From a virus (taxonomy: Duplodnaviria; Caudoviricetes): DNA of 64,000 nucleotides. Position numbers and translations under genes: made by a program. How positions within the stretch are numbered: the first letter of the stretch is position 1; the number at the start of each line of letters is the position of its first letter. This document shows, piece by piece, positions 1-64,000 of the stretch. The notes under the pieces are model-generated. The model did no database searches. It was not told the DNA's origin and saw only the letters and a program-made list of their open reading frames with translations. The stretch is from IMG/VR virus record IMGVR_UViG_2690315917_000002, positions 11,819-75,818 of that record, one strand, 5' to 3'.

Positions 1-2121
1 TGCCTGCGGCACTGCCGCCCCCCTCGGCATGTTGGTTTGTGAGGCAAGCCACCTCACGGCGATTGGGCTGGTGAGTGCGCGAGCAGTCGCATTTGCTCCA
101 ACTCCACCCGCTGCCACGCCGGCTGCAGTCCTGAAATGGCCACTACCCAAAGCATTGAGAAGGCCAACCCAGTAAGCGATCGCGGTGACCTTGTCGCCGC
201 TGCCAGATGGGTTCGCATAGACCTTTGCGCCCTCTTTGATGTTGTGCGCAACCCGGGCCACCTGGTTCATCGACTCCCTGAAGTTCTTGCCATAGCGACC
301 GAACAGCACCGCCTTGGCCTCCTCGCTCAGGTCATTCCAGTTGCGCATGAAAGTGGACGTACTGAAAACGTCGCCCTCTACGTTCTGATTCCCCGGCGTG
401 GCTAGCCCCAAGCGCTTGATCACAGCTGCGGACACGGCCTTCTGCTCGTCCTGCGGTAGCGAGTACATCACGGCGCGGAGCGTGGTTGCACCATCCCTGG
501 TGCCCGAAGTAGCTGCCTGGTAGACCTTCTCTGGGCCTCCATGTTTGTTCAGAATGCGCTGAACCAGATCATTCCTTTCAGCGACGTTCCGGGTGTAGTT
601 GTTAGCGCGTGCTGCGGCCCGCACTGCTGCCGGTCCACTGTTCTGCGCAGCCGCAAGCATGTCCTCCGACAGGGCCCCATAGACCTTCTGGAGCTCCTGC
701 AGATCAGTGCTAGGGTTCAGGGGCGAGGAGCGCCCGATCTGCTCACCGATGTCGGTGCGGATGCGCTTGAGCGCCTCATACGTCAGGTTTCCGCCATTCG
801 CCTGGAGATCCGCTTCGAGGTTGGTTCGAAGCCTAGTCATGCTGGGCTGGATCAAATCCCCGGTTGTTGCCCTTGCACTCGGGTTGGGAGTGGTGAGCCG
901 CTGAAGAACGCGTTGCGTATTGGCCATGGGAGTCGGCGCGGTTCCAGGGATCTGCTGATCGACCGCCCAGTACAACGCGCGTTTCACCGCGTTTGTGTCG
1001 CCCTTAAAGACATTCATGCCTCTCTCAATTGCGAGACCAGCGTTCTCCGAGCCCGGATTTGGCGAAAGGTTGGAAGCCTTTGCTTTAAGCCCTGCGCCGA
1101 TCCGATCAGCCTGGTCCTCGGCAAATCGGCCGAGTACTCCACCACTCGTAGGACCCTTGGATAGCAGGCCCTCCATCCCCTGAACCCATCCCGGCCCCGC
1201 AGCCTGTCCAACGGAAGGCGTCGCACCAAGTGCCTGGAAGTCAGCAAGTGTGTTCTGCATGCCTTGGCCAGAGCGGCCCCGAACCGCACCGCGCAATGTA
1301 GCCGCGCCGCCAGCCGTCGCAACACCTGGGGCGAGTCCACCCGCAAGCCCGGCAAGGAGCTGATTGCGTTCAGATGCTCCTGATTCGCGCGCTACAGAGG
1401 ATGCTCCAGATCCGGTAATGGAAGACACAGTCTGCAGACCAGGCTGGGTGGTCAGGAGGTCGGCAAGGCGATTCCTGACGGGAGCCACATAGCCCGGGGT
1501 TCGTATTGCAGCGCTCCTTCCAAGATTGGCAAGTGCGTTGATCCCGACGCCAGCACCCATGGTGAGGCTAGTGCCCGCCAGTGCTTCAGCAACATCGCCC
1601 AAAACACGATCAGCGCCAGTCTGTGCCTTGGGTAAGCCGAGCCGATCTGCCAGAGCTGCAGCCTCTTCTCGGTACGGGCGCGACTCCTGCAGGCCCGCAG
1701 CACGCGCCACTGGATTGGCGACATAGTTGTTGAAGGCATCGCCGCCAACTGCACCTAGGAGGCCGCCAGCGCTCTGCAACGCCGAGCGAACGCCGAATGC
1801 GAAGTCACGCCCCCTGCCCGGCATCCACCCATCGGCTTGGCGACCATCTGCAGTACTGGAAACACTGGAGCTCACATCCGAGAAATCAGCCCGCTCGGGT
1901 CTTCCGCCAACAACTTCGAGCTCCATTGGAGCCTGTCCAGGCCAATTCACAGTGCGCGAGGTGTCACTGTCGAACGCCTGACGAACCTGAGCATGCTCAG
2001 CAGCAGGCACATGCGGAGCAACAACTTCGTTCCAGTATTGATTACGAGCCTCCTCCTGCTGCTCTGGCGCAAGGGCCTGGTAGGCAGGGGAAGCGGCCAC
2101 GTCAACCCATTTCTTGGCCAT
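1..2121 (-). CDS. P22 gp16-like DNA transfer/ejection protein (partial, runs off window; absent from the ORF track)
   Basis: Manual translation from ATG 2121 gives MAKKWVDVAASPAYQALAPEQQEEARNQYWNEVVAP..., open to position 1; N-terminus resembles Sf6/HK620-type DNA transfer proteins; third gene of the ejection trio. Confidence 0.8.
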   Translation of the reverse strand, partial: MAKKWVDVAASPAYQALAPEQQEEARNQYWNEVVAPHVPAAEHAQVRQAFDSDTSRTVNWPGQAPMELEVVGGRPERADFSDVSSSVSSTADGRQADGWMPGRGRDFAFGVRSALQSAGGLLGAVGGDAFNNYVANPVARAAGLQESRPYREEAAALADRLGLPKAQTGADRVLGDVAEALAGTSLTMGAGVGINALANLGRSAAIRTPGYVAPVRNRLADLLTTQPGLQTVSSITGSGASSVARESGASERNQLLAGLAGGLAPGVATAGGAATLRGAVRGRSGQGMQNTLADFQALGATPSVGQAAGPGWVQGMEGLLSKGPTSGGVLGRFAEDQADRIGAGLKAKASNLSPNPGSENAGLAIERGMNVFKGDTNAVKRALYWAVDQQIPGTAPTPMANTQRVLQRLTTPNPSARATTGDLIQPSMTRLRTNLEADLQANGGNLTYEALKRIRTDIGEQIGRSSPLNPSTDLQELQKVYGALSEDMLAAAQNSGPAAVRAAARANNYTRNVAERNDLVQRILNKHGGPEKVYQAATSGTRDGATTLRAVMYSLPQDEQKAVSAAVIKRLGLATPGNQNVEGDVFSTSTFMRNWNDLSEEAKAVLFGRYGKNFRESMNQVARVAHNIKEGAKVYANPSGSGDKVTAIAYWVGLLNALGSGHFRTAAGVAAGGVGANATARALTSPIAVRWLASQTNMPRGAAVPQA

Positions 2122-2124
2122 TGG

Positions 2125-3795
2125 TCAGTTCCAGAGATTGCTGTAGTTGGAAGAAGATGGCGTTGATGAAGGAGCTGCGCCTCCGTAGTGCTGGCCAGCC
2201 CCTACAGCGGGCGCTGCGCTCTGAGCCCGCTCCTCGTCCGCCAAGGACTGTTCCACCGCGGACCTCCACTTCTTGTAGTGTGTCTTTACACGCTCAATGT
2301 TGTCTCTGATCTGAGCCTCAGACTGATTGGGATCGAGGTTGGCAATCGTTGATTGCAGCGCAACCAGCTCCTGTACCGCGATGGCGCCGAGCGCACCGCC
2401 CGTGGGCGACGAATCGCGCATCTGCTGCAGCCTGTCGAAGCCGAGGTTGGCCTTGATGGTTTCCAGTTCTGCAGCCAGGTTGTAGGAGGGGCTCCCCTCA
2501 ACGCCACGAGAGCGAGCGCCTACGAAGCCAGTCGAATATGGGCTTACTAGACCGAGCGCCTTGTCCAGCGACGTTTCCACGTTCCCGGCGGCGGTCAGAG
2601 CCTGTCTGTACTGCTGGATACGTTTCGGACGCTGTGCAGCGTCCTTAGCCTGTGCTTCCGCTGCTGCTGTCCCGGCTGCTTGAGTGATCGCCCCCTGGGT
2701 CTTCACATCCTGCAGCTGACGCTCCTGATTGAGCTTGTTCGGGAAGTTAGCGTTCTCCACATTCGTCGTAGCCTGCGCAGTGCGCGCAGCTTGATCTTCG
2801 GGGCTGCGGCCAACCGCAAGTGCAGGGTTGATGTTGTTGGAGGCTCCGCGAGGCAACTGCAGGTGGATGTGATCGCCTTCATCGATGGCCTGATAGCCAA
2901 GCTGGCGCGCACGGGAAATGAAGGCAGGCTTCTGATTGGCAGGAACGGCGTAGTCAGCAGCGGTCCCATTGAGATGCTGGCTGTTGGGCTGGCCGCCCAC
3001 CTGGGCATTCCTCTCGGCAGAACGGACACCACTGGTCATCGTCACAGCCGGGAATTCGGTCGCCAGCTGGCTGAATGCAGCGTAGTGGTTGCCGTTTGCC
3101 GGAGAAGCCACAGCCTGCGGTGCAGCCCCCATCCCAGCAGTGCCGCCCAAGGGCACAAACTCCCCGGTGGACTCGTCATATACCTCACGCGAGCCCGTAC
3201 GCGGATTGTTTCGACCCATGCGCTTAAGACCATCCGCACCTTGGAATTCAAAGAATCCGTAACCGGCATTGGAGGCTCGCCCTTCAAGGCCCAGCTGGAC
3301 ACGGCGGGCGCGCTCCTTGTCTTCCGGTGACAGACCAGATGTCATCATCTGGAAGGACCGAACATCCGTCGGCATCTGGCCGCCGGTGCCAGCCATGTAG
3401 AGGTCATTGGCGCTTCTCATGATGACCGCCTCGGTTTCAGGAGACCACCGAGGGGCGCCAGACACCCCCATCTTCTGCAGCTCGGGGAGCATCCGGTTGT
3501 TGTACAGGCTCTCTCGGGCCTCTGGCGGCATGGCCGTAAGCAGCTTGGCCATGTTCACCATGGTGGTATTGCGGCGCTCGTCCGCGCTGGCAAACGCCTG
3601 CTCCTGCTGCTGCGCGGCACGAGGGCTGAGTGCAGCCATCTGGCCGAGAAGCGACTGTCGCTGCTCCTGTGGCGCTTCATAGGAAAGCTGGGCCAGACGG
3701 TTCAGCTGCTGCTGGTCACGCTGGGCCTTGATCTGCTGGCCGAACTGGTTGCCCGCAGAAAGCGAGGCCAAGAAATTCTGCTGGAAGTCTGCCAT
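2125..3795 (-). CDS. P22 gp20-like ejection protein with internal peptidase M15-type domain
   Basis: Q/A-rich helical protein between gp7-like and gp16-like genes; motif TSGVRS..N..VGG..NSQHL.G.AAD...DHIHL. Confidence 0.75.
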   Translation of the reverse strand: MADFQQNFLASLSAGNQFGQQIKAQRDQQQLNRLAQLSYEAPQEQRQSLLGQMAALSPRAAQQQEQAFASADERRNTTMVNMAKLLTAMPPEARESLYNNRMLPELQKMGVSGAPRWSPETEAVIMRSANDLYMAGTGGQMPTDVRSFQMMTSGLSPEDKERARRVQLGLEGRASNAGYGFFEFQGADGLKRMGRNNPRTGSREVYDESTGEFVPLGGTAGMGAAPQAVASPANGNHYAAFSQLATEFPAVTMTSGVRSAERNAQVGGQPNSQHLNGTAADYAVPANQKPAFISRARQLGYQAIDEGDHIHLQLPRGASNNINPALAVGRSPEDQAARTAQATTNVENANFPNKLNQERQLQDVKTQGAITQAAGTAAAEAQAKDAAQRPKRIQQYRQALTAAGNVETSLDKALGLVSPYSTGFVGARSRGVEGSPSYNLAAELETIKANLGFDRLQQMRDSSPTGGALGAIAVQELVALQSTIANLDPNQSEAQIRDNIERVKTHYKKWRSAVEQSLADEERAQSAAPAVGAGQHYGGAAPSSTPSSSNYSNLWN

Positions 3796-3798
3796 GTC

Positions 3799-4557
3799 TT
3801 AGTTCCCCCACCCGCCGAAGCTGGATTTGCGGCCATTACCCAAGGCCAGAAAATTCTGCATGTTGTTGCCAAAACCCTGATTGGATCCTGGCGACACGGT
3901 GACTGACTGACCCCAAGCCGACGAAGGCTGCCAGCCGGACAGTGCATTGCCGCCGCCACCTGCCGCACCGGCGTAAGTGCTGGCCGCCGCTGCCAAAGCA
4001 TTGCCATAGCCCGCCTGAGTCATCGGACCAGCAGATGCGATCTGAGCGTTAGCCTGCCCCTTGAGGCCCATGGCATTGGCGAACTGGTTGCCGTAGTTCT
4101 GGCCAAGCTGGCCCAGGTACTGGCTCTGGTTCTGGCCCATGCTGGCGAGGCCCATCAGGCTGTTCCGGTACGCACCCAACTGCTGCGATGCCATGCCCTG
4201 CGCATAGTTGTTCAGGTCAGCCAGCTGGCCGCCCGAGTAGAGCGCGCCGCGAGCCGCTGCCGAGCGGTCGACGCCCTGCAGGCCCTGCTGCAGCGCGAAC
4301 TGGTAGTCGGGGCTGTTCTGGAACCCGGAATAGTCGCCAGAGGCCAGCGCGTTCAGGCCAGTGAGGGCGTTGTTTCCCGCCTCCAAGTACGGCATGGCCT
4401 CCTGACGTGACTGGTCGTAAATGCCCTGCTGGGTGTCCAGTGTCTGCTGGGCTGCGCTTGCTTGGGCGCGGCCCGCCTTCTTCTGTGCGGCGCCTTGGCG
4501 ATTGGCCGAATAGGCCATGCCGGCGCCGACCACTGCTGCTGCGGTGATAGCGGCCAT
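3799..4557 (-). CDS. P22 gp7-like ejection (pilot) protein
   Basis: Hydrophobic N-terminus, A/Q/G-rich, MPYLEAGNNAL and SPDYQF...DRSAAARG.LYSG motifs typical of podovirus ejection proteins; start reset to MAAITAAA. Confidence 0.75.
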   Translation of the reverse strand: MAAITAAAVVGAGMAYSANRQGAAQKKAGRAQASAAQQTLDTQQGIYDQSRQEAMPYLEAGNNALTGLNALASGDYSGFQNSPDYQFALQQGLQGVDRSAAARGALYSGGQLADLNNYAQGMASQQLGAYRNSLMGLASMGQNQSQYLGQLGQNYGNQFANAMGLKGQANAQIASAGPMTQAGYGNALAAAASTYAGAAGGGGNALSGWQPSSAWGQSVTVSPGSNQGFGNNMQNFLALGNGRKSSFGGWGN

Positions 4558-4559
4558 TG

Positions 4560-5009
4560 TCAGAGATCCTTTGTGTAGGAGATTTCGGAGCGCGCATAGC
4601 CCATCCGCTCGTACAGAGCGGCGGCTTGCGGCGGGCTGTTGGGCATATGGACCATCTGGATCCGGTCGCAACCGGCATCGCGCAGCGGCTGCTCAATTGC
4701 GTTGAGTAGCGAGACGGCGACATGTGAACCGCGCGCCTCAGGAGCTACCCACCACACAACCTCGACGCCGAACCTGACGTGTGCGTTGAACAGGAACGGA
4801 GCGATGAAGATGCCGACCATACCGACCAGCTCTTCGCTCTCCTCCGCCACGAAGAACACGTGGTTCTCCACAAGATTCGATGCCAGGGAGGCGACCGTTT
4901 CCTCGTTCATGTCGCACCACTGCGCGTAATGCGTGGTCGGGTAGAAAAGCGCAGACATGCGAACGATCTCCGGCACGTCTGCCAGAGTTGCCTTACGAAT
5001 GGTTGCCAT
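4560..5009 (-). CDS. GNAT-fold acetyltransferase (positional equivalent of P22 gp14)
   Basis: IRKAT..D, WWVAPEARG, LYERMGY GNAT motifs; directly upstream of ejection genes. Confidence 0.8.
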   Translation of the reverse strand: MATIRKATLADVPEIVRMSALFYPTTHYAQWCDMNEETVASLASNLVENHVFFVAEESEELVGMVGIFIAPFLFNAHVRFGVEVVWWVAPEARGSHVAVSLLNAIEQPLRDAGCDRIQMVHMPNSPPQAAALYERMGYARSEISYTKDL

Positions 5010-5560
5010 CAGGCCCTCGGGGTGAAGAAGGCCACCGCGACGAGGCGGCCAGAGTCGTAATCAGTGCCAAACGCGGCAAACGGCCAGCGGCTGTGGAACA
5101 GGGCCGATTCGTAGATGACCATCCGGCCAAGCTTCATTTCGGCCAGTCCGATCTGTTCCCATCGCGATGCGTCGTCCCAATCGCCCTTGACGTGTTCAAA
5201 CAGCGACATATCACCCGGGTCGATTCGATGTGCGCCGGTAGCCTTGTGGCGCCAGAAGGCCGTTCCGCCTTCGCCCTCGCTCAGGTATAGAACTGCCGCG
5301 TGCGTGCCCCAGCCCATGTCAGAGTGGATAGCCGCGTTGGGCAGCTCACCATTGAAGTTGAGCCGGTAGCCCATCCCCAACATTTCCACGGGCCCCATCT
5401 GCGCCTCAATTGCCTCTTGCAGACCAGGAACCGGCGTGAGCGAAACGCGCTTGTAGACCTCGCCGTCATGCCCGGGCCAGTCCACGTATTGCGCTCGCAG
5501 CCCCTCAGCGCGAGCGCTCAGCGCATCAGAGATCGCATTGTCGACAATGATAGGTGGCAT
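5009..5560 (-). CDS. 2OG-Fe(II) oxygenase-like protein (DUF6445-like)
   Basis: HSD...AVLYL..GGTAFW...FHS...GRL triad pattern; GGAG RBS before ATG 5560. Confidence 0.7.
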   Translation of the reverse strand: MPPIIVDNAISDALSARAEGLRAQYVDWPGHDGEVYKRVSLTPVPGLQEAIEAQMGPVEMLGMGYRLNFNGELPNAAIHSDMGWGTHAAVLYLSEGEGGTAFWRHKATGAHRIDPGDMSLFEHVKGDWDDASRWEQIGLAEMKLGRMVIYESALFHSRWPFAAFGTDYDSGRLVAVAFFTPRA

Positions 5561-5625
5561 CAGGTCTCCGGCGGCTAGGTGGCAGAGTGCGTGCGTACTG
5601 AATTGGGTTGCGAGCTTCGAGCCGC

Positions 5626-5664
5626 AAAAAAAAAGAAGGCGGCAGCTCTCTGGGGGCTGCCGCC
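5626..5664 (-). terminator. Intrinsic terminator in the leader of the ejection operon
   Basis: 9-bp stem GGCGGCAGC/GCTGCCGCC followed by TTC-T9 on the minus strand. Confidence 0.8.
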
Positions 5665-5758
5665 CGGACCCGCCCTTGGGGGGACGTGGGGCCCTACTAG
5701 GTAGGTCGGAATACGGGTGCTTTTGACTCCCGCGTCCACCGCCGTCCATGTAGGTCTA

Positions 5759-6502
5759 CTACTCGCAGGAAGCGCCCATTGCGGCGGCAACTCTCCGGCT
5801 GGCGCGGCCCAGCCATTCAAGCAGGCGCCTCTCAGCCGACTGCACCTCGACACGAAACCGCTGCTCTTGGCGGGCTTGGCCCTTGGCCGACTCCCGATAA
5901 GACTGCTGCTGGCGGCCGGCCAGCAATCTCCGGACCGCTTCCAGCGAAGCCCAGTCTGGGTGTCCGCACGCAGTCATGTGCCGACAGACCAACGGCCAGC
6001 TTCTCTCGTCACCGATGGCGTACAGCATCAGCCAGGCGCCAAGTGGACCGTCCAGCTGGGCATCCGCCAGAGCGTGCAGCACCAGCCTGCTCTGCCCCCT
6101 GACAGGCGCGGCCGTCAGCGAGCCCTGCGTCTTCCAGCTCCGTAGCTGGCGAGTACGATCAGCCGCGGTCGGCGCGCGCATCACCGCCATCTGATCAAAA
6201 TCCAGCACTGCTTGGCGATCCTTCGGGCTAAACCTATCCAGCGCCTGCTTACGGGCCGCCGCCTGCGTTGGTAGGTACTTGGATGCGGCCTGCTCAATCG
6301 AGTGCACCCGATGGATAGGCAGGTACGCACCGTCATCCGGGCAGCACTCCTCGCTGGAGCTCCGCCTCGTCGCATGCCGGATTGCGGGCCGTGTTGGCGC
6401 CCCGAAGCCAAACGCGCCAGCGATGCTCCTCACAACCAAATCGACTGCCTCGTTCTCCAGCAGCACCATCTCCAAGTACCGCTCATGGTCTCGAGATGCC
6501 AT
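5759..6502 (-). CDS. Hypothetical protein, candidate late-gene regulator (Q-like position)
   Basis: 247-aa ORF between origin and terminator-preceded late operon; function inferred from position only. Confidence 0.5.
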   Translation of the reverse strand: MASRDHERYLEMVLLENEAVDLVVRSIAGAFGFGAPTRPAIRHATRRSSSEECCPDDGAYLPIHRVHSIEQAASKYLPTQAAARKQALDRFSPKDRQAVLDFDQMAVMRAPTAADRTRQLRSWKTQGSLTAAPVRGQSRLVLHALADAQLDGPLGAWLMLYAIGDERSWPLVCRHMTACGHPDWASLEAVRRLLAGRQQQSYRESAKGQARQEQRFRVEVQSAERRLLEWLGRASRRVAAAMGASCE

Positions 6503-6650
6503 AGGCGGCCTCCCAGCGCGACCCGTCCGGCAGACGGACTACTCCGCCTGCCGAACCGGTTCGCGCTTCTCCTTGGATGCGTCCAGAAGCGACCGCCGTG
6601 GCTTGAAGCCCTAAAGCCAATGCCTTGAAGCAAGAAGAGCACGCTCCGCT

Positions 6651-6812
6651 TGGTATATATCTAGAAGGGTGTACACATAGCGACCTCGAAGGGGTGTGGA
6701 TAACCGCCTGACTGGCCTGCATTGCGACCTCGTAGGTCTCTATGCGGGCCAACTCGTAGCGGGATTGGCCTGCATATCGACCTAGTTGGCCCATATAGCG
6801 ACTACCCATAGC
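6651..6812. other. Putative replication origin (iterons, DnaA box, short AT-rich patch)
   Basis: Imperfect repeats ATAGCGACCTCGAAGG/ATTGCGACCTCGTAGG/ATATCGACCTAGTTGG, perfect DnaA box TGTGGATAA at 6695-6703, adjacent to wHTH gene. Confidence 0.6.
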
Positions 6813-7278
6813 GATTCCTCCACAGGTTCAATGGAGTTACGGTCGGTGGCTCAAGGTGCTTTTCGGACTCATCAACGGCGTAATAGGTCAGCGCATACAG
6901 GCTGCACATGTTCTTGCCACCTTTGCGCGTCTCGATGATCCAGCCTGCGGCGAGGAGCTCAAGCTTGGCGCCGTGCACGGTCGCCTTGCTCCTCCAACCA
7001 CGGGTCGAGAGCATCGACCAGGGGATGCTCAGATCGCCGTTTTTGCCAGGCCTGTACTGCCGGGCCAGTTCCAGCAGCAGCTTTACGGCGTTACCAGATA
7101 GCTGGCCGAACTCCGGCGAGTCGGAAATCCTGTGCTCAAGCATCAGAAACGGCGCGCCCTTCGACCGCCCTACGAGCTTCTGGCGCCGCCTGTCAGTGTT
7201 CTTCTTGGGTTGCGCCTGGCCATAGCTTGCGCCGCCCTCTGGAGACCGCTGGGCGCGGTCTTGGCTTGTACTGTGCAT
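6802..7278 (-). CDS. Winged-HTH protein, probable replication initiator
   Basis: LSGNAVKLLLEL...NGDL...S..TV..A..EL..AGWI...GG pattern of phage/PICI HTH Rep proteins; iterons immediately downstream. Confidence 0.6.
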   Translation of the reverse strand: MHSTSQDRAQRSPEGGASYGQAQPKKNTDRRRQKLVGRSKGAPFLMLEHRISDSPEFGQLSGNAVKLLLELARQYRPGKNGDLSIPWSMLSTRGWRSKATVHGAKLELLAAGWIIETRKGGKNMCSLYALTYYAVDESEKHLEPPTVTPLNLWRNRYG

Positions 7279-7306
7279 GTGCCCCCCAAGGGCAAGGAAC
7301 ACGGCC

Positions 7307-7840
7307 TCAGCCGCGCTTAGGACGTTTGGCTCTACAGGTCGTCCCTGCGTCCACGTGACGCCAAGTCTTCTTCTTGCGGATGCACCTGATAGTTGAACTA
7401 TTCACGCCGTAGCGGCGCGCCCAAACCTTGGTTGGAACGATTCCCACCGTGCGCAGGACAGCTTCCACCTCTGCAACGCTGAGCTTGCACTGGGAGGAGG
7501 GGCTGCCGAACCTGACTATGTTCCGTGCGCGTTGAAGTCGGCGATTCTCCGAACCAGTCACCAATTGCAGGTTGTCCAGCCTGTTGTTCGACGAATCACC
7601 GTCGAGGTGGTCCACCTCCATCCTCTTGGGTACAGGACCGTGGACGGCCTCCCACACGAGTCTGTGGGCATACCAGGTTGTGCAAGAGCCACCTGCCCGG
7701 CGGTGAATGACCCTGATGTACCCGTCACGGTATCTCCGGCCTACTGTCCGCCCGCAGGCGCTCCATAGCTCCCCAGTACTCGGCGAGACGAGGAGGCCGC
7801 TGGCGCAATGCAATAGCTTGTCAGTCGCGCTAGGAAGCAT
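7307..7840 (-). CDS. HNH endonuclease
   Basis: AHRLVWEAVHG...VDHLDGDSSNNRLDNL...SEN motif. Confidence 0.85.
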   Translation of the reverse strand: MLPSATDKLLHCASGLLVSPSTGELWSACGRTVGRRYRDGYIRVIHRRAGGSCTTWYAHRLVWEAVHGPVPKRMEVDHLDGDSSNNRLDNLQLVTGSENRRLQRARNIVRFGSPSSQCKLSVAEVEAVLRTVGIVPTKVWARRYGVNSSTIRCIRKKKTWRHVDAGTTCRAKRPKRG

Positions 7841-8525
7841 TGGGGGCCTCCCAACCGATCTGCTGAGAGCTGCACCAATTGGCTGCATGCTGCTCGAGGA
7901 GAGGTTTGCGCTCACGATATGGCCTGCCCTGCCCGATCCACACCGCGTTCTGCATCCTGAGCTCTTGCTGCAGCTTGAGCTGGTCTGTGGAAAGCGAGTC
8001 CTCACAGACGCCGCCAAAGACCCCAGTGATGCAGTGATTCACGAGTCGATGCTCGGTGGCGTAGTCGTAACCCTTGGGGTCCCGGCCCAGCCCAACCAGC
8101 ATGTCGTGCAGGATGCGGCACATCACGGTGCCTGCGACGCGCTTTGCCATTGCCACATCCTGCCGCGTGCCATTCGAGAGGAATGCCGCTGCGAGAACGT
8201 CAGCCACCTGCTCTTGGAACAGAACCACGCGCTCCCGAATGGCAGCCTTCACCTTGTTAGGATTCACTGTGGCCAGCCAGAACGGGAGCCTAGACAGGGG
8301 CAACGCCTGCATCTGGCGAGCCTTACCATCGCCAGCAACCATCCCCCTTAAGGTAGACAGTTGCCGAGCCAGGACGGGGTGAGATTTCAGCTTCTCGAGC
8401 TGCTTGGACCAATCCAGACCCATGCCTTCCACGATGGGCCGCATGGCGACAAAGGGTTGTCCTTGGTGGAGACGGCCGATGAGTTCGGCACCGTGGAACT
8501 CGACGTGGACGATTCCAGTAGCCAT
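7830..8525 (-). CDS. Phage antirepressor (P22 Ant N-terminal domain)
   Basis: VEFHG...PFVAMRPIVEGMGLDW..Q..KL, WLATVNPNKVK. Confidence 0.85.
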   Translation of the reverse strand: MATGIVHVEFHGAELIGRLHQGQPFVAMRPIVEGMGLDWSKQLEKLKSHPVLARQLSTLRGMVAGDGKARQMQALPLSRLPFWLATVNPNKVKAAIRERVVLFQEQVADVLAAAFLSNGTRQDVAMAKRVAGTVMCRILHDMLVGLGRDPKGYDYATEHRLVNHCITGVFGGVCEDSLSTDQLKLQQELRMQNAVWIGQGRPYRERKPLLEQHAANWCSSQQIGWEAPNAS

Positions 8526-8755
8526 TAGGCGGCCCTCCCCTCTTCGCAACGGGAGTCGATCCAGCACCGCACCGCCTCCGAGTCCCAGGCAGACAAGCGC
8601 GCAGCTACTCGGATAGGTTGGGGGAACCGACCATCCTTCGCCATCTTGTAGATGAGAGAGCGGGACATGCCGCAAGCCGCGATCACCTCGGGCAGGCGCA
8701 TTAGGGTTCGGCCCTGAGCGGCCACGCGCCCAAGCCGGATAGCATCGGAGGTCAT
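8525..8755 (-). CDS. alpA: AlpA family regulator
   Basis: LMRLPEV...GMSRSLIY...GRFPQPIRV...SAW. Confidence 0.9.
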   Translation of the reverse strand: MTSDAIRLGRVAAQGRTLMRLPEVIAACGMSRSLIYKMAKDGRFPQPIRVAARLSAWDSEAVRCWIDSRCEEGRAA

Positions 8756-9006
8756 ACCGAGGTCTCCTTATGCTGAGCCCACGCCCGGCGGGCCGTGTCC
8801 GGCACCCGGTACTCAGTGAGGGAGTAAGCGCCGTAGCTGTCACGCCTCCGAACGCTGACAGCGAGAAGGAGCCCGCGCTCGATCAAGCCCCAGGCATCCT
8901 TACGGCCCGGCTTGGTCTCGGCATGGGGGTGATCTGCGGTCCAGCCACCGAGATCCAGCAGACGTCGCTGACCTGGGCTCAGATCGGAGAAGTCGAATCC
9001 GCTCAT
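8752..9006 (-). CDS. Hypothetical protein
   Basis: ATGA-coupled between xis and alpA. Confidence 0.6.
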   Translation of the reverse strand: MSGFDFSDLSPGQRRLLDLGGWTADHPHAETKPGRKDAWGLIERGLLLAVSVRRRDSYGAYSLTEYRVPDTARRAWAQHKETSV

Positions 9007-9203
9007 CGCACAGCCTCCAGTCTGGAGGACAGCAAGCGCTGGAGATCGACCTCAGGGATCAGGGATCGAGTTCCAATTTTGACCGAGCGGATCTCGCCCG
9101 CTTTGATCAACTCGTAGAGGGTCGTCCGACTGACGCTTAGCCGGCGGCAGGCATCAGGGATTCGGTGGAGCAGGGGGTCGAGAGCGTTCGTGGAGATGAC
9201 CAT
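9003..9203 (-). CDS. Excisionase-family HTH protein
   Basis: ACRRLSVSRTTLYELIKAGEIRSVKIG.RSLI. Confidence 0.85.
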   Translation of the reverse strand: MVISTNALDPLLHRIPDACRRLSVSRTTLYELIKAGEIRSVKIGTRSLIPEVDLQRLLSSRLEAVR

Positions 9204-9345
9204 TGTCCGTACCTGTTAGATGGGTACGAACAAGTGTCCGCACCCGCCCGGCTGTGTCCGGGCGGATGTAAAACTAAGCACACAGCATCTGCACTAGAAG
9301 GGCCAAATGAGGCCCTCATTTTGTTCCGGCCGTATTGCGACACTT

Positions 9346-10293
9346 CTACTTTCCGGAAGATTTCTCCCCCCCTGAATTTTCCTGCATCTGCGCCGCATCC
9401 TCATTCGCAGCCTGAACTGCCAAAGCCTCTATGTTTTCCTTGGAAGCCCAGGCTCGAGCGTTCGGCAGCAGAGTCTTTCGGATGTCATCAACCTCGACTC
9501 TACGCCCGGCTGGAAACGCCGCGTCGCACATGTCCCCGTACGTGATCTTTTCCCCCGTGAGTCGACGCCAGTGATCCAATACAAGCAGTGGCACGTATCC
9601 ACTCTGTATCCAGCGGGAATAGTCCGCTCGAGAGAACGGGCGCTTGGCCGCACGGTGACTGTCTAGCTGCCTCATCGCCGCCAACCACTTATCAAAGTCC
9701 TGTCGAATGGTGGCATCTGGGACGCTTAGATCAATCGCGACAGCCCTATTGTTGGTCAAAGGCAGTGCTGACTTAGCGAACTCAGGGGAGTCACGGAGCG
9801 CGACAAAGAATGGTATACGTCCGAATTCTTCATAGGTCCGGACCTGATCCTTAGCTTCTAGCCAGGCTTCGTAATCCGCACTTAGCTCACATTCGATGAC
9901 GCGCCGGGAGCTACGAACCAAGTCCTGAGAGCCCTCCAGTTGTTCTAGACGCGCTGCCATTTGCGCGACCGTCCAATTGGTGATCGATGCAACGCTCCCA
10001 AAGGCGTAGACCTCCGGGTTGGAGGCATACTTTTCTTTCCACCACTCGTGCCCCTGCCTTCCTAGGCTCTTCTGAAGGTTGCTGAACATCTTTTCGAGCT
10101 CCACTCGATGCTCAGCGTCATCCTCTACAACAGAATGCAGGATCTCGCTGACGTCACTCACGATGGAGAGCTCAACCAGGAGATTCAACCAGTCCTCGGT
10201 AGCGAAGTCCGTCAAATCGCCGTAAGCATTCAGATCGAACCAGTCGGGAATTCGGCTGGCGGATTTCGTGCGGGCCACGTAGTTCCTCCTCAA
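9346..10293 (-). CDS. Hypothetical island protein (DUF6387-like)
   Basis: IPDWFDLNAY...IDLSVPD.TI..DF..WL, typical of genes upstream of alpA/xis in P4-like islands. Confidence 0.6.
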   Translation of the reverse strand: MRRNYVARTKSASRIPDWFDLNAYGDLTDFATEDWLNLLVELSIVSDVSEILHSVVEDDAEHRVELEKMFSNLQKSLGRQGHEWWKEKYASNPEVYAFGSVASITNWTVAQMAARLEQLEGSQDLVRSSRRVIECELSADYEAWLEAKDQVRTYEEFGRIPFFVALRDSPEFAKSALPLTNNRAVAIDLSVPDATIRQDFDKWLAAMRQLDSHRAAKRPFSRADYSRWIQSGYVPLLVLDHWRRLTGEKITYGDMCDAAFPAGRRVEVDDIRKTLLPNARAWASKENIEALAVQAANEDAAQMQENSGGEKSSGK

Positions 10294-10306
10294 TTGAAAC
10301 TGCCTC

Positions 10307-10864
10307 TTACCGAGGCCCTACATCTATGGGTGACAATTCGAAGGCTGGATGATCAGACCTATCAGGGATCAGCGACCGGACAGGAACGTTGCGCCTTCCT
10401 GCGTACTCCTCAACACTGACAGAAGACAGGTCGGTGAGTGCTGCCTCCAGCTGGTCCATTGTGTAAACCTCTTCAACACCCTTGTCAGCACAGATGCCGC
10501 GAAGCAAGGCCTCTATCAGCGGCGATCCGCACCCGAAGAAACCCTCTAAGATCCCCTTGTGTACTTCTCCAACGCTACCGCCGTGGGCCTCAGCCACGGA
10601 GCAGACAATATCGGCGAGATGGGCACTCCCGCTAGTGCGCGGGTCCGCTGCAGCCGCCCTGAGAGCTTGGAGGAAGGCGATGCAGCAGACCCTCCCCACC
10701 TCGCGGCCCATCAGATGCCCACGGGCTTCCGGCATCCGCCAGTAGTCCCCGACCTTGGCATGACTCTGGCGGTAGAACGGCAAGCGCTGAATTGGGTTCG
10801 CGCGGGTCCGATTAAACCGGATCGGTCTCCGGAACCTGCCGCTGCTACCGGCCATCGTCGCCAC
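10307..10864 (-). CDS. Hypothetical protein
   Basis: Co-oriented ORF in island operon. Confidence 0.55.
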   Translation of the reverse strand: MATMAGSSGRFRRPIRFNRTRANPIQRLPFYRQSHAKVGDYWRMPEARGHLMGREVGRVCCIAFLQALRAAAADPRTSGSAHLADIVCSVAEAHGGSVGEVHKGILEGFFGCGSPLIEALLRGICADKGVEEVYTMDQLEAALTDLSSVSVEEYAGRRNVPVRSLIPDRSDHPAFELSPIDVGPR

Positions 10865-11537
10865 CCCTATGACTATCCGTGAACCGCTTCATGACTGTGG
10901 CAACATCCTTCTCCCATTGGTGCATCCATGCCTTTGCCCTTCGCCGCGCGGTCGAAACTGAAATGGGGCGTCCGGCCTGTACAGCCTCCTGCAGTATCCG
11001 CTCTGAGATACGCGTCAAATTGTCCAGATCAGCTTGGCGGTCTTTGGCAGCCAAAGCTCTGTCCCTCGACCTCTGCTGGCGACGCAATCGACTTTCAGCC
11101 CTCTCAGCCGCTGCTTCCGTGGCTAGTCTGTCTTTCGCGATGACAGACTTAGGAAACGCGAGTGGGAGCATTCGATCCGTGTCCGAGACAGCGGTCGCAT
11201 ACCAATGCACGCCGTGTCGGTAGTGATACAGCGGCTCCTTGAAGAGGTCTGGCCATCCCAGCTCAAATGGTTCTTCATCCAGCGGATGCCAACCTAGCTC
11301 CCTGCCACGAGTGAGGAGCCTGGCTGCAGAAACGGACTCAACAATCACTTCACCGCGCTCGCCGTGATAGCAAAGCCGGAACTTGTGGTCGATTCGAGCA
11401 GCAAGCCAGTCTATGCTGCAGAGCTGATGTCCGATCAAAGTTCGGATCGGTACGCCAGCTTCAAGCAGCGCCTCAATACGGACTTCGAGTACATCCTTTT
11501 CCTGCCCCGCCGTCGCTACAGTCGAGCTGAGCATCAC
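10845..11537 (-). CDS. Hypothetical protein
   Basis: Co-oriented ORF, start overlaps upstream stop. Confidence 0.55.
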   Translation of the reverse strand: MMLSSTVATAGQEKDVLEVRIEALLEAGVPIRTLIGHQLCSIDWLAARIDHKFRLCYHGERGEVIVESVSAARLLTRGRELGWHPLDEEPFELGWPDLFKEPLYHYRHGVHWYATAVSDTDRMLPLAFPKSVIAKDRLATEAAAERAESRLRRQQRSRDRALAAKDRQADLDNLTRISERILQEAVQAGRPISVSTARRRAKAWMHQWEKDVATVMKRFTDSHRGGDDGR

Positions 11538-11764
11538 AGCACCTCCTGCATTGCGTTTCCTGCAGTAGAAGCCCGCTCGCGGATCATGCTGATGGCGGCA
11601 GCTATCGGAGCCGGGAAATCTGCCTCGAACATCGACTGCTCGTTGAAGAGCAGTTGGCAGATTCCCTCAATGTCACCCATGGCAAGGCTTGCTGAGTTCA
11701 GTGCCTGGAAAAGGGCATCTTCCCTGCTCAGGGCCGTCGACCCGCCTTGATTGCGCTTAGCCAT
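11534..11764 (-). CDS. Hypothetical protein
   Basis: Start reset to MAKRNQGG, coupled to upstream gene. Confidence 0.5.
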   Translation of the reverse strand: MAKRNQGGSTALSREDALFQALNSASLAMGDIEGICQLLFNEQSMFEADFPAPIAAAISMIRERASTAGNAMQEVL

Positions 11765-11966
11765 TGGCGCGCTCCCAGAATTCGAGGGCCAACGCGGCGG
11801 CAAAAAGTGCGAGGCACATCCGGTAGGTATTGAGGTCATCGTTGGCGCTGAGCCAACTGTGGCAAGCGCGGACGATCCTGCTGCTGGCCAGTACGGCCGA
11901 AAGTGCGGGCCGGATTTCGGCCGAGCGCGCCCGTTCAGGCGCAACAAGTACAATGCTGCAATCCAT
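11757..11966 (-). CDS. Hypothetical protein
   Basis: GGAG RBS; first ORF after integrase. Confidence 0.45.
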   Translation of the reverse strand: MDCSIVLVAPERARSAEIRPALSAVLASSRIVRACHSWLSANDDLNTYRMCLALFAAALALEFWERANG

Positions 11967-12089
11967 GATCGACTCTCCAATAGTCGGTTGTGGTAGGCCG
12001 AGCTAGGGGTTCCCGCCCCTTTCTCGGCCGCTTTGTTTATGCGGCTGTGCTTCTTTGTCCGGCCCTCCTTAAAGGCCTATCTCCGGTGG

Positions 12090-13304
12090 TTAGGCGCGTT
12101 TGGCTTTGAAGGCCAGCACGTTCGGTTCTGCAACGCGCAGCTGGTCGAGATAGTCAGACCAGGCCTGCATCATCTTCCGGCGTTCCGGTAGGTGGGTTGC
12201 TCGGTTGTAGGCCCGCCCAAGCGGATCCTTTACCGCATGCGCCAACTGATGTTCGATGTAGTCCGGGCGATAGCCAAGCACTTCGTCCAGCACCGTTCTT
12301 GCCATCGCTCGGAAGCCATGGCCAACCATCGTGTCTGAGTCGAAGCCAAGGTTTCGGAGCGCCGCGTTCATCGTGTTCTCGCTCATTGGCTTCAGCGAGC
12401 TGCGGACGCCAGGGAAGACAAATTCGCTCCGTTTCGTATACGGGTACAGCTCCCGGAGAACCTCAACGGCCTGATCGGACAGAGGGACGATGTGCGGCGT
12501 TTTGGTCTTGCTGGTGACGTAGCGCCACTCTGCAGCATCAAGGTCGATGTCAGCCCACTTCGCCTGCCTAAGCTCCCCAGGGCGAACAAACACCATTGGG
12601 GCCAGCTTTAGAGCGGCTTGCGTGACCAGTGCCCCCTGGTAGCCCCACAGCGCGCGCAGGAGGCCTCCTATAACGGCAGGATCAGTCACGCTGGCAAAGT
12701 GCTTGGTCTGAGGCTGTTCAAGCGCCCCTGTGAGGTCCTGAGCGGGATTTCTGTCAGCACGCCCCGTCGCGATGGCGTAGCGGAAGACCCGCCCAGCATG
12801 TGCCCGGGCGCGATGCGCGGTTTCTACAACACCGCGCTGTTCCAACTTCCGCAGCGCAGCCAGCAGTACGGGGGCGGTGATGTCCCCAATAGGCAAATCC
12901 GCCAGTCCAGCCAGATCCTTCTCGATCAGCCGACGCTCACGCACAACCGATCCAGGGGAAAGGCCCTCCTTCGTTCGCTTGGCGAGCAACTCCAAGCCGA
13001 TGGCTCCGAAGGTGTTCGCGGCCCGTTCTCCTTGGACTGCCTTTTCAACCCTGGCCACTTGAGCGGGATTAGCCCCGCCGCGCAGGAGCGAGCGCAGACG
13101 GTCGCGTTCGACGCGGGCAGCCTGCAGCGACATCGACGGGTACTCGTCGAGCGTAACGATGCTGGCCTTTCCCAGATAGCGGTAGCGGTAGCGCCACACC
13201 TTGGCTCCCGAGGGGCGCACTTCAATGCACAAGCCGTTGGCATCAGCCACACGGAAGGGACTGGCCTTCGGCTTGAGCGAGCGCAACTTGGTGTCGGTCA
13301 GCAT
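12090..13304 (-). CDS. int: P4-like tyrosine integrase
   Basis: Arm domain MLTDTKLR...GL.IEV..SG.K.W; catalytic RPGE, HGFR, LAH, AYN. Confidence 0.97.
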   Translation of the reverse strand: MLTDTKLRSLKPKASPFRVADANGLCIEVRPSGAKVWRYRYRYLGKASIVTLDEYPSMSLQAARVERDRLRSLLRGGANPAQVARVEKAVQGERAANTFGAIGLELLAKRTKEGLSPGSVVRERRLIEKDLAGLADLPIGDITAPVLLAALRKLEQRGVVETAHRARAHAGRVFRYAIATGRADRNPAQDLTGALEQPQTKHFASVTDPAVIGGLLRALWGYQGALVTQAALKLAPMVFVRPGELRQAKWADIDLDAAEWRYVTSKTKTPHIVPLSDQAVEVLRELYPYTKRSEFVFPGVRSSLKPMSENTMNAALRNLGFDSDTMVGHGFRAMARTVLDEVLGYRPDYIEHQLAHAVKDPLGRAYNRATHLPERRKMMQAWSDYLDQLRVAEPNVLAFKAKRA

Positions 13305-13480
13305 GTGAGTCGAGCGCCTGTGAGTCGTTTAGGGGGCGTCTAGCCCGCTGACACACAGCCTGACTCACTTTTTTTGTGGATGCAAGTGGATGCCGCTGGA
13401 CGGCACTGGATGCATCGTAGGGCTTAAATCAAGAAACTCAAGGGTTTTGCGGACGTCTCTGGACTTCGCTGGACGTCAAT
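13304..13480. promoter_or_regulatory. att arm region of the island
   Basis: Direct repeat TGTGAGTCG x2 plus inverted TGACTCAC; phased TGGAY repeats between int and the tRNA end. Confidence 0.5.
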
Positions 13481-13481
13481 G

Positions 13482-13526
13482 TGGTGGGCCCACCAGGATT
13501 CGAACCTGGAACCAAGGGATTATGAG
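13482..13526 (-). tRNA. 3' half of tRNA-Ile2/Met (CAT): att-site remnant, not a complete gene
   Basis: CTCATAATCCCTTGGTTCCAGGTTCGAATCCTGGTGGGCCCACCA = anticodon loop, T-arm, acceptor strand and CCA; no 5' half. Confidence 0.85.
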
Positions 13527-13664
13527 GCCTCTATAGGGCTTCCACAACCTTCCACAGGCGTCCCAACTTTAAGCTAAGTCGTTGATTTTCTCAGGTTGTG
13601 CGACCACATGCGCCCATCATCGTCCACATCTTTCCATGGACAAACGGTCACCGAGCGGTCACCA

Positions 13665-15062
13665 ATGGGCGCATCAAAGGGAATGCTTACAGCGAAGGGA
13701 CTGGCCGCACTGCCGGCCGGCGAATGGGCCTCAGATCCGGCGCCGCGCGGCGCGGGCTGCCTGGACGTGCGCAAGCTGGCCGGCGGGCAGCTGCGGTTCT
13801 ACTACAGGTACACGAAGTCCAACGGGCAGCGCGACCGTCTGCTCATCGGCACCGGCCTGGCGCTGACCGCGGCACGCGAAGCGGCGGCGGCGTTGTCACG
13901 GCGGTATCAGGCCGGCCAACGGGATCTGCGCGAGGCGATCGCGGCCGAGGCAGCGGCCGCGGACCGCGCGAAGGCTGAGGCCCTGGCCGAATCGACACGC
14001 CGATCTGGTGCAACACTTGGCGCTCTGATGACAGCCTACGTCCAGAGCTTGCAGGACGCTGGCAAGGTCTCTGCCGCCGCGACGCGCGCTTCCATCAAGC
14101 GCCACATCGAGGATCCGTGGCCAGCCCTCTGGGCGCGCCCGGCGTCCGAGCTTGAGCTGGATGACCTGCTTCCGATCCTGTCGCGACTGGTGCGCGCCAA
14201 GAAGCTGCGCGAGGGCGGCAAGATCCGGTCGTATCTGCGGGCGGCGTATGCAGCCGCGATCGCAGCGAAGCAGGATGCGGCAGCCCCCGACGCTCTGCGC
14301 GTGCTCAACGTATCCAGAAACCCGGCGCGCGACCTGGCCACGCTCGACAGCGGGCAGCCGCGCGACCGGGTTCTGTCGGTGGCCGAGCTTCGTGCTTACT
14401 GGCGCCGGATCGAGGCGATGCCCGGGAGGGAGGGTGCTCTGGTGCGCTTCCACCTGCTGACCGGCGGGCAGCGCATTGCACAGCTGATGCGGCTGAAGTG
14501 GTCTGATCACGATCACGACACGGACACCGGTATCGGATCCGTGCGCTTGCTCGACATCAAGGGGCGTCGCCGCGTGCCTCGCGTGCACCTGGTGCCACTG
14601 CTCCCGCTGATGGCTGCGGATCTCGCCGTCTTGCGCGGCGATGATCACAGTGAAGGCGGCGGCGACGGCGCCAGGCCGCACCTGTTCTCGCTCACCGGCG
14701 GAAAGGCGCCTGCTACCTATGACGAATTCCGGGGAGTCATGGATCCGGTGGTGGCTAGCATGGTGGCCGCCGGAGAGCTGACATCCCCGTTCACGCCGGG
14801 CGATCTGCGACGCACGGTGGAGACTCGGCTAGCTGCGCTGGGACTGTCGCAAGAAGTCCGTGGCCACTTGCAATCCCACGGCCTGAGTGGTGTTCAGAAG
14901 CGGCATTACAACTTCTTCGAGTACGAAGCGGAGAAACGTGCCGCGATCCATTGCCTGTATGAGCTGTTAACCTCAACGCTTGAAAGCTCGTCAAATTCTG
15001 GAACCGCTGTCGGTAACACTCGAACATACTCTTCAATTTCCGGCATCGGCAATCGACGGTGA
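13665..15062 (+). CDS. Tyrosine recombinase/integrase with arm-binding domain
   Basis: TGGQR, GDLRRT, SHG, RHY catalytic pattern; adjacent to att. Confidence 0.88.
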   Translation: MGASKGMLTAKGLAALPAGEWASDPAPRGAGCLDVRKLAGGQLRFYYRYTKSNGQRDRLLIGTGLALTAAREAAAALSRRYQAGQRDLREAIAAEAAAADRAKAEALAESTRRSGATLGALMTAYVQSLQDAGKVSAAATRASIKRHIEDPWPALWARPASELELDDLLPILSRLVRAKKLREGGKIRSYLRAAYAAAIAAKQDAAAPDALRVLNVSRNPARDLATLDSGQPRDRVLSVAELRAYWRRIEAMPGREGALVRFHLLTGGQRIAQLMRLKWSDHDHDTDTGIGSVRLLDIKGRRRVPRVHLVPLLPLMAADLAVLRGDDHSEGGGDGARPHLFSLTGGKAPATYDEFRGVMDPVVASMVAAGELTSPFTPGDLRRTVETRLAALGLSQEVRGHLQSHGLSGVQKRHYNFFEYEAEKRAAIHCLYELLTSTLESSSNSGTAVGNTRTYSSISGIGNRR

Positions 15063-15153
15063 CCGCTGTCGCGTGCGGACACTCAGCTTGTGAGACCACT
15101 GCTTTTACGGCAACCTTGCGAGCATCCGACGGCAGCTTGGCAAGGACGCGTCA

Positions 15154-16623
15154 ATGGCACTCTCAAAGGCATCACATCCGCAGATTGACGCGTCAAACCC
15201 TTGGGCAGGGGATCCCTTGGCGAGGCAGCCCGAGGGAGAGGTTCTAGCCAACCTTATATCAACACTCGGCGACTCTCCATTCGTAATTTCGCTTAAGGGC
15301 GGATGGGGTACCGGAAAATCAATCTTTCTGCGCAGGCTTGGCGCCCACCTTCAAGGGGCCTTAAAGATACCGGTTATTCATATCGACGCGTGGCAATCTG
15401 ATTACGTTGACGACCCCCTCCTAATAATGGCTAGCGCGCTAGGTGACAGACTGGGGGAAATACAAGATGGCCGTATCACCAGGGGGCTGAGCACAATTAT
15501 CTCGGGGCTTGCAGGGTCTGCCGGAAAGATCACTTTGCCAGTTCTATCAGTTCTTGCTTCTGCGCTTCTCCCTGGCGGAGCAAAAGCAGTAGAGCTTGCG
15601 GCGGCAATGCCCCAGATCGCTCAGAACTTCCTAGATTGGGATGGCGAGAGAAAATCTGCTGAATCCGACTTTCGCGCCAGCCTAATAAAAGCTAAAGAAA
15701 AGCTGCACAAGTCTCTAAGAAGTGACTCCGAACTACCCGTTGTTGTAATCGTAGACGAGCTCGACCGCTGCCGCCCAGACTTTGCCATCAAGTTCCTAGA
15801 GCGAATGAAGCATTTCTTTAGCGTTGACGGGATCTGCTTTCTGATAGCGACAGACTATGAGAACTTGCCAAACGCCGTTGAATCCGTCTATGGCCCCAAG
15901 GTGGCGGGAGAACTATATCTAAGAAAATTCTTTGACTTCGAGTTCAACCTCCCTCCCCCCGCAGCCGAAGACCACGCCACTTATCTTTTCAGCACCTTCC
16001 CTGGCGCCGCCGATCCAGCAAGGGCCACTGCGGCTAGGAAGAGGCTGCTCACAATGGGAGGCTACCAAGAATTGTTCAGTGGCCCACGCAGCATTCTAGA
16101 GCAAGCGGAATACACCCTACTCTTTGGCTGGACTGCTTCCGCAATGGAGTTGCAGCTACGCGACACGCTGCAAGCCCACACCCTCCTGATGGCATTCGTC
16201 AGAAGCTACCCGAAAGATTCAATGAGATTCCCCTTTGTAGATTGCTTTATTGCTTGCATGCGCTTCCGAGATCCCGACCATTTCAGAAAGCTCGTAACAA
16301 CTCATGCGGGGCAGTACTCAATTTCGGCTGAGCTTACCTCAAGCGGCAAGATCTCCGGCGCGGTCTTGGGCGCCTTAAATCGCTTCACAGCCATCCGCCT
16401 CGATTCGTCCCTGTTCAAATTTGATAACGAGGTTTCTCGCAAGATCTACGATAACTCGAATAATCCTATACAAGCTCTTGCATACGAATCTCTTTTGAGG
16501 CGAGGCAAAGCGACGGCGAACCACAGTGCCGGGATTCTCACCATAGACGTTGAGAAGTACATACGCGACGTTATAAAACTTTCTGCGGCGTTTAGCCAAG
16601 ATGACCCAATGGCCGATCCCTAA
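15154..16623 (+). CDS. KAP family P-loop NTPase
   Basis: Walker A GGWGTGKS, Walker B VIVDELDRC, YLRKFFD; lower GC than flanks. Confidence 0.9.
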   Translation: MALSKASHPQIDASNPWAGDPLARQPEGEVLANLISTLGDSPFVISLKGGWGTGKSIFLRRLGAHLQGALKIPVIHIDAWQSDYVDDPLLIMASALGDRLGEIQDGRITRGLSTIISGLAGSAGKITLPVLSVLASALLPGGAKAVELAAAMPQIAQNFLDWDGERKSAESDFRASLIKAKEKLHKSLRSDSELPVVVIVDELDRCRPDFAIKFLERMKHFFSVDGICFLIATDYENLPNAVESVYGPKVAGELYLRKFFDFEFNLPPPAAEDHATYLFSTFPGAADPARATAARKRLLTMGGYQELFSGPRSILEQAEYTLLFGWTASAMELQLRDTLQAHTLLMAFVRSYPKDSMRFPFVDCFIACMRFRDPDHFRKLVTTHAGQYSISAELTSSGKISGAVLGALNRFTAIRLDSSLFKFDNEVSRKIYDNSNNPIQALAYESLLRRGKATANHSAGILTIDVEKYIRDVIKLSAAFSQDDPMADP

Positions 16624-16955
16624 TAATGCAATGGCCACTTGATCCGCCAATTGGATAGAACGCCAAGCTTTTAGAGAGCTCAATGCCTACTAAGCGCCTG
16701 ATGGTGCGCTGATTGTGACTGGCTGCCGCCCAGAGTCGCTGCACGCCCTTTCGGCAGCGCGCGCGGCAAGGTATCTCTTTCGAGGTACGACGCCTACTGC
16801 AGCTTGGCCGCAGCCTTGGCCTCCAATCAGGCCGGGGCCTTTTGCCAGCGCTGCAGGATGCCTGTTGAGCTTCGCGCAGTTCGCGACTGCCGTGGCGCCT
16901 GGCCCTCTGTGCGGAACGCGTTCAGGAATCCAAGGGCGACGATCGCGGCCAGCAA

Positions 16956-16971
16956 TTAGTAATTGTACTAA
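16956..16971. promoter_or_regulatory. LexA (SOS) box, Xanthomonadales type
   Basis: TTAGTAATTGTACTAA matches TTAG-N6-TACTA, about 50 bp upstream of umuD. Confidence 0.85.
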
Positions 16972-17020
16972 CATGCGCCCCGTCTCGACCCGTGAGACAT
17001 GCCGCTACCAGAGTACGCCC

Positions 17021-17503
17021 ATGCAGTCCCTTCCCCACTCCCATACGCTGGCCCACCCAGTCGGCCCGGCCATGATCGATGGCCCGGCGCAGTTCGTGCC
17101 CCTTGCCGCAGCGCGCGCGCGGCTTGGCTTCCCTTCGCCGGCCGACGACTTCATGGACGATGCGATCGACCTGCATCGCCTGCTGGTACGCAACCCGGCC
17201 GCCACGTTCCTGTACCGCGCCGATGGCTGGTCCATGAGCGGCGCCGGCGTCAGCGACGGGGACATCCTGGTGGTCGACCGGTCGGTAACCCCCCAGGCGG
17301 GGGACCTGGTCATCGCCATTTGGGACGGGAACCAACCCACCTGCAAGGTGCTGCAGCTCTTCGAACGGCACATGGAGCTGCACTCGGCCAATCCGGACTT
17401 CCCCCCCATCGTGCTGGAGCAATCCACCGAGGTGGAAGTGTTCGCTGTCGTTGGAGTCGTCCGCCAGATCAAACGCCGGAGCGGCCGTGTTCGGGCTCGT
17501 TGA
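17021..17503 (+). CDS. umuD: UmuD/RulA-like S24 peptidase
   Basis: GFPSPADD, GWSM (Ser), TCK (Lys); start uncertain. Confidence 0.9.
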   Translation: MQSLPHSHTLAHPVGPAMIDGPAQFVPLAAARARLGFPSPADDFMDDAIDLHRLLVRNPAATFLYRADGWSMSGAGVSDGDILVVDRSVTPQAGDLVIAIWDGNQPTCKVLQLFERHMELHSANPDFPPIVLEQSTEVEVFAVVGVVRQIKRRSGRVRAR

Positions 17504-18737
17504 CGGCAACAACTTCTACGCCAGCTGCGAGCGCGTGTTCCAGCCAGGCCTTCGCGGCGTTCCGCTGGTGGTGCTGAGCAACAACGACGGCTGCGCGATC
17601 GCGCGCTCGGCCGAGGCCAAGGCGCTCGGCATCAAGATGGGCCAGCCCGCTCACGAACTGAAGCACTTGGTGCGCCGGCATGGCCTGCAGATGCGCTCGG
17701 CCAACTTCGGGCTCTATGGAGACATGAGCGCCCGGGTCGTGAGCGTTCTGCGGGAGGCCGCGCCGCGGGTGGAGGTCTACAGCATCGATGAGAGCTTCAT
17801 CGATCTGGACGGAATCCGGGATCGCGAGCGGTTCGCCCGGGATCTGCGCCAACGTGTGCACCGGTGGACCGGCATACCGAATTGCATCGGCATTGGCCCC
17901 ACGAAGACCCTGGCCAAGTTGGCCAACAAGGTGGCCAAGGGTGCTGACGGTGTGATCGACCTCGGCAATGCGGCCTACCGGGACACGGTGCTGCGGACAT
18001 TCCCCGTCGGTGATCTGTGGGGCGTCGGGCGCCGGCTGGCACCGCGGTTGGAATCCATGGGCATCAGCACCGCCGCGGCACTACGCGACGCGCCGGCGGA
18101 CGACATCCTGACCACCTTCGGCGTCACGTTGGCACGCACCCAACGTGAACTGCAGGGACATCCGTGCATGGAACTGGAGGAAGTTGAGCAGGATCGGCAG
18201 CAGATCATGGTGAGCAGGTCCTTTGCGGATCGGGTGGAAGACCATGACGCGGTAGCTCAGGCGCTCGCTACCTTCGCCGTCAGGGCCTGCGAGAAGCTAC
18301 GCGCCCGCGGCCTTGTCACCGCGGGGGTATGGGTGTTCGCGCATTCCGACACGTTCCGTCCGGAGCTGCGGCAGCACAACGCCACCCGGTCAGTAAACCT
18401 ACCGGCCTCGACCGCTGACACGATGGTGGTGCTGGGTGTCGTCCGCCGGCTGCTGCGCGGCCTGCTGCGGGAGGGCATCGGGTACAAGAAGGCGGGTGTG
18501 GCGCTGCTCGATCTAGCCCGGCCGGAAGAGCTGCAAGCGGATCTGTTCGGGCCCACGGTGGTAGGCAACGAACGGCTGATGGCCACCATGGACCGAATCA
18601 ACCAGAAGTTCGGGCGGGGCACTGCGGGACTCGGTGCGTCAGGTTGGCAGGCTCGGCCGGCCTGGGGCATGCGGCAACACATGCTCTCACCAAGCTATAC
18701 GACTTCTGTCCATGAGATCCCGCGCGTCAATTGCTGA
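17487..18737 (+). CDS. umuC: Y-family DNA polymerase V catalytic subunit
   Basis: LVDGNNFYASCERVF, LSNNDGC, YSIDE, W.MR...LSP.YTT; GTG start. Confidence 0.95.
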   Translation: MFGLVDGNNFYASCERVFQPGLRGVPLVVLSNNDGCAIARSAEAKALGIKMGQPAHELKHLVRRHGLQMRSANFGLYGDMSARVVSVLREAAPRVEVYSIDESFIDLDGIRDRERFARDLRQRVHRWTGIPNCIGIGPTKTLAKLANKVAKGADGVIDLGNAAYRDTVLRTFPVGDLWGVGRRLAPRLESMGISTAAALRDAPADDILTTFGVTLARTQRELQGHPCMELEEVEQDRQQIMVSRSFADRVEDHDAVAQALATFAVRACEKLRARGLVTAGVWVFAHSDTFRPELRQHNATRSVNLPASTADTMVVLGVVRRLLRGLLREGIGYKKAGVALLDLARPEELQADLFGPTVVGNERLMATMDRINQKFGRGTAGLGASGWQARPAWGMRQHMLSPSYTTSVHEIPRVNC

Positions 18738-18877
18738 GGTCCAGCCCTAAGGAGGTGCACGGCATGGGTCTCACCGCCGCCGCTGGCAATCCGCGGTTGC
18801 GCTGAAGAAGTGCGCCCGTCCTTTCATGCAGACAAGAACTGGCCTAAGATCACGCTCTCATTAGGGGGCATCTCAGC

Positions 18878-19267
18878 ATGGAAGAGAACACAGGTACAGC
18901 TACTTTCACCGTCACGAGTGCGGAAAACCGTCTTCAGCACGTCAAGGCCCATGGGCATCGCACTGAGTATGTTTCGGGCGCTTTCGCGGCCGACGTAGGC
19001 GGTGGTCCCACTCAGGTCGTGCTATTTCGCGACGTGGTCCCAGATGTAGTTGAAGTCATTAATGTGAAGAAGGACGCCGACGGCAAGCCCGTTTCCATGG
19101 CAACTCGGTCCATCGAACTGCCGGGGGGCCCCAGGCGTGAAGACGTGGTGACGCTCATCTTGACCGATGAGGCACTCAGAAATGTTCACAACGTGCTGGC
19201 ACAGCATTTGGAACGAGTGAATAATCGGAAAGGGGTGCAGGCCGCACCAAAATCCGGTCAGGAGTGA
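18878..19267 (+). CDS. Hypothetical protein (possibly DUF3467-like)
   Basis: 129-aa ORF with RBS; beta-strands plus C-terminal helix. Confidence 0.55.
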   Translation: MEENTGTATFTVTSAENRLQHVKAHGHRTEYVSGAFAADVGGGPTQVVLFRDVVPDVVEVINVKKDADGKPVSMATRSIELPGGPRREDVVTLILTDEALRNVHNVLAQHLERVNNRKGVQAAPKSGQE

Positions 19268-19270
19268 CGG

Positions 19271-20323
19271 ATGGGGCCGACCGAGTTGCAAGTGCGGTTG
19301 AGCATCCAGCCTTCAACCACAATAACGGCGCCTCCTGAGACACTACTGTTCGTCAGTCAGGTCATCGAAACTTTGGCAAATCCCAAAGAGACCATTGGCA
19401 GTAGCGTGGTGATCTCACCCATTGATGAGATGACGGGTGACACGCTTCTCACTACGACCGTGAGTTCTCAGCTGTTGGACGTGGACCACCCAAACCTGCC
19501 TGAAGTGAAGTGCGCTTCGTCTTCAGAAGACGGGCAAGAGTCGTGCGTTGTCCACGAACCTACAATGGGTGAGGAGGAACCGGACGTTGCCTCCGCTCGT
19601 AGAATGGACGATACGGAGCGACGCTCTGATCCCGATCCAGCAATGAACAAGGGCAAGCCACCCATTGACTCTGCCGAACAAGGTCCCAATGATGGGAGCA
19701 TGAGCACTCCTTCCCGCGATGAACTTGAGCTGCGATTCCAGCTTCTGGATGAGCGACTGGAGAACAGCTTTAGTCGCTCGAATGAGCGAATCGCAAGTCT
19801 CCTAGATTCTCAGCAGCGTTTACAGGAACGGCTGGAGCGACAAGTTGAATCTATGGCAAGCTTGAACGCTACCGCACGCATTGAATTTGCCAAAGATCTT
19901 AAATTCGCCGAGAAGGAAATAGCGGAAAAAAACGCCAACGCACGGATTGAATTTGCAAAAGAGCTTAAAGACGCAGAGAGAAATATCGCCGACAGGCTCC
20001 AAGCGTCAAACTCGAATACTGTCGATCAAATTAAAGCCGAAAACAAGTCACTAAAATCGACAATCATCGTGACGGCGATAGGGACCGTGTTGACGATTGT
20101 AATCGGAGTTGGAGCATTCAACGCAACTGTTTTGTCAAACATGGTTGCTAGCTTCGACTCGGGCAAGAGCGTCGCGGAAGACCTGTCAAAAAGCTCTAAC
20201 GATCTGAAGGATGCAACCAAACGGCAAGAAGAGATTGGGAACGCACTTCGGGAAGCAGCGGAAACCCGGGATAGACAGCCTCAACCCAGCACCCCCAAAG
20301 CTGCGCAGCCGGCAAAACGCTAG
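19271..20323 (+). CDS. Coiled-coil membrane protein (true start may be about 19700)
   Basis: Coiled coil with a 22-aa tandem repeat and one TM segment (IIVTAIGTVLTIVIGVGAF). Confidence 0.6.
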   Translation: MGPTELQVRLSIQPSTTITAPPETLLFVSQVIETLANPKETIGSSVVISPIDEMTGDTLLTTTVSSQLLDVDHPNLPEVKCASSSEDGQESCVVHEPTMGEEEPDVASARRMDDTERRSDPDPAMNKGKPPIDSAEQGPNDGSMSTPSRDELELRFQLLDERLENSFSRSNERIASLLDSQQRLQERLERQVESMASLNATARIEFAKDLKFAEKEIAEKNANARIEFAKELKDAERNIADRLQASNSNTVDQIKAENKSLKSTIIVTAIGTVLTIVIGVGAFNATVLSNMVASFDSGKSVAEDLSKSSNDLKDATKRQEEIGNALREAAETRDRQPQPSTPKAAQPAKR

Positions 20324-20406
20324 TTCGGTAGCTGCAATTGAGCTTTAGGAAAATTGAGCGAAGAGATTGGGGCCGCCGATAGCGGCCCCAATCATGTGCG
20401 ATGGCT

Positions 20407-20832
20407 TTAGTCCTCCAACACAGCAAGAACGTTCTCTTTCCATTTCAGCTGCTGGACATCCGTACCGGCCAGCTGCTTCTTGTGGACCTGCAGCAGCACT
20501 GCGAAAGGTTTGCCGGCCTCAGTCGGACACCACTGCCCATCCTGCTTAGCCTGCAATCCCCTATCTGCCAGCAGGCGATTGAACTTCTGCGGAGAGAGGC
20601 CCAGACGCTTGCCCAGGTCAGTTGGGGTGAAGAAGCACACGCCGTCAACGTGCACCGCCACCGGACCTGGCAGTAACAACCCAATGGGCGCAGCCCCATT
20701 GGCGGCCACCAGAAGCTGATCCACGGGAACTCCGAGGGCTTTGCTCAGGTGGAACAGTGACGTCTTCTCCAATTTCCACAATTCGGAAATTAACGAATCG
20801 CCTTCAAACTCTTGTTTTTGTTGCATTTTCAT
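20407..20832 (-). CDS. Antirepressor C-terminal (KilAC-like) domain protein
   Basis: TPTDLGKRLGLSPQKFNRLLADRGLQ...W.PTEAGK...QLKW. Confidence 0.7.
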   Translation of the reverse strand: MKMQQKQEFEGDSLISELWKLEKTSLFHLSKALGVPVDQLLVAANGAAPIGLLLPGPVAVHVDGVCFFTPTDLGKRLGLSPQKFNRLLADRGLQAKQDGQWCPTEAGKPFAVLLQVHKKQLAGTDVQQLKWKENVLAVLED

Positions 20833-20900
20833 GCCTCGTTAGACGGAAGCATGAACCACCAAGGCGTTGACGTGTATGCGGATATGCATAAGATCAACAT

Positions 20901-21067
20901 TAGGCCTTCCTCACTGCCGAGAAGTTGGCAGCGAACTCAGCCTGAAGTTCTTACCGACGGCTAATCGGTAATCGCTTCACTTGGCGGCCATGCCGCCGGT
21001 ACTTCGTTAAGGTTTGCGCAACCCTGAGGCTACCCGTCGAAAGATGGCCTCGGGGTTTTGCGTTTTT
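20901..21067 (+). ncRNA. Candidate structured small RNA
   Basis: TTGACG-16bp-TAAGAT promoter-like sequence, consecutive hairpins, terminator hairpin with T-run. Confidence 0.45.
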
Positions 21068-21398
21068 GCGGCCAGGGACTAGGCGAAATAGATCATGGAC
21101 CTGCTCCCAGGCAGCCACTTGAAGATAGTGGGGGTCGTTGGGTCCGTCAACGCTAAATGTAGTGAAATTTGGCAATCCCTTGTGCCGCAATCCGATAGGT
21201 TGCGACTAGGTTAACTGCCAATTCTCAACAGCTGCGACTGGCTGCGCAGTCAAGCCCGAAAACTGTCATTTCGGCGGGGCAGCACTCTCCGACGGGACGT
21301 GGGCTCAGGCCCCGGGGGTTTGCCGCAGGACCAGGCTGTGGATTTCCTATAGATACGAGCGTACCGCGATGCCGAGAGACCAGGTCGACGCCTACGCG

Positions 21399-21618
21399 CT
21401 ATGCAACCAGCTTGTGCTCATAGAACGGGTGCCGCTTGTCGACGAAGATCCTGTAGAGCGCAGCCAGGTTGGCCGGATCCTGATTGAGCCAGGCATCCAC
21501 GTGCTCGGGCTTGATGCTGATGATGGTCGGGTCGTGGCTGGCGGCGGCCACCTCGGGCTCGGGGTCGTCGGTGACGGCAGCGAACGACAGCAGATCCGGC
21601 TCCTTGCCGGTCGGATCC
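21399..21618 (-). pseudogene. Duplicated 3' fragment of the SRAP gene
   Basis: Closely similar to 23699-23918 at a 2300-bp offset; lacks the 5' part. Confidence 0.9.
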
Positions 21619-21625
21619 GGAGGAC

Positions 21626-22240
21626 CTAGATCGGTCCTAGGTCCTGAACTACCGCCTGCCCCTCGCGCAGTACTGCGGCCAAGAGGCGGCCACCTGCCAC
21701 CTGCCTCCCTACCTGTTTGTTGAGCCAAGCCGCTTGGATCCGGCCCGCAGCGAGTACGTCTTCGGGGGCAAGACTGTCTGGCCTTCCAACCAAAGGCTCC
21801 CCAGGAGAGGCCAATCCTCCATCTAAGGACTGGACGACGGAGGGCCGGGAACTGTCGCTCTTGGCATACGCAGTGGCCATCATCCGCCCGTTCTTTGGCG
21901 ACCATCCACCCAGCACCAGCTCGGTCCCGAGCTGCTCACGCGGTAGGCCGGCTTCGGCTGCCGCTTTCTCGTAGTCTGGCCATAGCTGGTCCAAGACCAA
22001 CCCCAGCTCGGCAGATAGCTGCTCTATTGTGAAATCTGCACGGAAGCTGGCCTGCAGTGCCAATTCGTATATGCGAAGGAAGAACTGAGTGGAACCGCGA
22101 GTGGCCAGTACCAGGTTGTGCTGAGGGATCAGCAGCAGCTTCGCCCCCGCGGAATGCGCCCCTGTCCGGGCATCCTCTGCCAGAGTGTCTACCGCGACGA
22201 CCAAGTGGTCGCGAGTGAGCAGAACGTTGAGGATGCTCAT
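21626..22240 (-). CDS. Proteasome-beta/HslV-like Ntn-fold protein
   Basis: After Met removal: Ser1, Asp17, Lys33, Gly48; LVLGGW and C-terminal AGG motifs. Confidence 0.55.
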   Translation of the reverse strand: MSILNVLLTRDHLVVAVDTLAEDARTGAHSAGAKLLLIPQHNLVLATRGSTQFFLRIYELALQASFRADFTIEQLSAELGLVLDQLWPDYEKAAAEAGLPREQLGTELVLGGWSPKNGRMMATAYAKSDSSRPSVVQSLDGGLASPGEPLVGRPDSLAPEDVLAAGRIQAAWLNKQVGRQVAGGRLLAAVLREGQAVVQDLGPI

Positions 22241-22302
22241 AGCGGACTCGTCCAGAGGTCCGCAGACTATCGCCTTCCCCGCCCCAGCCTGTCGAGACCG
22301 CC

Positions 22303-22572
22303 ATGACCACCGAAATCACGGAAATCCTCGATCGCCTCCACTCCTGCGAGGCTGCCATCGAGGTCCATCGCGGTTACCTGAAAGCCATGGAATACGCGCT
22401 GCGGGTGTCTGTACTGACCCACCCCGCGCCGGAGCAATTGACCGAAACGTGGATGCAGCTGCTGCCAGGCATCGCAGCGAAGCATAGAGGCGACGGAGGC
22501 GAGCTCTTCGCTGCCGCCTTCGAGCAGTCACTGAGACTTCTCACCGAGCAAATCGGCGACGCTCGCCCCTAA
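22303..22572 (+). CDS. Hypothetical protein
   Basis: 89-aa helical ORF with GAG RBS, divergent from previous gene. Confidence 0.6.
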   Translation: MTTEITEILDRLHSCEAAIEVHRGYLKAMEYALRVSVLTHPAPEQLTETWMQLLPGIAAKHRGDGGELFAAAFEQSLRLLTEQIGDARP

Positions 22573-22733
22573 TCGTCACTTGGCTAGTGCCGGCGCGGCG
22601 CAGCTCACGCGCCCCCGGGTTGAGCGGCCATTGGCCCCGGATCCGGCAGGGCCAGCATACCCATCTGGCGAGACCGGCGCCATCCTGAGAACCGACGCTG
22701 TCGTACCAGATCACAGACCTGCGCGCGGGGGTA

Positions 22734-23159
22734 TCAGCTATTGGCCTGGGGAGTGACGATCTCCGCAAGCTGGACCATAGCGCTTCCGATGGCACCTGCA
22801 CTTGCCTCGTAACGGCGCAGCCCATCCCAGTCCCGGCTTAGGAGATCCCTGAGGTCGGCAGACACAACGGGAACAAGTCGCATTACCCAATAAGGAAAGC
22901 GCCGAATGGACGCACGACCACGGCCAAGCTCTACAATCTCTCTGTGGCTGGTTGCCGCGAGAATTCGACCGTAGACAACTTCTACCCCGTCCTCCGGGCC
23001 CTCGATGTACTGTACGAAGCGGTAGCCATCATGCAGCAGAACGCCAGTCACGCCCGCCTCAACATTGAAGCGCGCAGCATCTCGCGTCAGGCTTTCTACC
23101 CGTTCTGCGGATACACCACTGCTCACCTCACTGGCGTACGCGATTGATAGGAGCGGCAC
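22734..23159 (-). CDS. BLUF domain blue-light sensor protein
   Basis: AYAS...FN...GVTGVL...FVQYIEG...RRF..W.M; start reset to GTG 23159. Confidence 0.9.
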   Translation of the reverse strand: MPLLSIAYASEVSSGVSAERVESLTRDAARFNVEAGVTGVLLHDGYRFVQYIEGPEDGVEVVYGRILAATSHREIVELGRGRASIRRFPYWVMRLVPVVSADLRDLLSRDWDGLRRYEASAGAIGSAMVQLAEIVTPQANS

Positions 23160-23270
23160 CGGAATTTCCCCGTTCGCAGGAAATTCCCTGCACGTCAGGA
23201 TGACAGGTTTAGGGCAGGCCGGGCGGAAGGGCGACGTTGAAATCGCCAGCTGACTGATCGTGCAAATTTC

Positions 23271-23681
23271 GTGCTCTGGGTCGCACCGGAAAAACGAGTC
23301 CATTTGTTAGCTAAAGCCGAGCACGTTTCGGTCAGTTCCTCACACGCAATTTCCATGAATTATTCACCATGGGCACCATCCCGCCCGAGCGACCCGCTGA
23401 TGACCAGTACTGGACAGTTCCTCATCATGCGAGTGTCTATCTCCACCCCAGAACAGAAACCCTTGGCCGTGACGGTTCGGTGCGCCGCTTGCGACCATGT
23501 CACCGCCGCCCATGGGGCCCAGCTCACACGGTCCCTTGATGGCGTCATCCTTATCTGCGCTAACTGCCTGCAGCATCAGGCAGTTGCCAACGACGTTTTG
23601 CGGCAGGTCGGCGCCATGCAACTTGCGCGCTGGCCAGATCCGACGCGTCCGGTCGCCATCTCGGAAGTGGGCGGCGTATAG
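23271..23681 (+). CDS. Hypothetical zinc-ribbon protein (start uncertain)
   Basis: CAAC...CANC pair. Confidence 0.4.
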   Translation: MLWVAPEKRVHLLAKAEHVSVSSSHAISMNYSPWAPSRPSDPLMTSTGQFLIMRVSISTPEQKPLAVTVRCAACDHVTAAHGAQLTRSLDGVILICANCLQHQAVANDVLRQVGAMQLARWPDPTRPVAISEVGGV

Positions 23682-23698
23682 GCCCCCCAAGATTTGCC

Positions 23699-24631
23699 CT
23701 ACGCAGCTATTCGGTGCTCGTAGAACGGGTGCCGCTTGTCGTCGAAGATCCTGTAGAGCGCGGCCAGGTTGGCCGAATCCGGATTGAGCCAGGCATCCAC
23801 GTGCTCTGGCTTGATGTTGATGATGGTCCGGTCATGGCCGGCGGCGGCCACCTCGGGCTCGGGGTCGTCGGTGATGGCAGCGAACGACAGCAGATCCGGC
23901 TCTTTGCCGGCCGGGTCCCTCCAGTGCGACCACAGGCACGCCACGAGCATCGGCTCGCCCGTGCGCGGGGTGAACTGCACCACCTGGCTCTTCCCGTCCG
24001 GGCCCTCGACGTTCTCATAGAAGGTGTCGACCACCATCAGGCCGTGGGTGTGGCCGAATGCCGGCGCCCAGAACTTCTCCAGGCTGTCGCGACGGGCATT
24101 GTAGGTGCCGGGGAAGCGCTGGTCGTAGTTGGCCGGCTTCCCGGCCAGGCGGCACTGGTAGCGCATCGGCTTGATGACCAACTTCCCGCCATCGGAGACG
24201 ATCACCGGGGCGTAGACGCCGGGGAATATGCGGCTGTCGCGGTCCTTCGGCTCGACGCGCTGCAGATCCGCCAGCCGCGCCTTGGCCCGCTCGATCTTGT
24301 TGCCGGCAATCCGCACGTCCTCGCGGGCCTTCTTCGTCTCCTTCACCTGCAGCGCGCGCTCAGCGTCGGCCAGCCGCTTGCGGTTGGCAAACAGCTCCTG
24401 CTCCAGGATGGTGGCCTCGGCCCTGTTCCATTGCTCGACCTCGGCCCACACCGCAAGCTCCGCCGGGCTCGCGCCGGCCCGGAAGGCGTCATCCATGGCC
24501 TTCGGCGTCTTGGGCCGCTTCTTGCCCGGGTCGTGCGCGTAGAGCGCGGCGAACTCCTGCAGCGACAGGGTGGCGCCGGTCATCCTGACCAGCTTCTGAT
24601 AGGCGGCGGTGATCTGGGCGGAATAGCACAT
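23699..24631 (-). CDS. SOS response-associated peptidase (SRAP/HMCES family)
   Basis: N-terminal MC, YNAR, FYE, GHDR. Confidence 0.9.
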   Translation of the reverse strand: MCYSAQITAAYQKLVRMTGATLSLQEFAALYAHDPGKKRPKTPKAMDDAFRAGASPAELAVWAEVEQWNRAEATILEQELFANRKRLADAERALQVKETKKAREDVRIAGNKIERAKARLADLQRVEPKDRDSRIFPGVYAPVIVSDGGKLVIKPMRYQCRLAGKPANYDQRFPGTYNARRDSLEKFWAPAFGHTHGLMVVDTFYENVEGPDGKSQVVQFTPRTGEPMLVACLWSHWRDPAGKEPDLLSFAAITDDPEPEVAAAGHDRTIINIKPEHVDAWLNPDSANLAALYRIFDDKRHPFYEHRIAA

Positions 24632-24673
24632 GGCTGCCATCTCGCCGCATGCGCCGTTGCCGCCGCGTGAGGA

Positions 24674-25141
24674 TCAAGTCACGGGCTGCGGTGCCAATCC
24701 ATCCAGCGGCAACTCCGCCTTCTCCGGCCAGGCGAACGTCTCCGGCTGCGGCAACAGCGCGCGCACCTGCTCCCAGGTCTCGATGCCATCAGGCGGCGCC
24801 AGCACCAGCTGCTCCAGCGCCTGGTTCACGGAATCGCGCCATGCAACCATCGCCCGCGCCTCCGCGCGGTATCGGGCCACGCCGCTGTTGTAGTAGCTCG
24901 CGCACGACTCGATGCTGTCGTAGCCACGCTCAACCGCTTCGGCGCGCATCCACGCGAACGCCTGGTCGCGGATGTAGCGGTAGTGCGCGGGAGTGTGCAG
25001 CTCAAAGCCCAGGCCGGGCAGTGCCGGGAGAGGCGTGTTCTGCTCCAGCCATTCCGTCGGCCACAGGTAGTGACCGCGCGGAATGAAGGCGCCGGTCTCG
25101 ACACAGCGAATGATGTCGGGATTTCCGGTGAGTTGGTACAT
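24674..25141 (-). CDS. Tail fibre-associated protein
   Basis: Follows tail fibre; A.ERGYDSI.SC.SY...EA....AWRD.V motif. Confidence 0.6.
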   Translation of the reverse strand: MYQLTGNPDIIRCVETGAFIPRGHYLWPTEWLEQNTPLPALPGLGFELHTPAHYRYIRDQAFAWMRAEAVERGYDSIESCASYYNSGVARYRAEARAMVAWRDSVNQALEQLVLAPPDGIETWEQVRALLPQPETFAWPEKAELPLDGLAPQPVT

Positions 25142-25143
25142 GA

Positions 25144-26385
25144 TTAGAGCCTCGCGTCTGCTGTCCACTGGAATCGGGCGACGTTGTTAGGCGTACCCGT
25201 ACCGTTTGCCACGTATGCCTCAAACGACATCGCGCCGATGGCGTCGAGCAGGGCCGGATGGTTTATCCGGTGCTGCCCGCTAACGTCGTTCTCCGACATC
25301 TGGCCCGCAGCGCCATCTTGGGTGTTGTAAACGATGATGGCGGGAGAGGTGCGCTTCCTCTGACTGAACCGCACCACCGGGGCGCTCAGGAGATACCCGG
25401 TTTGCAGTCCTGCCGCGTGGCCGCCCACCCGCGTAGCAGTGCCCGGGGCAGTGCCGAGGTTGTAGCTCTTTTCGAAATAGCGCTGACACTGCACCAAAAC
25501 ATCGGACTCCCGCTGCGGGCGATACGCCGTAGCGGCAGTGCCCGCTTCCATTTTTACGTTAGTCAGCCACATAGCGAACGCTTCGATGCCAGCACCGGGT
25601 GCGCCAGCCGCCGAACCACTAGCCAGCCAAATGTTCAACGAAATGTGACTGTTAGGTCCGTGGGTGTAGGTTTTAGAAACAGCAGGCATTTGCTTTGTCA
25701 CTTGCACATACTGCCACCCAGGCTGCAATTGGATTAGCGTCGGCGGAACCACGGTAACATGTGCACCATCATCGTAGTTCTGCCAATGGCCAACGCCAAT
25801 TTTTGTTGCCTTGTCAGCCCATACCACCATGCTGGTAGTGATAGAACTATCGCTGAGTTTGTGTACACCTTCAACAAGCTGCTGGATAAGGGCAAAAGCA
25901 TCGTTGCCTGTCCCGCCAACACTAACTTCGATATACATGGCGTTCTTTGGCCGCACACTTTCGACTGCGGCAGGCAGACCGATGTTGAACATGTTGCGCC
26001 GTTCCACGAACAGCTGCTTACCACCACCGGCCCACGCGATCCACTGGTCGGCAGTGTAACGGCGAGACTCTGCCCAAGTGAAAGTATCACCGAGTTGCCA
26101 CACGTCCATCTGACCGTTGATTAGGTAGTTGTCACCTGGGATGCGTGCACTGGCTGCGGCAATCGATTGGGACAGTGCTGAGTCCGCAGCTGCGCGAATC
26201 GTGGACTCAGCCTCAACGTGCTGCCCGCGGTCGGCGGCCTCCTGATCGATGCGGGCACCCAACGCCGTCAGGCGCTGCTCAGTGTCCTGGAAGTTCTCGT
26301 TGCAGGTCGCGAACGCGGTGAACGCGTCGTCGCCGGGGCGGCCGTCCGGCTGGATGGTGGTTTGATCGATGAGTTTCTGCGGCAT
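25144..26385 (-). CDS. Tail fibre / receptor-binding protein
   Basis: GDDAFTAF..CNENF anchor, NYLING.MDVWQ, CQRYFEKSY; downstream of gpJ. Confidence 0.75.
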   Translation of the reverse strand: MPQKLIDQTTIQPDGRPGDDAFTAFATCNENFQDTEQRLTALGARIDQEAADRGQHVEAESTIRAAADSALSQSIAAASARIPGDNYLINGQMDVWQLGDTFTWAESRRYTADQWIAWAGGGKQLFVERRNMFNIGLPAAVESVRPKNAMYIEVSVGGTGNDAFALIQQLVEGVHKLSDSSITTSMVVWADKATKIGVGHWQNYDDGAHVTVVPPTLIQLQPGWQYVQVTKQMPAVSKTYTHGPNSHISLNIWLASGSAAGAPGAGIEAFAMWLTNVKMEAGTAATAYRPQRESDVLVQCQRYFEKSYNLGTAPGTATRVGGHAAGLQTGYLLSAPVVRFSQRKRTSPAIIVYNTQDGAAGQMSENDVSGQHRINHPALLDAIGAMSFEAYVANGTGTPNNVARFQWTADARL

Positions 26386-26454
26386 GTGTGTTCTCTGCTG
26401 TTGATCGCCCACGGCAAAGCGGGCCGGACATGCCGGCCCGCGCCCTGTGCGGTT

Positions 26455-29400
26455 TCAGTTCTCGACCGAGATGATCGACAGGCTCTGCGTGATGGACTGC
26501 TGCTGGAAGGAGCCGGAGGTGTGCGTTACGGTCTGCTCGGTGAAGCTGGTGATCACCGCGCGGTAGGTCATCGTCTGCGCACTGGTGCTGGTGTCGTTCA
26601 CGGTGAATGACCCACCCCAGGTGGACGTGGCGTTGTCCGGGCCGTCCTGCTCGTTGAGGATCATCACCGAACCGCTGACGTTCAGTACCTGCCAAAGCGA
26701 TTCAGCCCCCTCCCCCACCCGCCGATAGATCTCAACGCGTGCCGTGTTCTGGCCCGCGCCCGCGACAAAGCCGTCGCTGCCGTAGGTGGTCTTGGTCCGG
26801 ATATGCCGGCGGGAGAAGCTGACGGTGACGCTCCGCACGCGGCCATTGGTGGCGAACGGGCCGTTGACCAGCTCCACGCCGACGGTCTGCGTGGTCGTCG
26901 TCTGGACCGCGTTACGCAGGATGCCCGCCGACAGCTGGCCACCGAAGTAGGCACTGCCGTTGGCGTCCATCCACATGACCGCGTTGGACTTCGCTGCGGC
27001 CCCGGCGCCGACGTTCGGCCCGAAGTAGTCAACCAGGTTGTCGCCGGCAGCGCCGAAGTTGGTACCGATGATGCGTTGGGCGGCGCCCTTCCAGACGCGC
27101 AGGAAGCCGTCGCGCCACTCCATGCCCTCGCTGGCCCCGGGCGAGATGACCTCGAACGTGTTGCTGGCGAAACGGGTGTTGATGACCTGGCCGTTGTTGT
27201 CGATGACCATGCCGCCGATCAGCGGTCCGGCGCCGCTGTTGGCGATGACGTTCAGGAACGCCCGCGCCAACACCTGGGTCAGCCCGTTCTCGTTCTGCAC
27301 GACGCGGGCCTCCATGCCCTGGACCACTTCGGCGCTGGCCTTGCCGGACACCTCCGCCTTCACCGACGCAAGCTGGCCCGTGACGGCCTCGATGCCGTTC
27401 TCGGTGATAGCCACGCGGGCGTCAATGCGCTCCACGTAGTCGGATGATGCCTTGCCCTCCAGCTCTGCGCCCACGTGCTCGATCTGTTCGGCTTGGCTGG
27501 CCTGCTCGGTAGCGATCAGCTCGATGGACTTCGTGGCACTGGCCTTGAAGTCGCCGAGCTCGACGTTGAGCGAATCGACGGTCTTGGCCACCGCCCGATC
27601 ACCCTGGACCATGACCGACTGCCAGGTGCGCACGCCGGCGTAGACGTTCCGGTCACCCGCGTTCCAATCGCGGTCGCCGGCGTGCTTGTACGTCATCTGC
27701 GCTTCCAGCGACGACGTGCGGTCTCCGACCGCGCGCAGGCCCTCTTCCGTTTCCTCCACGCGGCCGCTGACCGCGTCGACCGCCTCAACCGACGCCACCT
27801 TGCCATCACCTGCTGGCATGCGCGCGACAATGGCGTTGATCCGACCAGCCTCGGCCGCCAGGTCTGAAGCGTTCTGGTAGGCCATGTCGATCGACGCAGC
27901 CAACGCCTCGCCCACGCCAGAGAAGTTGCCCACCAGCTGCCAATCAGCCGGGGAGGCGCCAGGCTCGGCGTCGGTGTTCTCGCGCAGCGCCCGGTACAGC
28001 TTCCCGTCGTGCCGGGTGAAGTCGCCCACCGGGTAGGTCTTCCCAGCCTCCCATTCGTCGGCCTCGGTCAGATCCGCGACGATCGCTCCGATGGCATCGG
28101 CGTGCGCAATGGCCGCCGCCATCGCGTCGTTGGCCTTCTTTGTTGCGTCGGCCGCGGCTTCACTCGCGACACGGGCATCCTCGTTGAACCGCTCGATCTT
28201 CTCCTGGTCGATGCGCTGCTGCGCGTCGATGAGCTCCTGAATGGTCTTGTCGATCACCTGGCCGAGGTTGGCGCCGAGCTTCTTGGTGATGACACGGGCC
28301 TCGGTGGACAGCTCCCCCGACGTGTTCACACTCCGGCAGGCGAAAGTCCAGTCGCCCGACTCCGGCACAACGGCTTCGAATGGCACTGCGTGGTAGCCGC
28401 TGCCCCCGATCGGGATCATCTGCTCCCATTCCGGTCGCAGCACCGCACCCTGCATGTACCGGATCTCGACGCCGGCAAAGTCTGGCGACTGGATGCTGTT
28501 GGCCAGGAAGCCCCAGGTGTACATGCGCACGCCGCCGGACAGCTCGTCCACGTCGAAGAAGTCCACCAGGCGCGGCGGGACATCCGCACCGGCCGTGATG
28601 TAGGTCACCGACGCTGCGACGCCGGCCCGGCCGTCGGGGCTGAACGGTCGGACCACCACGGTGTACTGGTCCGCATGGCTGATGCGCCAGGTGGCCGTAC
28701 GGGTGGTGGTCTGGGCCACCTCGGAGAGCACACCGTCGCTGCCGGCGGCCAGCACCACGATGTTGCCGACCGGGCCGCTGATCTCGAAGGTGACGGTCAG
28801 CTCGGTGAACACCGTATCGCCCTGCACCACCTGCTGCTCAGTGATGGCCAGGCCGCTGGCAATCGGGCGGCTGGTGATCGGATTGGTATTGACCGGCGGG
28901 ACGTATTCGCCGGTGAGCACGTAGTTCCAGAACTCCGGCGGTTCGGGCACCACGGACACCTTGGCGCCTTTCAGGTCGCTCTCGGGCTCGATGCCGACCA
29001 CGCGGACCCGGTACCCCGGCGTCTGCTTGAAGTCGTAGATCCAGATGGTGTCGTGAGCCGGGTTATCCGGTGTGTCGCCAGGCAGCGGCGCATCGCCTGG
29101 CCAGGAACCGGTCAGGCGGATGGTGTCGCTGGTGCCGGTGAACGGCTGCACGCCGAACACGCGGTACACCCGTTCGCCGGGGATGCGCAGGCCGATCCAG
29201 GCGTTGCCGTTGGTCGGTGCCTGGACCGGCTCGTCCAGCCGCAGCGTGACAACGCCGTTGGCCGCGGTGGCCGAAACGATTCGACCGCCGGCGCCCCACT
29301 GCGTCAGGTCGTGCTGCAGGGCCAGCAGGGACAGGCGACGATAGCTCAGGTGCTCGATGTCCGTGCTGTAGGTGATGTCCTTGTACTGGTAGAGGGACTG

Positions 29401-31173
29401 CGCCAGGTGGTAGCGCGCCATCCGCGCGGCGTGCGCCTCGTTGGTGATGCCCTCGCCCTCCACAGTGGCCGGGTTGAGCATGGTGGTTACGCCGGGCGCG
29501 GCCACGCGCAGGGTCTTGGTCGTCCAGTCGGTGGCGTCGTAGTAGCTGTACTCGATCCCGTCGGCGGCGTTGGCCAGGGTGTAGTCAACCTGGAATTGCC
29601 CCTTCTTGATGGTCGCCATGTTGACCACGCCGGACAGCGGCTGCTCCGACCCGGCCCACACCACCGACAGACGGCCGCCGGCCCAGGTGATCTGGCCGAA
29701 CCCGGCCAGCGCGACGGCATTGAGCACGTCGTCGTGATTGCGGACGTCCTTGATGTAGTTCGAGTAGCCGTAGCCATTGGCCTGGCAGAACAGCATGAAG
29801 GCCTTCAGCGCCTCGATATCGATCTGGACATCGTCCAGGCCGATGCCGGCGATCAGCTTGCCGTGCTCGTCCCTGAAGCCGCGGGCATAGGCCAGGATCA
29901 GTGCGCCCGGGTTGTTGGTCTCCTTCGTCGCCCACCCCGCCTCCGTCCAGACCGGTGCCGGCTCGGCGTAGGCGACGCAGCGGATCTCATCCGGTTGGCC
30001 GTTGAGCTGCCCGGTTGCCTTGATCCGGATGCCGATTCGGGCCAGACCGGCGTAGTCGGCGGTGTCCTTCTGGATGCTGGTCAGGGTGGACCAGGTGAAG
30101 TCGCTGGTGGCGCCGCTGCCGTCGGTGTTGTGGCCGGCAATGCGGACCCGCACTTCGTACTGCCCCTCCGGCACATCCCGGGAGTAGCTGCGGCGCTGCT
30201 GCTTCTGCGATCGGCTGACGATCGAATAGGACCCGAAGAAGCTCCAGTTGGCGATGCCGACGGCGCGGTACTGGATCTCAATCGTCTCCCGGTTGTCCTT
30301 CGGCTTGCCCTTGCTGGTCGTGTCGAACAGCATGAAGTCCACGTCCACCTTCAGGCGGATCGTGTTCGGGCTGCTGGTGCGCTGCACCCACGGGCTGGCC
30401 TGGCCCTTCTCCGCTTCCAGCGCGCCGCCGTTGATCGTGTCGGCATTGCTGTACAGCGGGATGGCCTCGCTGGGCATCTCGGAAAAGCCGTTGTGCCACA
30501 CCGTGACGCCCTCGAAGGACGACAACAGCGCATCGCCGTTGTACAGGGCCTCCACGCGCCCCACGTTGATGCCCGCCGTCAGGGTCATGGCGAGGTACTG
30601 GTCGTCGGCCTCGTACCAGGTATAGGGGTTGCTGGCCACGTCCGGCGCGATGCGCAATGGCCCGCCCAGCAGCAGCGGCAGGGGCTGGTACGGGCGCGGC
30701 TGATTCCTGGCCGCGCCGATGGTGTACACCGGGCTGGCATCGCTGGCGCTGGGCTTGGGCCGCTTGGGCCCCAGCACTTTCTGGATCAGCAGCGCCCCTG
30801 CGGCGTAGATCGCGCCCTGCGCCAGGCCGGCGACGGCTGCGCTGTAGCCGGCGGCCACGATGGCCGTACCGACACCCATGGTGAAGACGGTCAGGGCGAT
30901 CAGCGCAACGATCATCAGCGCGGTCTTCTTGACCACGCCTCGAACCTCGATCACCGTTCCGTCCTTCGGGCGCACGCGGTCCATGACCTCATGCGGCACG
31001 ACCACCCCATTGATGCGCACCTCCCACAGGTCGCTGGAGTAGTCAGGCACCACGCGTGCCAGGAAGCCGCCCAGCCGCTCACCCTCCTGTAACTGCGCCG
31101 CCAGGGTACGCTGGCCCTCCAGCGTCACCGGGTGCGGTGTGATGATCAGCGGCGCGTCCTTAATCAGGCCCAT
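26455..31173 (-). CDS. Tail tip/host specificity protein (gpJ-like)
   Basis: 1572 aa, FN3-like and coiled-coil regions, lambdoid position. Confidence 0.9.
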   Translation of the reverse strand: MGLIKDAPLIITPHPVTLEGQRTLAAQLQEGERLGGFLARVVPDYSSDLWEVRINGVVVPHEVMDRVRPKDGTVIEVRGVVKKTALMIVALIALTVFTMGVGTAIVAAGYSAAVAGLAQGAIYAAGALLIQKVLGPKRPKPSASDASPVYTIGAARNQPRPYQPLPLLLGGPLRIAPDVASNPYTWYEADDQYLAMTLTAGINVGRVEALYNGDALLSSFEGVTVWHNGFSEMPSEAIPLYSNADTINGGALEAEKGQASPWVQRTSSPNTIRLKVDVDFMLFDTTSKGKPKDNRETIEIQYRAVGIANWSFFGSYSIVSRSQKQQRRSYSRDVPEGQYEVRVRIAGHNTDGSGATSDFTWSTLTSIQKDTADYAGLARIGIRIKATGQLNGQPDEIRCVAYAEPAPVWTEAGWATKETNNPGALILAYARGFRDEHGKLIAGIGLDDVQIDIEALKAFMLFCQANGYGYSNYIKDVRNHDDVLNAVALAGFGQITWAGGRLSVVWAGSEQPLSGVVNMATIKKGQFQVDYTLANAADGIEYSYYDATDWTTKTLRVAAPGVTTMLNPATVEGEGITNEAHAARMARYHLAQSLYQYKDITYSTDIEHLSYRRLSLLALQHDLTQWGAGGRIVSATAANGVVTLRLDEPVQAPTNGNAWIGLRIPGERVYRVFGVQPFTGTSDTIRLTGSWPGDAPLPGDTPDNPAHDTIWIYDFKQTPGYRVRVVGIEPESDLKGAKVSVVPEPPEFWNYVLTGEYVPPVNTNPITSRPIASGLAITEQQVVQGDTVFTELTVTFEISGPVGNIVVLAAGSDGVLSEVAQTTTRTATWRISHADQYTVVVRPFSPDGRAGVAASVTYITAGADVPPRLVDFFDVDELSGGVRMYTWGFLANSIQSPDFAGVEIRYMQGAVLRPEWEQMIPIGGSGYHAVPFEAVVPESGDWTFACRSVNTSGELSTEARVITKKLGANLGQVIDKTIQELIDAQQRIDQEKIERFNEDARVASEAAADATKKANDAMAAAIAHADAIGAIVADLTEADEWEAGKTYPVGDFTRHDGKLYRALRENTDAEPGASPADWQLVGNFSGVGEALAASIDMAYQNASDLAAEAGRINAIVARMPAGDGKVASVEAVDAVSGRVEETEEGLRAVGDRTSSLEAQMTYKHAGDRDWNAGDRNVYAGVRTWQSVMVQGDRAVAKTVDSLNVELGDFKASATKSIELIATEQASQAEQIEHVGAELEGKASSDYVERIDARVAITENGIEAVTGQLASVKAEVSGKASAEVVQGMEARVVQNENGLTQVLARAFLNVIANSGAGPLIGGMVIDNNGQVINTRFASNTFEVISPGASEGMEWRDGFLRVWKGAAQRIIGTNFGAAGDNLVDYFGPNVGAGAAAKSNAVMWMDANGSAYFGGQLSAGILRNAVQTTTTQTVGVELVNGPFATNGRVRSVTVSFSRRHIRTKTTYGSDGFVAGAGQNTARVEIYRRVGEGAESLWQVLNVSGSVMILNEQDGPDNATSTWGGSFTVNDTSTSAQTMTYRAVITSFTEQTVTHTSGSFQQQSITQSLSIISVEN

Positions 31174-31556
31174 CTGTAGTAACCCTCAATCCTCAAGCCG
31201 AACTCCGGCAGGTCACGAACGCGGTGCAGTACGCTGCAGCCGTTCTTTTCGTTGGAATGCAGCACCCACCCCTCATGGGCCAGGTGGAAGTAGACGCCGG
31301 CGTGGCCGGCGCGCTTCTGCCCGTGCTCGACCATCAGCACCAGGTCACCGTCCGTTGGCACGGCCACCGCGGTCCCATACGGCCTCGACAGCTCGCCAAT
31401 GGCGGCCTGGCCCACCACGCCTCTCGGGCGACCGTTGGGGAGCTGAACGGCGCGCCCGAACAGCTGCCGTTGGACCAGCACCACGAAATCGGCGCAATCG
31501 CACGTGTGCTCGCAGTACGGCACGCCCACCAAGGCTTCTACATCTGCCAGCCGCAT
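31164..31556 (-). CDS. NlpC/P60 tail assembly protein
   Basis: GVPY...DC...GDLV...HAGVY...LH. Confidence 0.85.
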   Translation of the reverse strand: MRLADVEALVGVPYCEHTCDCADFVVLVQRQLFGRAVQLPNGRPRGVVGQAAIGELSRPYGTAVAVPTDGDLVLMVEHGQKRAGHAGVYFHLAHEGWVLHSNEKNGCSVLHRVRDLPEFGLRIEGYYRWA

Positions 31557-32017
31557 CAGAAGATCCCCGGTAGCGTGAACGGGTTGGCGCGCAGGCGCAC
31601 GGCCTGCTGCCGCATCAGGTAGTCGACACCGCACTGAGCGGTGGCGGTGGCGCCGGCCACCGACACGCTGGTGATCGGCAGGTAGTAATCCCGCTCGTAC
31701 AGGTTGGGGTCTGCACGGTCCGACACCATCAGCCGCGCCATCATCAGCTCGTTCGGCCCCAGCGCCTCCAGGTCCTCGGAGATGCCGCGCCCGACGTTGT
31801 CCAGCACCAACTGGGCACGCGGGGACTGACCGCGGGTGTCATCGGGCAATTTGAAGCCAAAGGGCACGCCCATGTAGGGAATGCCCTGGCTTACCCAGTC
31901 CTGGGTGTCGTTGACGATGCGCAGCGGACCCGGAAGCGACGGCGAGGTGATGGACAGGAACAGCAGCGTCCCACTGGTGTCGGTCATGCGCTGCTTGCGC
32001 TCGGTGAAACTGCTCAT
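31556..32017 (-). CDS. Minor tail protein (DUF1833/gpL-like)
   Basis: Position; PF.F.LP..., L.LDNV motif. Confidence 0.75.
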   Translation of the reverse strand: MSSFTERKQRMTDTSGTLLFLSITSPSLPGPLRIVNDTQDWVSQGIPYMGVPFGFKLPDDTRGQSPRAQLVLDNVGRGISEDLEALGPNELMMARLMVSDRADPNLYERDYYLPITSVSVAGATATAQCGVDYLMRQQAVRLRANPFTLPGIF

Positions 32018-32373
32018 CTCATGTACTCCACGACCACATCCATCCTGTAGTCCTCGGGCAGCTTCTCTTCGGGCACCAGATCGCCGAGGGCGCCATTCTC
32101 GAAGCGCGCGGTGATCACCTCCCCCGTGTAAGGGTGCACAAGGGTGAACCACCCAATGCGCTTGATCTCGCCGAAGTACCAGGCATCGAAGGTGTTCACG
32201 TCCGCGATGCTGGCGAAGTAGAGCGTCATGGCCTGCTTGATCAGCACCTGGCTGTTCTCCAAGCGCTGCTTGGGCGCGCCGCGCTCCATTTCGGTCCTCA
32301 GAACTGAGGGGTCGAAGGTTCGTTTTTGCCCTTCGAACATGACACGTGCCACTGAAGGTAGTGCTGTCATCAC
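32014..32373 (-). CDS. Distal tail protein (gpM-like)
   Basis: Follows tape measure; LRTEME.G.PKQR. Confidence 0.75.
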   Translation of the reverse strand: MMTALPSVARVMFEGQKRTFDPSVLRTEMERGAPKQRLENSQVLIKQAMTLYFASIADVNTFDAWYFGEIKRIGWFTLVHPYTGEVITARFENGALGDLVPEEKLPEDYRMDVVVEYMR

Positions 32374-35141
32374 ACCGAGTCCTTTAAGCCGAATCGGCTC
32401 CCCATTGCTGCATACGTTGATCCCTGACCACTGGCGACCTGGCCACCGATGTAGCTGTCGACCTGGCCCAGCAGAACCTCAATGTCGAAGCCGCCCTGAC
32501 TGTTGCGAGACGCGCTGGCGGTGGTGCCCGCTGGCGCGTTCATCACGCGAACATTGATCGCGCCGGCGGCCATTCCGGAACCGACCGGAGTAGCCACAGC
32601 TCCGCCCGAGTCATAGCCCTTCAGCCCTTTGCGCATCGCCTCGACCACCTCGACACCGCCCGCGCGCGCCACATCCCTCTGCGACCAGACCACCTCGCCC
32701 TTATGGACTACCCCGGCCGGCTGAAGAACACCACCGTCACCCGTGTACCCGCCGGTGGAGTAGCCGCCCCTCATGTTCTGGAACAGCTGGTTATTGATGC
32801 TGCTGGTGCCGGAGGTGACCGCCTGGTTACCCGCAGCGGTGACACCGCCACCCCAGGCACTGGCGAACATGTTCACTATTCCCATTGCCGCCTGCCGCGC
32901 GCCGATGCGCGCCAGATCGGCCAGGACCGACTTGGTGAGGTCGGAGAAGCTCAGCTTCCCGGTCGTGGTGAACTTGACCCACGCGTCTTCGAAGCCACCG
33001 ATGGCGCTTCCGACCACGTCGCCCATCTGCCGAGCGGCATTGCCGGCCTCCTGCTGGTAGTTCGCCCAGGCAGCGGTGGCGCCTGCCAGCCAGCTTCCCT
33101 CGGCCTGCTGCAGCTCGTCGTAGCCGCTCTTGATGATCTGAAGACGGTCTAGCGTCTTGGCATGCAGCAGCGCCCTTTCTTCTTCGAAGGTGATCTGATC
33201 GATCTGATCCGCGTTCCGCTGCAGGCTCAGTTCTCGGAGCTTCTCCGCCTCGTCCGCGATGGCTTCGTTGATCCGCTGCTGTATTTCATACTCGCGATCG
33301 CCCATGCCAACACGCTGCGCCTGGGTCGTGAGCTGGCGCCGTAGCGCCTCATTACTGGCATCCAGTGCACTGGCGTAGGCTTTGACTGCGTTCTCCCGCG
33401 CCTTGGCAGCCGACTGTTCCTCTTTCGCAAGCACCTCCACTGCAGCGGCGCCTTCGATACGCAACTTGGCCAGTCGTGCTTCCAGCTCGCCGATCTGTCG
33501 GTTGACGTTGATTGCATCTTTGCCGCTAACGCCCTGCTTCTGCAGGAATTCAATCTGGCGCTGAAGCGAGCGAGATTGCGCGTCATTTCCCTGCTGCAGC
33601 AGCTCCCTCATACGGCTGTAGTACTCGGACGCCGTAATCTCGCGTGCTGAGTACTGTGCACGTAGCATCTGCGTGCTCGCCGTGATCTGCGCCTGTTCCT
33701 CTACCAGATCATCCTTGAAACCGCGTAGGCCGGCGGACCGTGATGCTGCGCCGGTGCCGGTCGCTGCCTTTTCCCGGTACTTCTTCTCAATGGCCGCGAC
33801 TGCGGCGGCGCGCCGCCTCTCGATGGCCTCCGCCTCTGCAATGAGGCCTGACGCCTGGGCCTTGCGCCGGGCCGCTGCGGCTTCACCATTGACACGCTCT
33901 ACCTCTTGCCGCTTCTTCTCTTCCTTGCTGGCCTGGGACTCGATGATGGAATCCATCTCCGAAATGAAATCGGTCGATGCAGCCTGAGCAGCTTTTACCT
34001 CCGCATCCTTGCGCTCTTTGATCAGATCAGCGGCCAATGCCTTGATCTTCTCCGACCGGTCTTTGATGGACTTCTCCATCGCCGCCAGGGCAATAGGATT
34101 ACGGGCCAGCGGTAGGCCGCGCTGGGTACCGTTGGCCAGATTGTTCAGCTTCTCGAGTTCCCGCTGGTTTTCTGCCACCAGCTGCTGCATCTGTGCGGCA
34201 GCAGGCCCGAGGCCGACGTTCACCTGCATCGCCGACCACGCCTTCGTGGCCTCGACCCACAGGTCCTTGAATCCCCGGATCACCGGGTTCTGGCTGGCGC
34301 GGACCCGAGCGAGCGCCATGACGGTTTCATCCGCTGCTGCACGGGTGATCACAGTCACGGCGTCCTGATTCCGGCCCTGCTCCTGCAACGCCTTCACCTG
34401 CTCGTAGAGCGCCAGGGTCATGAAGTTGACCTGCTCGTTGAGCTTCTGCATTCCTTTGACCGGGTCTTCCGCCAGCTTTGCGTACATGGCGATGGTTTCA
34501 TCGAGCGCCTGCCCGCTGATTTCCTTCATCGCCACGGCTGCATTGGCCACGTCCTGAAGATTCTGCCCGGCAATCTTCCCGTTCGAGCCGACGGCCTGAG
34601 CCGCCTCGGCACCAACGCCGGCGGCAACCTGCAGCGCGTCGCTGGTCTTCTGAGCCATGGTGACGAGCGTCAGGGTCGTCGCGGCCGCCTCATTGCGCGA
34701 CAGGACAAGTGCCTTCGTGTAGGCCTGGGCCTGCTGCTCGGCGTCATACCAGGCGTAGACCACCAATCCGACAGCCGCCGCGGCCACGGTATACGGATTC
34801 ACCATCCCCAGCAGCGCCGACGAGACCCCCTTCAATGCCGGCTCAACACCCCCGAAACTGTCCTTGATCTGGCCACCCTGCTGCACCAGCACTGTGAAGA
34901 AGGGCATGCCGCCCTGCAGGCTGGTGAAGATGTCGGTGAACTGCGCCGGTAGCTGGCGCATCGCCTGCGCCGTCTGCCCTGCAGAGACCCCCAGCTCCGT
35001 GATGTTGTTCTTCGTCGGCAGCGGCCTGGCCGCCTCGGTGCGCACCTCGCGCAGCTGGCGAGTGAGCACGCCCAAGCCCTGCCGAATGTCGGCCAGGTCC
35101 GCGCTGATGCGGACGCGCAGATTTGCTGAAGGATCAGCCAT
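32370..35141 (-). CDS. Tail tape measure protein
   Basis: QLPAQFTDI.TSLQGG...QQGGQIKD; GGYTG.GG...PAGVVHKGE. Confidence 0.95.
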   Translation of the reverse strand: MADPSANLRVRISADLADIRQGLGVLTRQLREVRTEAARPLPTKNNITELGVSAGQTAQAMRQLPAQFTDIFTSLQGGMPFFTVLVQQGGQIKDSFGGVEPALKGVSSALLGMVNPYTVAAAAVGLVVYAWYDAEQQAQAYTKALVLSRNEAAATTLTLVTMAQKTSDALQVAAGVGAEAAQAVGSNGKIAGQNLQDVANAAVAMKEISGQALDETIAMYAKLAEDPVKGMQKLNEQVNFMTLALYEQVKALQEQGRNQDAVTVITRAAADETVMALARVRASQNPVIRGFKDLWVEATKAWSAMQVNVGLGPAAAQMQQLVAENQRELEKLNNLANGTQRGLPLARNPIALAAMEKSIKDRSEKIKALAADLIKERKDAEVKAAQAASTDFISEMDSIIESQASKEEKKRQEVERVNGEAAAARRKAQASGLIAEAEAIERRRAAAVAAIEKKYREKAATGTGAASRSAGLRGFKDDLVEEQAQITASTQMLRAQYSAREITASEYYSRMRELLQQGNDAQSRSLQRQIEFLQKQGVSGKDAINVNRQIGELEARLAKLRIEGAAAVEVLAKEEQSAAKARENAVKAYASALDASNEALRRQLTTQAQRVGMGDREYEIQQRINEAIADEAEKLRELSLQRNADQIDQITFEEERALLHAKTLDRLQIIKSGYDELQQAEGSWLAGATAAWANYQQEAGNAARQMGDVVGSAIGGFEDAWVKFTTTGKLSFSDLTKSVLADLARIGARQAAMGIVNMFASAWGGGVTAAGNQAVTSGTSSINNQLFQNMRGGYSTGGYTGDGGVLQPAGVVHKGEVVWSQRDVARAGGVEVVEAMRKGLKGYDSGGAVATPVGSGMAAGAINVRVMNAPAGTTASASRNSQGGFDIEVLLGQVDSYIGGQVASGQGSTYAAMGSRFGLKDSV

Positions 35142-35780
35142 CGTTCGATATTCCTTGTCGCTGCTGTGCCGGGGCCTGGCCGCGCAGAGCAGCCAGGTAC
35201 ATCTGCCAGTCGGCAGCCGGGGCGGCCATAGCCATGCGCGTGGCCACGGCGAATTCCGCGATGCGGTCCCGCTCAACCTGCGCAGCTGCGGCGGTGAAGG
35301 CTCGCAGCTGTGCCAGGGTGTAGGTCATCACCTCCGCGCGGGAGTGTCCGTGGGCGATGAGGTACTGGATCAGGTCGGCGAGGCCGTACTCTCTTCCGCC
35401 GGAAGCTTCGCCTGCAGCAGAAGCCGCCGCAGGCGGAGGGCGAAAAAATCCCTGTTGAGCCCGACAACCGCCTCCAGCAAGTCAGCGATCTCGTCCAGCG
35501 TTGCCCCCGCAACCCATTCCGCCTCGCGTCCGATTGCCACCCCCAAAGCCGCGGCGATCTCGTTGCTGTCCTGCTCGAGCAGGTCGAGCAGGATGGCACC
35601 GACGCCAGCACGATCGGCGCCCTCGACCACACCGGCCATCATCGCCACTCGGGCGATGATGGTGCGGCTGGCCGTGATGAACGGACCGATCTGTTCCAGG
35701 CGCAGGGGACCCACAACCACCTTCTCGCCACGTACAAGAACCGTGCGCGTCGGCGGGGCGATCACGTCATCATCGGCCAC
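35134..35780 (-). CDS. Tail assembly chaperones G (35370-35780) and GT via -1 frameshift
   Basis: Slippery T-TTT-TTC at 35442-35448; the -1 frame is open into the 35134-35331 ORF. Confidence 0.85.
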
Positions 35781-35783
35781 GGC

Positions 35784-36539
35784 TTACTTCTCCTGCTGCC
35801 AGTAGAAGTAGGCCGACTTGTCGTTGCCCGTGGCCTTCGACGAGTCCTTGAGCAGCGCGCCGGGCACGCTTCCCGCGCCGAACTCATTGCCGATCAGGCC
35901 CATGCTCTCGATGACGCCGCCGGCCACCTTGTGCGCTACCAGGCGGACCAACTTGCCGCCGCGTGCCTCGTTGGCACCGTAGAACTGCATCTCGTAGAAC
36001 TTCTGCGAGGTGACCGCAGCTTCAACGTGGCCCAGGTCCGCGTTCTTGTAGGTGACCTTGATGTTCGGGGTGCCGGCCGCGGACGGTGCTGCAATCGCAG
36101 ATCCTACCGGGATGAACAGCATGCCGCGCTCGAAACGATAGTCCTTCCCGGCCTCATAGGCGGTGGTTCCGGTTGCTGGCTTCACGGTGGTCACCTCCGT
36201 GGCCAGGCGCGACAGTGGCGCGAAGCTGCCCGGCACGGCCAGCACCGGCTCATCGGTGACGGTACCCGCGGCGATGCTGCTGGCCTTGCCGCGAGTTGCC
36301 CGGGCGAAGTTCTCCGGGTTGAAGTCGTGGAACGTGTAGTTGAGGTTGTAGCCGGTCACGCGATCGACACGGTTGGCCGTGCCGCCGCCGGGGTTCTGGT
36401 AGTCGGCCAGCTCGATGGTATTGGTCTGCGGCGCCACGGTATAGGCTGAGATATTGCCGATCTCCAAGAACGGATCAGCGGTGTTCCACTCACGGATCAG
36501 GACGATTCCTGCGCCCAGGTAGCTGTAGTCTTCGGCCAT
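35784..36539 (-). CDS. Major tail tube protein
   Basis: Size and position before chaperones. Confidence 0.8.
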   Translation of the reverse strand: MAEDYSYLGAGIVLIREWNTADPFLEIGNISAYTVAPQTNTIELADYQNPGGGTANRVDRVTGYNLNYTFHDFNPENFARATRGKASSIAAGTVTDEPVLAVPGSFAPLSRLATEVTTVKPATGTTAYEAGKDYRFERGMLFIPVGSAIAAPSAAGTPNIKVTYKNADLGHVEAAVTSQKFYEMQFYGANEARGGKLVRLVAHKVAGGVIESMGLIGNEFGAGSVPGALLKDSSKATGNDKSAYFYWQQEK

Positions 36540-36575
36540 GATGGCTCTCCAGTTGGGTTGCCGCTGTGCGGCGGG

Positions 36576-37031
36576 TTATTTCTTGGGGATGTGGGTCTGG
36601 TAGGTGATCAGCACGCCGACCCAGCCGGCGCTGGCCTTCTCCGGCATCAGCGGTTCCATTCCGACGTACACCGGCACCTGGATGCCGTCGGGGAAGTTGC
36701 GAGCTACGCACCGGCTATCCATGGCCGCCTCGATATCGGTCACCAGGTCGTCCAGCGCCTGCTGGTATCCCTCGGTGTCTGTGGGAACCTTGGCGATGAC
36801 GCTGACGGTGGTAAGCCGGTGCGTGTTGACTTTCGAGGGGCTCTCCGCCCGCTGCTGCTTCTCGATCACGGCCGTCAGCACAGTCTGCGTGTCCTGATCA
36901 CCGGGCTTCGGCTCCAGTGTCCAACCGGCACCGGCATCGGTCAGGTAGCCGTTGTCGGTGCTGATCAGCTGCAGCGTCTTGCCCATCGCCTGCAGCAGCT
37001 GCTTCCGCGGGCTGGGGGTGCGATCAGACAT
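36576..37031 (-). CDS. Tail terminator protein
   Basis: L..I...NGY.TDAG motif; position. Confidence 0.7.
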   Translation of the reverse strand: MSDRTPSPRKQLLQAMGKTLQLISTDNGYLTDAGAGWTLEPKPGDQDTQTVLTAVIEKQQRAESPSKVNTHRLTTVSVIAKVPTDTEGYQQALDDLVTDIEAAMDSRCVARNFPDGIQVPVYVGMEPLMPEKASAGWVGVLITYQTHIPKK

Positions 37032-37356
37032 TGGCCACCTCCCACACCGCCGTCGATTCGTCGGCGTGGATCTTCTGGACCAGTTTGAGCCGGCGGCCGG
37101 TGCCCTCAATCCGCACCACACCGCCCGCGCGAGGGTTGATTTCGGCCAACTGGAGCGTCACCCGATCAACGGTGGTCGCGATGGGCGCCACATCGTCGGG
37201 CGTGAACTGCTCCACGGCTTCGTCCAGCAGCACTGTGCACGGCACCTCAACCGTGCCGCCCGGTTCTTTGTACTGGGCAGCATCGGCGACGCCGGCTGCG
37301 CGGAAGGCATCGAACGCGACTGCGTCGAAGGCCTGCATGAAGGCTTTCTGGTTCAA
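37024..37356 (-). CDS. Head-tail joining protein
   Basis: Position and size. Confidence 0.65.
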   Translation of the reverse strand: MNQKAFMQAFDAVAFDAFRAAGVADAAQYKEPGGTVEVPCTVLLDEAVEQFTPDDVAPIATTVDRVTLQLAEINPRAGGVVRIEGTGRRLKLVQKIHADESTAVWEVANV

Positions 37357-38111
37357 GGCAGGGGCCTCGCGGTTTCCATGGCCTTTTCCAGCTCGCGCTT
37401 CAGGAAGAACGGCATCAGCCGCTTCCAGGTGTCCTCGGCCATGCCGAAGATGTCGTAGCGCGGCGTGTAGGCGGCGGTGTTGGTGAAGATGAAGATGGAT
37501 CGGACACCCGATCCTCGTCCGATTCGCTCATAGATGCCCGGGCGCAGCACGCCACGGCGCTTGGTGATCACGAAGTACTCGCCATCACGGTTGTTGCCTT
37601 TGCCCCGTCGCCGCTTCCGGCTGACACTGGTCTCGTTCTGGTACCGGTCCCGCTGGGCGCCCAGCTGCGACAGGATTTTGGTCACCTGGCCGGCCGGAAC
37701 GTTGCCGTACTGGTTCGCCTGAGCGCCCCGACCCATCACCGCAAACTGCGTCGGCGACAACAGGCCTCGGCTCTGCAGCAGCCGCTCGAAGCCCTTCCGG
37801 CGGCGCTGACCACCATCCACCTCGGCAAGCAGGTACTTCGCCGGCGGCGTGCCCTTGAAGGCCTCGTCCCGGAGGTAGATTTCGGCGTACGGCTGGGCCT
37901 TGGTGGCCTTGCGGTACATCGCTGCGTTGACTGTCAGCGGCGTGGGCCGGTCGAACACCCGCGGCGCCTGGCGCTTCCAGCGCTCGCGGATCTCGTAGGC
38001 CACCTTGTTGGCGGCCTGCGATGCAGCGTAGGGCAGCTGGGACTGCTCAAGCTCGGTCAGTTGTCGCCCGAAGACGTTGTCGGGGTCGACCCCGATCCTG
38101 ATCTGGGCCAT
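37353..38111 (-). CDS. Neck/tail completion protein
   Basis: Basic protein, QLPYA...FDRPTP.T motif; position. Confidence 0.6.
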   Translation of the reverse strand: MAQIRIGVDPDNVFGRQLTELEQSQLPYAASQAANKVAYEIRERWKRQAPRVFDRPTPLTVNAAMYRKATKAQPYAEIYLRDEAFKGTPPAKYLLAEVDGGQRRRKGFERLLQSRGLLSPTQFAVMGRGAQANQYGNVPAGQVTKILSQLGAQRDRYQNETSVSRKRRRGKGNNRDGEYFVITKRRGVLRPGIYERIGRGSGVRSIFIFTNTAAYTPRYDIFGMAEDTWKRLMPFFLKRELEKAMETARPLP

Positions 38112-38156
38112 ACACCCTCCAGCCTGGCCCGCCGGAGCGGGCCAGGCACTGTTGGC

Positions 38157-39158
38157 TTACTTCGCGCCGGCCTTCAGGCGGATCACCGCGTCCGGTCGGG
38201 TGTTGATGTTGAGCGGGTTGGACTGGCTTTCCAGCTGGATGCCCTTGTTCATGCGCATCGGGGCGGTCTTGGTGTAGTACGGCAGGCCGATGCCGCGCAC
38301 CGTTTCCAGATAGTCCGCCGGCGCGAAGCGGGTCAGGAACATGTCCGGCACACCCAGCGGGAAGGCGATCGCTTCGCCATCGGCCAGGGCCAGATCGCCG
38401 CCGGTATTGCCCTGCAGCTCTTCGAAGGTGATATCACCGAACACGAAGCCCTTGCGGACGTCATCGCGCAGCGCGGCACCGTCCTGCCAGCGCTCGTAGG
38501 CCTTCTGGACGTCCGGGTGGTCGGTCAGGGCATCGAAGAAGCCGGCGCTGCAGAACACATGGATGCCGGTGTACGGAATGCCACCCAGCTTTTCCTCGAT
38601 TGCGCGCTTGATGGCCATGCACTTGGCGCGGACCTTGGTGGCGTCCTTGTTCAGCTCCATGCCGATGACGATCTGGCTGACACCGAATTCCTCGTAGAAG
38701 TCGATGATCACCGATCCGTCGGCATCGAGCAGCTTGCCCTGCAGCGCGCCCATACGGTGGTATTCGATGGTGAAGTCCAGGTCGCGCTTGTGCACCGCCT
38801 GCAGCGCGTTGACCACGGCGGCAACGTTGGCGCCTTCCGGGTCGGCCGGGTCATAAACGCCCAGCAGCTGGTCAGCCATGACCGTCGAGTTCTGCGGCAG
38901 GTGGGTGGTTTCCAGCAGCTTCACCTTGCCACGCTCCAGCCCCTTGGGCTGGCCGGGCGCACCGCGTGGAACGTTCGGGACCAGCACCAGCTTGGTGCCC
39001 TTGATACCCACCTTGACGATGGTGGTGCCGACCAGGCCATCTTCCTGGAACAGGCGCATGTCGGCCAGCCGCGTGGAGATGCGCGGCAGGTTGTTGATGT
39101 AGGCGTTCAGGGCGTCGAAGCTCAGCACGCCCAGAGCCAGAAGGGTCTGCAGATCCAT
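38157..39158 (-). CDS. Major capsid protein (lambda gpE family)
   Basis: T.EYHRMGALQG...DADG; ESQSNPL....RP. Confidence 0.92.
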   Translation of the reverse strand: MDLQTLLALGVLSFDALNAYINNLPRISTRLADMRLFQEDGLVGTTIVKVGIKGTKLVLVPNVPRGAPGQPKGLERGKVKLLETTHLPQNSTVMADQLLGVYDPADPEGANVAAVVNALQAVHKRDLDFTIEYHRMGALQGKLLDADGSVIIDFYEEFGVSQIVIGMELNKDATKVRAKCMAIKRAIEEKLGGIPYTGIHVFCSAGFFDALTDHPDVQKAYERWQDGAALRDDVRKGFVFGDITFEELQGNTGGDLALADGEAIAFPLGVPDMFLTRFAPADYLETVRGIGLPYYTKTAPMRMNKGIQLESQSNPLNINTRPDAVIRLKAGAK

Positions 39159-39186
39159 GGTGATTTCTCTCTTGGAATGGGATACG

Positions 39187-39210
39187 AAAAGGCCCCGCGA
39201 AAGCGGGGCC
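39187..39210 (-). terminator. Hairpin with short T-run between decoration and capsid genes
   Basis: GGCCCCGC-TTTC-GCGGGGCC-TTTT. Confidence 0.5.
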
Positions 39211-39245
39211 AGGGGTCAGCGGGTGAAGAGGGAGCTGCTCGGCGG

Positions 39246-39935
39246 TCAGCCGCCGGCAGCGGCTGCGATGGTGATGGTGTCGCTGATGGCTTCGCCCAGG
39301 TCGGTGGCCGTCACCTTGAGGGTGTAGTCGCCCGCTGCGCTCAGCGTCGCGGCATCCCAGGTGATGACGCCGCCCACGGCTGCCTTTGCACCGCCGCCGG
39401 CCAGGTTTCCGGTGCCGCTGGCCTTGGCCAGAGTGGCGCTGACGGTGCTGCCGGTGACCAGGGCACCAAAGACGTCCTTGACGTGTACCACGATCGGGCC
39501 CAGCGCAACCCCGGCGGTGCCGGTCAGCGGTTCGGACACGAACACCAGGTGATCGGCTGCGTTCGACGCGATCGGCTGCTGGGTCCAGCGGGTGATGATT
39601 CCCGACTCGGCCAGGCTCAGCGCGGCCAGCAACTTCTGATCGTCGGTAACGCCGTCAGCCCAGACCAGCTTTTCGCCAAAGACCTCTGCATCGCGTGCGA
39701 TCGCTGCGCCCTTCACCGGCAGCTCGCCAATGTTCGCACCGGTATCCACCGGGCCGTAGAGCACCTTCACTGCGTCGGCACCGTTGGCGGCCACGGTATT
39801 GTCGGCCTTGAGCAGGGTGCCGGCGGCCAGCATGCCCTGCCCGGCCGGCAGACGGATCAGTTCGCGGCTGCGCTCGCCGCCTGCTTCGGACAGCAGGAAT
39901 TCGCCGGTGCGGGTGCCGGCCAGAGAGATTTCCAT
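39246..39935 (-). CDS. Head decoration protein (gpD-like) with C-terminal Ig-like domain
   Basis: EFLLSEA.G.RSRE N-terminus; HLVF...P...V.VKD.FG...G.YTL.VT C-terminus. Confidence 0.8.
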   Translation of the reverse strand: MEISLAGTRTGEFLLSEAGGERSRELIRLPAGQGMLAAGTLLKADNTVAANGADAVKVLYGPVDTGANIGELPVKGAAIARDAEVFGEKLVWADGVTDDQKLLAALSLAESGIITRWTQQPIASNAADHLVFVSEPLTGTAGVALGPIVVHVKDVFGALVTGSTVSATLAKASGTGNLAGGGAKAAVGGVITWDAATLSAAGDYTLKVTATDLGEAISDTITIAAAAGG

Positions 39936-39937
39936 CG

Positions 39938-41305
39938 TCAGTTACCTCGGTTTTTGTAGATGTTGTTGGGGTTCAGCTGCGCCTTCATTTCGGCGGCTCG
40001 TTGATCGGCCATGGAGGCCGGGTGTGCGGTGATGACCTGAGTACTCCGGCCCTCTTCCGCCTTCATCGACAACAGCTGTGCACGCACCGTGTCGAGGTCG
40101 GTGTTCTTCTCGATGAAGCTGGCCGCGATCGTGTCATCGCCACGCAGTGCGGCCGCGCATGCATCCTGGACTGCGGTCGCGTACTCGATCGCGCTTGCCG
40201 CCTGCTCACCCTGCGGCATCGGGCGACGCAGCAATGCCACAGCGAGCGCCGGCGGAAGATCGCTGGAAGCGACCGCGGCAGCCAGCGCGGCTGCCGGGTT
40301 CTCCGAGACGGCTGCCGGCGGCGCGAGTGCGGCCTCGGGTGCCAACGGCGTTGCCGCTGCCTCCGGCTCGTCGTCCGGATCCGGGCCGCCCGGCGCGGGC
40401 GGCGGTGCCGCTTCGGCCGCGCCGAGGTGCGCGATCAGGTCGTGCCAGGTGCCGAGCCGGGTAGCAAAACCCACCGCCACAGCGGCCTGGCCGCGGTAGC
40501 AGGCCGCCTCGGTGGCGCGCACCGCTTCGGCTTGCATGTCGAGGTTGCGCGCCACGGTATCGACGAACAGCGTGTACATGTCCTCCAGATCCGCCATTGC
40601 CTCTGCGTGCGCTTCCTCGCTGAGGGGGAAGTTGGGGTTGAAGTCGACCTTGCGGGCACCTGCGAAAAGCGGGGTGACCTTCAGGCCGATCTGTGCGTTG
40701 TTGCCACTCCAGTCATGGTGGAAGCGGACCACGCCTACCGACCCGACACCGCCGGTGCGGCTGATCCAGATCTCGTCGCAGGCAGAAGCGAGGGCGAAGC
40801 CGGCGGAGTACGCATGGTCATCGACCAGCGCATACACCGGCTTCCGGCCACGCGCCTCGAAGATGTGGTCGACCAGGTCAAAGCAGCCAGACGCCATGCC
40901 GCCCGGCGTGTCCAGTCGGAGGATGATGGAGGTCACCGCATCGTCGTTGAGCAGTTCATCGAAGGTGTCGCGCACCGCGGCATAGCTCACCGGACCTGGG
41001 CCGCTGGCGCCGGGCATCGGCCGGTTGACCATTGCACCGGACAGGTTGATCACACCGATCAGTTTCTGGGCGACGCCCACCGGCTGCCCGTCGGCGCCGG
41101 ACACTTCGAAGCGGTCGGCCTTCAGCACGCTGTCGTCGCTGGTGACCTTCCCTTCCAGATAGCCGCCCACCAGTGCCTCGCCGATGGTCGGCTGCACCAG
41201 CAACGGCTGATTGAGGACCGCGGCCGCGAGCGAGGCCACCACAGGCGCACGGCTGCCGCGACCCAGCATTCGGGCCAAGAGGCCAGGCTTACTCGTCATC
41301 GTCAT
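39938..41305 (-). CDS. S49 prohead protease/scaffold (gpC/Nu3-like)
   Basis: LDTPGG, AYSAGFALAS, GSVGV. Confidence 0.92.
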   Translation of the reverse strand: MTMTSKPGLLARMLGRGSRAPVVASLAAAVLNQPLLVQPTIGEALVGGYLEGKVTSDDSVLKADRFEVSGADGQPVGVAQKLIGVINLSGAMVNRPMPGASGPGPVSYAAVRDTFDELLNDDAVTSIILRLDTPGGMASGCFDLVDHIFEARGRKPVYALVDDHAYSAGFALASACDEIWISRTGGVGSVGVVRFHHDWSGNNAQIGLKVTPLFAGARKVDFNPNFPLSEEAHAEAMADLEDMYTLFVDTVARNLDMQAEAVRATEAACYRGQAAVAVGFATRLGTWHDLIAHLGAAEAAPPPAPGGPDPDDEPEAAATPLAPEAALAPPAAVSENPAAALAAAVASSDLPPALAVALLRRPMPQGEQAASAIEYATAVQDACAAALRGDDTIAASFIEKNTDLDTVRAQLLSMKAEEGRSTQVITAHPASMADQRAAEMKAQLNPNNIYKNRGN

Positions 41306-42770
41306 TCCCTTCATCGTTGTTGGCGCCAGGGGCGCCGGGTTTGTCGTCCTGCCGGGCACCGGAGGCGTTCGTACGCCTCGGGTCGCTGTCGTAGCGAAGC
41401 CCGGCCGCGTCTGCGCGCTCGTTGTCCAGCGCCTGCTCAGCGTCGACCTGTTCGGGATCCTCGCCAGCGCCCAGCACCACCTTGCTGCGTGATTTGAAGC
41501 CCGCCCGCACAGCCTTGAGTTCGGACGTCACGTCCTGCACCGGGTGGCTCCACGGCCAACCCTCGGGCACCCACAGGGTTTCGGTCACGTCGTCGCGAAG
41601 GGCCGCATACCGTGGCACCTTCAACAGACCAGCCAGCACCGCCTGATCAATGAAGGCGTCGCGAACCTTCTGGCAGAACATGGGGATCATGTAGAGCCAC
41701 TGGTCCTGCTCGATGACACGGCGGAACTCGTTGAGGATCAGGCGCAGCGCGCGGTCGGAGACGTTGCGCAGGTCGCCGGTGAGCACCTCGTAGGGCACGT
41801 CCTGGCTGGCGCAGATCGCCAGCAGGTGACCGCGCAAGAACTCCGCATAGTCAGAGCCGGCACTGGGCGGATTGGCGAAGTCGATTTTCCGACCTGGTGG
41901 CAGCTCCTGCAGCGTGCCGGGTTCCAGGCCACCGATGGCCGTTCCATCGGCGTCCTCACCGGTGATCAGATCTCCGACGGCGTCGCCCTCGTCGCCATCA
42001 GCGCTGGCATCTGATGTGATGAAGCCTGCGAACAGGTTGGCCAGCGCCTGCCGTTCCAGCACCGCGTCATCGAGGCGGTCCAGGTTGAACATGCGCAACA
42101 GAGCCGGAGCGGAGCGTGGTACGCCCCGCATCGCACCGGCACGGCTCGGCCGGAAGAGGTGCAGCACCTGCTCCGCAGGCACACGCACCAACTCGTTGCC
42201 GTTGACGGTCTGCTGCAGATCCCCGGGATGTTCCCGGTACATCCAGTAGGCCACGCGGCGCCCGATGCGATCGACCTCAATGCCTTGTCGAATCGCGTTT
42301 CCGTTGCTGGCCACGCCGTTGTAGTGCTGCGGGCACTGCTCCGATTCGATCAGCTGCACCTGAAGCGGCACCGGCAAGCCGTCCTCGGGCCGCCGGTAGC
42401 GGAGCCGGGCGAACACCTCGCCGGCTTCGTTCCACTCGCGCCAGGACAGCGCCTGCAGGCCCTCCCAGCCCAGCACGCCGTCTGCATCAGCGTACTTGCC
42501 CCAGCGGGTCCACAGCTTGGTGAGCTTCTTCTTGTGCTCCTTCGACCCCCAAACTGGCTTTGCCTGGATGCCCGTGGCGATGCCGTTGGATACGCTCTTG
42601 TTGAGCGCACTGACCATCCACGGGTCATTGCGGGCCAGATGCCGTGCCCGGGCCAGCAATGTGGACAGGCCCGTCAATGCGGCGTTGGGCCCGAGCGAGG
42701 TCGGCCGGAAAGTGCGCAGGCGTCGGCCATTGCCGGCGGCGCGGTAAGGGCCTTCGGCGATATCAGACAT
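41289..42770 (-). CDS. Portal protein (lambda gpB family)
   Basis: RARHLARND, GEVF, RGVP, YE.LTGD. Confidence 0.95.
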   Translation of the reverse strand: MSDIAEGPYRAAGNGRRLRTFRPTSLGPNAALTGLSTLLARARHLARNDPWMVSALNKSVSNGIATGIQAKPVWGSKEHKKKLTKLWTRWGKYADADGVLGWEGLQALSWREWNEAGEVFARLRYRRPEDGLPVPLQVQLIESEQCPQHYNGVASNGNAIRQGIEVDRIGRRVAYWMYREHPGDLQQTVNGNELVRVPAEQVLHLFRPSRAGAMRGVPRSAPALLRMFNLDRLDDAVLERQALANLFAGFITSDASADGDEGDAVGDLITGEDADGTAIGGLEPGTLQELPPGRKIDFANPPSAGSDYAEFLRGHLLAICASQDVPYEVLTGDLRNVSDRALRLILNEFRRVIEQDQWLYMIPMFCQKVRDAFIDQAVLAGLLKVPRYAALRDDVTETLWVPEGWPWSHPVQDVTSELKAVRAGFKSRSKVVLGAGEDPEQVDAEQALDNERADAAGLRYDSDPRRTNASGARQDDKPGAPGANNDEGNDDDE

Positions 42771-42978
42771 TTCCGGTCCCCGACTGGTAGAGGCGCACGA
42801 TGCGGCGGCGCCGTGGCGCGCCTGATGCTTGGCCAATCTCGTCCCGCATCTGCTTCAGCAGCCGCCGCATCGAGTCCAGGCTTTGGTAGGTCACAGTTCG
42901 GTCGGCGTAGCGGACGCTCAGGACGCCCGCCGAGATAGCTGCCTCCAGCTTCGCGACCTGTTCTTTGGTAAATGCCAT
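42763..42978 (-). CDS. Head completion protein (gpW-like)
   Basis: LEAAI..G..SV.Y.DRTV.Y.S. Confidence 0.85.
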   Translation of the reverse strand: MAFTKEQVAKLEAAISAGVLSVRYADRTVTYQSLDSMRRLLKQMRDEIGQASGAPRRRRIVRLYQSGTGNV

Positions 42979-42979
42979 A

Positions 42980-45067
42980 TCAGCGTCCCAGGTACTTGCT
43001 TCGGATGACGCGGCGGGTTCGCGTGCGTGGCGTTGGCGCCGGCGCGACGTCGTCTGCCCTCACGTCTGGGTTGTCGTCCCACGGCGCGGCCCATGCCGGC
43101 GGCGCGGTCCAGTTGATGGCCGGAACCTTCAGCCACAGCGCCATGCCTTCGGCATAGCCGCACAGGTCGAAGGCTTCGTTGCGGCGCTTGGCCAAGTTTT
43201 CCCAGCCTCGTGCCGTCCTCGATTCGGCCGTCAGCTCCGCGTAGAACGCCTCGGGCAGCCAGTCGGGAAAGTGGTAGTAGCCGGGCCCGGGCTCGGCCCG
43301 CTTGATGTTGGCGTCCACCGTGTCCTTCAGTCGGTCCACGTTGAGCAGCAGCTGCGGCACATCGCCCTTCGACCCTGATTTGCGGTCCCGGCGCTTGCTG
43401 CTGTCCGGGAAGGTCTCCCGGAACAGCCCACCCTCGCGGCGCGCGTCGCCCTTGATCAGCCTGACCCTGGCGTGCAGCTTCCTGGCCTTAAGCGAACGCC
43501 AGAACTCCAGCGCGCGCACCGAGGTGCCCGACTTGCCGCCCCAGTCGATACCCACTGCATGCACCGGCATGCTGCGGCCGGTGGCATCGTCCAGCGGGTA
43601 GCGCCGGCAGATGACCTTCTCGACCAGGCGTTCCCAGTCTTCCAGGTACTTCGGCGGGTCCAGTGGCAGGAAGCCGCCCGAACCGTCCTCCCGCTTGGAG
43701 GTGCGCAGGGTGAAGGAATCGACCACCCAGCGCTCCAGTTGCCCGGATTCCCCGATGCCGAAGCCCAGCACCAGCACGACGAACCGGTTGGCCTGGACGT
43801 CGACCTCACCGAGCAGGAAACGCACGCCCGCTGGCACAGCACCCGCAGGCCAGACCTCGGCCCGCTCCTGCATCTCGTTCGGATCACTGGCAGAGCGCGC
43901 TGCCATCGGCACGTAGTTGATCGCGCCGTCGACGTTGTGCGTGGTCTTCAGCGGCCGCTCTTCACCGGTGGTGGCGAACGTCCGCAGCGCCTGGAAGTAG
44001 CGCTCGATCAGCGATTCCCAGGACTGGTAGGCGGCTGCAACACCACCCAGCCAGTAGCTGGCGATGCGCGCTTCCGGCCTTTCACCGGTGACCGTTCCGT
44101 CGGCGTGCACGACCTGGCCCTCCGCAGCCCACACTCCGCTGCGGTTCATCCCGTCCTTCCACCGGTGCTGCAGGCCCACACCGCAGTGCGGACAGTGCAG
44201 CAGCGAGTAGTGCCGCGCCATCTTCTGCACGTCGTCCAGCACGACCCGTTCGAGCAGTTCCTCCATCGGCGGCAGCGCGAAGCCGTCATAGCCTGGCGCT
44301 GCCTGAAACCGCTCGCCGCATTCCGGGCATGGCCAGTACCAGCGTCGGCGATCGCCGCGCGCGTACAGCGCCGCGATGCCGGCCGCCGGCGGGCCTTGGT
44401 GTGGGTGCAGAGGCTTCCACGCACCGTCGGCGTAGTCGGTTGCCGGGCTCGATTCGGCCACCACCATGCCGGCGGACATGTAGGTCTGCGTGCGCTTCAG
44501 GCCAAGGCCGAAGCACTCGTCGATAGTCAGGTCGCCGGTGTAGTTGTCCACATCCGTCATCAGGACGTCGTGGATGTCCTTGCCCGACAGCACCGACACC
44601 GACGGCCAGCCCATGCGCAACGACATTCCCGACCGGAAGAACTTCAGCAGGATGTTGTCGTCGTGAGCCCGCGGGCTCAGCCTGGAGCGCAGCTCCGGGC
44701 TGGCGGCGATGCTGCGGGCGATACGGGTCTTGCTGTAGTCCTCGGCCGCATCCTTGGACATCTGCACAACCATGGCGTCGGCCGGGTTGCAGGTGATCAG
44801 GTAGGCCAGGCGCGCATCGATCAGCGAGATGGTCTTGCCAGACCGCGCCGGCCCTACGAACACCACCGCCTCGTAGTGGCGGCTACCGGTCGTGTCCAGC
44901 GGCTCGACCATGTAGGGCGTCGTGTCCGGATCCCAAGATCCGGCGGCGCCGGCGGCATTGGCCACCTGCAGCACGCGCGCTCCCTCGCTCACCCTAATGC
45001 GGCGCGGCGGCCGGATCATCTCGGCAACGCCTTGGCGCACGCTACGCGCTGTCGCGTACGTCGTCAT
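42980..45067 (-). CDS. Terminase large subunit (gpA family)
   Basis: TPYM.EP, ARSGKT, CPECG/CPHCG, DVQ, RNEAFD. Confidence 0.96.
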   Translation of the reverse strand: MTTYATARSVRQGVAEMIRPPRRIRVSEGARVLQVANAAGAAGSWDPDTTPYMVEPLDTTGSRHYEAVVFVGPARSGKTISLIDARLAYLITCNPADAMVVQMSKDAAEDYSKTRIARSIAASPELRSRLSPRAHDDNILLKFFRSGMSLRMGWPSVSVLSGKDIHDVLMTDVDNYTGDLTIDECFGLGLKRTQTYMSAGMVVAESSPATDYADGAWKPLHPHQGPPAAGIAALYARGDRRRWYWPCPECGERFQAAPGYDGFALPPMEELLERVVLDDVQKMARHYSLLHCPHCGVGLQHRWKDGMNRSGVWAAEGQVVHADGTVTGERPEARIASYWLGGVAAAYQSWESLIERYFQALRTFATTGEERPLKTTHNVDGAINYVPMAARSASDPNEMQERAEVWPAGAVPAGVRFLLGEVDVQANRFVVLVLGFGIGESGQLERWVVDSFTLRTSKREDGSGGFLPLDPPKYLEDWERLVEKVICRRYPLDDATGRSMPVHAVGIDWGGKSGTSVRALEFWRSLKARKLHARVRLIKGDARREGGLFRETFPDSSKRRDRKSGSKGDVPQLLLNVDRLKDTVDANIKRAEPGPGYYHFPDWLPEAFYAELTAESRTARGWENLAKRRNEAFDLCGYAEGMALWLKVPAINWTAPPAWAAPWDDNPDVRADDVAPAPTPRTRTRRVIRSKYLGR

Positions 45068-45545
45068 CGGTGATGCCCTCGTACATGGATTGCCGGACGC
45101 GATCGCACTCGTCCTGCACCTTGACCACCTGCTCCGGCGTGAGCCCGGCCTTGCGCTCGAGCACGTCAGGAAGCGTGTCGAAGAACTGCACGACCTTCTT
45201 CACCAGCTCGGCGTAGTCGGCCTCGACCTCTGCGGCCGGCACCAGCTGCCCGATGGTCGACTCGACCTTCAGGCGCTCGTTCTCCGACTGGTAGTAGGCG
45301 CGGCGCTCCATCGGCGGCAGGTCGCGCGGATCGACCACGCCCTCCGCGCCGAACGCCGCGGCACCCGGGTTCACCAGCGCCGGTGCTGCATCGGCCAGAC
45401 GATAAACGTCGTGCCCAGCGCGCTTGGTCAGCGGCGGGACGCCGGCCTCCTTCAGCCGCTTGCTGGCCGTTCGGCGGTCCATTCCGAACTCATCCGCCAG
45501 CCTGGCCACGGACCAGCCCTTGGTGAATTCGTGGATGTCGGCCAT
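45042..45545 (-). CDS. Terminase small subunit (DUF1441-like)
   Basis: N-terminal HTH, ERRAYYQSENERLK, LPDVLER. Confidence 0.88.
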   Translation of the reverse strand: MADIHEFTKGWSVARLADEFGMDRRTASKRLKEAGVPPLTKRAGHDVYRLADAAPALVNPGAAAFGAEGVVDPRDLPPMERRAYYQSENERLKVESTIGQLVPAAEVEADYAELVKKVVQFFDTLPDVLERKAGLTPEQVVKVQDECDRVRQSMYEGITDDDVRDSA

Positions 45546-45559
45546 GTGCTACCCGATGC

Positions 45560-45735
45560 GCAACCTATTCAGCTATGAAAATTGGGTTTCTCCCGGGAAA
45601 ACCCGCCAAAACCGTGCCCTGTGGTGGAGCACCATAGAGGCCGAAAAACTGTCTTTGACCGGGGTCCGAATTCCCCCCGGTTGGTGTGGATAAGCCCCGG
45701 GGCCCCCGTCCGCCGTGAAACGCGCGCGTGAAACG
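45560..45735. other. Probable cos/packaging region
   Basis: Non-coding gap upstream of the small terminase; cut site not identified. Confidence 0.5.
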
Positions 45736-45738
45736 GCC

Positions 45739-46026
45739 TCAGCCGCCGCCCGCGCCGTCCCCTGCCGGCTTCCCCTGCACCTGGTCGATGGCGTCGAGCT
45801 GCGCCTCGTACTGCAGCAGGCAACGCTTCCGGCCGTTGCTCACCTCGAACACGGCAGACGGCTCCGCCTCCTTCTCCCACTTGCAGCGCTTGCGCAGCTG
45901 GCCATCGATCGGCACGTAGGTGGCCACCGGGATTGTGATGACGGCTGCCGGCGGCGGGTTCGGCTGGACCGGCGCGGCCTGGCAGGCGGCCAGCAGCGCA
46001 GCGGATGTAACGACGATGACGCGCAT
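45739..46026 (-). CDS. o-spanin lipoprotein
   Basis: Lipobox LLAAC, Pro-rich. Confidence 0.8.
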   Translation of the reverse strand: MRVIVVTSAALLAACQAAPVQPNPPPAAVITIPVATYVPIDGQLRKRCKWEKEAEPSAVFEVSNGRKRCLLQYEAQLDAIDQVQGKPAGDGAGGG

Positions 46027-46027
46027 G

Positions 46028-46510
46028 TCAGTACCCCTTTAGTGCCGGGCAGGCGGAATCGAGCAGCTCCAGTGCCGCCTTGCAGGTGTCAGGCCGTTGT
46101 TCGTAGCGGCCGCGCCAAGTTGAAGCCTCCTTCTCGGACGCCTCGATCTTGCCGGCCAGCTCCTGAAGTGCTGCCGCGCTCTCTGCCTTGAGCGCTTCCA
46201 GCTTCTCGGCTTCGGCCCTCAGTGCGGCGGCGACCTCAGCCAAACGCTGATCGCGGCTGTCCACGTCGGCCTGCAGTCGGGCGGCATCAGCCTGCCAGTC
46301 GGCACGTACCTTGATCACCTGGGCGCTCAGGTCGCGGATCTTCTGTTCCTTCTCCCAGGCAGTAAGCCCGGACACCATGCAGCCGAAGGCCAGCACCGCG
46401 CACACCAGCTTGACCTTGCTGCCGGGCTTGCCCAGCCACTGCAGCGCGTCGGCAGCGGCGCCAACGACCAGCGTCCACAGCGCGCGAAAGAAACGAATCA
46501 GTACGCTCAT
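46028..46510 (-). CDS. i-spanin
   Basis: N-terminal TM plus coiled coil. Confidence 0.75.
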   Translation of the reverse strand: MSVLIRFFRALWTLVVGAAADALQWLGKPGSKVKLVCAVLAFGCMVSGLTAWEKEQKIRDLSAQVIKVRADWQADAARLQADVDSRDQRLAEVAAALRAEAEKLEALKAESAAALQELAGKIEASEKEASTWRGRYEQRPDTCKAALELLDSACPALKGY

Positions 46511-46962
46511 GGCTTATCGCCTCCGATGGCGCCGGTGGCCCGCTCCACCATGCGCACGTAGCCGGGCAACAGCCGGCGGATCAGGACGCCGGACAGGCCG
46601 GCCAAGGGCAGCTGCGGGGCGCCCGCCAGCGCCGGCCAGATGGACGCGGCAACCGCGATGACCCATGCGGCCACGATGGCGTAGGCGACGACCGCCACAG
46701 CCAAGGCAGCCCAGCGCGCGGCGGTCTGCAGGAGGCGATGGCCGCGCCGGCGGCTGGCGTCAGCGGCTACCCGCTCCGCGTCCTTCTCTGGCAGTAGCAG
46801 GACGCCGATCAGCGCTCCCGCCATGGCAACTAACAGCACGGACTGCGGTACGCCGAGGATCACCCGTTCGGCCTCCCGCAGCGCATCAGCCGTTGCCGGC
46901 GCCACAACAGCCGCAGTGAACGTCCCGACGATGGTTTTCAGTGTGCTCACGGGCTCAGTCAC
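46507..46962 (-). CDS. Putative holin
   Basis: Multiple TM segments within lysis cassette. Confidence 0.7.
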   Translation of the reverse strand: MTEPVSTLKTIVGTFTAAVVAPATADALREAERVILGVPQSVLLVAMAGALIGVLLLPEKDAERVAADASRRRGHRLLQTAARWAALAVAVVAYAIVAAWVIAVAASIWPALAGAPQLPLAGLSGVLIRRLLPGYVRMVERATGAIGGDKP

Positions 46963-47447
46963 GGCACCACCGTCCCGCCGGCCTTGCGGTACACGGCCAA
47001 CAGGTCGGCAATCTTGTGTTCGTGCTGGCCGTAACCAGCGCCCGGCAGGCTGGCCCAGATGTTGCTGACCGCCTTGATGGCTTCCCGGATCTTGCCCGCC
47101 TGGATCAGCGGCAGCGCGCGGCGCTCACGGATCTGCTGCAGCGCAATCAGATCCTGGCTCAAGGGCAAAAAGTCCTTGAGACCGAGCGTCTTCTTGTACG
47201 CGTCGTAGTAGCGGCGCAGCAGCTGGTACCGGCCGGCTGCGGTTGACTGGATCTTGAGCTTCGGCAGGTCCACCAGCACGCGAGGATGGTCAGCGTAGCC
47301 CCGGAACAAGCCACCACCGACCAGCACGTCGTAGCCGCGGTCGTTCGTGGGCTGCCTGCCGTTGTCCGTCCCTTCGGACCAGGCCAGCATGTCGAGAAAG
47401 GCCACGACGTTCACGCCGCCAGCCAGATGGGGAGTGATCTGCGTCAT
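46959..47447 (-). CDS. Lambda R-type endolysin (transglycosylase)
   Basis: AFLDMLAWSEGT, STAAGRYQ, WASLPGAGYGQ. Confidence 0.96.
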   Translation of the reverse strand: MTQITPHLAGGVNVVAFLDMLAWSEGTDNGRQPTNDRGYDVLVGGGLFRGYADHPRVLVDLPKLKIQSTAAGRYQLLRRYYDAYKKTLGLKDFLPLSQDLIALQQIRERRALPLIQAGKIREAIKAVSNIWASLPGAGYGQHEHKIADLLAVYRKAGGTVVP

Positions 47448-47600
47448 TTCGGTTCCTGCAGAGGTTCAGCCCCGCCCCATAGGCAGAGCACGGGTCCCAG
47501 CCAGACCCGATGCCCGGCTAGGTTGTATAGATGAGCTCGCTCCGCGCAACGTTCGCGCCGCCGCCAACGGTGTAGCGGATCAGCACACTGACGCGAGTGA

Positions 47601-47685
47601 TGGTGGGGCGACGTGGAGTCGAACCACGCGAGTCACAGACGCCGGATTTACAGTCCGGCCCAGCGCCCATCTGGCAACCCGCCCC
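47601..47685 (-). tRNA. Phage tRNA-Tyr (GTA) with atypical D-arm
   Basis: Acceptor GGGGCGG/TCGCCCC-ACCA, anticodon arm CCGGA-CTGTAAA-TCCGG, long variable arm, T-arm CGTGG-TTCGACT-CCACG. Confidence 0.8.
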
Positions 47686-47803
47686 AGAAACGACGAACCG
47701 CAGGCGACTGGACCTCCCGAGTCCAGGCCTGCGGCCGTTGAGTGGAACGGATCGGAATCTCGCCCACGGTATCGATTGGACAACAATCCCGGTTCCCGCT
47801 GCA

Positions 47804-47867
47804 ACTGCGGTAAGGTTCCTTACCGCATTCGCGCGAATGCGGTAAGTTTCGCGGCGACTGCGGTAAT
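47804..47867. promoter_or_regulatory. Repeated TGCGGTAA motifs / palindrome at the late promoter region
   Basis: Four copies (one inverted), including a perfect 28-bp palindrome at 47819-47846. Confidence 0.55.
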
Positions 47868-48118
47868 GTAGATTAAGGGCCGGGAAGCCGCATTTCATGA
47901 ACCATGAGGGCTTCCTTACGGCGCTGCCACTTGTAGACGTACAGCCAACGATCTTTGGAAGGAACCAATCTGATTTGGCAAGACAAATACCAAACCTTGC
48001 TAATCCACATAACTATGGAGGCATCTTCGAGCGTCGATCCCCGATCAATCAACGATTTGAAGCGTATCGCGGTGGATGCATTTGAAATCGGACAAGTCCA
48101 GGAAATCATAGGAAAGCA

Positions 48119-49465
48119 ATGAAGATCAGAAAGGTTAAATGGAAGGACCATCCAATTCTCGGGAACTTGTCTCTAGATTTCACGAATGACAGTGACCAGG
48201 CGTACAACACCGTAGTTTTCGCTGGTGAAAATGGCACGGGAAAATCGACGGTCCTCGCGCACTTGAGCTCCTTCTTAAGCAGAGGCCCCTTCGAGTTCTT
48301 CGAATTCATCGAGTACGAAGTTGACGAACTGAGGTATACAGCGAGACCTCCCACTTATAATCATCATCCATTTTTCTTTTCAGTCACAGCCCCTGATTAC
48401 AATGTCATTGATATAAATTGGGACCGCCACAATAGTCCACATAAAATTGATGAGAGTGATTACGATCCCAGAAGATATGGCTGCGTCTATTCGAAAGCAC
48501 GCGCCGATTACAAAACCGGCGGGATAACCAATATCTCAACAAGCTCGATTGACTCCGAGAAGTATGACATTGACGAGAATGATGATTTCACGAGCTTAAA
48601 GCAGCTACTGGTCGATGTAACCAATTCCGACCAGACATCTTATGCCATAATAAATCAAGATCGTGGGCCCAACCCTTTATCTTGGGACGAATTCTACACT
48701 AAATCCAAGCTGTACAGATTTAAAGAATCATTCAACAATTTTTTTGACAATATTAAGTTCTACAATATCGTCGATGAAAACGGTCAAAAGCAAATTATTT
48801 TTGAAAAATCTAGTAAATATATATCGATCGACAAACTAAGCACGGGCGAGAAACAGATTGTGTTCCGTGGCGCCCATCTGCTTCGAAATAGCCGCATATT
48901 ACTCGATGGCGTTATTTTTATTGACGAGCCCGAGTTAAGCATGCACCCAAAATGGCAAGCTAAGATTCTTTCTTACTATAGAGGCCTTTTCACCGGCAAC
49001 GACTCAAGTCAGGCGCAAATGTTCTTCGCCACCCATTCTGATCACGTCGTAAAGGCCGCCATGTCTGACAGCAGCACAGCCGTAGTCATCACTTTATTTA
49101 GGGATGGAGACGAGGTGGCTTACGAAAAGCATAACAGTTCAACGATTCTGCCTTCAATCACCAGTGGCGAGGCAAACTACAAGGCGTTCGATTTACTGAC
49201 CACAGATTTTCACATTGAACTTTACGGACACCTCCAAGAAAAATATTCAAAAATTTCCGTGAAATCTTGTGATGAATTAATCGCCCAGAGCACTCACTAT
49301 GATGTACTTTTGCATCGAAAACCGTCTTCATTTGGATCCACATCCTATGAGACGCTGCCGACGTACATTCGCAATGCGATTCACCACCCTGACAATGGGA
49401 ATGATTACACGGATGTTGAATTTCGCAGATCCATCGAATTACTTTGCAAGTTGTGCTCGCAATAA
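48119..49465 (+). CDS. ABC-type ATPase with C-terminal HEPN-like motif (candidate defence moron)
   Basis: GENGTGKST, LSTGEKQ, IDEPE..HP.WQ, ATHS, RNAIHH; AT-rich and antisense to phage genes. Confidence 0.8.
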   Translation: MKIRKVKWKDHPILGNLSLDFTNDSDQAYNTVVFAGENGTGKSTVLAHLSSFLSRGPFEFFEFIEYEVDELRYTARPPTYNHHPFFFSVTAPDYNVIDINWDRHNSPHKIDESDYDPRRYGCVYSKARADYKTGGITNISTSSIDSEKYDIDENDDFTSLKQLLVDVTNSDQTSYAIINQDRGPNPLSWDEFYTKSKLYRFKESFNNFFDNIKFYNIVDENGQKQIIFEKSSKYISIDKLSTGEKQIVFRGAHLLRNSRILLDGVIFIDEPELSMHPKWQAKILSYYRGLFTGNDSSQAQMFFATHSDHVVKAAMSDSSTAVVITLFRDGDEVAYEKHNSSTILPSITSGEANYKAFDLLTTDFHIELYGHLQEKYSKISVKSCDELIAQSTHYDVLLHRKPSSFGSTSYETLPTYIRNAIHHPDNGNDYTDVEFRRSIELLCKLCSQ

Positions 49466-49496
49466 CAGTTACAGGCATGCGGGCTAGATGTAGTTG

Positions 49497-49523
49497 AACC
49501 GGCCCGTAAATGGGCCGGTTTTT
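49497..49523 (+). terminator. Terminator between converging genes
   Basis: AACCGGCCC-GTAAAT-GGGCCGGTT-TTT. Confidence 0.7.
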
Positions 49524-49545
49524 CCAATTCTTAAACATAAATCAT

Positions 49546-50307
49546 TTAGTTAAACAACCTGCCACAGAATTCTTTTCGACCTTCCTCGAGTGCTTGTCGC
49601 ATTGTGGACACAGCGATCCCGTACACACGCAGGTAGTCCGCCTTCCGCATCTTGGCCGCCTTGGCAGCATCCTGCGCGGCGATCTTCCCTTCCGGCCACA
49701 CCAGCTCGTTTAGCGCGTCCTGTAGCACAAGCCTCATGCGCCAGCGGTCGGCCGGGTCATCCATTCGCAGCGCGGGCTTTACGCCGCTTCGCCGTTGCCA
49801 CTGAATCTGCCGCATCACGCGCCTTGCCAGGGAGCGCCCCAGCGCGGGCAGCGACACCCCCTGCCCGCGCAGCGCCACCGCCAGCACGATCTGTTTGGCC
49901 AAGGAATTGCCCATCATGCCGACGGCACCGGCGATATCGGCGGACGTAAGCGGCGGCATGCTTGACCGGCCGTCCGATGGCTCGCGGAAGCTCCCGCCGA
50001 CCAGCATGCGGGCGATCAGCTCGAGCGGGTCACGCTGCAGGGTGGGTTCTGGCACCGGTATACGGTCGCGCACCACCCTCGTTGCTGGCGGCGCCGGAGG
50101 CGCGTGGTGTTTGTGTCCCCACGCCTTGGCCGCTTGAGCTTCCGCATCTGCGCCGACGCACAGCTCACTCTGGGCGCTGCAGCGCGCGCACACGACCTGC
50201 GCGGTGCGCCGGCTGCTGGCGCTGCCCCGCGCGCGCATGCGCACTTCGTCACTGCCGCAGTTGCCGCACGGCGTCAGGGCCGCTGCGGGCGCGGCTACCG
50301 CCGACAT
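49546..50307 (-). CDS. Putative late regulator (Q position) with N-terminal Lar-like zinc finger
   Basis: PCGNCGS...CARC; last early gene before lysis cassette. Confidence 0.55.
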   Translation of the reverse strand: MSAVAAPAAALTPCGNCGSDEVRMRARGSASSRRTAQVVCARCSAQSELCVGADAEAQAAKAWGHKHHAPPAPPATRVVRDRIPVPEPTLQRDPLELIARMLVGGSFREPSDGRSSMPPLTSADIAGAVGMMGNSLAKQIVLAVALRGQGVSLPALGRSLARRVMRQIQWQRRSGVKPALRMDDPADRWRMRLVLQDALNELVWPEGKIAAQDAAKAAKMRKADYLRVYGIAVSTMRQALEEGRKEFCGRLFN

Positions 50308-50459
50308 CAGGCCACCTCGCAGTTGCTGACCCAGCGGGACCGGCCGTCCTGCCAGACGTCCCACAGGCTGCCGTCGACCTGACACCTGATAGGGCCTTCC
50401 CTCCCCTCCAGGTACAGGTAGTGGGTTGCCTCATCCAGGCTCGGGAATTTCGGAGTCAT
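50307..50459 (-). CDS. Hypothetical protein
   Basis: GGAG RBS, TGATG coupling. Confidence 0.5.
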   Translation of the reverse strand: MTPKFPSLDEATHYLYLEGREGPIRCQVDGSLWDVWQDGRSRWVSNCEVA

Positions 50460-50562
50460 CGGGGAGTCTCCATGGTTGTCACGTTCGTTGTTTCCAGGGC
50501 CACACCCTGCTGTTGAAGGAATTGCTGGGCCAGCACGCGCGCCCGCTTCTCGATGGCGTCCA

Positions 50563-50805
50563 TCACTCCCCCTCCGGCCGCTGCGCGGCCTCAATTGCTT
50601 GGCGCATGTCTCTGCGCACCGCTTGGGCCAGAGAGGCAAGGCGAGCCACGCGGGTGAAGGCCTCGGCCAAAGTCTGTTGGGCCTCGTCCTTCAGGTTCCA
50701 CACGACAAGGCATTCCGGATCATTGCTGCGCACGTCTCGATCCATTGCCGCAACTTCGGCCAGCGCATGCACTGCGCGGTCCGCAAGGCTCGGATGGTCA
50801 GCCAT
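50563..50805 (-). CDS. Hypothetical protein
   Basis: GGAGG RBS, coupled to upstream gene. Confidence 0.55.
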   Translation of the reverse strand: MADHPSLADRAVHALAEVAAMDRDVRSNDPECLVVWNLKDEAQQTLAEAFTRVARLASLAQAVRRDMRQAIEAAQRPEGE

Positions 50806-51595
50806 GGCCTACCTCCGCAGCCAGCTGCAAACCGGTGGCCGCGTCGGCCTGGGCCCAGGTCATCTGGTCACGGTCGATGCTCTCTGCCAGTCGCGACAGG
50901 CCCTTCGCGGTCACCAGCACCTGCTCGTGTACGCGCTCCTGCTCACCGTCGGTACGCTGGATGCATGCCTTGTGCACCAGCACGCCCTGCTGCAGGCGGT
51001 TCTGGTACGCCAGCCAGTTCTTGCTGCCCGCGCGGCGGTAGATCCAGCCGTGCTCGGACAGCCAGGCGAACAGCTGGCGCGGCTGGACCTGCAGCATCTT
51101 GGCGGCGGTGCTGATGTTGAAGGCACCGTCAGCCTGGGTCAGCCGCAGCAGCGCGCGGACCTGCGGCTCCTGGTACTGCACGCGCGCCTCAAGGATCTCG
51201 GCCTTCTCGCTGTAAGACAGCAGCAGCGCGCGCAGCGTCGCTGGATCGGTCAGCGCCTGCATCGGGTCAGGTGCAGGCACCCCTGCCGCCAACGCGTCAT
51301 AGGCGCGGATCACCTGCAGGCTGAAGCTGGCGCTGATCCACATGGCATAGGCATAGACCAGCTCGCGCACCACGTAGCTGCCGCCGTAGCGGCCGGCCAC
51401 CGAGTGCACCGGGTAAATCCGGGAATCACCGGAGTTGACCAGCTCGGCCACCAGTTCCTCGGTCTGCTTCAGTCGCTGCCAGTCGCTGGGCTGGTGCCGC
51501 TTGGCGCCGCCGGCAGCCTGGTGCAGGTCGTTCAGGCAGAACCTGCCCACGTCGTCGCGGCGCACAGTGACCCCGCCAATCATCATTGCGCTCAA
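50798..51595 (-). CDS. KilA-N/KilAC antirepressor
   Basis: LNDLHQAAG...ELVYAYAMWIS..F.L.VI; AAK.L....LF.WL...VTAKG. Confidence 0.9.
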   Translation of the reverse strand: MSAMMIGGVTVRRDDVGRFCLNDLHQAAGGAKRHQPSDWQRLKQTEELVAELVNSGDSRIYPVHSVAGRYGGSYVVRELVYAYAMWISASFSLQVIRAYDALAAGVPAPDPMQALTDPATLRALLLSYSEKAEILEARVQYQEPQVRALLRLTQADGAFNISTAAKMLQVQPRQLFAWLSEHGWIYRRAGSKNWLAYQNRLQQGVLVHKACIQRTDGEQERVHEQVLVTAKGLSRLAESIDRDQMTWAQADAATGLQLAAEVGHG

Positions 51596-52104
51596 GAGAA
51601 CACCTCCGTTTTCCAGCCGCCGCCTGGGGCGCGCTGGACTGCCAGGAATCGAAACGGGTACATCTCGGCGGCCACCTTCACCTTCACGCGGGCGTCTTCC
51701 TCCCAGAAGCCCTTCACCTCGTGGGCCTCCAGGTCACCAGCGGCCGTCATCACAAAGAAGTCGATGGTGAGGTGGGTCTTTTCGGTCAACTTCAGCTTCA
51801 CGGACTCGAACCGGAACCATGCGATCTCGCCGGCGGCCAGCTGCAGCGCCAGATGCGCGGCATAGGCTTCTTCGGTCTTGTTCATCTCCCCGGGCACGTG
51901 CCGCGGCCTACCGCGTGCCACCTTGCCGGCGGCGTTTCCGCTGCCAGAGGGCTGAACAGCAGACGGTGGGCGGTAGGCGCGCGGCGCGGCCGGTGCAGGC
52001 CCGGCTGCCGGCGCACTGGCCTGCACGAGGCGGCGCATGCCTTCCGGCATGTCCTGCACGGTTGCGTACCGCAGGGAACGGCTGGATGTCTTCTTCGGCG
52101 GCAT
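51592..52104 (-). CDS. PD-(D/E)XK nuclease (DUF1064-like, possible resolvase)
   Basis: MNKTE, TIDF, HEVKG. Confidence 0.7.
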   Translation of the reverse strand: MPPKKTSSRSLRYATVQDMPEGMRRLVQASAPAAGPAPAAPRAYRPPSAVQPSGSGNAAGKVARGRPRHVPGEMNKTEEAYAAHLALQLAAGEIAWFRFESVKLKLTEKTHLTIDFFVMTAAGDLEAHEVKGFWEEDARVKVKVAAEMYPFRFLAVQRAPGGGWKTEVFS

Positions 52105-52634
52105 CAGGCAGATGCCTCCATAGCGCTCCACACGCGCATTGCTCGCTGCCGGAATGCGTCGAACTCCTGCCGGGCGCGTTGCTGCGCGGCCTGGTGCTCG
52201 CGGTCCATCTGCTCGAGCATGCAGTCGAATTCGACGTTAAGCAGTGCCATCAGCTGTTCCATGGACAACCCGCCGCGCGTGCGCTGCCCCGATGGTGGCG
52301 CGAGCATTGGCATGGCCAGCTGCTGCTGACCCGAGGGCGGCGCCGGCGCACGCTCTACGCGGCCGGCCTCAGTCGCCGCCCACGTCGCCACCGGCCGCCC
52401 ATCGCGGCCACTGTCGCGGTTCTCGCACCTGCGCACCAGGCCATCACCGTCCAGCTCTCGCAAAAGGCCAGCCACGGCGGCCGTGCTCAGCAGCATCACC
52501 TCGCGCGGCGCGCCTGACTCGAGCGCGGCGTTGCCCATCAGCTCCAGGGCCTCCGCTGCAGTGCTCTCGCCGTGGATGCCCAAGCAGAACAGCAGCAGCT
52601 GCCGCTGGTAGGCGCGGATTTCAGCCGGCTCCAT
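52104..52634 (-). CDS. Hypothetical protein (wHTH-like)
   Basis: Coupled ORF in replication operon. Confidence 0.55.
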   Translation of the reverse strand: MEPAEIRAYQRQLLLFCLGIHGESTAAEALELMGNAALESGAPREVMLLSTAAVAGLLRELDGDGLVRRCENRDSGRDGRPVATWAATEAGRVERAPAPPSGQQQLAMPMLAPPSGQRTRGGLSMEQLMALLNVEFDCMLEQMDREHQAAQQRARQEFDAFRQRAMRVWSAMEASA

Positions 52635-53334
52635 GCGTGCCTCCGAAACCCAGATCCGCCGCGGCCTGCGCCATGGCGCTGCGCGCGGCATCGCGGTTGC
52701 GCACCACGTGCAGCTCTGGCTTGGGTGCAGGCAATGCAGCCATCGCCTCGGGCACGGTGCCGCCGTCCATGACGTGCTTCACCGCCCTGTCGTAGGCGTT
52801 GGCCAACATGCGCTGCTGCTGCGCGCCGCTCTCGGCCGTGGCGTAGGCGTGCAGGTCCAGATTCAACCGCACCAGCACGGTGAACCCGCTATGTGCTTGG
52901 CCGGGTCGCATCTGACCATCAACCTCTGCCAGCGACGGCACGCCCAGGCACATGGCCCGGAACTGCCCGGGGTTCGGCGGCCACTGCAGCGCACTGCGCA
53001 GGCAGTTGCCCATACCGTCGGCTACCTGTCGCGGTGTGATGCCAACCAGCACCTGGAACCACAATTCACCGGCGGTGGTCAGGCTGCCCGCGTTGTTCAC
53101 TGGGGCTGAGCCGTTCTCACGCACCCACTTCCCGGGAAACATGCCGGCCATCCGTTCCCACACTGTCCACAGCATGCTCACCGCGCGCTGGTCGGGCTCA
53201 GTGGTGGACGGGTTCGAACTCGACGTCGATGACATCGCCGCCCGTTCCGCCAAAGCCGCCAGCTCCCGCGCGCTGCTCGAATTGTCGCCGCTGCTCTGTG
53301 ACCTGATCGGCAGAACCTGGCTGATGGCTTGCAT
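52621..53334 (-). CDS. Replication protein P-like
   Basis: W...L.G.T..Q...G...C.....WPPNPGQF..MC. Confidence 0.7.
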   Translation of the reverse strand: MQAISQVLPIRSQSSGDNSSSARELAALAERAAMSSTSSSNPSTTEPDQRAVSMLWTVWERMAGMFPGKWVRENGSAPVNNAGSLTTAGELWFQVLVGITPRQVADGMGNCLRSALQWPPNPGQFRAMCLGVPSLAEVDGQMRPGQAHSGFTVLVRLNLDLHAYATAESGAQQQRMLANAYDRAVKHVMDGGTVPEAMAALPAPKPELHVVRNRDAARSAMAQAAADLGFGGTHGAG

Positions 53335-54199
53335 TGGTGCCTCCGGTGGTATTGGGGATTGCGGGCATTGCGCCTGCCGCATGGCGGTTGCGGGCGGTCT
53401 TGATTGCCCAAGGGAACGGGTTCGTGACCGGTGGCGATCGCGCCAGCCCTTCAGCGACCGTGTGCCCCAGCGTCTCCGGCGTCACGCCCTCCTTCAGGGC
53501 GGCCAGCAGGTCGGGGTGGCTCGGGTTCGTGGAATGGCAACCGGCCTTGCGCATCAGCAAGCACGCACGCCCCGCGTCGGTCACGCCTCCCAGAGATCCT
53601 TGAGTGAGATGTGATGTATCTGGAGTAGTAATGGGGTCTGGGGTCTGGGTACCCGTGTTCACACCTGTGTTCACACCACCTGTCACACGTGACTCTGCGT
53701 GACATGTCACGCGTGACAACTGGTCGAGTGTCACGCGCTCGTCGCCCGTGACATGTGTGACATGGAGCGCCTTCAGCTGTGCCATCGTGACCATGCCGTC
53801 CGGCACGACGCCGACAGCGCGCAGGTCTTCGAACAGCATGGTTCTGCGTGCTCGGGTCCGTGCCTGACGCTCGGTTTCGTTGCTCTTTCGGGCATCACGG
53901 CGACCTTGGCCCTCCGCAATCCGGCCTTGGGCCTTGGCGATTTGTTCATCACAGCGCTTGCTGTGCCGCAATCCGTCTTCTGCCACGGGGAAGTAGCGGT
54001 CGGCGACCTTCTTGACCGCGGCCTTGTCCGCCGCAGTGATTGCGCCGGCGATGATGTACAGCTCGGCCAGGCTCTCTGGCAGCGCCTGCTCTTCCGAGTA
54101 GTACGCCAGCATCAGCTTGAAATAGACGCCGTGGTCGGTCAGGGACAGTCGGGTCGTGTCCTTGAGGTAGTCGCCCGGATACATCTCGAAGTAGATCAT
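53198..54199 (-). CDS. Replication initiator (YdaU/DUF1376)
   Basis: YFEMYPGDYLKDTTRLS..DHGVY..L...YY. Confidence 0.88.
   Translation of the reverse strand: MIYFEMYPGDYLKDTTRLSLTDHGVYFKLMLAYYSEEQALPESLAELYIIAGAITAADKAAVKKVADRYFPVAEDGLRHSKRCDEQIAKAQGRIAEGQGRRDARKSNETERQARTRARRTMLFEDLRAVGVVPDGMVTMAQLKALHVTHVTGDERVTLDQLSRVTCHAESRVTGGVNTGVNTGTQTPDPITTPDTSHLTQGSLGGVTDAGRACLLMRKAGCHSTNPSHPDLLAALKEGVTPETLGHTVAEGLARSPPVTNPFPWAIKTARNRHAAGAMPAIPNTTGGTNASHQPGSADQVTEQRRQFEQRAGAGGFGGTGGDVIDVEFEPVHH
53651..53765. repeat. Iteron cluster (prophage ori) inside the initiator gene
   Basis: Dense GTCAC/GTGAC/GTTCAC repeats and palindromes. Confidence 0.7.
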
Positions 54200-54585
54200 C
54201 AGGGTTCCCCGGCACCGTGCTTGCCGCGTGCCGCAGCACCGGAGCTGCCAATCCTGGTCAGCTCATGCTCGTTGGGCGGCAACGTCTCCAGCCGGTATGT
54301 CTCACCCAGGCTGTTGCGCCAGCGGTACGCTGTGGCGCGGCTCACGCCGAAGTGCCGGACAATGGCCTCGACGGTTGGGAAATCGCTGAGCTCGACTGCC
54401 CAGCGCATGAATTCCATGACGATCCTGGTGGTGTTGTAGCCGGCAAGGGCGTGCTGGGGCGCGCTGCGCCGCTGCTTCTTTTCAGACATCGCGGCGGCTA
54501 CCGGAGCTACGGTCGGCTCTCGCTGAACCGGAGCGGTGCGGAGCGCAGGGCCACAGCGCAGACCGAGGGTCGGACTGATGTTCAT
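54199..54585 (-). CDS. HTH protein
   Basis: I.RHFGVSRATAYRW. Confidence 0.7.
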   Translation of the reverse strand: MNISPTLGLRCGPALRTAPVQREPTVAPVAAAMSEKKQRRSAPQHALAGYNTTRIVMEFMRWAVELSDFPTVEAIVRHFGVSRATAYRWRNSLGETYRLETLPPNEHELTRIGSSGAAARGKHGAGEP

Positions 54586-54908
54586 CCTGTCGCCCCCGCA
54601 TGACCCGATACGGGAACCTCACGCCCCATCGCGGTGCTCAGCTGCCGCAGGCCGGGAAGCCGCCGCCTGGCGGCCGCCGGATCGTTGAGGTCCTGCAGCG
54701 CGAGCTGCCAGCGATAAGCCGTCGCGCGCGAAAGGCCGAATCGCTTCTGAAGTGCATCAACACGCACCGGCTGCGGCTGCTCTTTTGCCCAGAGGACTAC
54801 ATCCACCATGGGCAGAAGCGGCACCACACTCTCGGGGATTCGACGGCCGGCACTGTCGAATTCGCTGACCACGGCGATTGCCCAGCTGACCATTGCACCG
54901 CCGCTCAT
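54582..54908 (-). CDS. HTH protein
   Basis: LQKRFGLSRATAYRW. Confidence 0.7.
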   Translation of the reverse strand: MSGGAMVSWAIAVVSEFDSAGRRIPESVVPLLPMVDVVLWAKEQPQPVRVDALQKRFGLSRATAYRWQLALQDLNDPAAARRRLPGLRQLSTAMGREVPVSGHAGATG

Positions 54909-55507
54909 CGCTGCGCACCCTGCACCGCTCGCGGCGCCAGATCCTGCAGGTGACCCGACACGTAGCGCTTGGCCGTCACCAGTTCCGCCTCGAGCTGACC
55001 GATCTCGTCTAGCGCGCGGCGCAGCTCAGGTATGTCCTTCGGGCAGATGCGGCCGTCGGCCAGGACGTTGGTGATCGCTTCGAGCGTGTGACCGAACTCC
55101 ACCGACAGGCGGGCCACAGCCAGCACGCCGGCATGCGGCTCCATCATCGGAATACGGGCACCGAGAAAGCCATAGCGCTGGGCCAGCTCGCGCGAGCAGG
55201 CGTCGCGCCAGTGCGGCGGCAGCGCACGAACCCACGACTCTTCCAGGTCAACAGGCATCTTGACTGTGCCATTGCGGATGCGGGCAATGAGCTGGCCGTT
55301 GGACTTCAGCGCTTTTTCGGTGCTGTCGGCGTCTACACCGACATGGAAGTGCAGGATGCGCTCGGCTGGCGCTACGTCCGCCATGTACTGCTCGGCGATC
55401 GCCTGGGCGAGGCTACTGTCGGTGTGGCCGCTGTTGCGGATGGCGTCGGTCGTGTGGCGGAACACCACCGCAGAGCGCGGCTCGTGGTACTGAGGATCAG
55501 GCTTCAT
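54905..55507 (-). CDS. CII-like regulator
   Basis: Directly downstream of cro; LADGRI...D motif. Confidence 0.6.
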   Translation of the reverse strand: MKPDPQYHEPRSAVVFRHTTDAIRNSGHTDSSLAQAIAEQYMADVAPAERILHFHVGVDADSTEKALKSNGQLIARIRNGTVKMPVDLEESWVRALPPHWRDACSRELAQRYGFLGARIPMMEPHAGVLAVARLSVEFGHTLEAITNVLADGRICPKDIPELRRALDEIGQLEAELVTAKRYVSGHLQDLAPRAVQGAQR

Positions 55508-55615
55508 TTACGCACCTCGGGAGGCGATGCAAAGTGGTCGCCATGGACAGGACGACCGAAATTCATGGATTTGGTGGCTTGCGGATCGCAGCTCAGCGCT
55601 CAGGTGAGAACGCGA

Positions 55616-55888
55616 TTACGCCGCGTCGACCGGCACGATCCGGTCAGCGTCTGGGTCGGTCTCCGAGCAGGGGAGTTCGCCGAAGATGTCAGGCCGCAAT
55701 TCATGCCTCGAGACTTGGGTCATCGCCTCGATCGACAGGATGTGGTGCGCGGCAACCGGCCGACGGCCTGTGCGCCATTGCGAAACCAACGCGGGGTGAA
55801 CCTTGAGCAGGCGCGCTAGTGCGCCCTGCCCTCCTACCGCGTCGATGGCCTTTTGGATCGGTACCACGGGGTGGTTGGGCTCGTTCAT
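55616..55888 (-). CDS. cro: Cro-like repressor (YdaS family)
   Basis: AI..VGGQ.ALARLL.V....VSQW...ELRPDIF. Confidence 0.9.
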   Translation of the reverse strand: MNEPNHPVVPIQKAIDAVGGQGALARLLKVHPALVSQWRTGRRPVAAHHILSIEAMTQVSRHELRPDIFGELPCSETDPDADRIVPVDAA

Positions 55889-55897
55889 GCGCCAAAC

Positions 55898-55970
55898 ATA
55901 GCAGTGCTATTTACCCATGTAAATAGCATCGCTGTTCGTTTTCCTGAACACCTTCAAATAGCATCGCTAT
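55898..55970. promoter_or_regulatory. OR-like operators (3) with divergent promoters
   Basis: 13-bp ATAGCAnyGCTrT at 55898, 55923, 55958; minus-strand TTTACA-17-TATGTT. Confidence 0.8.
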
Positions 55971-56504
55971 ATGCCTAGGCCAGCCAACCCCAAGACCGCT
56001 GAAGGCCGCGCTATCGCGGAGGCCATCACCCGCGCCGGCCTGACCCAGGCGCTGGTTGCCGAGCGACTGGAGGTCACCCCCAGCTTCATTTCTCAGTTTT
56101 CGACTGGCTTGCGACCAGTGCCCTGGGACAAGGCAGAGGCTTTGGCCGATGTTCTCGGGCTACAGCCCCAGGAAGTAAGCGCTGAGTACGCTCGCCTCAT
56201 GGACAGTTTCGGCACGTCTCAGGTTGCGAGACTTAACGCCGATATCGTCGTGGCCGCCATCGCTGTGGTGCGCAAGGCTCTAGATCTGGCCACAGGCGAG
56301 ACATTCGATGTCGAGCAATCGCCCGATCTGTTTGCCCAGGCGCTGCGCGTTGCACTTGCTGCGGATTTGAGGAAACAGGGGAAGCGTACAGATGGATCTC
56401 GATCAGGAGATGGACAAGCTGGCTCAGCTGATCGCGCTGCGCGCGCAGCGGAAGATGGGCGACAAGCCCAAGCTCACGGTGGTCGGAAGCGTAAAGCCGG
56501 CTGA
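55971..56504 (+). CDS. cI: CI-like XRE repressor without S24 peptidase domain
   Basis: GLTQ..VAERL.VT.S.ISQ HTH, divergent from cro. Confidence 0.8.
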   Translation: MPRPANPKTAEGRAIAEAITRAGLTQALVAERLEVTPSFISQFSTGLRPVPWDKAEALADVLGLQPQEVSAEYARLMDSFGTSQVARLNADIVVAAIAVVRKALDLATGETFDVEQSPDLFAQALRVALAADLRKQGKRTDGSRSGDGQAGSADRAARAAEDGRQAQAHGGRKRKAG

Positions 56505-56796
56505 GCTGCCGGCTACAGCACCTGATGGAGTCAGCAGGAAGATCACGCACTCGGCGGTCCGCATGGACGTCGTACTTCGTGAGTCCCACTGCCGGATGAT
56601 CCGGCACTTTCAGAGACGTTGGGGCTCTCCCATGCAGCTCCTGATCGACCAGGCTTGTTTCGGTTACATGGGCATCGAACAGCTTCCGGATGATGACTTG
56701 ATCCAGCTGCATAAGGACTTGGAGCGCGCCGAAGATTGCCTGCGGGACGGCGTCAGCTTTGAAGATGCCGGCTTACTCCGCAGCCGCTATGGTTAA
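56392..56796 (+). CDS. Hypothetical protein
   Basis: Overlaps the 3' end of cI; lysogeny operon. Confidence 0.6.
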   Translation: MDLDQEMDKLAQLIALRAQRKMGDKPKLTVVGSVKPAELPATAPDGVSRKITHSAVRMDVVLRESHCRMIRHFQRRWGSPMQLLIDQACFGYMGIEQLPDDDLIQLHKDLERAEDCLRDGVSFEDAGLLRSRYG

Positions 56797-56808
56797 GAGG
56801 CATGACCA

Positions 56809-57219
56809 ATGAGGAAGTATTTTTCTGCCGCTGGGATCGTGGTGCTCGCCCTTTGTGGGTGCGTCAACGCAAGCAACCCTAGCAACGATCCTGCGCGCGC
56901 CGCAGCTGCCCGTGCTTCTGCATCGGCAGCCGAGGCTGCGACAAAAGCTCAAGAGGCCATCGACACGCTCAAGGGATCAACGGCCGAACTGTGCGAAGGC
57001 GAATCTACTGCTGCCGAGCGCATCATGAAGGCAAGGCAGATGGGCACACCGATGGCTACCGTCATGGCTACTGCAACGAAGTATGGTGAGCCGTACGTGG
57101 GCTTCGTCCACAAGGCCTATGACCTTCCTCGCTTGACCAGTGAGGCCGCCAAAGACTTGGTCACGGGGGAGTTTAGAGACGCTGCATACAGCGACTGCCT
57201 CAAGCGTTGGGAATTCTGA
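56809..57219 (+). CDS. Lipoprotein (possible exclusion moron)
   Basis: Signal peptide with lipobox LCGC. Confidence 0.65.
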   Translation: MRKYFSAAGIVVLALCGCVNASNPSNDPARAAAARASASAAEAATKAQEAIDTLKGSTAELCEGESTAAERIMKARQMGTPMATVMATATKYGEPYVGFVHKAYDLPRLTSEAAKDLVTGEFRDAAYSDCLKRWEF

Positions 57220-57265
57220 TTTCTTAACGGATTCAGAAATTCATTGAGACAAACACGACTCGTAA

Positions 57266-57306
57266 ACAGCATCGCTATTGTAAAGGTTAGATAGCAGCGC
57301 TATTGT
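57266..57306 (+). promoter_or_regulatory. OL-like operators (2) and PL-like promoter
   Basis: ACAGCATCGCTAT, ATAGCAGCGCTAT; TTGTAA-17-TATTGT. Confidence 0.8.
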
Positions 57307-57426
57307 TCCGTCATCGGCAGCCGCCGGAACGGAGACCTAGCAATGCCCCTGACCCTCAACACCATGCGCACCGCCCGCGTCGGCCTGATAGCCATGGGGC
57401 CTTGGTGGTTGATCCTCCCCCCGCCA

Positions 57427-57903
57427 CTACGCCGCTGGCTCGGTCTTTGCAGCCTCGAGCTGCATGTAGAGCTCACGCAGGCCGGTGCAGCGAGCCTTGA
57501 TGCAGCGGCCATCCTCGGTCTCGGCCACGATCGTGATCGGCTTGAGCACAACTACTTCATTGAGTGTGGCACCGTGCACCGGGCCGATTGTCCGCTTCTT
57601 GCCAGGATTGAGCAGGAGCGGAAAACCTGGGTGTCAGTACTTGTCCGTGAGCCCTTCCGACCGCGTCTGAAGTTTCACACCCCCGGCCAAGCTCACCTTT
57701 TCGATCGACACGGGTATGCGCCCGGTGTTTACGAGATCGACAAAGAGCTCGAGCGATCCGTTCTTACCCATCTGCAAGCGCGGAATGACCTTCCAACGGA
57801 CGGCTCCACGGCGGTAGGCGATCACGGTGTTGATCACACCAAGGACCGCGCCGAGCAGCGCGATGGCGAAGGTCACGTAGCCCATCCAACCAACAGATCC
57901 CAT
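57427..57903 (-). pseudogene. Antisense membrane-anchored moron gene with in-frame TGA
   Basis: TM N-terminus; TGA at 57634-57636 followed by 68 further open codons (HPGFPLLLNPGKK...). Confidence 0.55.
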
Positions 57904-57973
57904 CCCTCTGCCCCCTAAAAGTCCTTGGCGCAGAGCATAGCGCCCTGTGCCTTTCCCGAACCGGAGAGAGTTC

Positions 57974-58489
57974 ATGCCCCTGACCCTCAGCACCAAGCGC
58001 ACCGCCCGCGTCGGCATGGCCGCCTTGGCGTGCTTCATCGCCCTCGGCGTCGTTGCCTGGGCCACCCCAACCGATGCACCCGCCGCGGCTACCGACGACG
58101 CGCCAGACGGCCTCGTGATCACCAGCCCCCGCATCTGCGCCGCCCTGGCTGTGTATGAGCTGGCCGCCGGGAACGATTGGGCACTGCGTGCCACCGTCGC
58201 CAACACGACGCTCAACGCCTTCCGCGATGCAGACCGGGTGCCCGACTGTGCGGCAGGCGTCACTGCGGCGCTGACGCAAAACTTCGAGCCGGCGCGCTGG
58301 CAGCTTTCCCTCGACGCGGCCGATGCCGTCCTGAGCGGCTCCTATGAGATTTCCCCGGCGGCGTGCGTCCGGGCCAATGCGGTTGTCCCCCTGTCGACCG
58401 CAGACGGCAAAGAGCCGAGCACCTCCCCGGTGCTGGCCCGGGCGCAGTGCGTCATGCACGAACTGGCCTTCGTGGAGGTGGCGCCGTGA
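57974..58489 (+). CDS. Exported protein, degenerate SleB-like hydrolase
   Basis: Signal/TM; CAALAVYELAAG...VANTTLN resembles the CLA..IY.EARGE...VA.V.LNR motif. Confidence 0.45.
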   Translation: MPLTLSTKRTARVGMAALACFIALGVVAWATPTDAPAAATDDAPDGLVITSPRICAALAVYELAAGNDWALRATVANTTLNAFRDADRVPDCAAGVTAALTQNFEPARWQLSLDAADAVLSGSYEISPAACVRANAVVPLSTADGKEPSTSPVLARAQCVMHELAFVEVAP

Positions 58490-58770
58490 TCACCGGCCTC
58501 CGTACTGAACCGCGCGCCGCGATGATCGGCACACAGCGCCTGCCCCTGAGCCCCACCGAATCTAGGGTGCTGCAGCTGATCATCAACGCAGGTGACACCC
58601 CGATCAGCCGCTTCCAGATCGAGCGGGAGATCTACGGCGCCTCCGGCCGCAAGTCGAACACCGTCGAGGTGACCATCTGCCGCCTGCGCCAGAAGCTGGC
58701 CCAGCACGGCTACCGCATCAATGCCACCCGCAGCCGTGGCTACACCATCAGCCAGGCCGGTGCAGCATGA
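58486..58770 (+). CDS. Stand-alone OmpR-type winged-helix protein
   Basis: LSPTE..VL..L...NTVEV.I.RLRQKL...I...R.RGY. Confidence 0.8.
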   Translation: MITGLRTEPRAAMIGTQRLPLSPTESRVLQLIINAGDTPISRFQIEREIYGASGRKSNTVEVTICRLRQKLAQHGYRINATRSRGYTISQAGAA

Positions 58771-60711
58771 TCGCCGCCATCACCTATCCCCTCGCACAAC
58801 GCGCGGCCGTCGCCGCCAAGGCGGCCGCCACCGCCGCCACTGGTATGGGGTTCGCCCCGAATCTGGTCGCCGCAGCCGCTGACGTTGCCGCGCGCGCAGT
58901 GCTGGAGCGCCGCGCCAGCGCCGGCCGAGCCATCGCCGACGTGCGCAAGAGCCTGCGCCGCATGGTGCGCGCACAAGGCGGTGCAGCATGAGGGCGCCAG
59001 CGATCAAGCTCCCAGCACCTGACCTGACACCGGGCCAGCGCGCGGCCTTGGAGCGCGCGAAGCGCCCCCGCCGGCATCCCCACCGCGTGTACTGCACGCA
59101 CCATGCGAGCGCGCAGCGTCAGCGCGAGGCAGAAGAGCAGCGCCAGCGCGTCGCGCCGAACCTGCACAGGTTGGTGCGCTGATGGACGGCCTGCATCCGA
59201 TCGGCGGCGGCCTGGACGCGGTGATCGTCAGCACGGCCACGCCGACGCCTGAAGAGAGGCTGCAGCGGTACGCGGCGGCAGTTGCTGCCCACCCGTGCCG
59301 CTGGTTTTCGCTCCGTGTGCAGTTCGGCCAGATCCTGCAGCGCTCGCTCAAGAACGGCACACGGGTGGGCTACGCAGCGTGGCAACGGCAGATGCCGGCC
59401 CTCTGGCCCCGCGTACACATCAACTGACTGGAGAAGCTTCGTATGCCGACTATCACTGTCGACGTCGACCTTGATGAATTCGACGACCAGGACCTCTTGG
59501 AGGAGTGCAGGGTTCGCGGTCTCAACGTGCTGCCCACTGCCCCTGCCGATGTGCCTGTTGCGGAGCTGGTTGTTGAGCGCGCCTATCTCGCGGCTCGCGC
59601 CATGACCGAACTTCCGCAGGAGCTGAAAGACCTGTTCTGGGTCGTGCATGGCCGCGCAATCGCATGACGTCGAAGGGCCGCCCGGGATGGATCTCCGCAA
59701 CCAGCTCGACATCTTCGACCACGACCCAGCCCGCCTGGCCAAGGCCAACCGCGCCGCCGCCGAGCACGCACTGACGGATCCGTTCTTCTCCGCGAAGGTC
59801 CGTCAGGACCGCCACGACTACTACATCGCCGAAGCCAAACGCCTTGAGCGCTTGGCAGCCATGGCCGAGAAGCCGGCCACCACCGCAGCCTGAGATCTCC
59901 CGAATGAAACAGCCTCAGCCCAGCGAAGCCAAATCTTCAACTCCGATCCCCGACAGCGCGATTGAAGCGTTCCGCGCTGCCTACGCCACTCACGGCGCCC
60001 CAAAGGGCTACGCGGAAGCCATCCGTGCCGGCCTCGCCGCCGCAGCGCCACTGATCAGCCATGACGCCATGCTCTCGCTCGAGCAGGATGCGCAGGCCTA
60101 CCTGGTGCGCCAGCTGGACATTGCCCTGAATGGTGAAGCCGCCGCAGCGCGCGAGCCGGTGCTGGCTGATCTTCTGAGCCAGTGTCAGCAGGAGGTTCGC
60201 CGCCGCAGCGGTCCAATTCTGACCACGCTTCCGATCGGCGTGCAGCACCACCTACGACAGGTGTTCAGCGATATGGCCGACCGCTCGCGCCTACTGACCG
60301 ACGTCGCCGTACGTGAAGTCGTGCTGATGGGCACTACGGAGGTGCGCTGTGGCTGAGCAGTCGACCGCCGGTGCCCTGCCGGAAGCCGAGCTGCACATCC
60401 TCCGCCACGCCCTAGGCGTCGGCGAGCACGGCTGGGAGCGGAACTACCGCAATCATTTCGTCACCGGCCCAGGCGGCGCCGACCACCAGCACTGCATGGC
60501 GCTCGTCGCGCGCGGGTTCATGGTCCAGCGCGCGGGGAACGCGATCACTGGCGGCAGCGACCTGTTCAACGTCACGCAGGCCGGCCGAGCCGCGGTGCAA
60601 GAACAAACACCGCCGCCGCCGAAACTGACCAGGTCGCAGCAGCGCTACCAGCAGTTCCTGCGCTACGACGGTGGCGTGACGTTCGGCGAGTACCTGAGGC
60701 GCTGGCGATGA
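58767..60711 (+). CDS. Run of small coupled early hypothetical genes (58767-58991, 58988-59182, 59182-59427, 59443-59667, 59687-59893, 59904-60356, 60349-60711)
   Basis: ATGA/TGATG overlaps and RBSs typical of a PL operon. Confidence 0.55.
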
Positions 60712-60788
60712 AAGCGATCACCAAAGACACCAAGGCGCGCAATGGGAGGTGCATGCCTATCTCACAGTGCTGCGCTTGCGGTGACCTG

Positions 60789-61325
60789 CTACGCCTTCGC
60801 AGCTCTCTTGTAATCGGAGGCAAGGTCAAGAAAGAGCTGTGTTGCCTTACGGGCATCTCTCGCCCATTCGTCACGAAGCGCAGCGTCACTGTGCGCGGCT
60901 GTATCGAGATTGACCAGTCTTTTGGACTGACGAACAACGTACTCAGCAAGCGACGTGGCATTGGCGAGCAACAGCGCGTCACCTTCTTCGAGCTGGTGGC
61001 CGGTTCCTTTAATGGCCTCCATGGCAGCCGTGACCCTTTGGATCTCATCCTCGACATTCGGAAGGATGAGATGAGCGTCAGCACGAATGACCGAGCCCAG
61101 GGATGTGACCGCAGCTTGAGCTTCATGGACGTGGGGATAAAGCGCGATCTTCGATCGCAATGCGTCGTGCTTGGCTTTGCGATGACGCGCTTTCGTCTCT
61201 TTGAGAGCAAGAGCGAGAGCAAGCCCAGTTGCTGCTGCCGTGGCGATGGCAGACCAAGCATCCCAATCGATTACACAAGATCGGCTGAGCAACCAGCACT
61301 GGCTTACTCCATCCATCATGCTCAT
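60789..61325 (-). CDS. Antisense membrane-anchored hypothetical moron
   Basis: WDAWSAIATAAAT.LAL.LAL TM followed by helical domain; start uncertain. Confidence 0.6.
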   Translation of the reverse strand: MSMMDGVSQCWLLSRSCVIDWDAWSAIATAAATGLALALALKETKARHRKAKHDALRSKIALYPHVHEAQAAVTSLGSVIRADAHLILPNVEDEIQRVTAAMEAIKGTGHQLEEGDALLLANATSLAEYVVRQSKRLVNLDTAAHSDAALRDEWARDARKATQLFLDLASDYKRAAKA

Positions 61326-61431
61326 CCCGAACTCCATTCGTGGTGTGGCCGGCATTCTGCCACGGCTCGTGTCCACTCGGTGGCCACCCATGGCTGACCA
61401 GCTGCTCACAACGGCCTCTACAAGCGCCCCT

Positions 61432-61659
61432 TCAGCGCCTGGACGCGAGACCGGCCACGTGGCGCTCAACCGCAGCCATGCCGAGCTGCATAGCGTCGCC
61501 CTTGCTCCTGATCACACCCTCGGATCGCAACTCGACAGCGATGCCGTCGACTTCGGCTGTGTACGAGAAAACGTGATCCACGCTGCTCGTGATGGTCAGC
61601 ACGAAATGGTAGCCATCGTGGAAACCGCGCAGGGTTCGATGAAAGCCACGAGTGGTCAT
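61432..61659 (-). CDS. Antisense small hypothetical moron
   Basis: 75-aa ORF between duplicated gene starts. Confidence 0.5.
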   Translation of the reverse strand: MTTRGFHRTLRGFHDGYHFVLTITSSVDHVFSYTAEVDGIAVELRSEGVIRSKGDAMQLGMAAVERHVAGLASRR

Positions 61660-61725
61660 GGGCCGGGCGCGGTAGAGGACGTGCTGCACTGTACAGCTGA
61701 ATGCGGCACGTCGTCAGCATCGAGT

Positions 61726-62460
61726 GTGGCGGCTGAGCAGCTGCTCACCGCTGCACCATGGAATGGCAAAGGCGTCATCGATCAAGATCTGGCGTTCAAG
61801 ATCGCCGACAGCCTCGTTTCGCGGAGACTGGTCAAGGGATGGTCGCGTCAGGCCATCCTATCCAGCATCGAGGGAGGTCCGTCGCCATGCGGGCGTGCGT
61901 TCTACCTGATGCGCGGTGGCGTCATCGTCGTTGCCCTCTTCCCGATGACGCAGCTGAGCGATATGAACGGTCGCGGGTACTGGTACTCAATCCGCGACCT
62001 GTTCCCGCCGCTGCCCGAGCGCACCCATGCAGGTACTGAAGATCTGCAGCCGTTCCAGGTCGGGGACAAGGTCTGGGCTTGGTACAAGGACGAGCCCAGG
62101 GCTGATTATGGCCAACCCGATCAGCCGGGCGACGCCACACGCTGGAGTCGGTGCTTTCCGCTGTTCACCGTCAAGAGCGTGACGGGTCCACACCTCGAAC
62201 CGGCAAAGTTCGCCGGTCGATCGCACTACCAGGTGCAGCTCAGGTACCGCGAAGGGCCGCCCTCCACCCACTACGACGCGGGCTACCACGACGTTTGCCC
62301 GATCAAGGGGCGTCCCTGGCAGATGCGCGGAGACGGCGACTACCTGCTGCTGGTGCACCGTGCACCGCCTGCGGCAAAGCCACGCCGTGCTACTGCGGTG
62401 CCACCGCCCACCCCCACCCTGCCGCCGCCGTTGCCGGCCCAACTGGAGCTGTTCGCATGA
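61726..62460 (+). CDS. Hypothetical early protein (in-frame upstream start at 61390)
   Basis: Phage-like codon usage from GTG 61726; ends QLELFA, ATGA-coupled. Confidence 0.5.
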   Translation: MAAEQLLTAAPWNGKGVIDQDLAFKIADSLVSRRLVKGWSRQAILSSIEGGPSPCGRAFYLMRGGVIVVALFPMTQLSDMNGRGYWYSIRDLFPPLPERTHAGTEDLQPFQVGDKVWAWYKDEPRADYGQPDQPGDATRWSRCFPLFTVKSVTGPHLEPAKFAGRSHYQVQLRYREGPPSTHYDAGYHDVCPIKGRPWQMRGDGDYLLLVHRAPPAAKPRRATAVPPPTPTLPPPLPAQLELFA

Positions 62461-63759
62461 GCCCCGGCCGCAATGCTGCATCTATCCGCGCTGCTCTGCG
62501 CGGCGCTGTTCCCGCCCACGTCACCGCGCGTGACATGATCCGCCGTCACTGCCGGGAACACGGCAAGCAGCTGGTATGCCTTGCGCCTGCATGGGGCTGC
62601 CAGGTATTCAGCGTTCGGCGCGCGTTTGGCCGAACGTCCCGTCCCCTGCAGCCGCATCAGGTTGAGGGCGCGATCACAACGCTGCAGCTGGACGAGTTCG
62701 ACGCCAACGAGCTGCGCCTGCGTGCAGCTCGCGAGGCCGGGTGGAACATCGATCCCAAGATGCTGCTCGAGGGCGGAGCATGAGCGGCGATGCTTCGACC
62801 TTGACCACAGCACCGCCGCCGACTGCGAGTGACGCCCTGCGCGAGATGCGAGCCGCAAGCCGCGCCGGTCATGCAGTGCCGGCCGATCAGGTGAATCGAT
62901 GGGCCACCACGCTGATGTGTCTGTTTGGCCAGCAGCGGGCCGTCAGGCTCGAGCAGTGGGGCGGATCGTTCTGGTATCAGATCGATGAAAAACAGTGGTA
63001 CCGGGCACTTGCAGCTGGCGAACGAGTGCGGGCGCTCTACACCCAGCCTTTGCTCCACGAGCTCCGCAGGGCTGGGGAGGATCGTGATCACATCTGGTCG
63101 GCGGACCGAACGCACTGCACCGTTTGTAACGACCCTTTCGATTGGGCCGATCCGTACTGCAACCCGCCCAAGCCGCCGGCGCCTATCGCGCTGAAACCTC
63201 AGCCGTTCAATCCCTCCTGGGTTCTCCCACTGCTCGACCGACTGGAGCGAGCGTTGAAGCGTGAAGGCAAGCGGGAAAGGGACGAGTGGGGTTTCCGAAT
63301 TGCGCAGCTGCGTAAATCAATCGATGAGCATACGAAGGAGAAATCACATTGACCGTTGAGCACATCAAGGCCGCCTCGGGCGAGCGGTCACCACTGATCC
63401 ACCAGCAGCGCGCAGCCATAGCAGTTGCAGCAGCGCTCGAAACCGCCCTGACCAGCACGCGCCCCGGCAGCGGCGGCGGCCGCGCATTGACCTTCACGTT
63501 TGCCGGCGAGCCGCAGCTGCAGGCCGCGTGCGACGCCTGGCGCGCATACGCCCTCGCCACCATCGACATGCCGGCGCCACTGGCGGCGACAGCGACCCAG
63601 CGGCTTACGGCCCAGATCGGCCTCGCCCTTTTCGATGACCCCACAATGGACCTGACACAGATCGCAAACCTTGTGACCACGGCACGGTCCGATTCGCACA
63701 CTGCGCTGCTGTTGGCGCCCACCACTGAAGTAACGGAGGCCCGAGATGGGCGCAGCTGA
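62457..63759 (+). CDS. Three coupled hypothetical genes (62457-62783, 62780-63352, 63349-63759)
   Basis: ATGA/TTGA overlaps. Confidence 0.55.
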
Positions 63760-64000
63760 GAACATGCCCGAAGTCCTGCTGAAGCTCGAGCAGGTCGAAG
63801 CCCAGACCGGGATGAAGAAGAGCTACATCTACCGCGAGATGGAGAAGGGCACTTTCCCGCCCAGGCACAAGGTCGGCGGCGGAACTCGCTGGTACCAGAG
63901 CGACATCCAGCGTTGGATCCGGGCACGCAGGAGCGCACCGCAGTGGACGCCCGAGGATGTGGGGCAACCGGCGGCCAACTGCGACAGCAGCGGAGCGTAA
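63746..64000 (+). CDS. alpA: AlpA-family excisionase/regulator
   Basis: LLKLEQV...TGMKKSYIY....GTFP....VG..TRW. Confidence 0.88.
   Translation: MGAAENMPEVLLKLEQVEAQTGMKKSYIYREMEKGTFPPRHKVGGGTRWYQSDIQRWIRARRSAPQWTPEDVGQPAANCDSSGA

What the first reader, a model, noticed from the sequence alone, without database searches (positions are those of the whole stretch)
1..13526. Satellite-like island whose visible virion genes are only a P22-type DNA-ejection module
Seen: integrase, xis, AlpA, antirepressor, Rep+origin, then directly oxygenase-GNAT-gp7/gp20/gp16-like genes, with open frames and tight spacing. Known: in P22-like podoviruses, terminase, portal, scaffold, coat and tail-adaptor genes precede this block. 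Described satellites (P4, PICI, cf-PICI, PLE) typically carry capsid-size, small-terminase or capsid genes rather than an isolated ejectosome. Inference: a satellite type that loads its own ejection proteins into a helper podophage capsid, to control DNA delivery, evade exclusion or poison helper particles. The neighbouring prophage is a siphovirus with a tape measure, so it is probably not the helper.
Basis: partly seen in the sequence, partly recalled or inferred. Interest (0 to 1): 0.88.

Follow-up and report, generated by a model that had tools for sequence, protein, structure and literature searches.

The report
Stenotrophomonas island carrying only ejection genes
A family of mobile islands in Stenotrophomonas keeps, of all phage particle genes, only the DNA-ejection proteins of P22-like phages, placed behind its own late-gene switch, which looks like a new way of parasitising or blocking phages.

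Summary
Window 1-13526 (minus strand) reads: tRNA-Met 3' fragment, P4-type integrase, HTH_17 excisionase-like gene, AlpA, P22_AR_N antirepressor-like gene, HNH, and a winged-helix Rep-like gene with iterons. Next comes a 247-aa gene that folds most like the Q-type antiterminator AlpA, then a conserved non-coding element with an intrinsic terminator. DUF6445, GNAT and gp7/gp20/gp16-like ejection genes follow directly.

Both refutation tests failed to refute:
- The 11.8 kb left of the window holds an IS3, a defence candidate and cargo, with no capsid, portal or terminase.
- The same architecture recurs in about 17 viral-collection contigs and in 9 of 147 Stenotrophomonas species genomes. The copies are deeply diverged, and the ejection genes are intact and under purifying selection.

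Complete P22-like prophages carry the same cassette (5.8 kb at 87% DNA identity, gp7 at 99%) but none of the island backbone. In a gp16 tree, 18 of 23 island copies form an island-only clade, and there were at least two later replacements from phages.

Best reading (about 0.5): a PICI-like satellite or interference island of podophages, whose only "late operon" is an ejectosome. Excision, packaging and a helper are not shown. No attR was found, and this copy carries an IS3 insertion.

The parts
13482..13526 (-). 45-nt 3' fragment of tRNA-Met(CAT), from the anticodon loop to CCA. It marks the integration site next to int. The 5' half of the tRNA is missing here.
   Evidence: Read. Unique in the window and absent from the left 14 kb. 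Relatives have a complete tRNA-Met at this place. Reads and contigs of other strains continue into the intact tRNA (table 7).
12090..13304 (-). Tyrosine integrase of the P4 type, 404 aa.
   Evidence: Pfam Phage_int_M 1e-22, Arm-DNA-bind_3 5e-20, Phage_integrase 8e-16. It is 80-99% identical in the other islands.
9346..11537 (-). Three island genes of unknown function: 230 aa (10845-11537), 185 aa (10307-10864) and a DUF6387 protein (9346-10293).
   Evidence: Pfam DUF6387 2e-13. The other two have no family. Conserved in part of the islands.
9003..9203 (-). HTH_17 (MerR/excisionase-type) small DNA-binding protein, 66 aa.
   Evidence: Pfam HTH_17 1.9e-12.
8525..9006 (-). 84-aa conserved ORF (8752-9006) and AlpA-family regulator (8525-8755).
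   Evidence: Pfam Phage_AlpA 6e-13. Both are conserved across islands.
7830..8525 (-). Antirepressor-like protein with a P22_AR_N domain.
   Evidence: Pfam P22_AR_N 1e-32.
7307..8017 (-). HNH endonuclease. The listed ORF overlaps the previous gene, so the true start is probably later.
   Evidence: Pfam HNH_3 2e-20, phrog_59 1e-27.
6802..7302 (-). Winged-helix DNA-binding protein, the presumed replication initiator ('p166').
   Evidence: No Pfam family. A language-model lead points to the lambda O N-terminal domain and HTH_36 clusters. In the AF2 model the core, residues 48-135, is a winged helix. Foldseek finds generic wHTH proteins at E 0.02-0.1. dN/dS 0.08-0.17.
6630..6815 (-). Iteron array (4-5 copies of GGTCGCTATG-type repeats on the minus strand) and an AT-rich box: the presumed origin.
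   Evidence: Repeats at 6676-6692, 6720-6736 and 6773-6789, plus half-sites. Conserved in 8 of 9 island lineages compared. They differ in L090, where the wHTH protein is only 39% identical.
5759..6502 (-). 247-aa regulator ('p247'), read as a Q/AlpA-like processive antiterminator or other late-gene activator.
   Evidence: No Pfam or PHROG family. The family has 99 representatives. AF2 model pLDDT 85.7. Best structural match of 48,161 chains is 7xyb_G, the AlpA-loaded complex: Z 8.0, rmsd 6.2, 147 aligned, next Z 5.1. The C-terminal part matches sigma region 4 at Z about 4. A language-model lead points to PF06323 clusters, score 0.92.
5625..5758 (-). Conserved non-coding element: GGGAG-N-CACCC inverted repeat, TA(G/A)TAGGG box and CCCAAGGGCGGG, ending in an intrinsic terminator (hairpin 5637-5665, T-run 5625-5636).
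   Evidence: Alignments. Fold. The CCCAAGGGCGRGY motif occurs once in each of 32 island loci and in none of the 36 other loci held at the time.
5009..5560 (-).
   Evidence: Pfam DUF6445 3e-10, phrog_1644. 93% identical to the prophage G001 homologue.
4560..5009 (-). GNAT acetyltransferase.
   Evidence: Pfam Acetyltransf_1 1e-14, phrog_1249 5e-26.
3799..4557 (-). gp7-like ejection protein, 252 aa.
   Evidence: phrog_598 'DNA ejection' 6e-37. Nearest cultured relative is Xylella phage Xfas53 'DNA injection protein', 58% identity. 99.2% identical to the prophage G001 protein.
2125..3795 (-). gp20-like ejection protein with a peptidoglycan peptidase domain, 556 aa.
   Evidence: Pfam Peptidase_M15_3 1e-9, phrog_24864, phrog_2534. 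dN/dS 0.07 against phage G001.
1..2121 (-). gp16-like ejection protein, 753 aa in all. Its last 46 codons and stop codon lie left of the window.
   Evidence: phrog_36512 4e-22, phrog_26400 'DNA ejection protein' 1e-8. Full ORF at L002:11678-13939. dN/dS 0.08-0.11.

Best explanation
This is one copy of a Stenotrophomonas family of PICI-like integrative islands at tRNA-Met. The islands interact with P22-like (Xfas53-like) podophages.

Shown here:
- The islands have a satellite-type backbone: P4-type integrase, excisionase-like HTH, AlpA, antirepressor-like protein, HNH, and a winged-helix initiator with iterons.
- They carry no head, tail, lysis or packaging genes.
- They have one 'late' unit. 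A 247-aa regulator sits immediately before a conserved promoter-proximal element and an intrinsic terminator, followed by gp20-like and gp16-like ejection genes. In this copy DUF6445, GNAT and gp7-like genes are present too.

Inferred:
1. A helper phage infects, or a helper prophage is induced, and the island is derepressed.
2. The island excises and replicates from its iterons.
3. The regulator lets RNA polymerase read through the terminator, as Q and AlpA do.
4. The island's ejection proteins are made while helper procapsids assemble, and are built into them.
5. Particles that carry island DNA, or helper DNA, then deliver it through an island-made ejectosome.

The benefit is the most speculative step. 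It may be entry into cells that exclude the helper's own ejection proteins, or sabotage of helper progeny.

This particular copy may be partly disabled. It lacks the 5' half of the tRNA, and an IS3 splits the island gene that follows gp16.
For: **Recurrence**
- 10 of the 25 viral-collection loci found with gp16 carry the island backbone upstream.
- Of 23 loci found with the Rep gene, 20 have the regulator. Of those 20, 18 have gp16 downstream, and the other 2 have a pair of like size.
- All 13 island loci mapped have a 420-580 aa plus 750-850 aa pair right after the conserved element.
- In 147 species genomes of the genus, all 8 with a close Rep have gp16 about 5 kb downstream. One more distant lineage (G141) does too.

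**Not a deletion derivative of the known prophages**
- Prophages G001 and G004 share only the cassette with the island: 5,773 bp at 87%, running from 54 nt inside the DUF6445 gene to 132 nt past gp16.
- No other protein of theirs matches at E<=1e-4.
- Rep and the regulator are absent from 5 of 5 such records.

**Selection**
- dN/dS against phage G001: gp20 0.07, gp16 0.08.
- dN/dS island against island (L028): gp16 0.11.
- gp7 0.13-0.23.

**Long residence and renewed exchange**
- In the gp16 tree, 18 of 23 island rows form an island-only clade (SH-aLRT 99).
- Two other island groups nest among phages.
- The label needs at least 3 changes, against a shuffled mean of 16.
- gp7 is 99.2% identical to a phage copy, while gp16 is 86%.

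**Late-type control**
- The terminator and conserved element are present in lineages whose regulator is only 36-46% identical.
- The regulator's best fold match is AlpA.
- AlpA's mode of action was taken from passages of PMC9371919.

**Satellite-like relatives**
- Two elements with a Rep 72-73% identical carry virion modules at the same place. L049 has HNH, head protease, major head protein and a small-terminase-like gene; L032 has a major-head-protein match and HNH. Both also have a tape-measure-like gene.

**Cargo**
- A PDC-M32 defence candidate lies distal to the cassette.
Against: - No excision, circular form, attR or packaging signal was found. No second tRNA-end copy occurs in the record, in the relatives' loci, or in 5 island-bearing genomes. 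The island's far end is therefore undefined.
- No small terminase, capsid-size or other hijack gene was recognised.
- A helper is not identified. 0 of 4 island genomes first tested have a P22 coat gene, and only 1 of the 9 island genomes (G069) does.
- The 18-row island-only gp16 clade has no close phage partner among the rows sampled.
- The antiterminator reading rests on one structural match at Z 8.0, a range the tool itself calls middling, plus a language-model lead.
  - No Pfam Q family matched any of 88 family members.
  - Foldseek gave nothing below E 0.8.
  - No sigma-70 promoter passed the consensus scan.
- In the L030-type lineages the hairpin is not followed by a T-run.
- Short contigs of one RNA-seq run of a related strain cover part of gp16, the regulator, Rep and int. 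If this is real RNA, it suggests some expression without a helper, which fits a defence role as well. DNA carry-over cannot be excluded.
- This copy has an IS3 in the gene after gp16 and a truncated tRNA.
Confidence: 0.5

Rival explanations
1. A resident anti-phage island rather than a transmissible satellite. When a podophage infects, the island expresses look-alike ejection proteins. These are built into the phage's procapsids, or act in the envelope, and make progeny non-infectious or block DNA entry. The island itself need not be packaged.
For: - Same facts as above on recurrence, purifying selection and cassette exchange with phages.
- No packaging or excision signal was found.
- A defence candidate, PDC-M32, lies in the same island.
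- There may be expression without a helper (weak).
- Island genomes mostly lack a P22-like prophage: 8 of 9.
Against: - The backbone (integrase, excisionase-like gene, AlpA, initiator plus iterons) is that of an element that excises and replicates.
- Nearly identical 9-kb copies occur in 14 DNA runs of 7 studies, under three coded organism labels. The island is also found in several species. This speaks for horizontal spread.
- Proteins kept 86-99% identical to functional phage proteins, under dN/dS of about 0.1, look functional rather than dominant-negative.
Confidence: 0.22
2. A self-lysis or abortive-infection module built like AlpA-alpBCDE of Pseudomonas aeruginosa. The Q-like regulator reads through the terminator. 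It turns on a peptidoglycan hydrolase (gp20-like) and a membrane-active protein (gp16-like) that kill the cell from within.
For: - The regulator's best fold match is AlpA. AlpA's regulon is a lysis cassette behind an intrinsic terminator.
- gp20-like proteins carry a wall-degrading domain in at least two lineages: Peptidase_M15_3 in this copy and transglycosylase/endolysin-type PHROGs in L030.
Against: - The cassette is exchanged as a block with phage virion operons, together with the gp7-like, DUF6445 and GNAT genes.
- No holin or signal for export was recognised.
- A killing module would have no need to track phage versions.
Confidence: 0.1
3. A decaying prophage remnant without a function of its own. 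The ejection genes survive by chance next to the early region.
For: - The order int, early genes, O-like Rep, Q-like gene, terminator, late genes is that of a lambdoid or P22-like prophage with most of the late operon missing.
- This copy has an IS3 insertion and a truncated tRNA.
- No attR was found.
Against: - The same junction, conserved element followed directly by ejection genes, is kept in lineages with 36-99% backbone identity and in 9 of 147 species genomes.
- All frames are open and dN/dS is about 0.1.
- An 18-row island-only gp16 clade shows long vertical descent within islands.
- The full prophages lack the backbone.
Confidence: 0.08

Closest known systems
Gram-negative PICIs (phage-inducible chromosomal islands; features recalled from the literature, not from a call)
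   Same: - Integration next to a tRNA.
- int followed, in the same direction, by an AlpA-family regulator, then a replication initiator with iterons, then a module that deals with the helper's virion.
- Accessory and defence cargo at the far end.
   Different: - No small-terminase, Rpp or capsid-size gene was found.
- The virion-directed module is a set of ejection proteins behind a Q-like regulator and terminator.
- Induction and packaging were not shown.
Capsid-forming PICIs (cf-PICI; recalled) and the L049/L032 elements seen here
   Same: - Satellites that bring part of the virion themselves and take the rest from a helper.
- L049 and L032 share the Rep (72-73%). L049 also shares the iterons. 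Both carry virion genes at the same position.
   Different: - Those carry head genes (major head protein, plus protease, small-terminase-like and HNH genes in part of them) and here a tape-measure-like gene.
- The Stenotrophomonas islands carry no head gene at all, only internal ejection proteins.
Late operon of P22-like podophages such as Xylella phage Xfas53 and the Stenotrophomonas prophages G001, G004, G117 and G086
   Same: - The cassette DUF6445-GNAT-gp7-gp20-gp16 is the same block, in the same order. It is 87% identical in DNA to G001.
   Different: - In the phages the block lies between head-completion and tail genes, after terminase, portal, scaffold and P22-type coat.
- In the island it follows the regulator and terminator directly.
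Lambdoid Q-PR'-tR' units and AlpA-PalpB-tB of Pseudomonas aeruginosa (PMC9371919, passages read)
   Same: - The regulator gene lies directly upstream of a conserved promoter-proximal element and an intrinsic terminator that precede the controlled genes.
- C-terminal helix-turn-helix.
- Best fold match is AlpA.
   Different: - No sequence family membership.
- The promoter, binding site and pause site are not identified.
- The controlled genes are ejection proteins, not lysis or whole late operons.
Satellite P4 (recalled)
   Same: - Integrase of the same type (Arm-DNA-bind_3 plus Phage_int_M).
- Own regulator for a small set of helper-directed late genes.
   Different: - P4 has a primase-helicase and capsid-size and decoration genes, and its helper is a myovirus.
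- None of these genes is present here.

Membership tests
Phage satellite (PICI-like island) | Integrase and site-specific integration, often at a tRNA. | tested here: met
   P4-type integrase next to the tRNA-Met 3' end. Relatives have a complete tRNA there.
Phage satellite (PICI-like island) | Lacks the gene set needed to build a particle. | tested here: met
   No coat, portal, terminase, tail or lysis gene in the window part or in the 11.8 kb to the left. Only the ejection cassette is shared with phages G001 and G004.
Phage satellite (PICI-like island) | Own replication initiator and origin. | tested here: inconclusive
   A winged-helix protein plus a conserved iteron array and AT-rich box; the iterons differ in L090, where the protein is 39% identical. 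No Rep family match, and no primase or helicase.
Phage satellite (PICI-like island) | A gene or site that redirects helper packaging (small terminase, Rpp, capsid-size factor, cos or pac). | tested here: not met
   None recognised by Pfam or PHROGs, or by comparison with the phage proteins. A pac or cos site cannot be recognised by sequence alone.
Phage satellite (PICI-like island) | Induction by, and transfer in particles of, a helper phage. | not testable with these tools
   No circular junction or attR was found. The reads laid came from strains without the island, or were contigs.
P22-type ejection (E) proteins gp7/gp20/gp16 | Three consecutive internal-protein genes after the head-completion genes and before the tail genes of a P22-coat podophage. 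| tested here: met
   Homologues at 86-99% identity sit exactly there in prophage G001, which has a P22_CoatProtein match.
P22-type ejection (E) proteins gp7/gp20/gp16 | Sequence family match. | tested here: met
   phrog_598 (6e-37), phrog_2534 (8e-10), phrog_26400 (1e-8). Xfas53 'DNA injection protein' at 58%. P22's own proteins were not compared directly.
Q-type antiterminators (Pfam Phage_antiter_Q and relatives; AlpA/21Q fold) | Membership of a Pfam Q family. | tested here: not met
   No Pfam hit at E<=0.01 for the protein. None of 88 family members matched a Q family.
Q-type antiterminators (Pfam Phage_antiter_Q and relatives; AlpA/21Q fold) | AlpA/21Q-like fold with a C-terminal helix-turn-helix. 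| tested here: inconclusive
   7xyb_G is top of 48,161 chains at Z 8.0, rmsd 6.2, 147 aligned, next Z 5.1. Sigma region 4 matches at Z about 4. By Foldseek, 7xya_G ranks 5th at E 1.8.
Q-type antiterminators (Pfam Phage_antiter_Q and relatives; AlpA/21Q fold) | Gene directly upstream of a promoter and an intrinsic terminator that precede the controlled operon. | tested here: inconclusive
   The terminator hairpin with T-run and a conserved upstream element are present. No promoter passed the consensus scan. The L030-type lineages lack a T-run.
Defective prophage made by a single deletion | The junction is unique to this copy, and relatives are complete prophages. | tested here: not met
   The junction recurs in all island loci. 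Complete prophages lack the backbone.

The most novel reading that the evidence does not exclude
These islands are a new class of phage satellite that parasitises P22-like podophages by supplying the ejectosome rather than by reshaping the capsid or stealing packaging. The island makes its own DNA-ejection proteins under its own Q-like antiterminator and loads them into helper capsids. This decides which cells the particles can enter, for instance cells whose resident prophage blocks the helper's own ejection proteins. Sister elements with the same replication module that carry a tape-measure-like gene would do the same with siphophage helpers.
Probability: 0.4. Interest if true: 0.9.

Novelty: new variant of a known kind. 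Interest (0 to 1): 0.78.

Why it matters
Described satellites act on capsid size, packaging specificity or whole capsid formation. None that I know of, and none in the library searches, carries ejection proteins as its only virion contribution.

If these islands load their own ejectosome, DNA delivery becomes a further stage at which satellites and phages compete. This bears on:
- host range;
- superinfection exclusion;
- phage therapy against Stenotrophomonas maltophilia;
- automated prophage callers, which file these 20-25 kb islands as partial viruses.

The work also yields two testable side products:
- an uncharacterised family of about 100 clusters of candidate Q/AlpA-like antiterminators, with a sharply conserved target element;
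- a natural system in which nearly identical ejection proteins are encoded by both a phage and an island.

Tried and rejected
- **attR and island end.**
  - Exact and near-exact searches for a second tRNA-Met 3' copy found nothing. I looked in the record, in three relatives' loci, in 31-35 kb downstream in two genomes, and in 5 whole island genomes.
  - The flank upstream of the tRNA in G006 is not conserved in 40 other genomes, so the empty-site approach failed.
  - Five genomes with attL/attR-like tRNA-Met repeats hold other elements, not this island.
- **Regulator p247.**
  - The PDB sequence searches with p247 alone and with a profile of its family gave only chance hits. So did the single-sequence search with the Rep protein p166.
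  - Word-based homologue search gave only close Stenotrophomonas relatives, unnamed or named hypothetical.
  - Context of distant p247 relatives: alignments were not conserved enough for a locus scan. One single-protein scan found nothing. Another gave one locus, L103, that I could not annotate further.
- **Rfam.** Nothing at or near gathering score in 1-14000. In particular there was nothing on the conserved element.
- **Covariation.** RNAalifold on the element found no compensatory pair within its 12 consensus pairs. The hairpins of the sub-families differ in sequence, but they were not aligned column for column.
- **Cassette proteins.** PDB sequence searches with the DUF6445 and gp20-like proteins found nothing.
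- **First dN/dS for gp7.** One search used a wrong frame. It was discarded and redone.
- **RNA runs.** The two raw-read runs lack the island; only the tRNA fragment is covered. The X15 contigs are long and flat, so they may be DNA.
- **Literature.** Five searches found no paper on satellites with an ejection-protein module. PMC11680222 mentions putative satellites in S. maltophilia defence islands without detail (passages).
- **Not used.** Complex prediction.
- **Rows left out of the gp16 tree.**
  - L041 and L043: no tblastn hit.
  - L038: identical to L029.
  - L019, L023, L027, L084, L086 and L094 (gp16 cut short or matched only in part) were not entered.

Full report
**Where the window lies.** The window is bases 11819-75818 of a 75,818-bp provirus record. 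I fetched the 11.8 kb to its left (L002). All genes of the finding are on the minus strand, so the element reads from right (integrase) to left (ejection genes).

**Anatomy.**
- At 13482-13526 lies a 45-nt copy of the 3' part of tRNA-Met(CAT). ARAGORN sees no tRNA there, and there is no second copy in the record.
- The genes that follow, in order:
  - a P4-type integrase (12090-13304);
  - three unknown genes, one of them DUF6387;
  - an HTH_17 excisionase-like gene (9003-9203);
  - an 84-aa ORF;
  - AlpA (8525-8755);
  - a P22_AR_N antirepressor-like gene (7830-8525);
  - an HNH endonuclease (7307-8017);
  - a 166-aa protein (6802-7302);
  - a 300-bp spacer with iterons;
  - a 247-aa protein (5759-6502);
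  - 134 bp (5625-5758) of conserved non-coding DNA ending in a terminator, then a short variable stretch.
- After these come the DUF6445, GNAT, gp7-like, gp20-like (Peptidase_M15_3) and gp16-like genes.
- gp16 is complete at 753 aa and ends 141 nt left of the window.
- The ejection assignments rest on PHROG matches, on Xylella phage Xfas53 'DNA injection protein' as nearest cultured relative, and on synteny in complete P22-like prophages (below).
- The 'oxygenase' label is unverified: only DUF6445 matches.

**First refutation test: what lies to the left.** Going left from gp16, the record holds the following:
- the first 98 codons of a conserved island gene;
- an IS3-family element;
- the last 93 codons of that same gene;
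- a two-gene PDC-M32 defence candidate;
- a BLUF protein and small ORFs.

There is no coat, portal or terminase, and the whole record has no P22-coat match.

**Second refutation test: is this a unique deletion?**
- A scan of viral contigs with gp16 gave 25 loci, which sorted as follows:
  - 10 have the island's early genes, Rep and 247-aa gene upstream of gp16;
  - 8 (L003-L010) have the cassette or part of it but no island gene;
  - 7 matched gp16 only.
- Sampling by the island-specific 166-aa gene gave 17 viral and 6 genomic loci. The genomic loci named the host: Stenotrophomonas maltophilia, S. indicatrix and Stenotrophomonas sp.
  - 20 of these 23 have the 247-aa gene.
  - 18 of the 20 have gp16 downstream by tblastn.
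  - The remaining two (L041, L043) have pairs of 477+843 and 422+754 aa at that place. The first gene of each pair shares phrog_35431 with the gp20-like gene of another island.
- All 13 island loci mapped have a 420-580 aa plus 750-850 aa pair straight after the conserved element.
- DUF6445-GNAT-gp7 precede the pair only in the window, L029/L038, L040 and L042. In the L030-type islands a gp7-like gene follows gp16 instead.
- Backbone identity to the window ranges from 99% to 80% for int and from 91% to 36% for the 247-aa protein.
- In a survey of 147 species genomes of the genus:
  - 8 have a close Rep, and each of them has gp16 about 5 kb downstream; one more distant lineage (G141) does too;
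  - 23 have a gp16-like gene;
  - 4 have a P22 coat.
- The other gp16 contexts:
  - two full P22-like prophages (G117, G086) and one partial (G062, contig 89);
  - a set of full late operons with a different head (8 mapped; G049's shares long DNA blocks with them);
  - three loci too short to map (G039, G057, G071);
  - one ambiguous locus, L081.

**Relation to phages.**
- Records G001, G003 and G004 (31-39 kb) have a P22-type coat (3 of 5 records tested). G004 and G001 show the order terminase, portal, scaffold, coat, head completion, DUF6445, GNAT, gp7, gp20, gp16, tail.
- Island and G001 share one DNA block: 5,773 bp at 87%. It starts 54 nt inside the DUF6445 gene and ends 132 nt after gp16.
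- No other G001 or G004 protein matches the island. Rep and the 247-aa gene are absent from all five records.
- dN/dS is low:
  - against G001: DUF6445 0.11, GNAT 0.08, gp7 0.13, gp20 0.07, gp16 0.08;
  - island against island: gp16 0.11, gp20 0.29, gp7 0.20-0.23.
- Identity to G001 is mosaic: gp7 99.2% (dS 0.03), gp20 94% (dS 0.41), gp16 86% (dS 1.1). That points to recent recombination.
- A maximum-likelihood tree of 47 gp16 rows (23 island, 19 phage, 5 unclassified) puts 18 island rows in one island-only clade (support 99).
  - Two groups nest among phages: window plus L028 next to G001, and L040/L029/L042 next to G086.
  - The island label needs at least 3 changes, against a shuffled mean of 16.
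- So the islands have kept ejection genes for a long time and have replaced them from phages at least twice.

**Replication module.**
- The 166-aa protein has no family. It is a winged-helix protein by model (core pLDDT 70-92) and by Foldseek (generic wHTH, E 0.02-0.1). A language-model lead points to the lambda O N-terminal domain.
- The spacer after it holds 4-5 GGTCGCTATG-type repeats and an AT-rich box. These are conserved in 8 of 9 lineages compared. They are replaced by other repeats in L090, where the protein is 39% identical.
- This supports 'Rep plus origin' in a modest sense. No helicase or primase is present.

**Late-type control.**
- The 247-aa protein belongs to an unnamed family of 99 representative clusters. 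None of the 88 members scanned matches a Q antiterminator family; three stray Pfam hits touched one member each.
- Its model is confident (pLDDT 85.7). Foldseek found nothing below E 0.8.
- An all-against-all structural search put 7xyb_G, from the AlpA-loaded transcription complex, first at Z 8.0 (rmsd 6.2, 147 residues). The next hit scored 5.1. The C-terminal helices matched sigma region 4 at Z about 4.
- The protein atlas independently listed Phage_antiter_Q clusters at 0.92.
- According to the passages I read of PMC9371919, AlpA binds an element in the promoter and lets RNA polymerase bypass an intrinsic terminator before the alpBCDE lysis genes. It shares its fold, but not its sequence, with 21Q.
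- Directly after the 247-aa gene's stop codon, every island has a conserved element: a GGGAG...CACCC inverted repeat, a TA(G/A)TAGGG box and CCCAAGGGCGGG, followed by a GC-rich hairpin.
  - In the window type the hairpin is followed by a run of 7-9 T.
  - The 13-nt motif occurs once in each of 32 island loci and in none of the 36 other loci.
- I read this as a Q-PR'-tR'-like unit whose operon is the ejectosome. The promoter itself was not identified, and the L030-type hairpins lack a T-run.

**Satellite-like relatives.** Two elements with a Rep 72-73% identical carry other virion modules at the same position:
- L049 also shares the iterons. It has HNH, head protease, major head protein, a small-terminase-like gene and a 1,115-aa tape-measure-like protein.
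- L032 has a 544-aa protein matching the major-head-protein family phrog_10, HNH and a 796-aa tape-measure-like protein.

This is the pattern of capsid-forming satellites, which places the backbone among satellite-like elements.

**What speaks against a working satellite here.**
- No attR or circular junction was found.
- No packaging gene was found.
- No helper is identified. Only 1 of 9 island genomes has a P22 coat.
- This copy has a truncated tRNA and an IS3 insertion.
- Public runs show the same 9 kb in 14 DNA runs of 7 studies, so the island is widespread.
- One RNA-seq run of a related strain has short contigs over part of gp16, the regulator, Rep and int. DNA carry-over cannot be excluded.

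**Verdict.**
- The interpretation passes both of its own refutation tests but lacks any direct evidence of helper dependence.
- My ranking:
  - podophage satellite or interference island that loads its own ejection proteins, about 0.5;
  - non-transmissible decoy defence, about 0.2;
  - AlpA-like self-lysis module, about 0.1;
  - inert remnant, under 0.1.
- I found no description of such an element in the paper library. Supplements were closed.

Noticed in passing
window 13527-16623: Right of the tRNA fragment the tRNA's 5' half is replaced by other DNA. That DNA carries a second, divergent integrase-like gene (13596-15062; weak Arm-DNA-bind_3 match) and a KAP-family P-loop NTPase (15154-16623). 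This looks like another element inserted into the same tRNA-Met. The tRNA 5' half is nowhere in the window.
   Followed up: partly
window about 25100-47700: Lambda-like siphovirus prophage: terminase large subunit, portal, protease, major head protein, 968-aa tape measure, J-like central fibre and tail fibre. tRNA-Tyr lies at 47601-47685.
   Followed up: partly
L002 9324-11116 (left of the window): A conserved island-specific gene of about 230 aa follows gp16 in most islands and has no Pfam or PHROG family. Here an IS3-family element (transposase genes at L002 9609-10771) splits it, and codons 99-140 are lost.
   Followed up: yes
L002 6979-8567: Two-gene candidate defence system PDC-M32 (A 2e-79, B 7e-34), in a stretch of lower G+C (53-58%) distal to the ejection genes.
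   Followed up: partly
L002 3334-3903: BLUF blue-light sensor domain protein among the island's distal cargo.
   Followed up: no
L049 6858-16795 and L032 6727-16193: Elements with a Rep 72-73% identical to the island's (L049 also with the same iterons). Instead of the regulator plus ejection genes, L049 carries HNH, head protease, major head protein and a small-terminase-like gene; L032 carries a major-head-protein match and HNH. Both have a long tape-measure-like protein. They are possible satellites of siphophages that bring their own tape measure.
   Followed up: partly
G006:C2:43407-55511 (locus L061 in part): In S. maltophilia EA1 a copy of the tRNA-Met 5' half lies 12 kb upstream of the intact tRNA. 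A 38%-identical paralogue of the winged-helix Rep lies between them. This suggests a second, related element in tandem on the other side of the tRNA.
   Followed up: no
window 11959-12033: Weak matches, below gathering score, to plasmid antisense RNA families: PtaRNA1 at 28 bits on one strand and Plasmid_R1162 at 28 bits on the other. They lie between the integrase and the first unknown gene.
   Followed up: no
L081 (G100:C26:20862-40374): A gp16-like gene (50% identity) with 417-aa and 214-aa genes upstream, in a context that matches neither the islands nor the phage late operons used for comparison.
   Followed up: partly
G106 contigs C1, C2, C3: Three matches of identical score to a gp16-like gene on three contigs of one genome. 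Either a multi-copy prophage or an assembly artefact.
   Followed up: no
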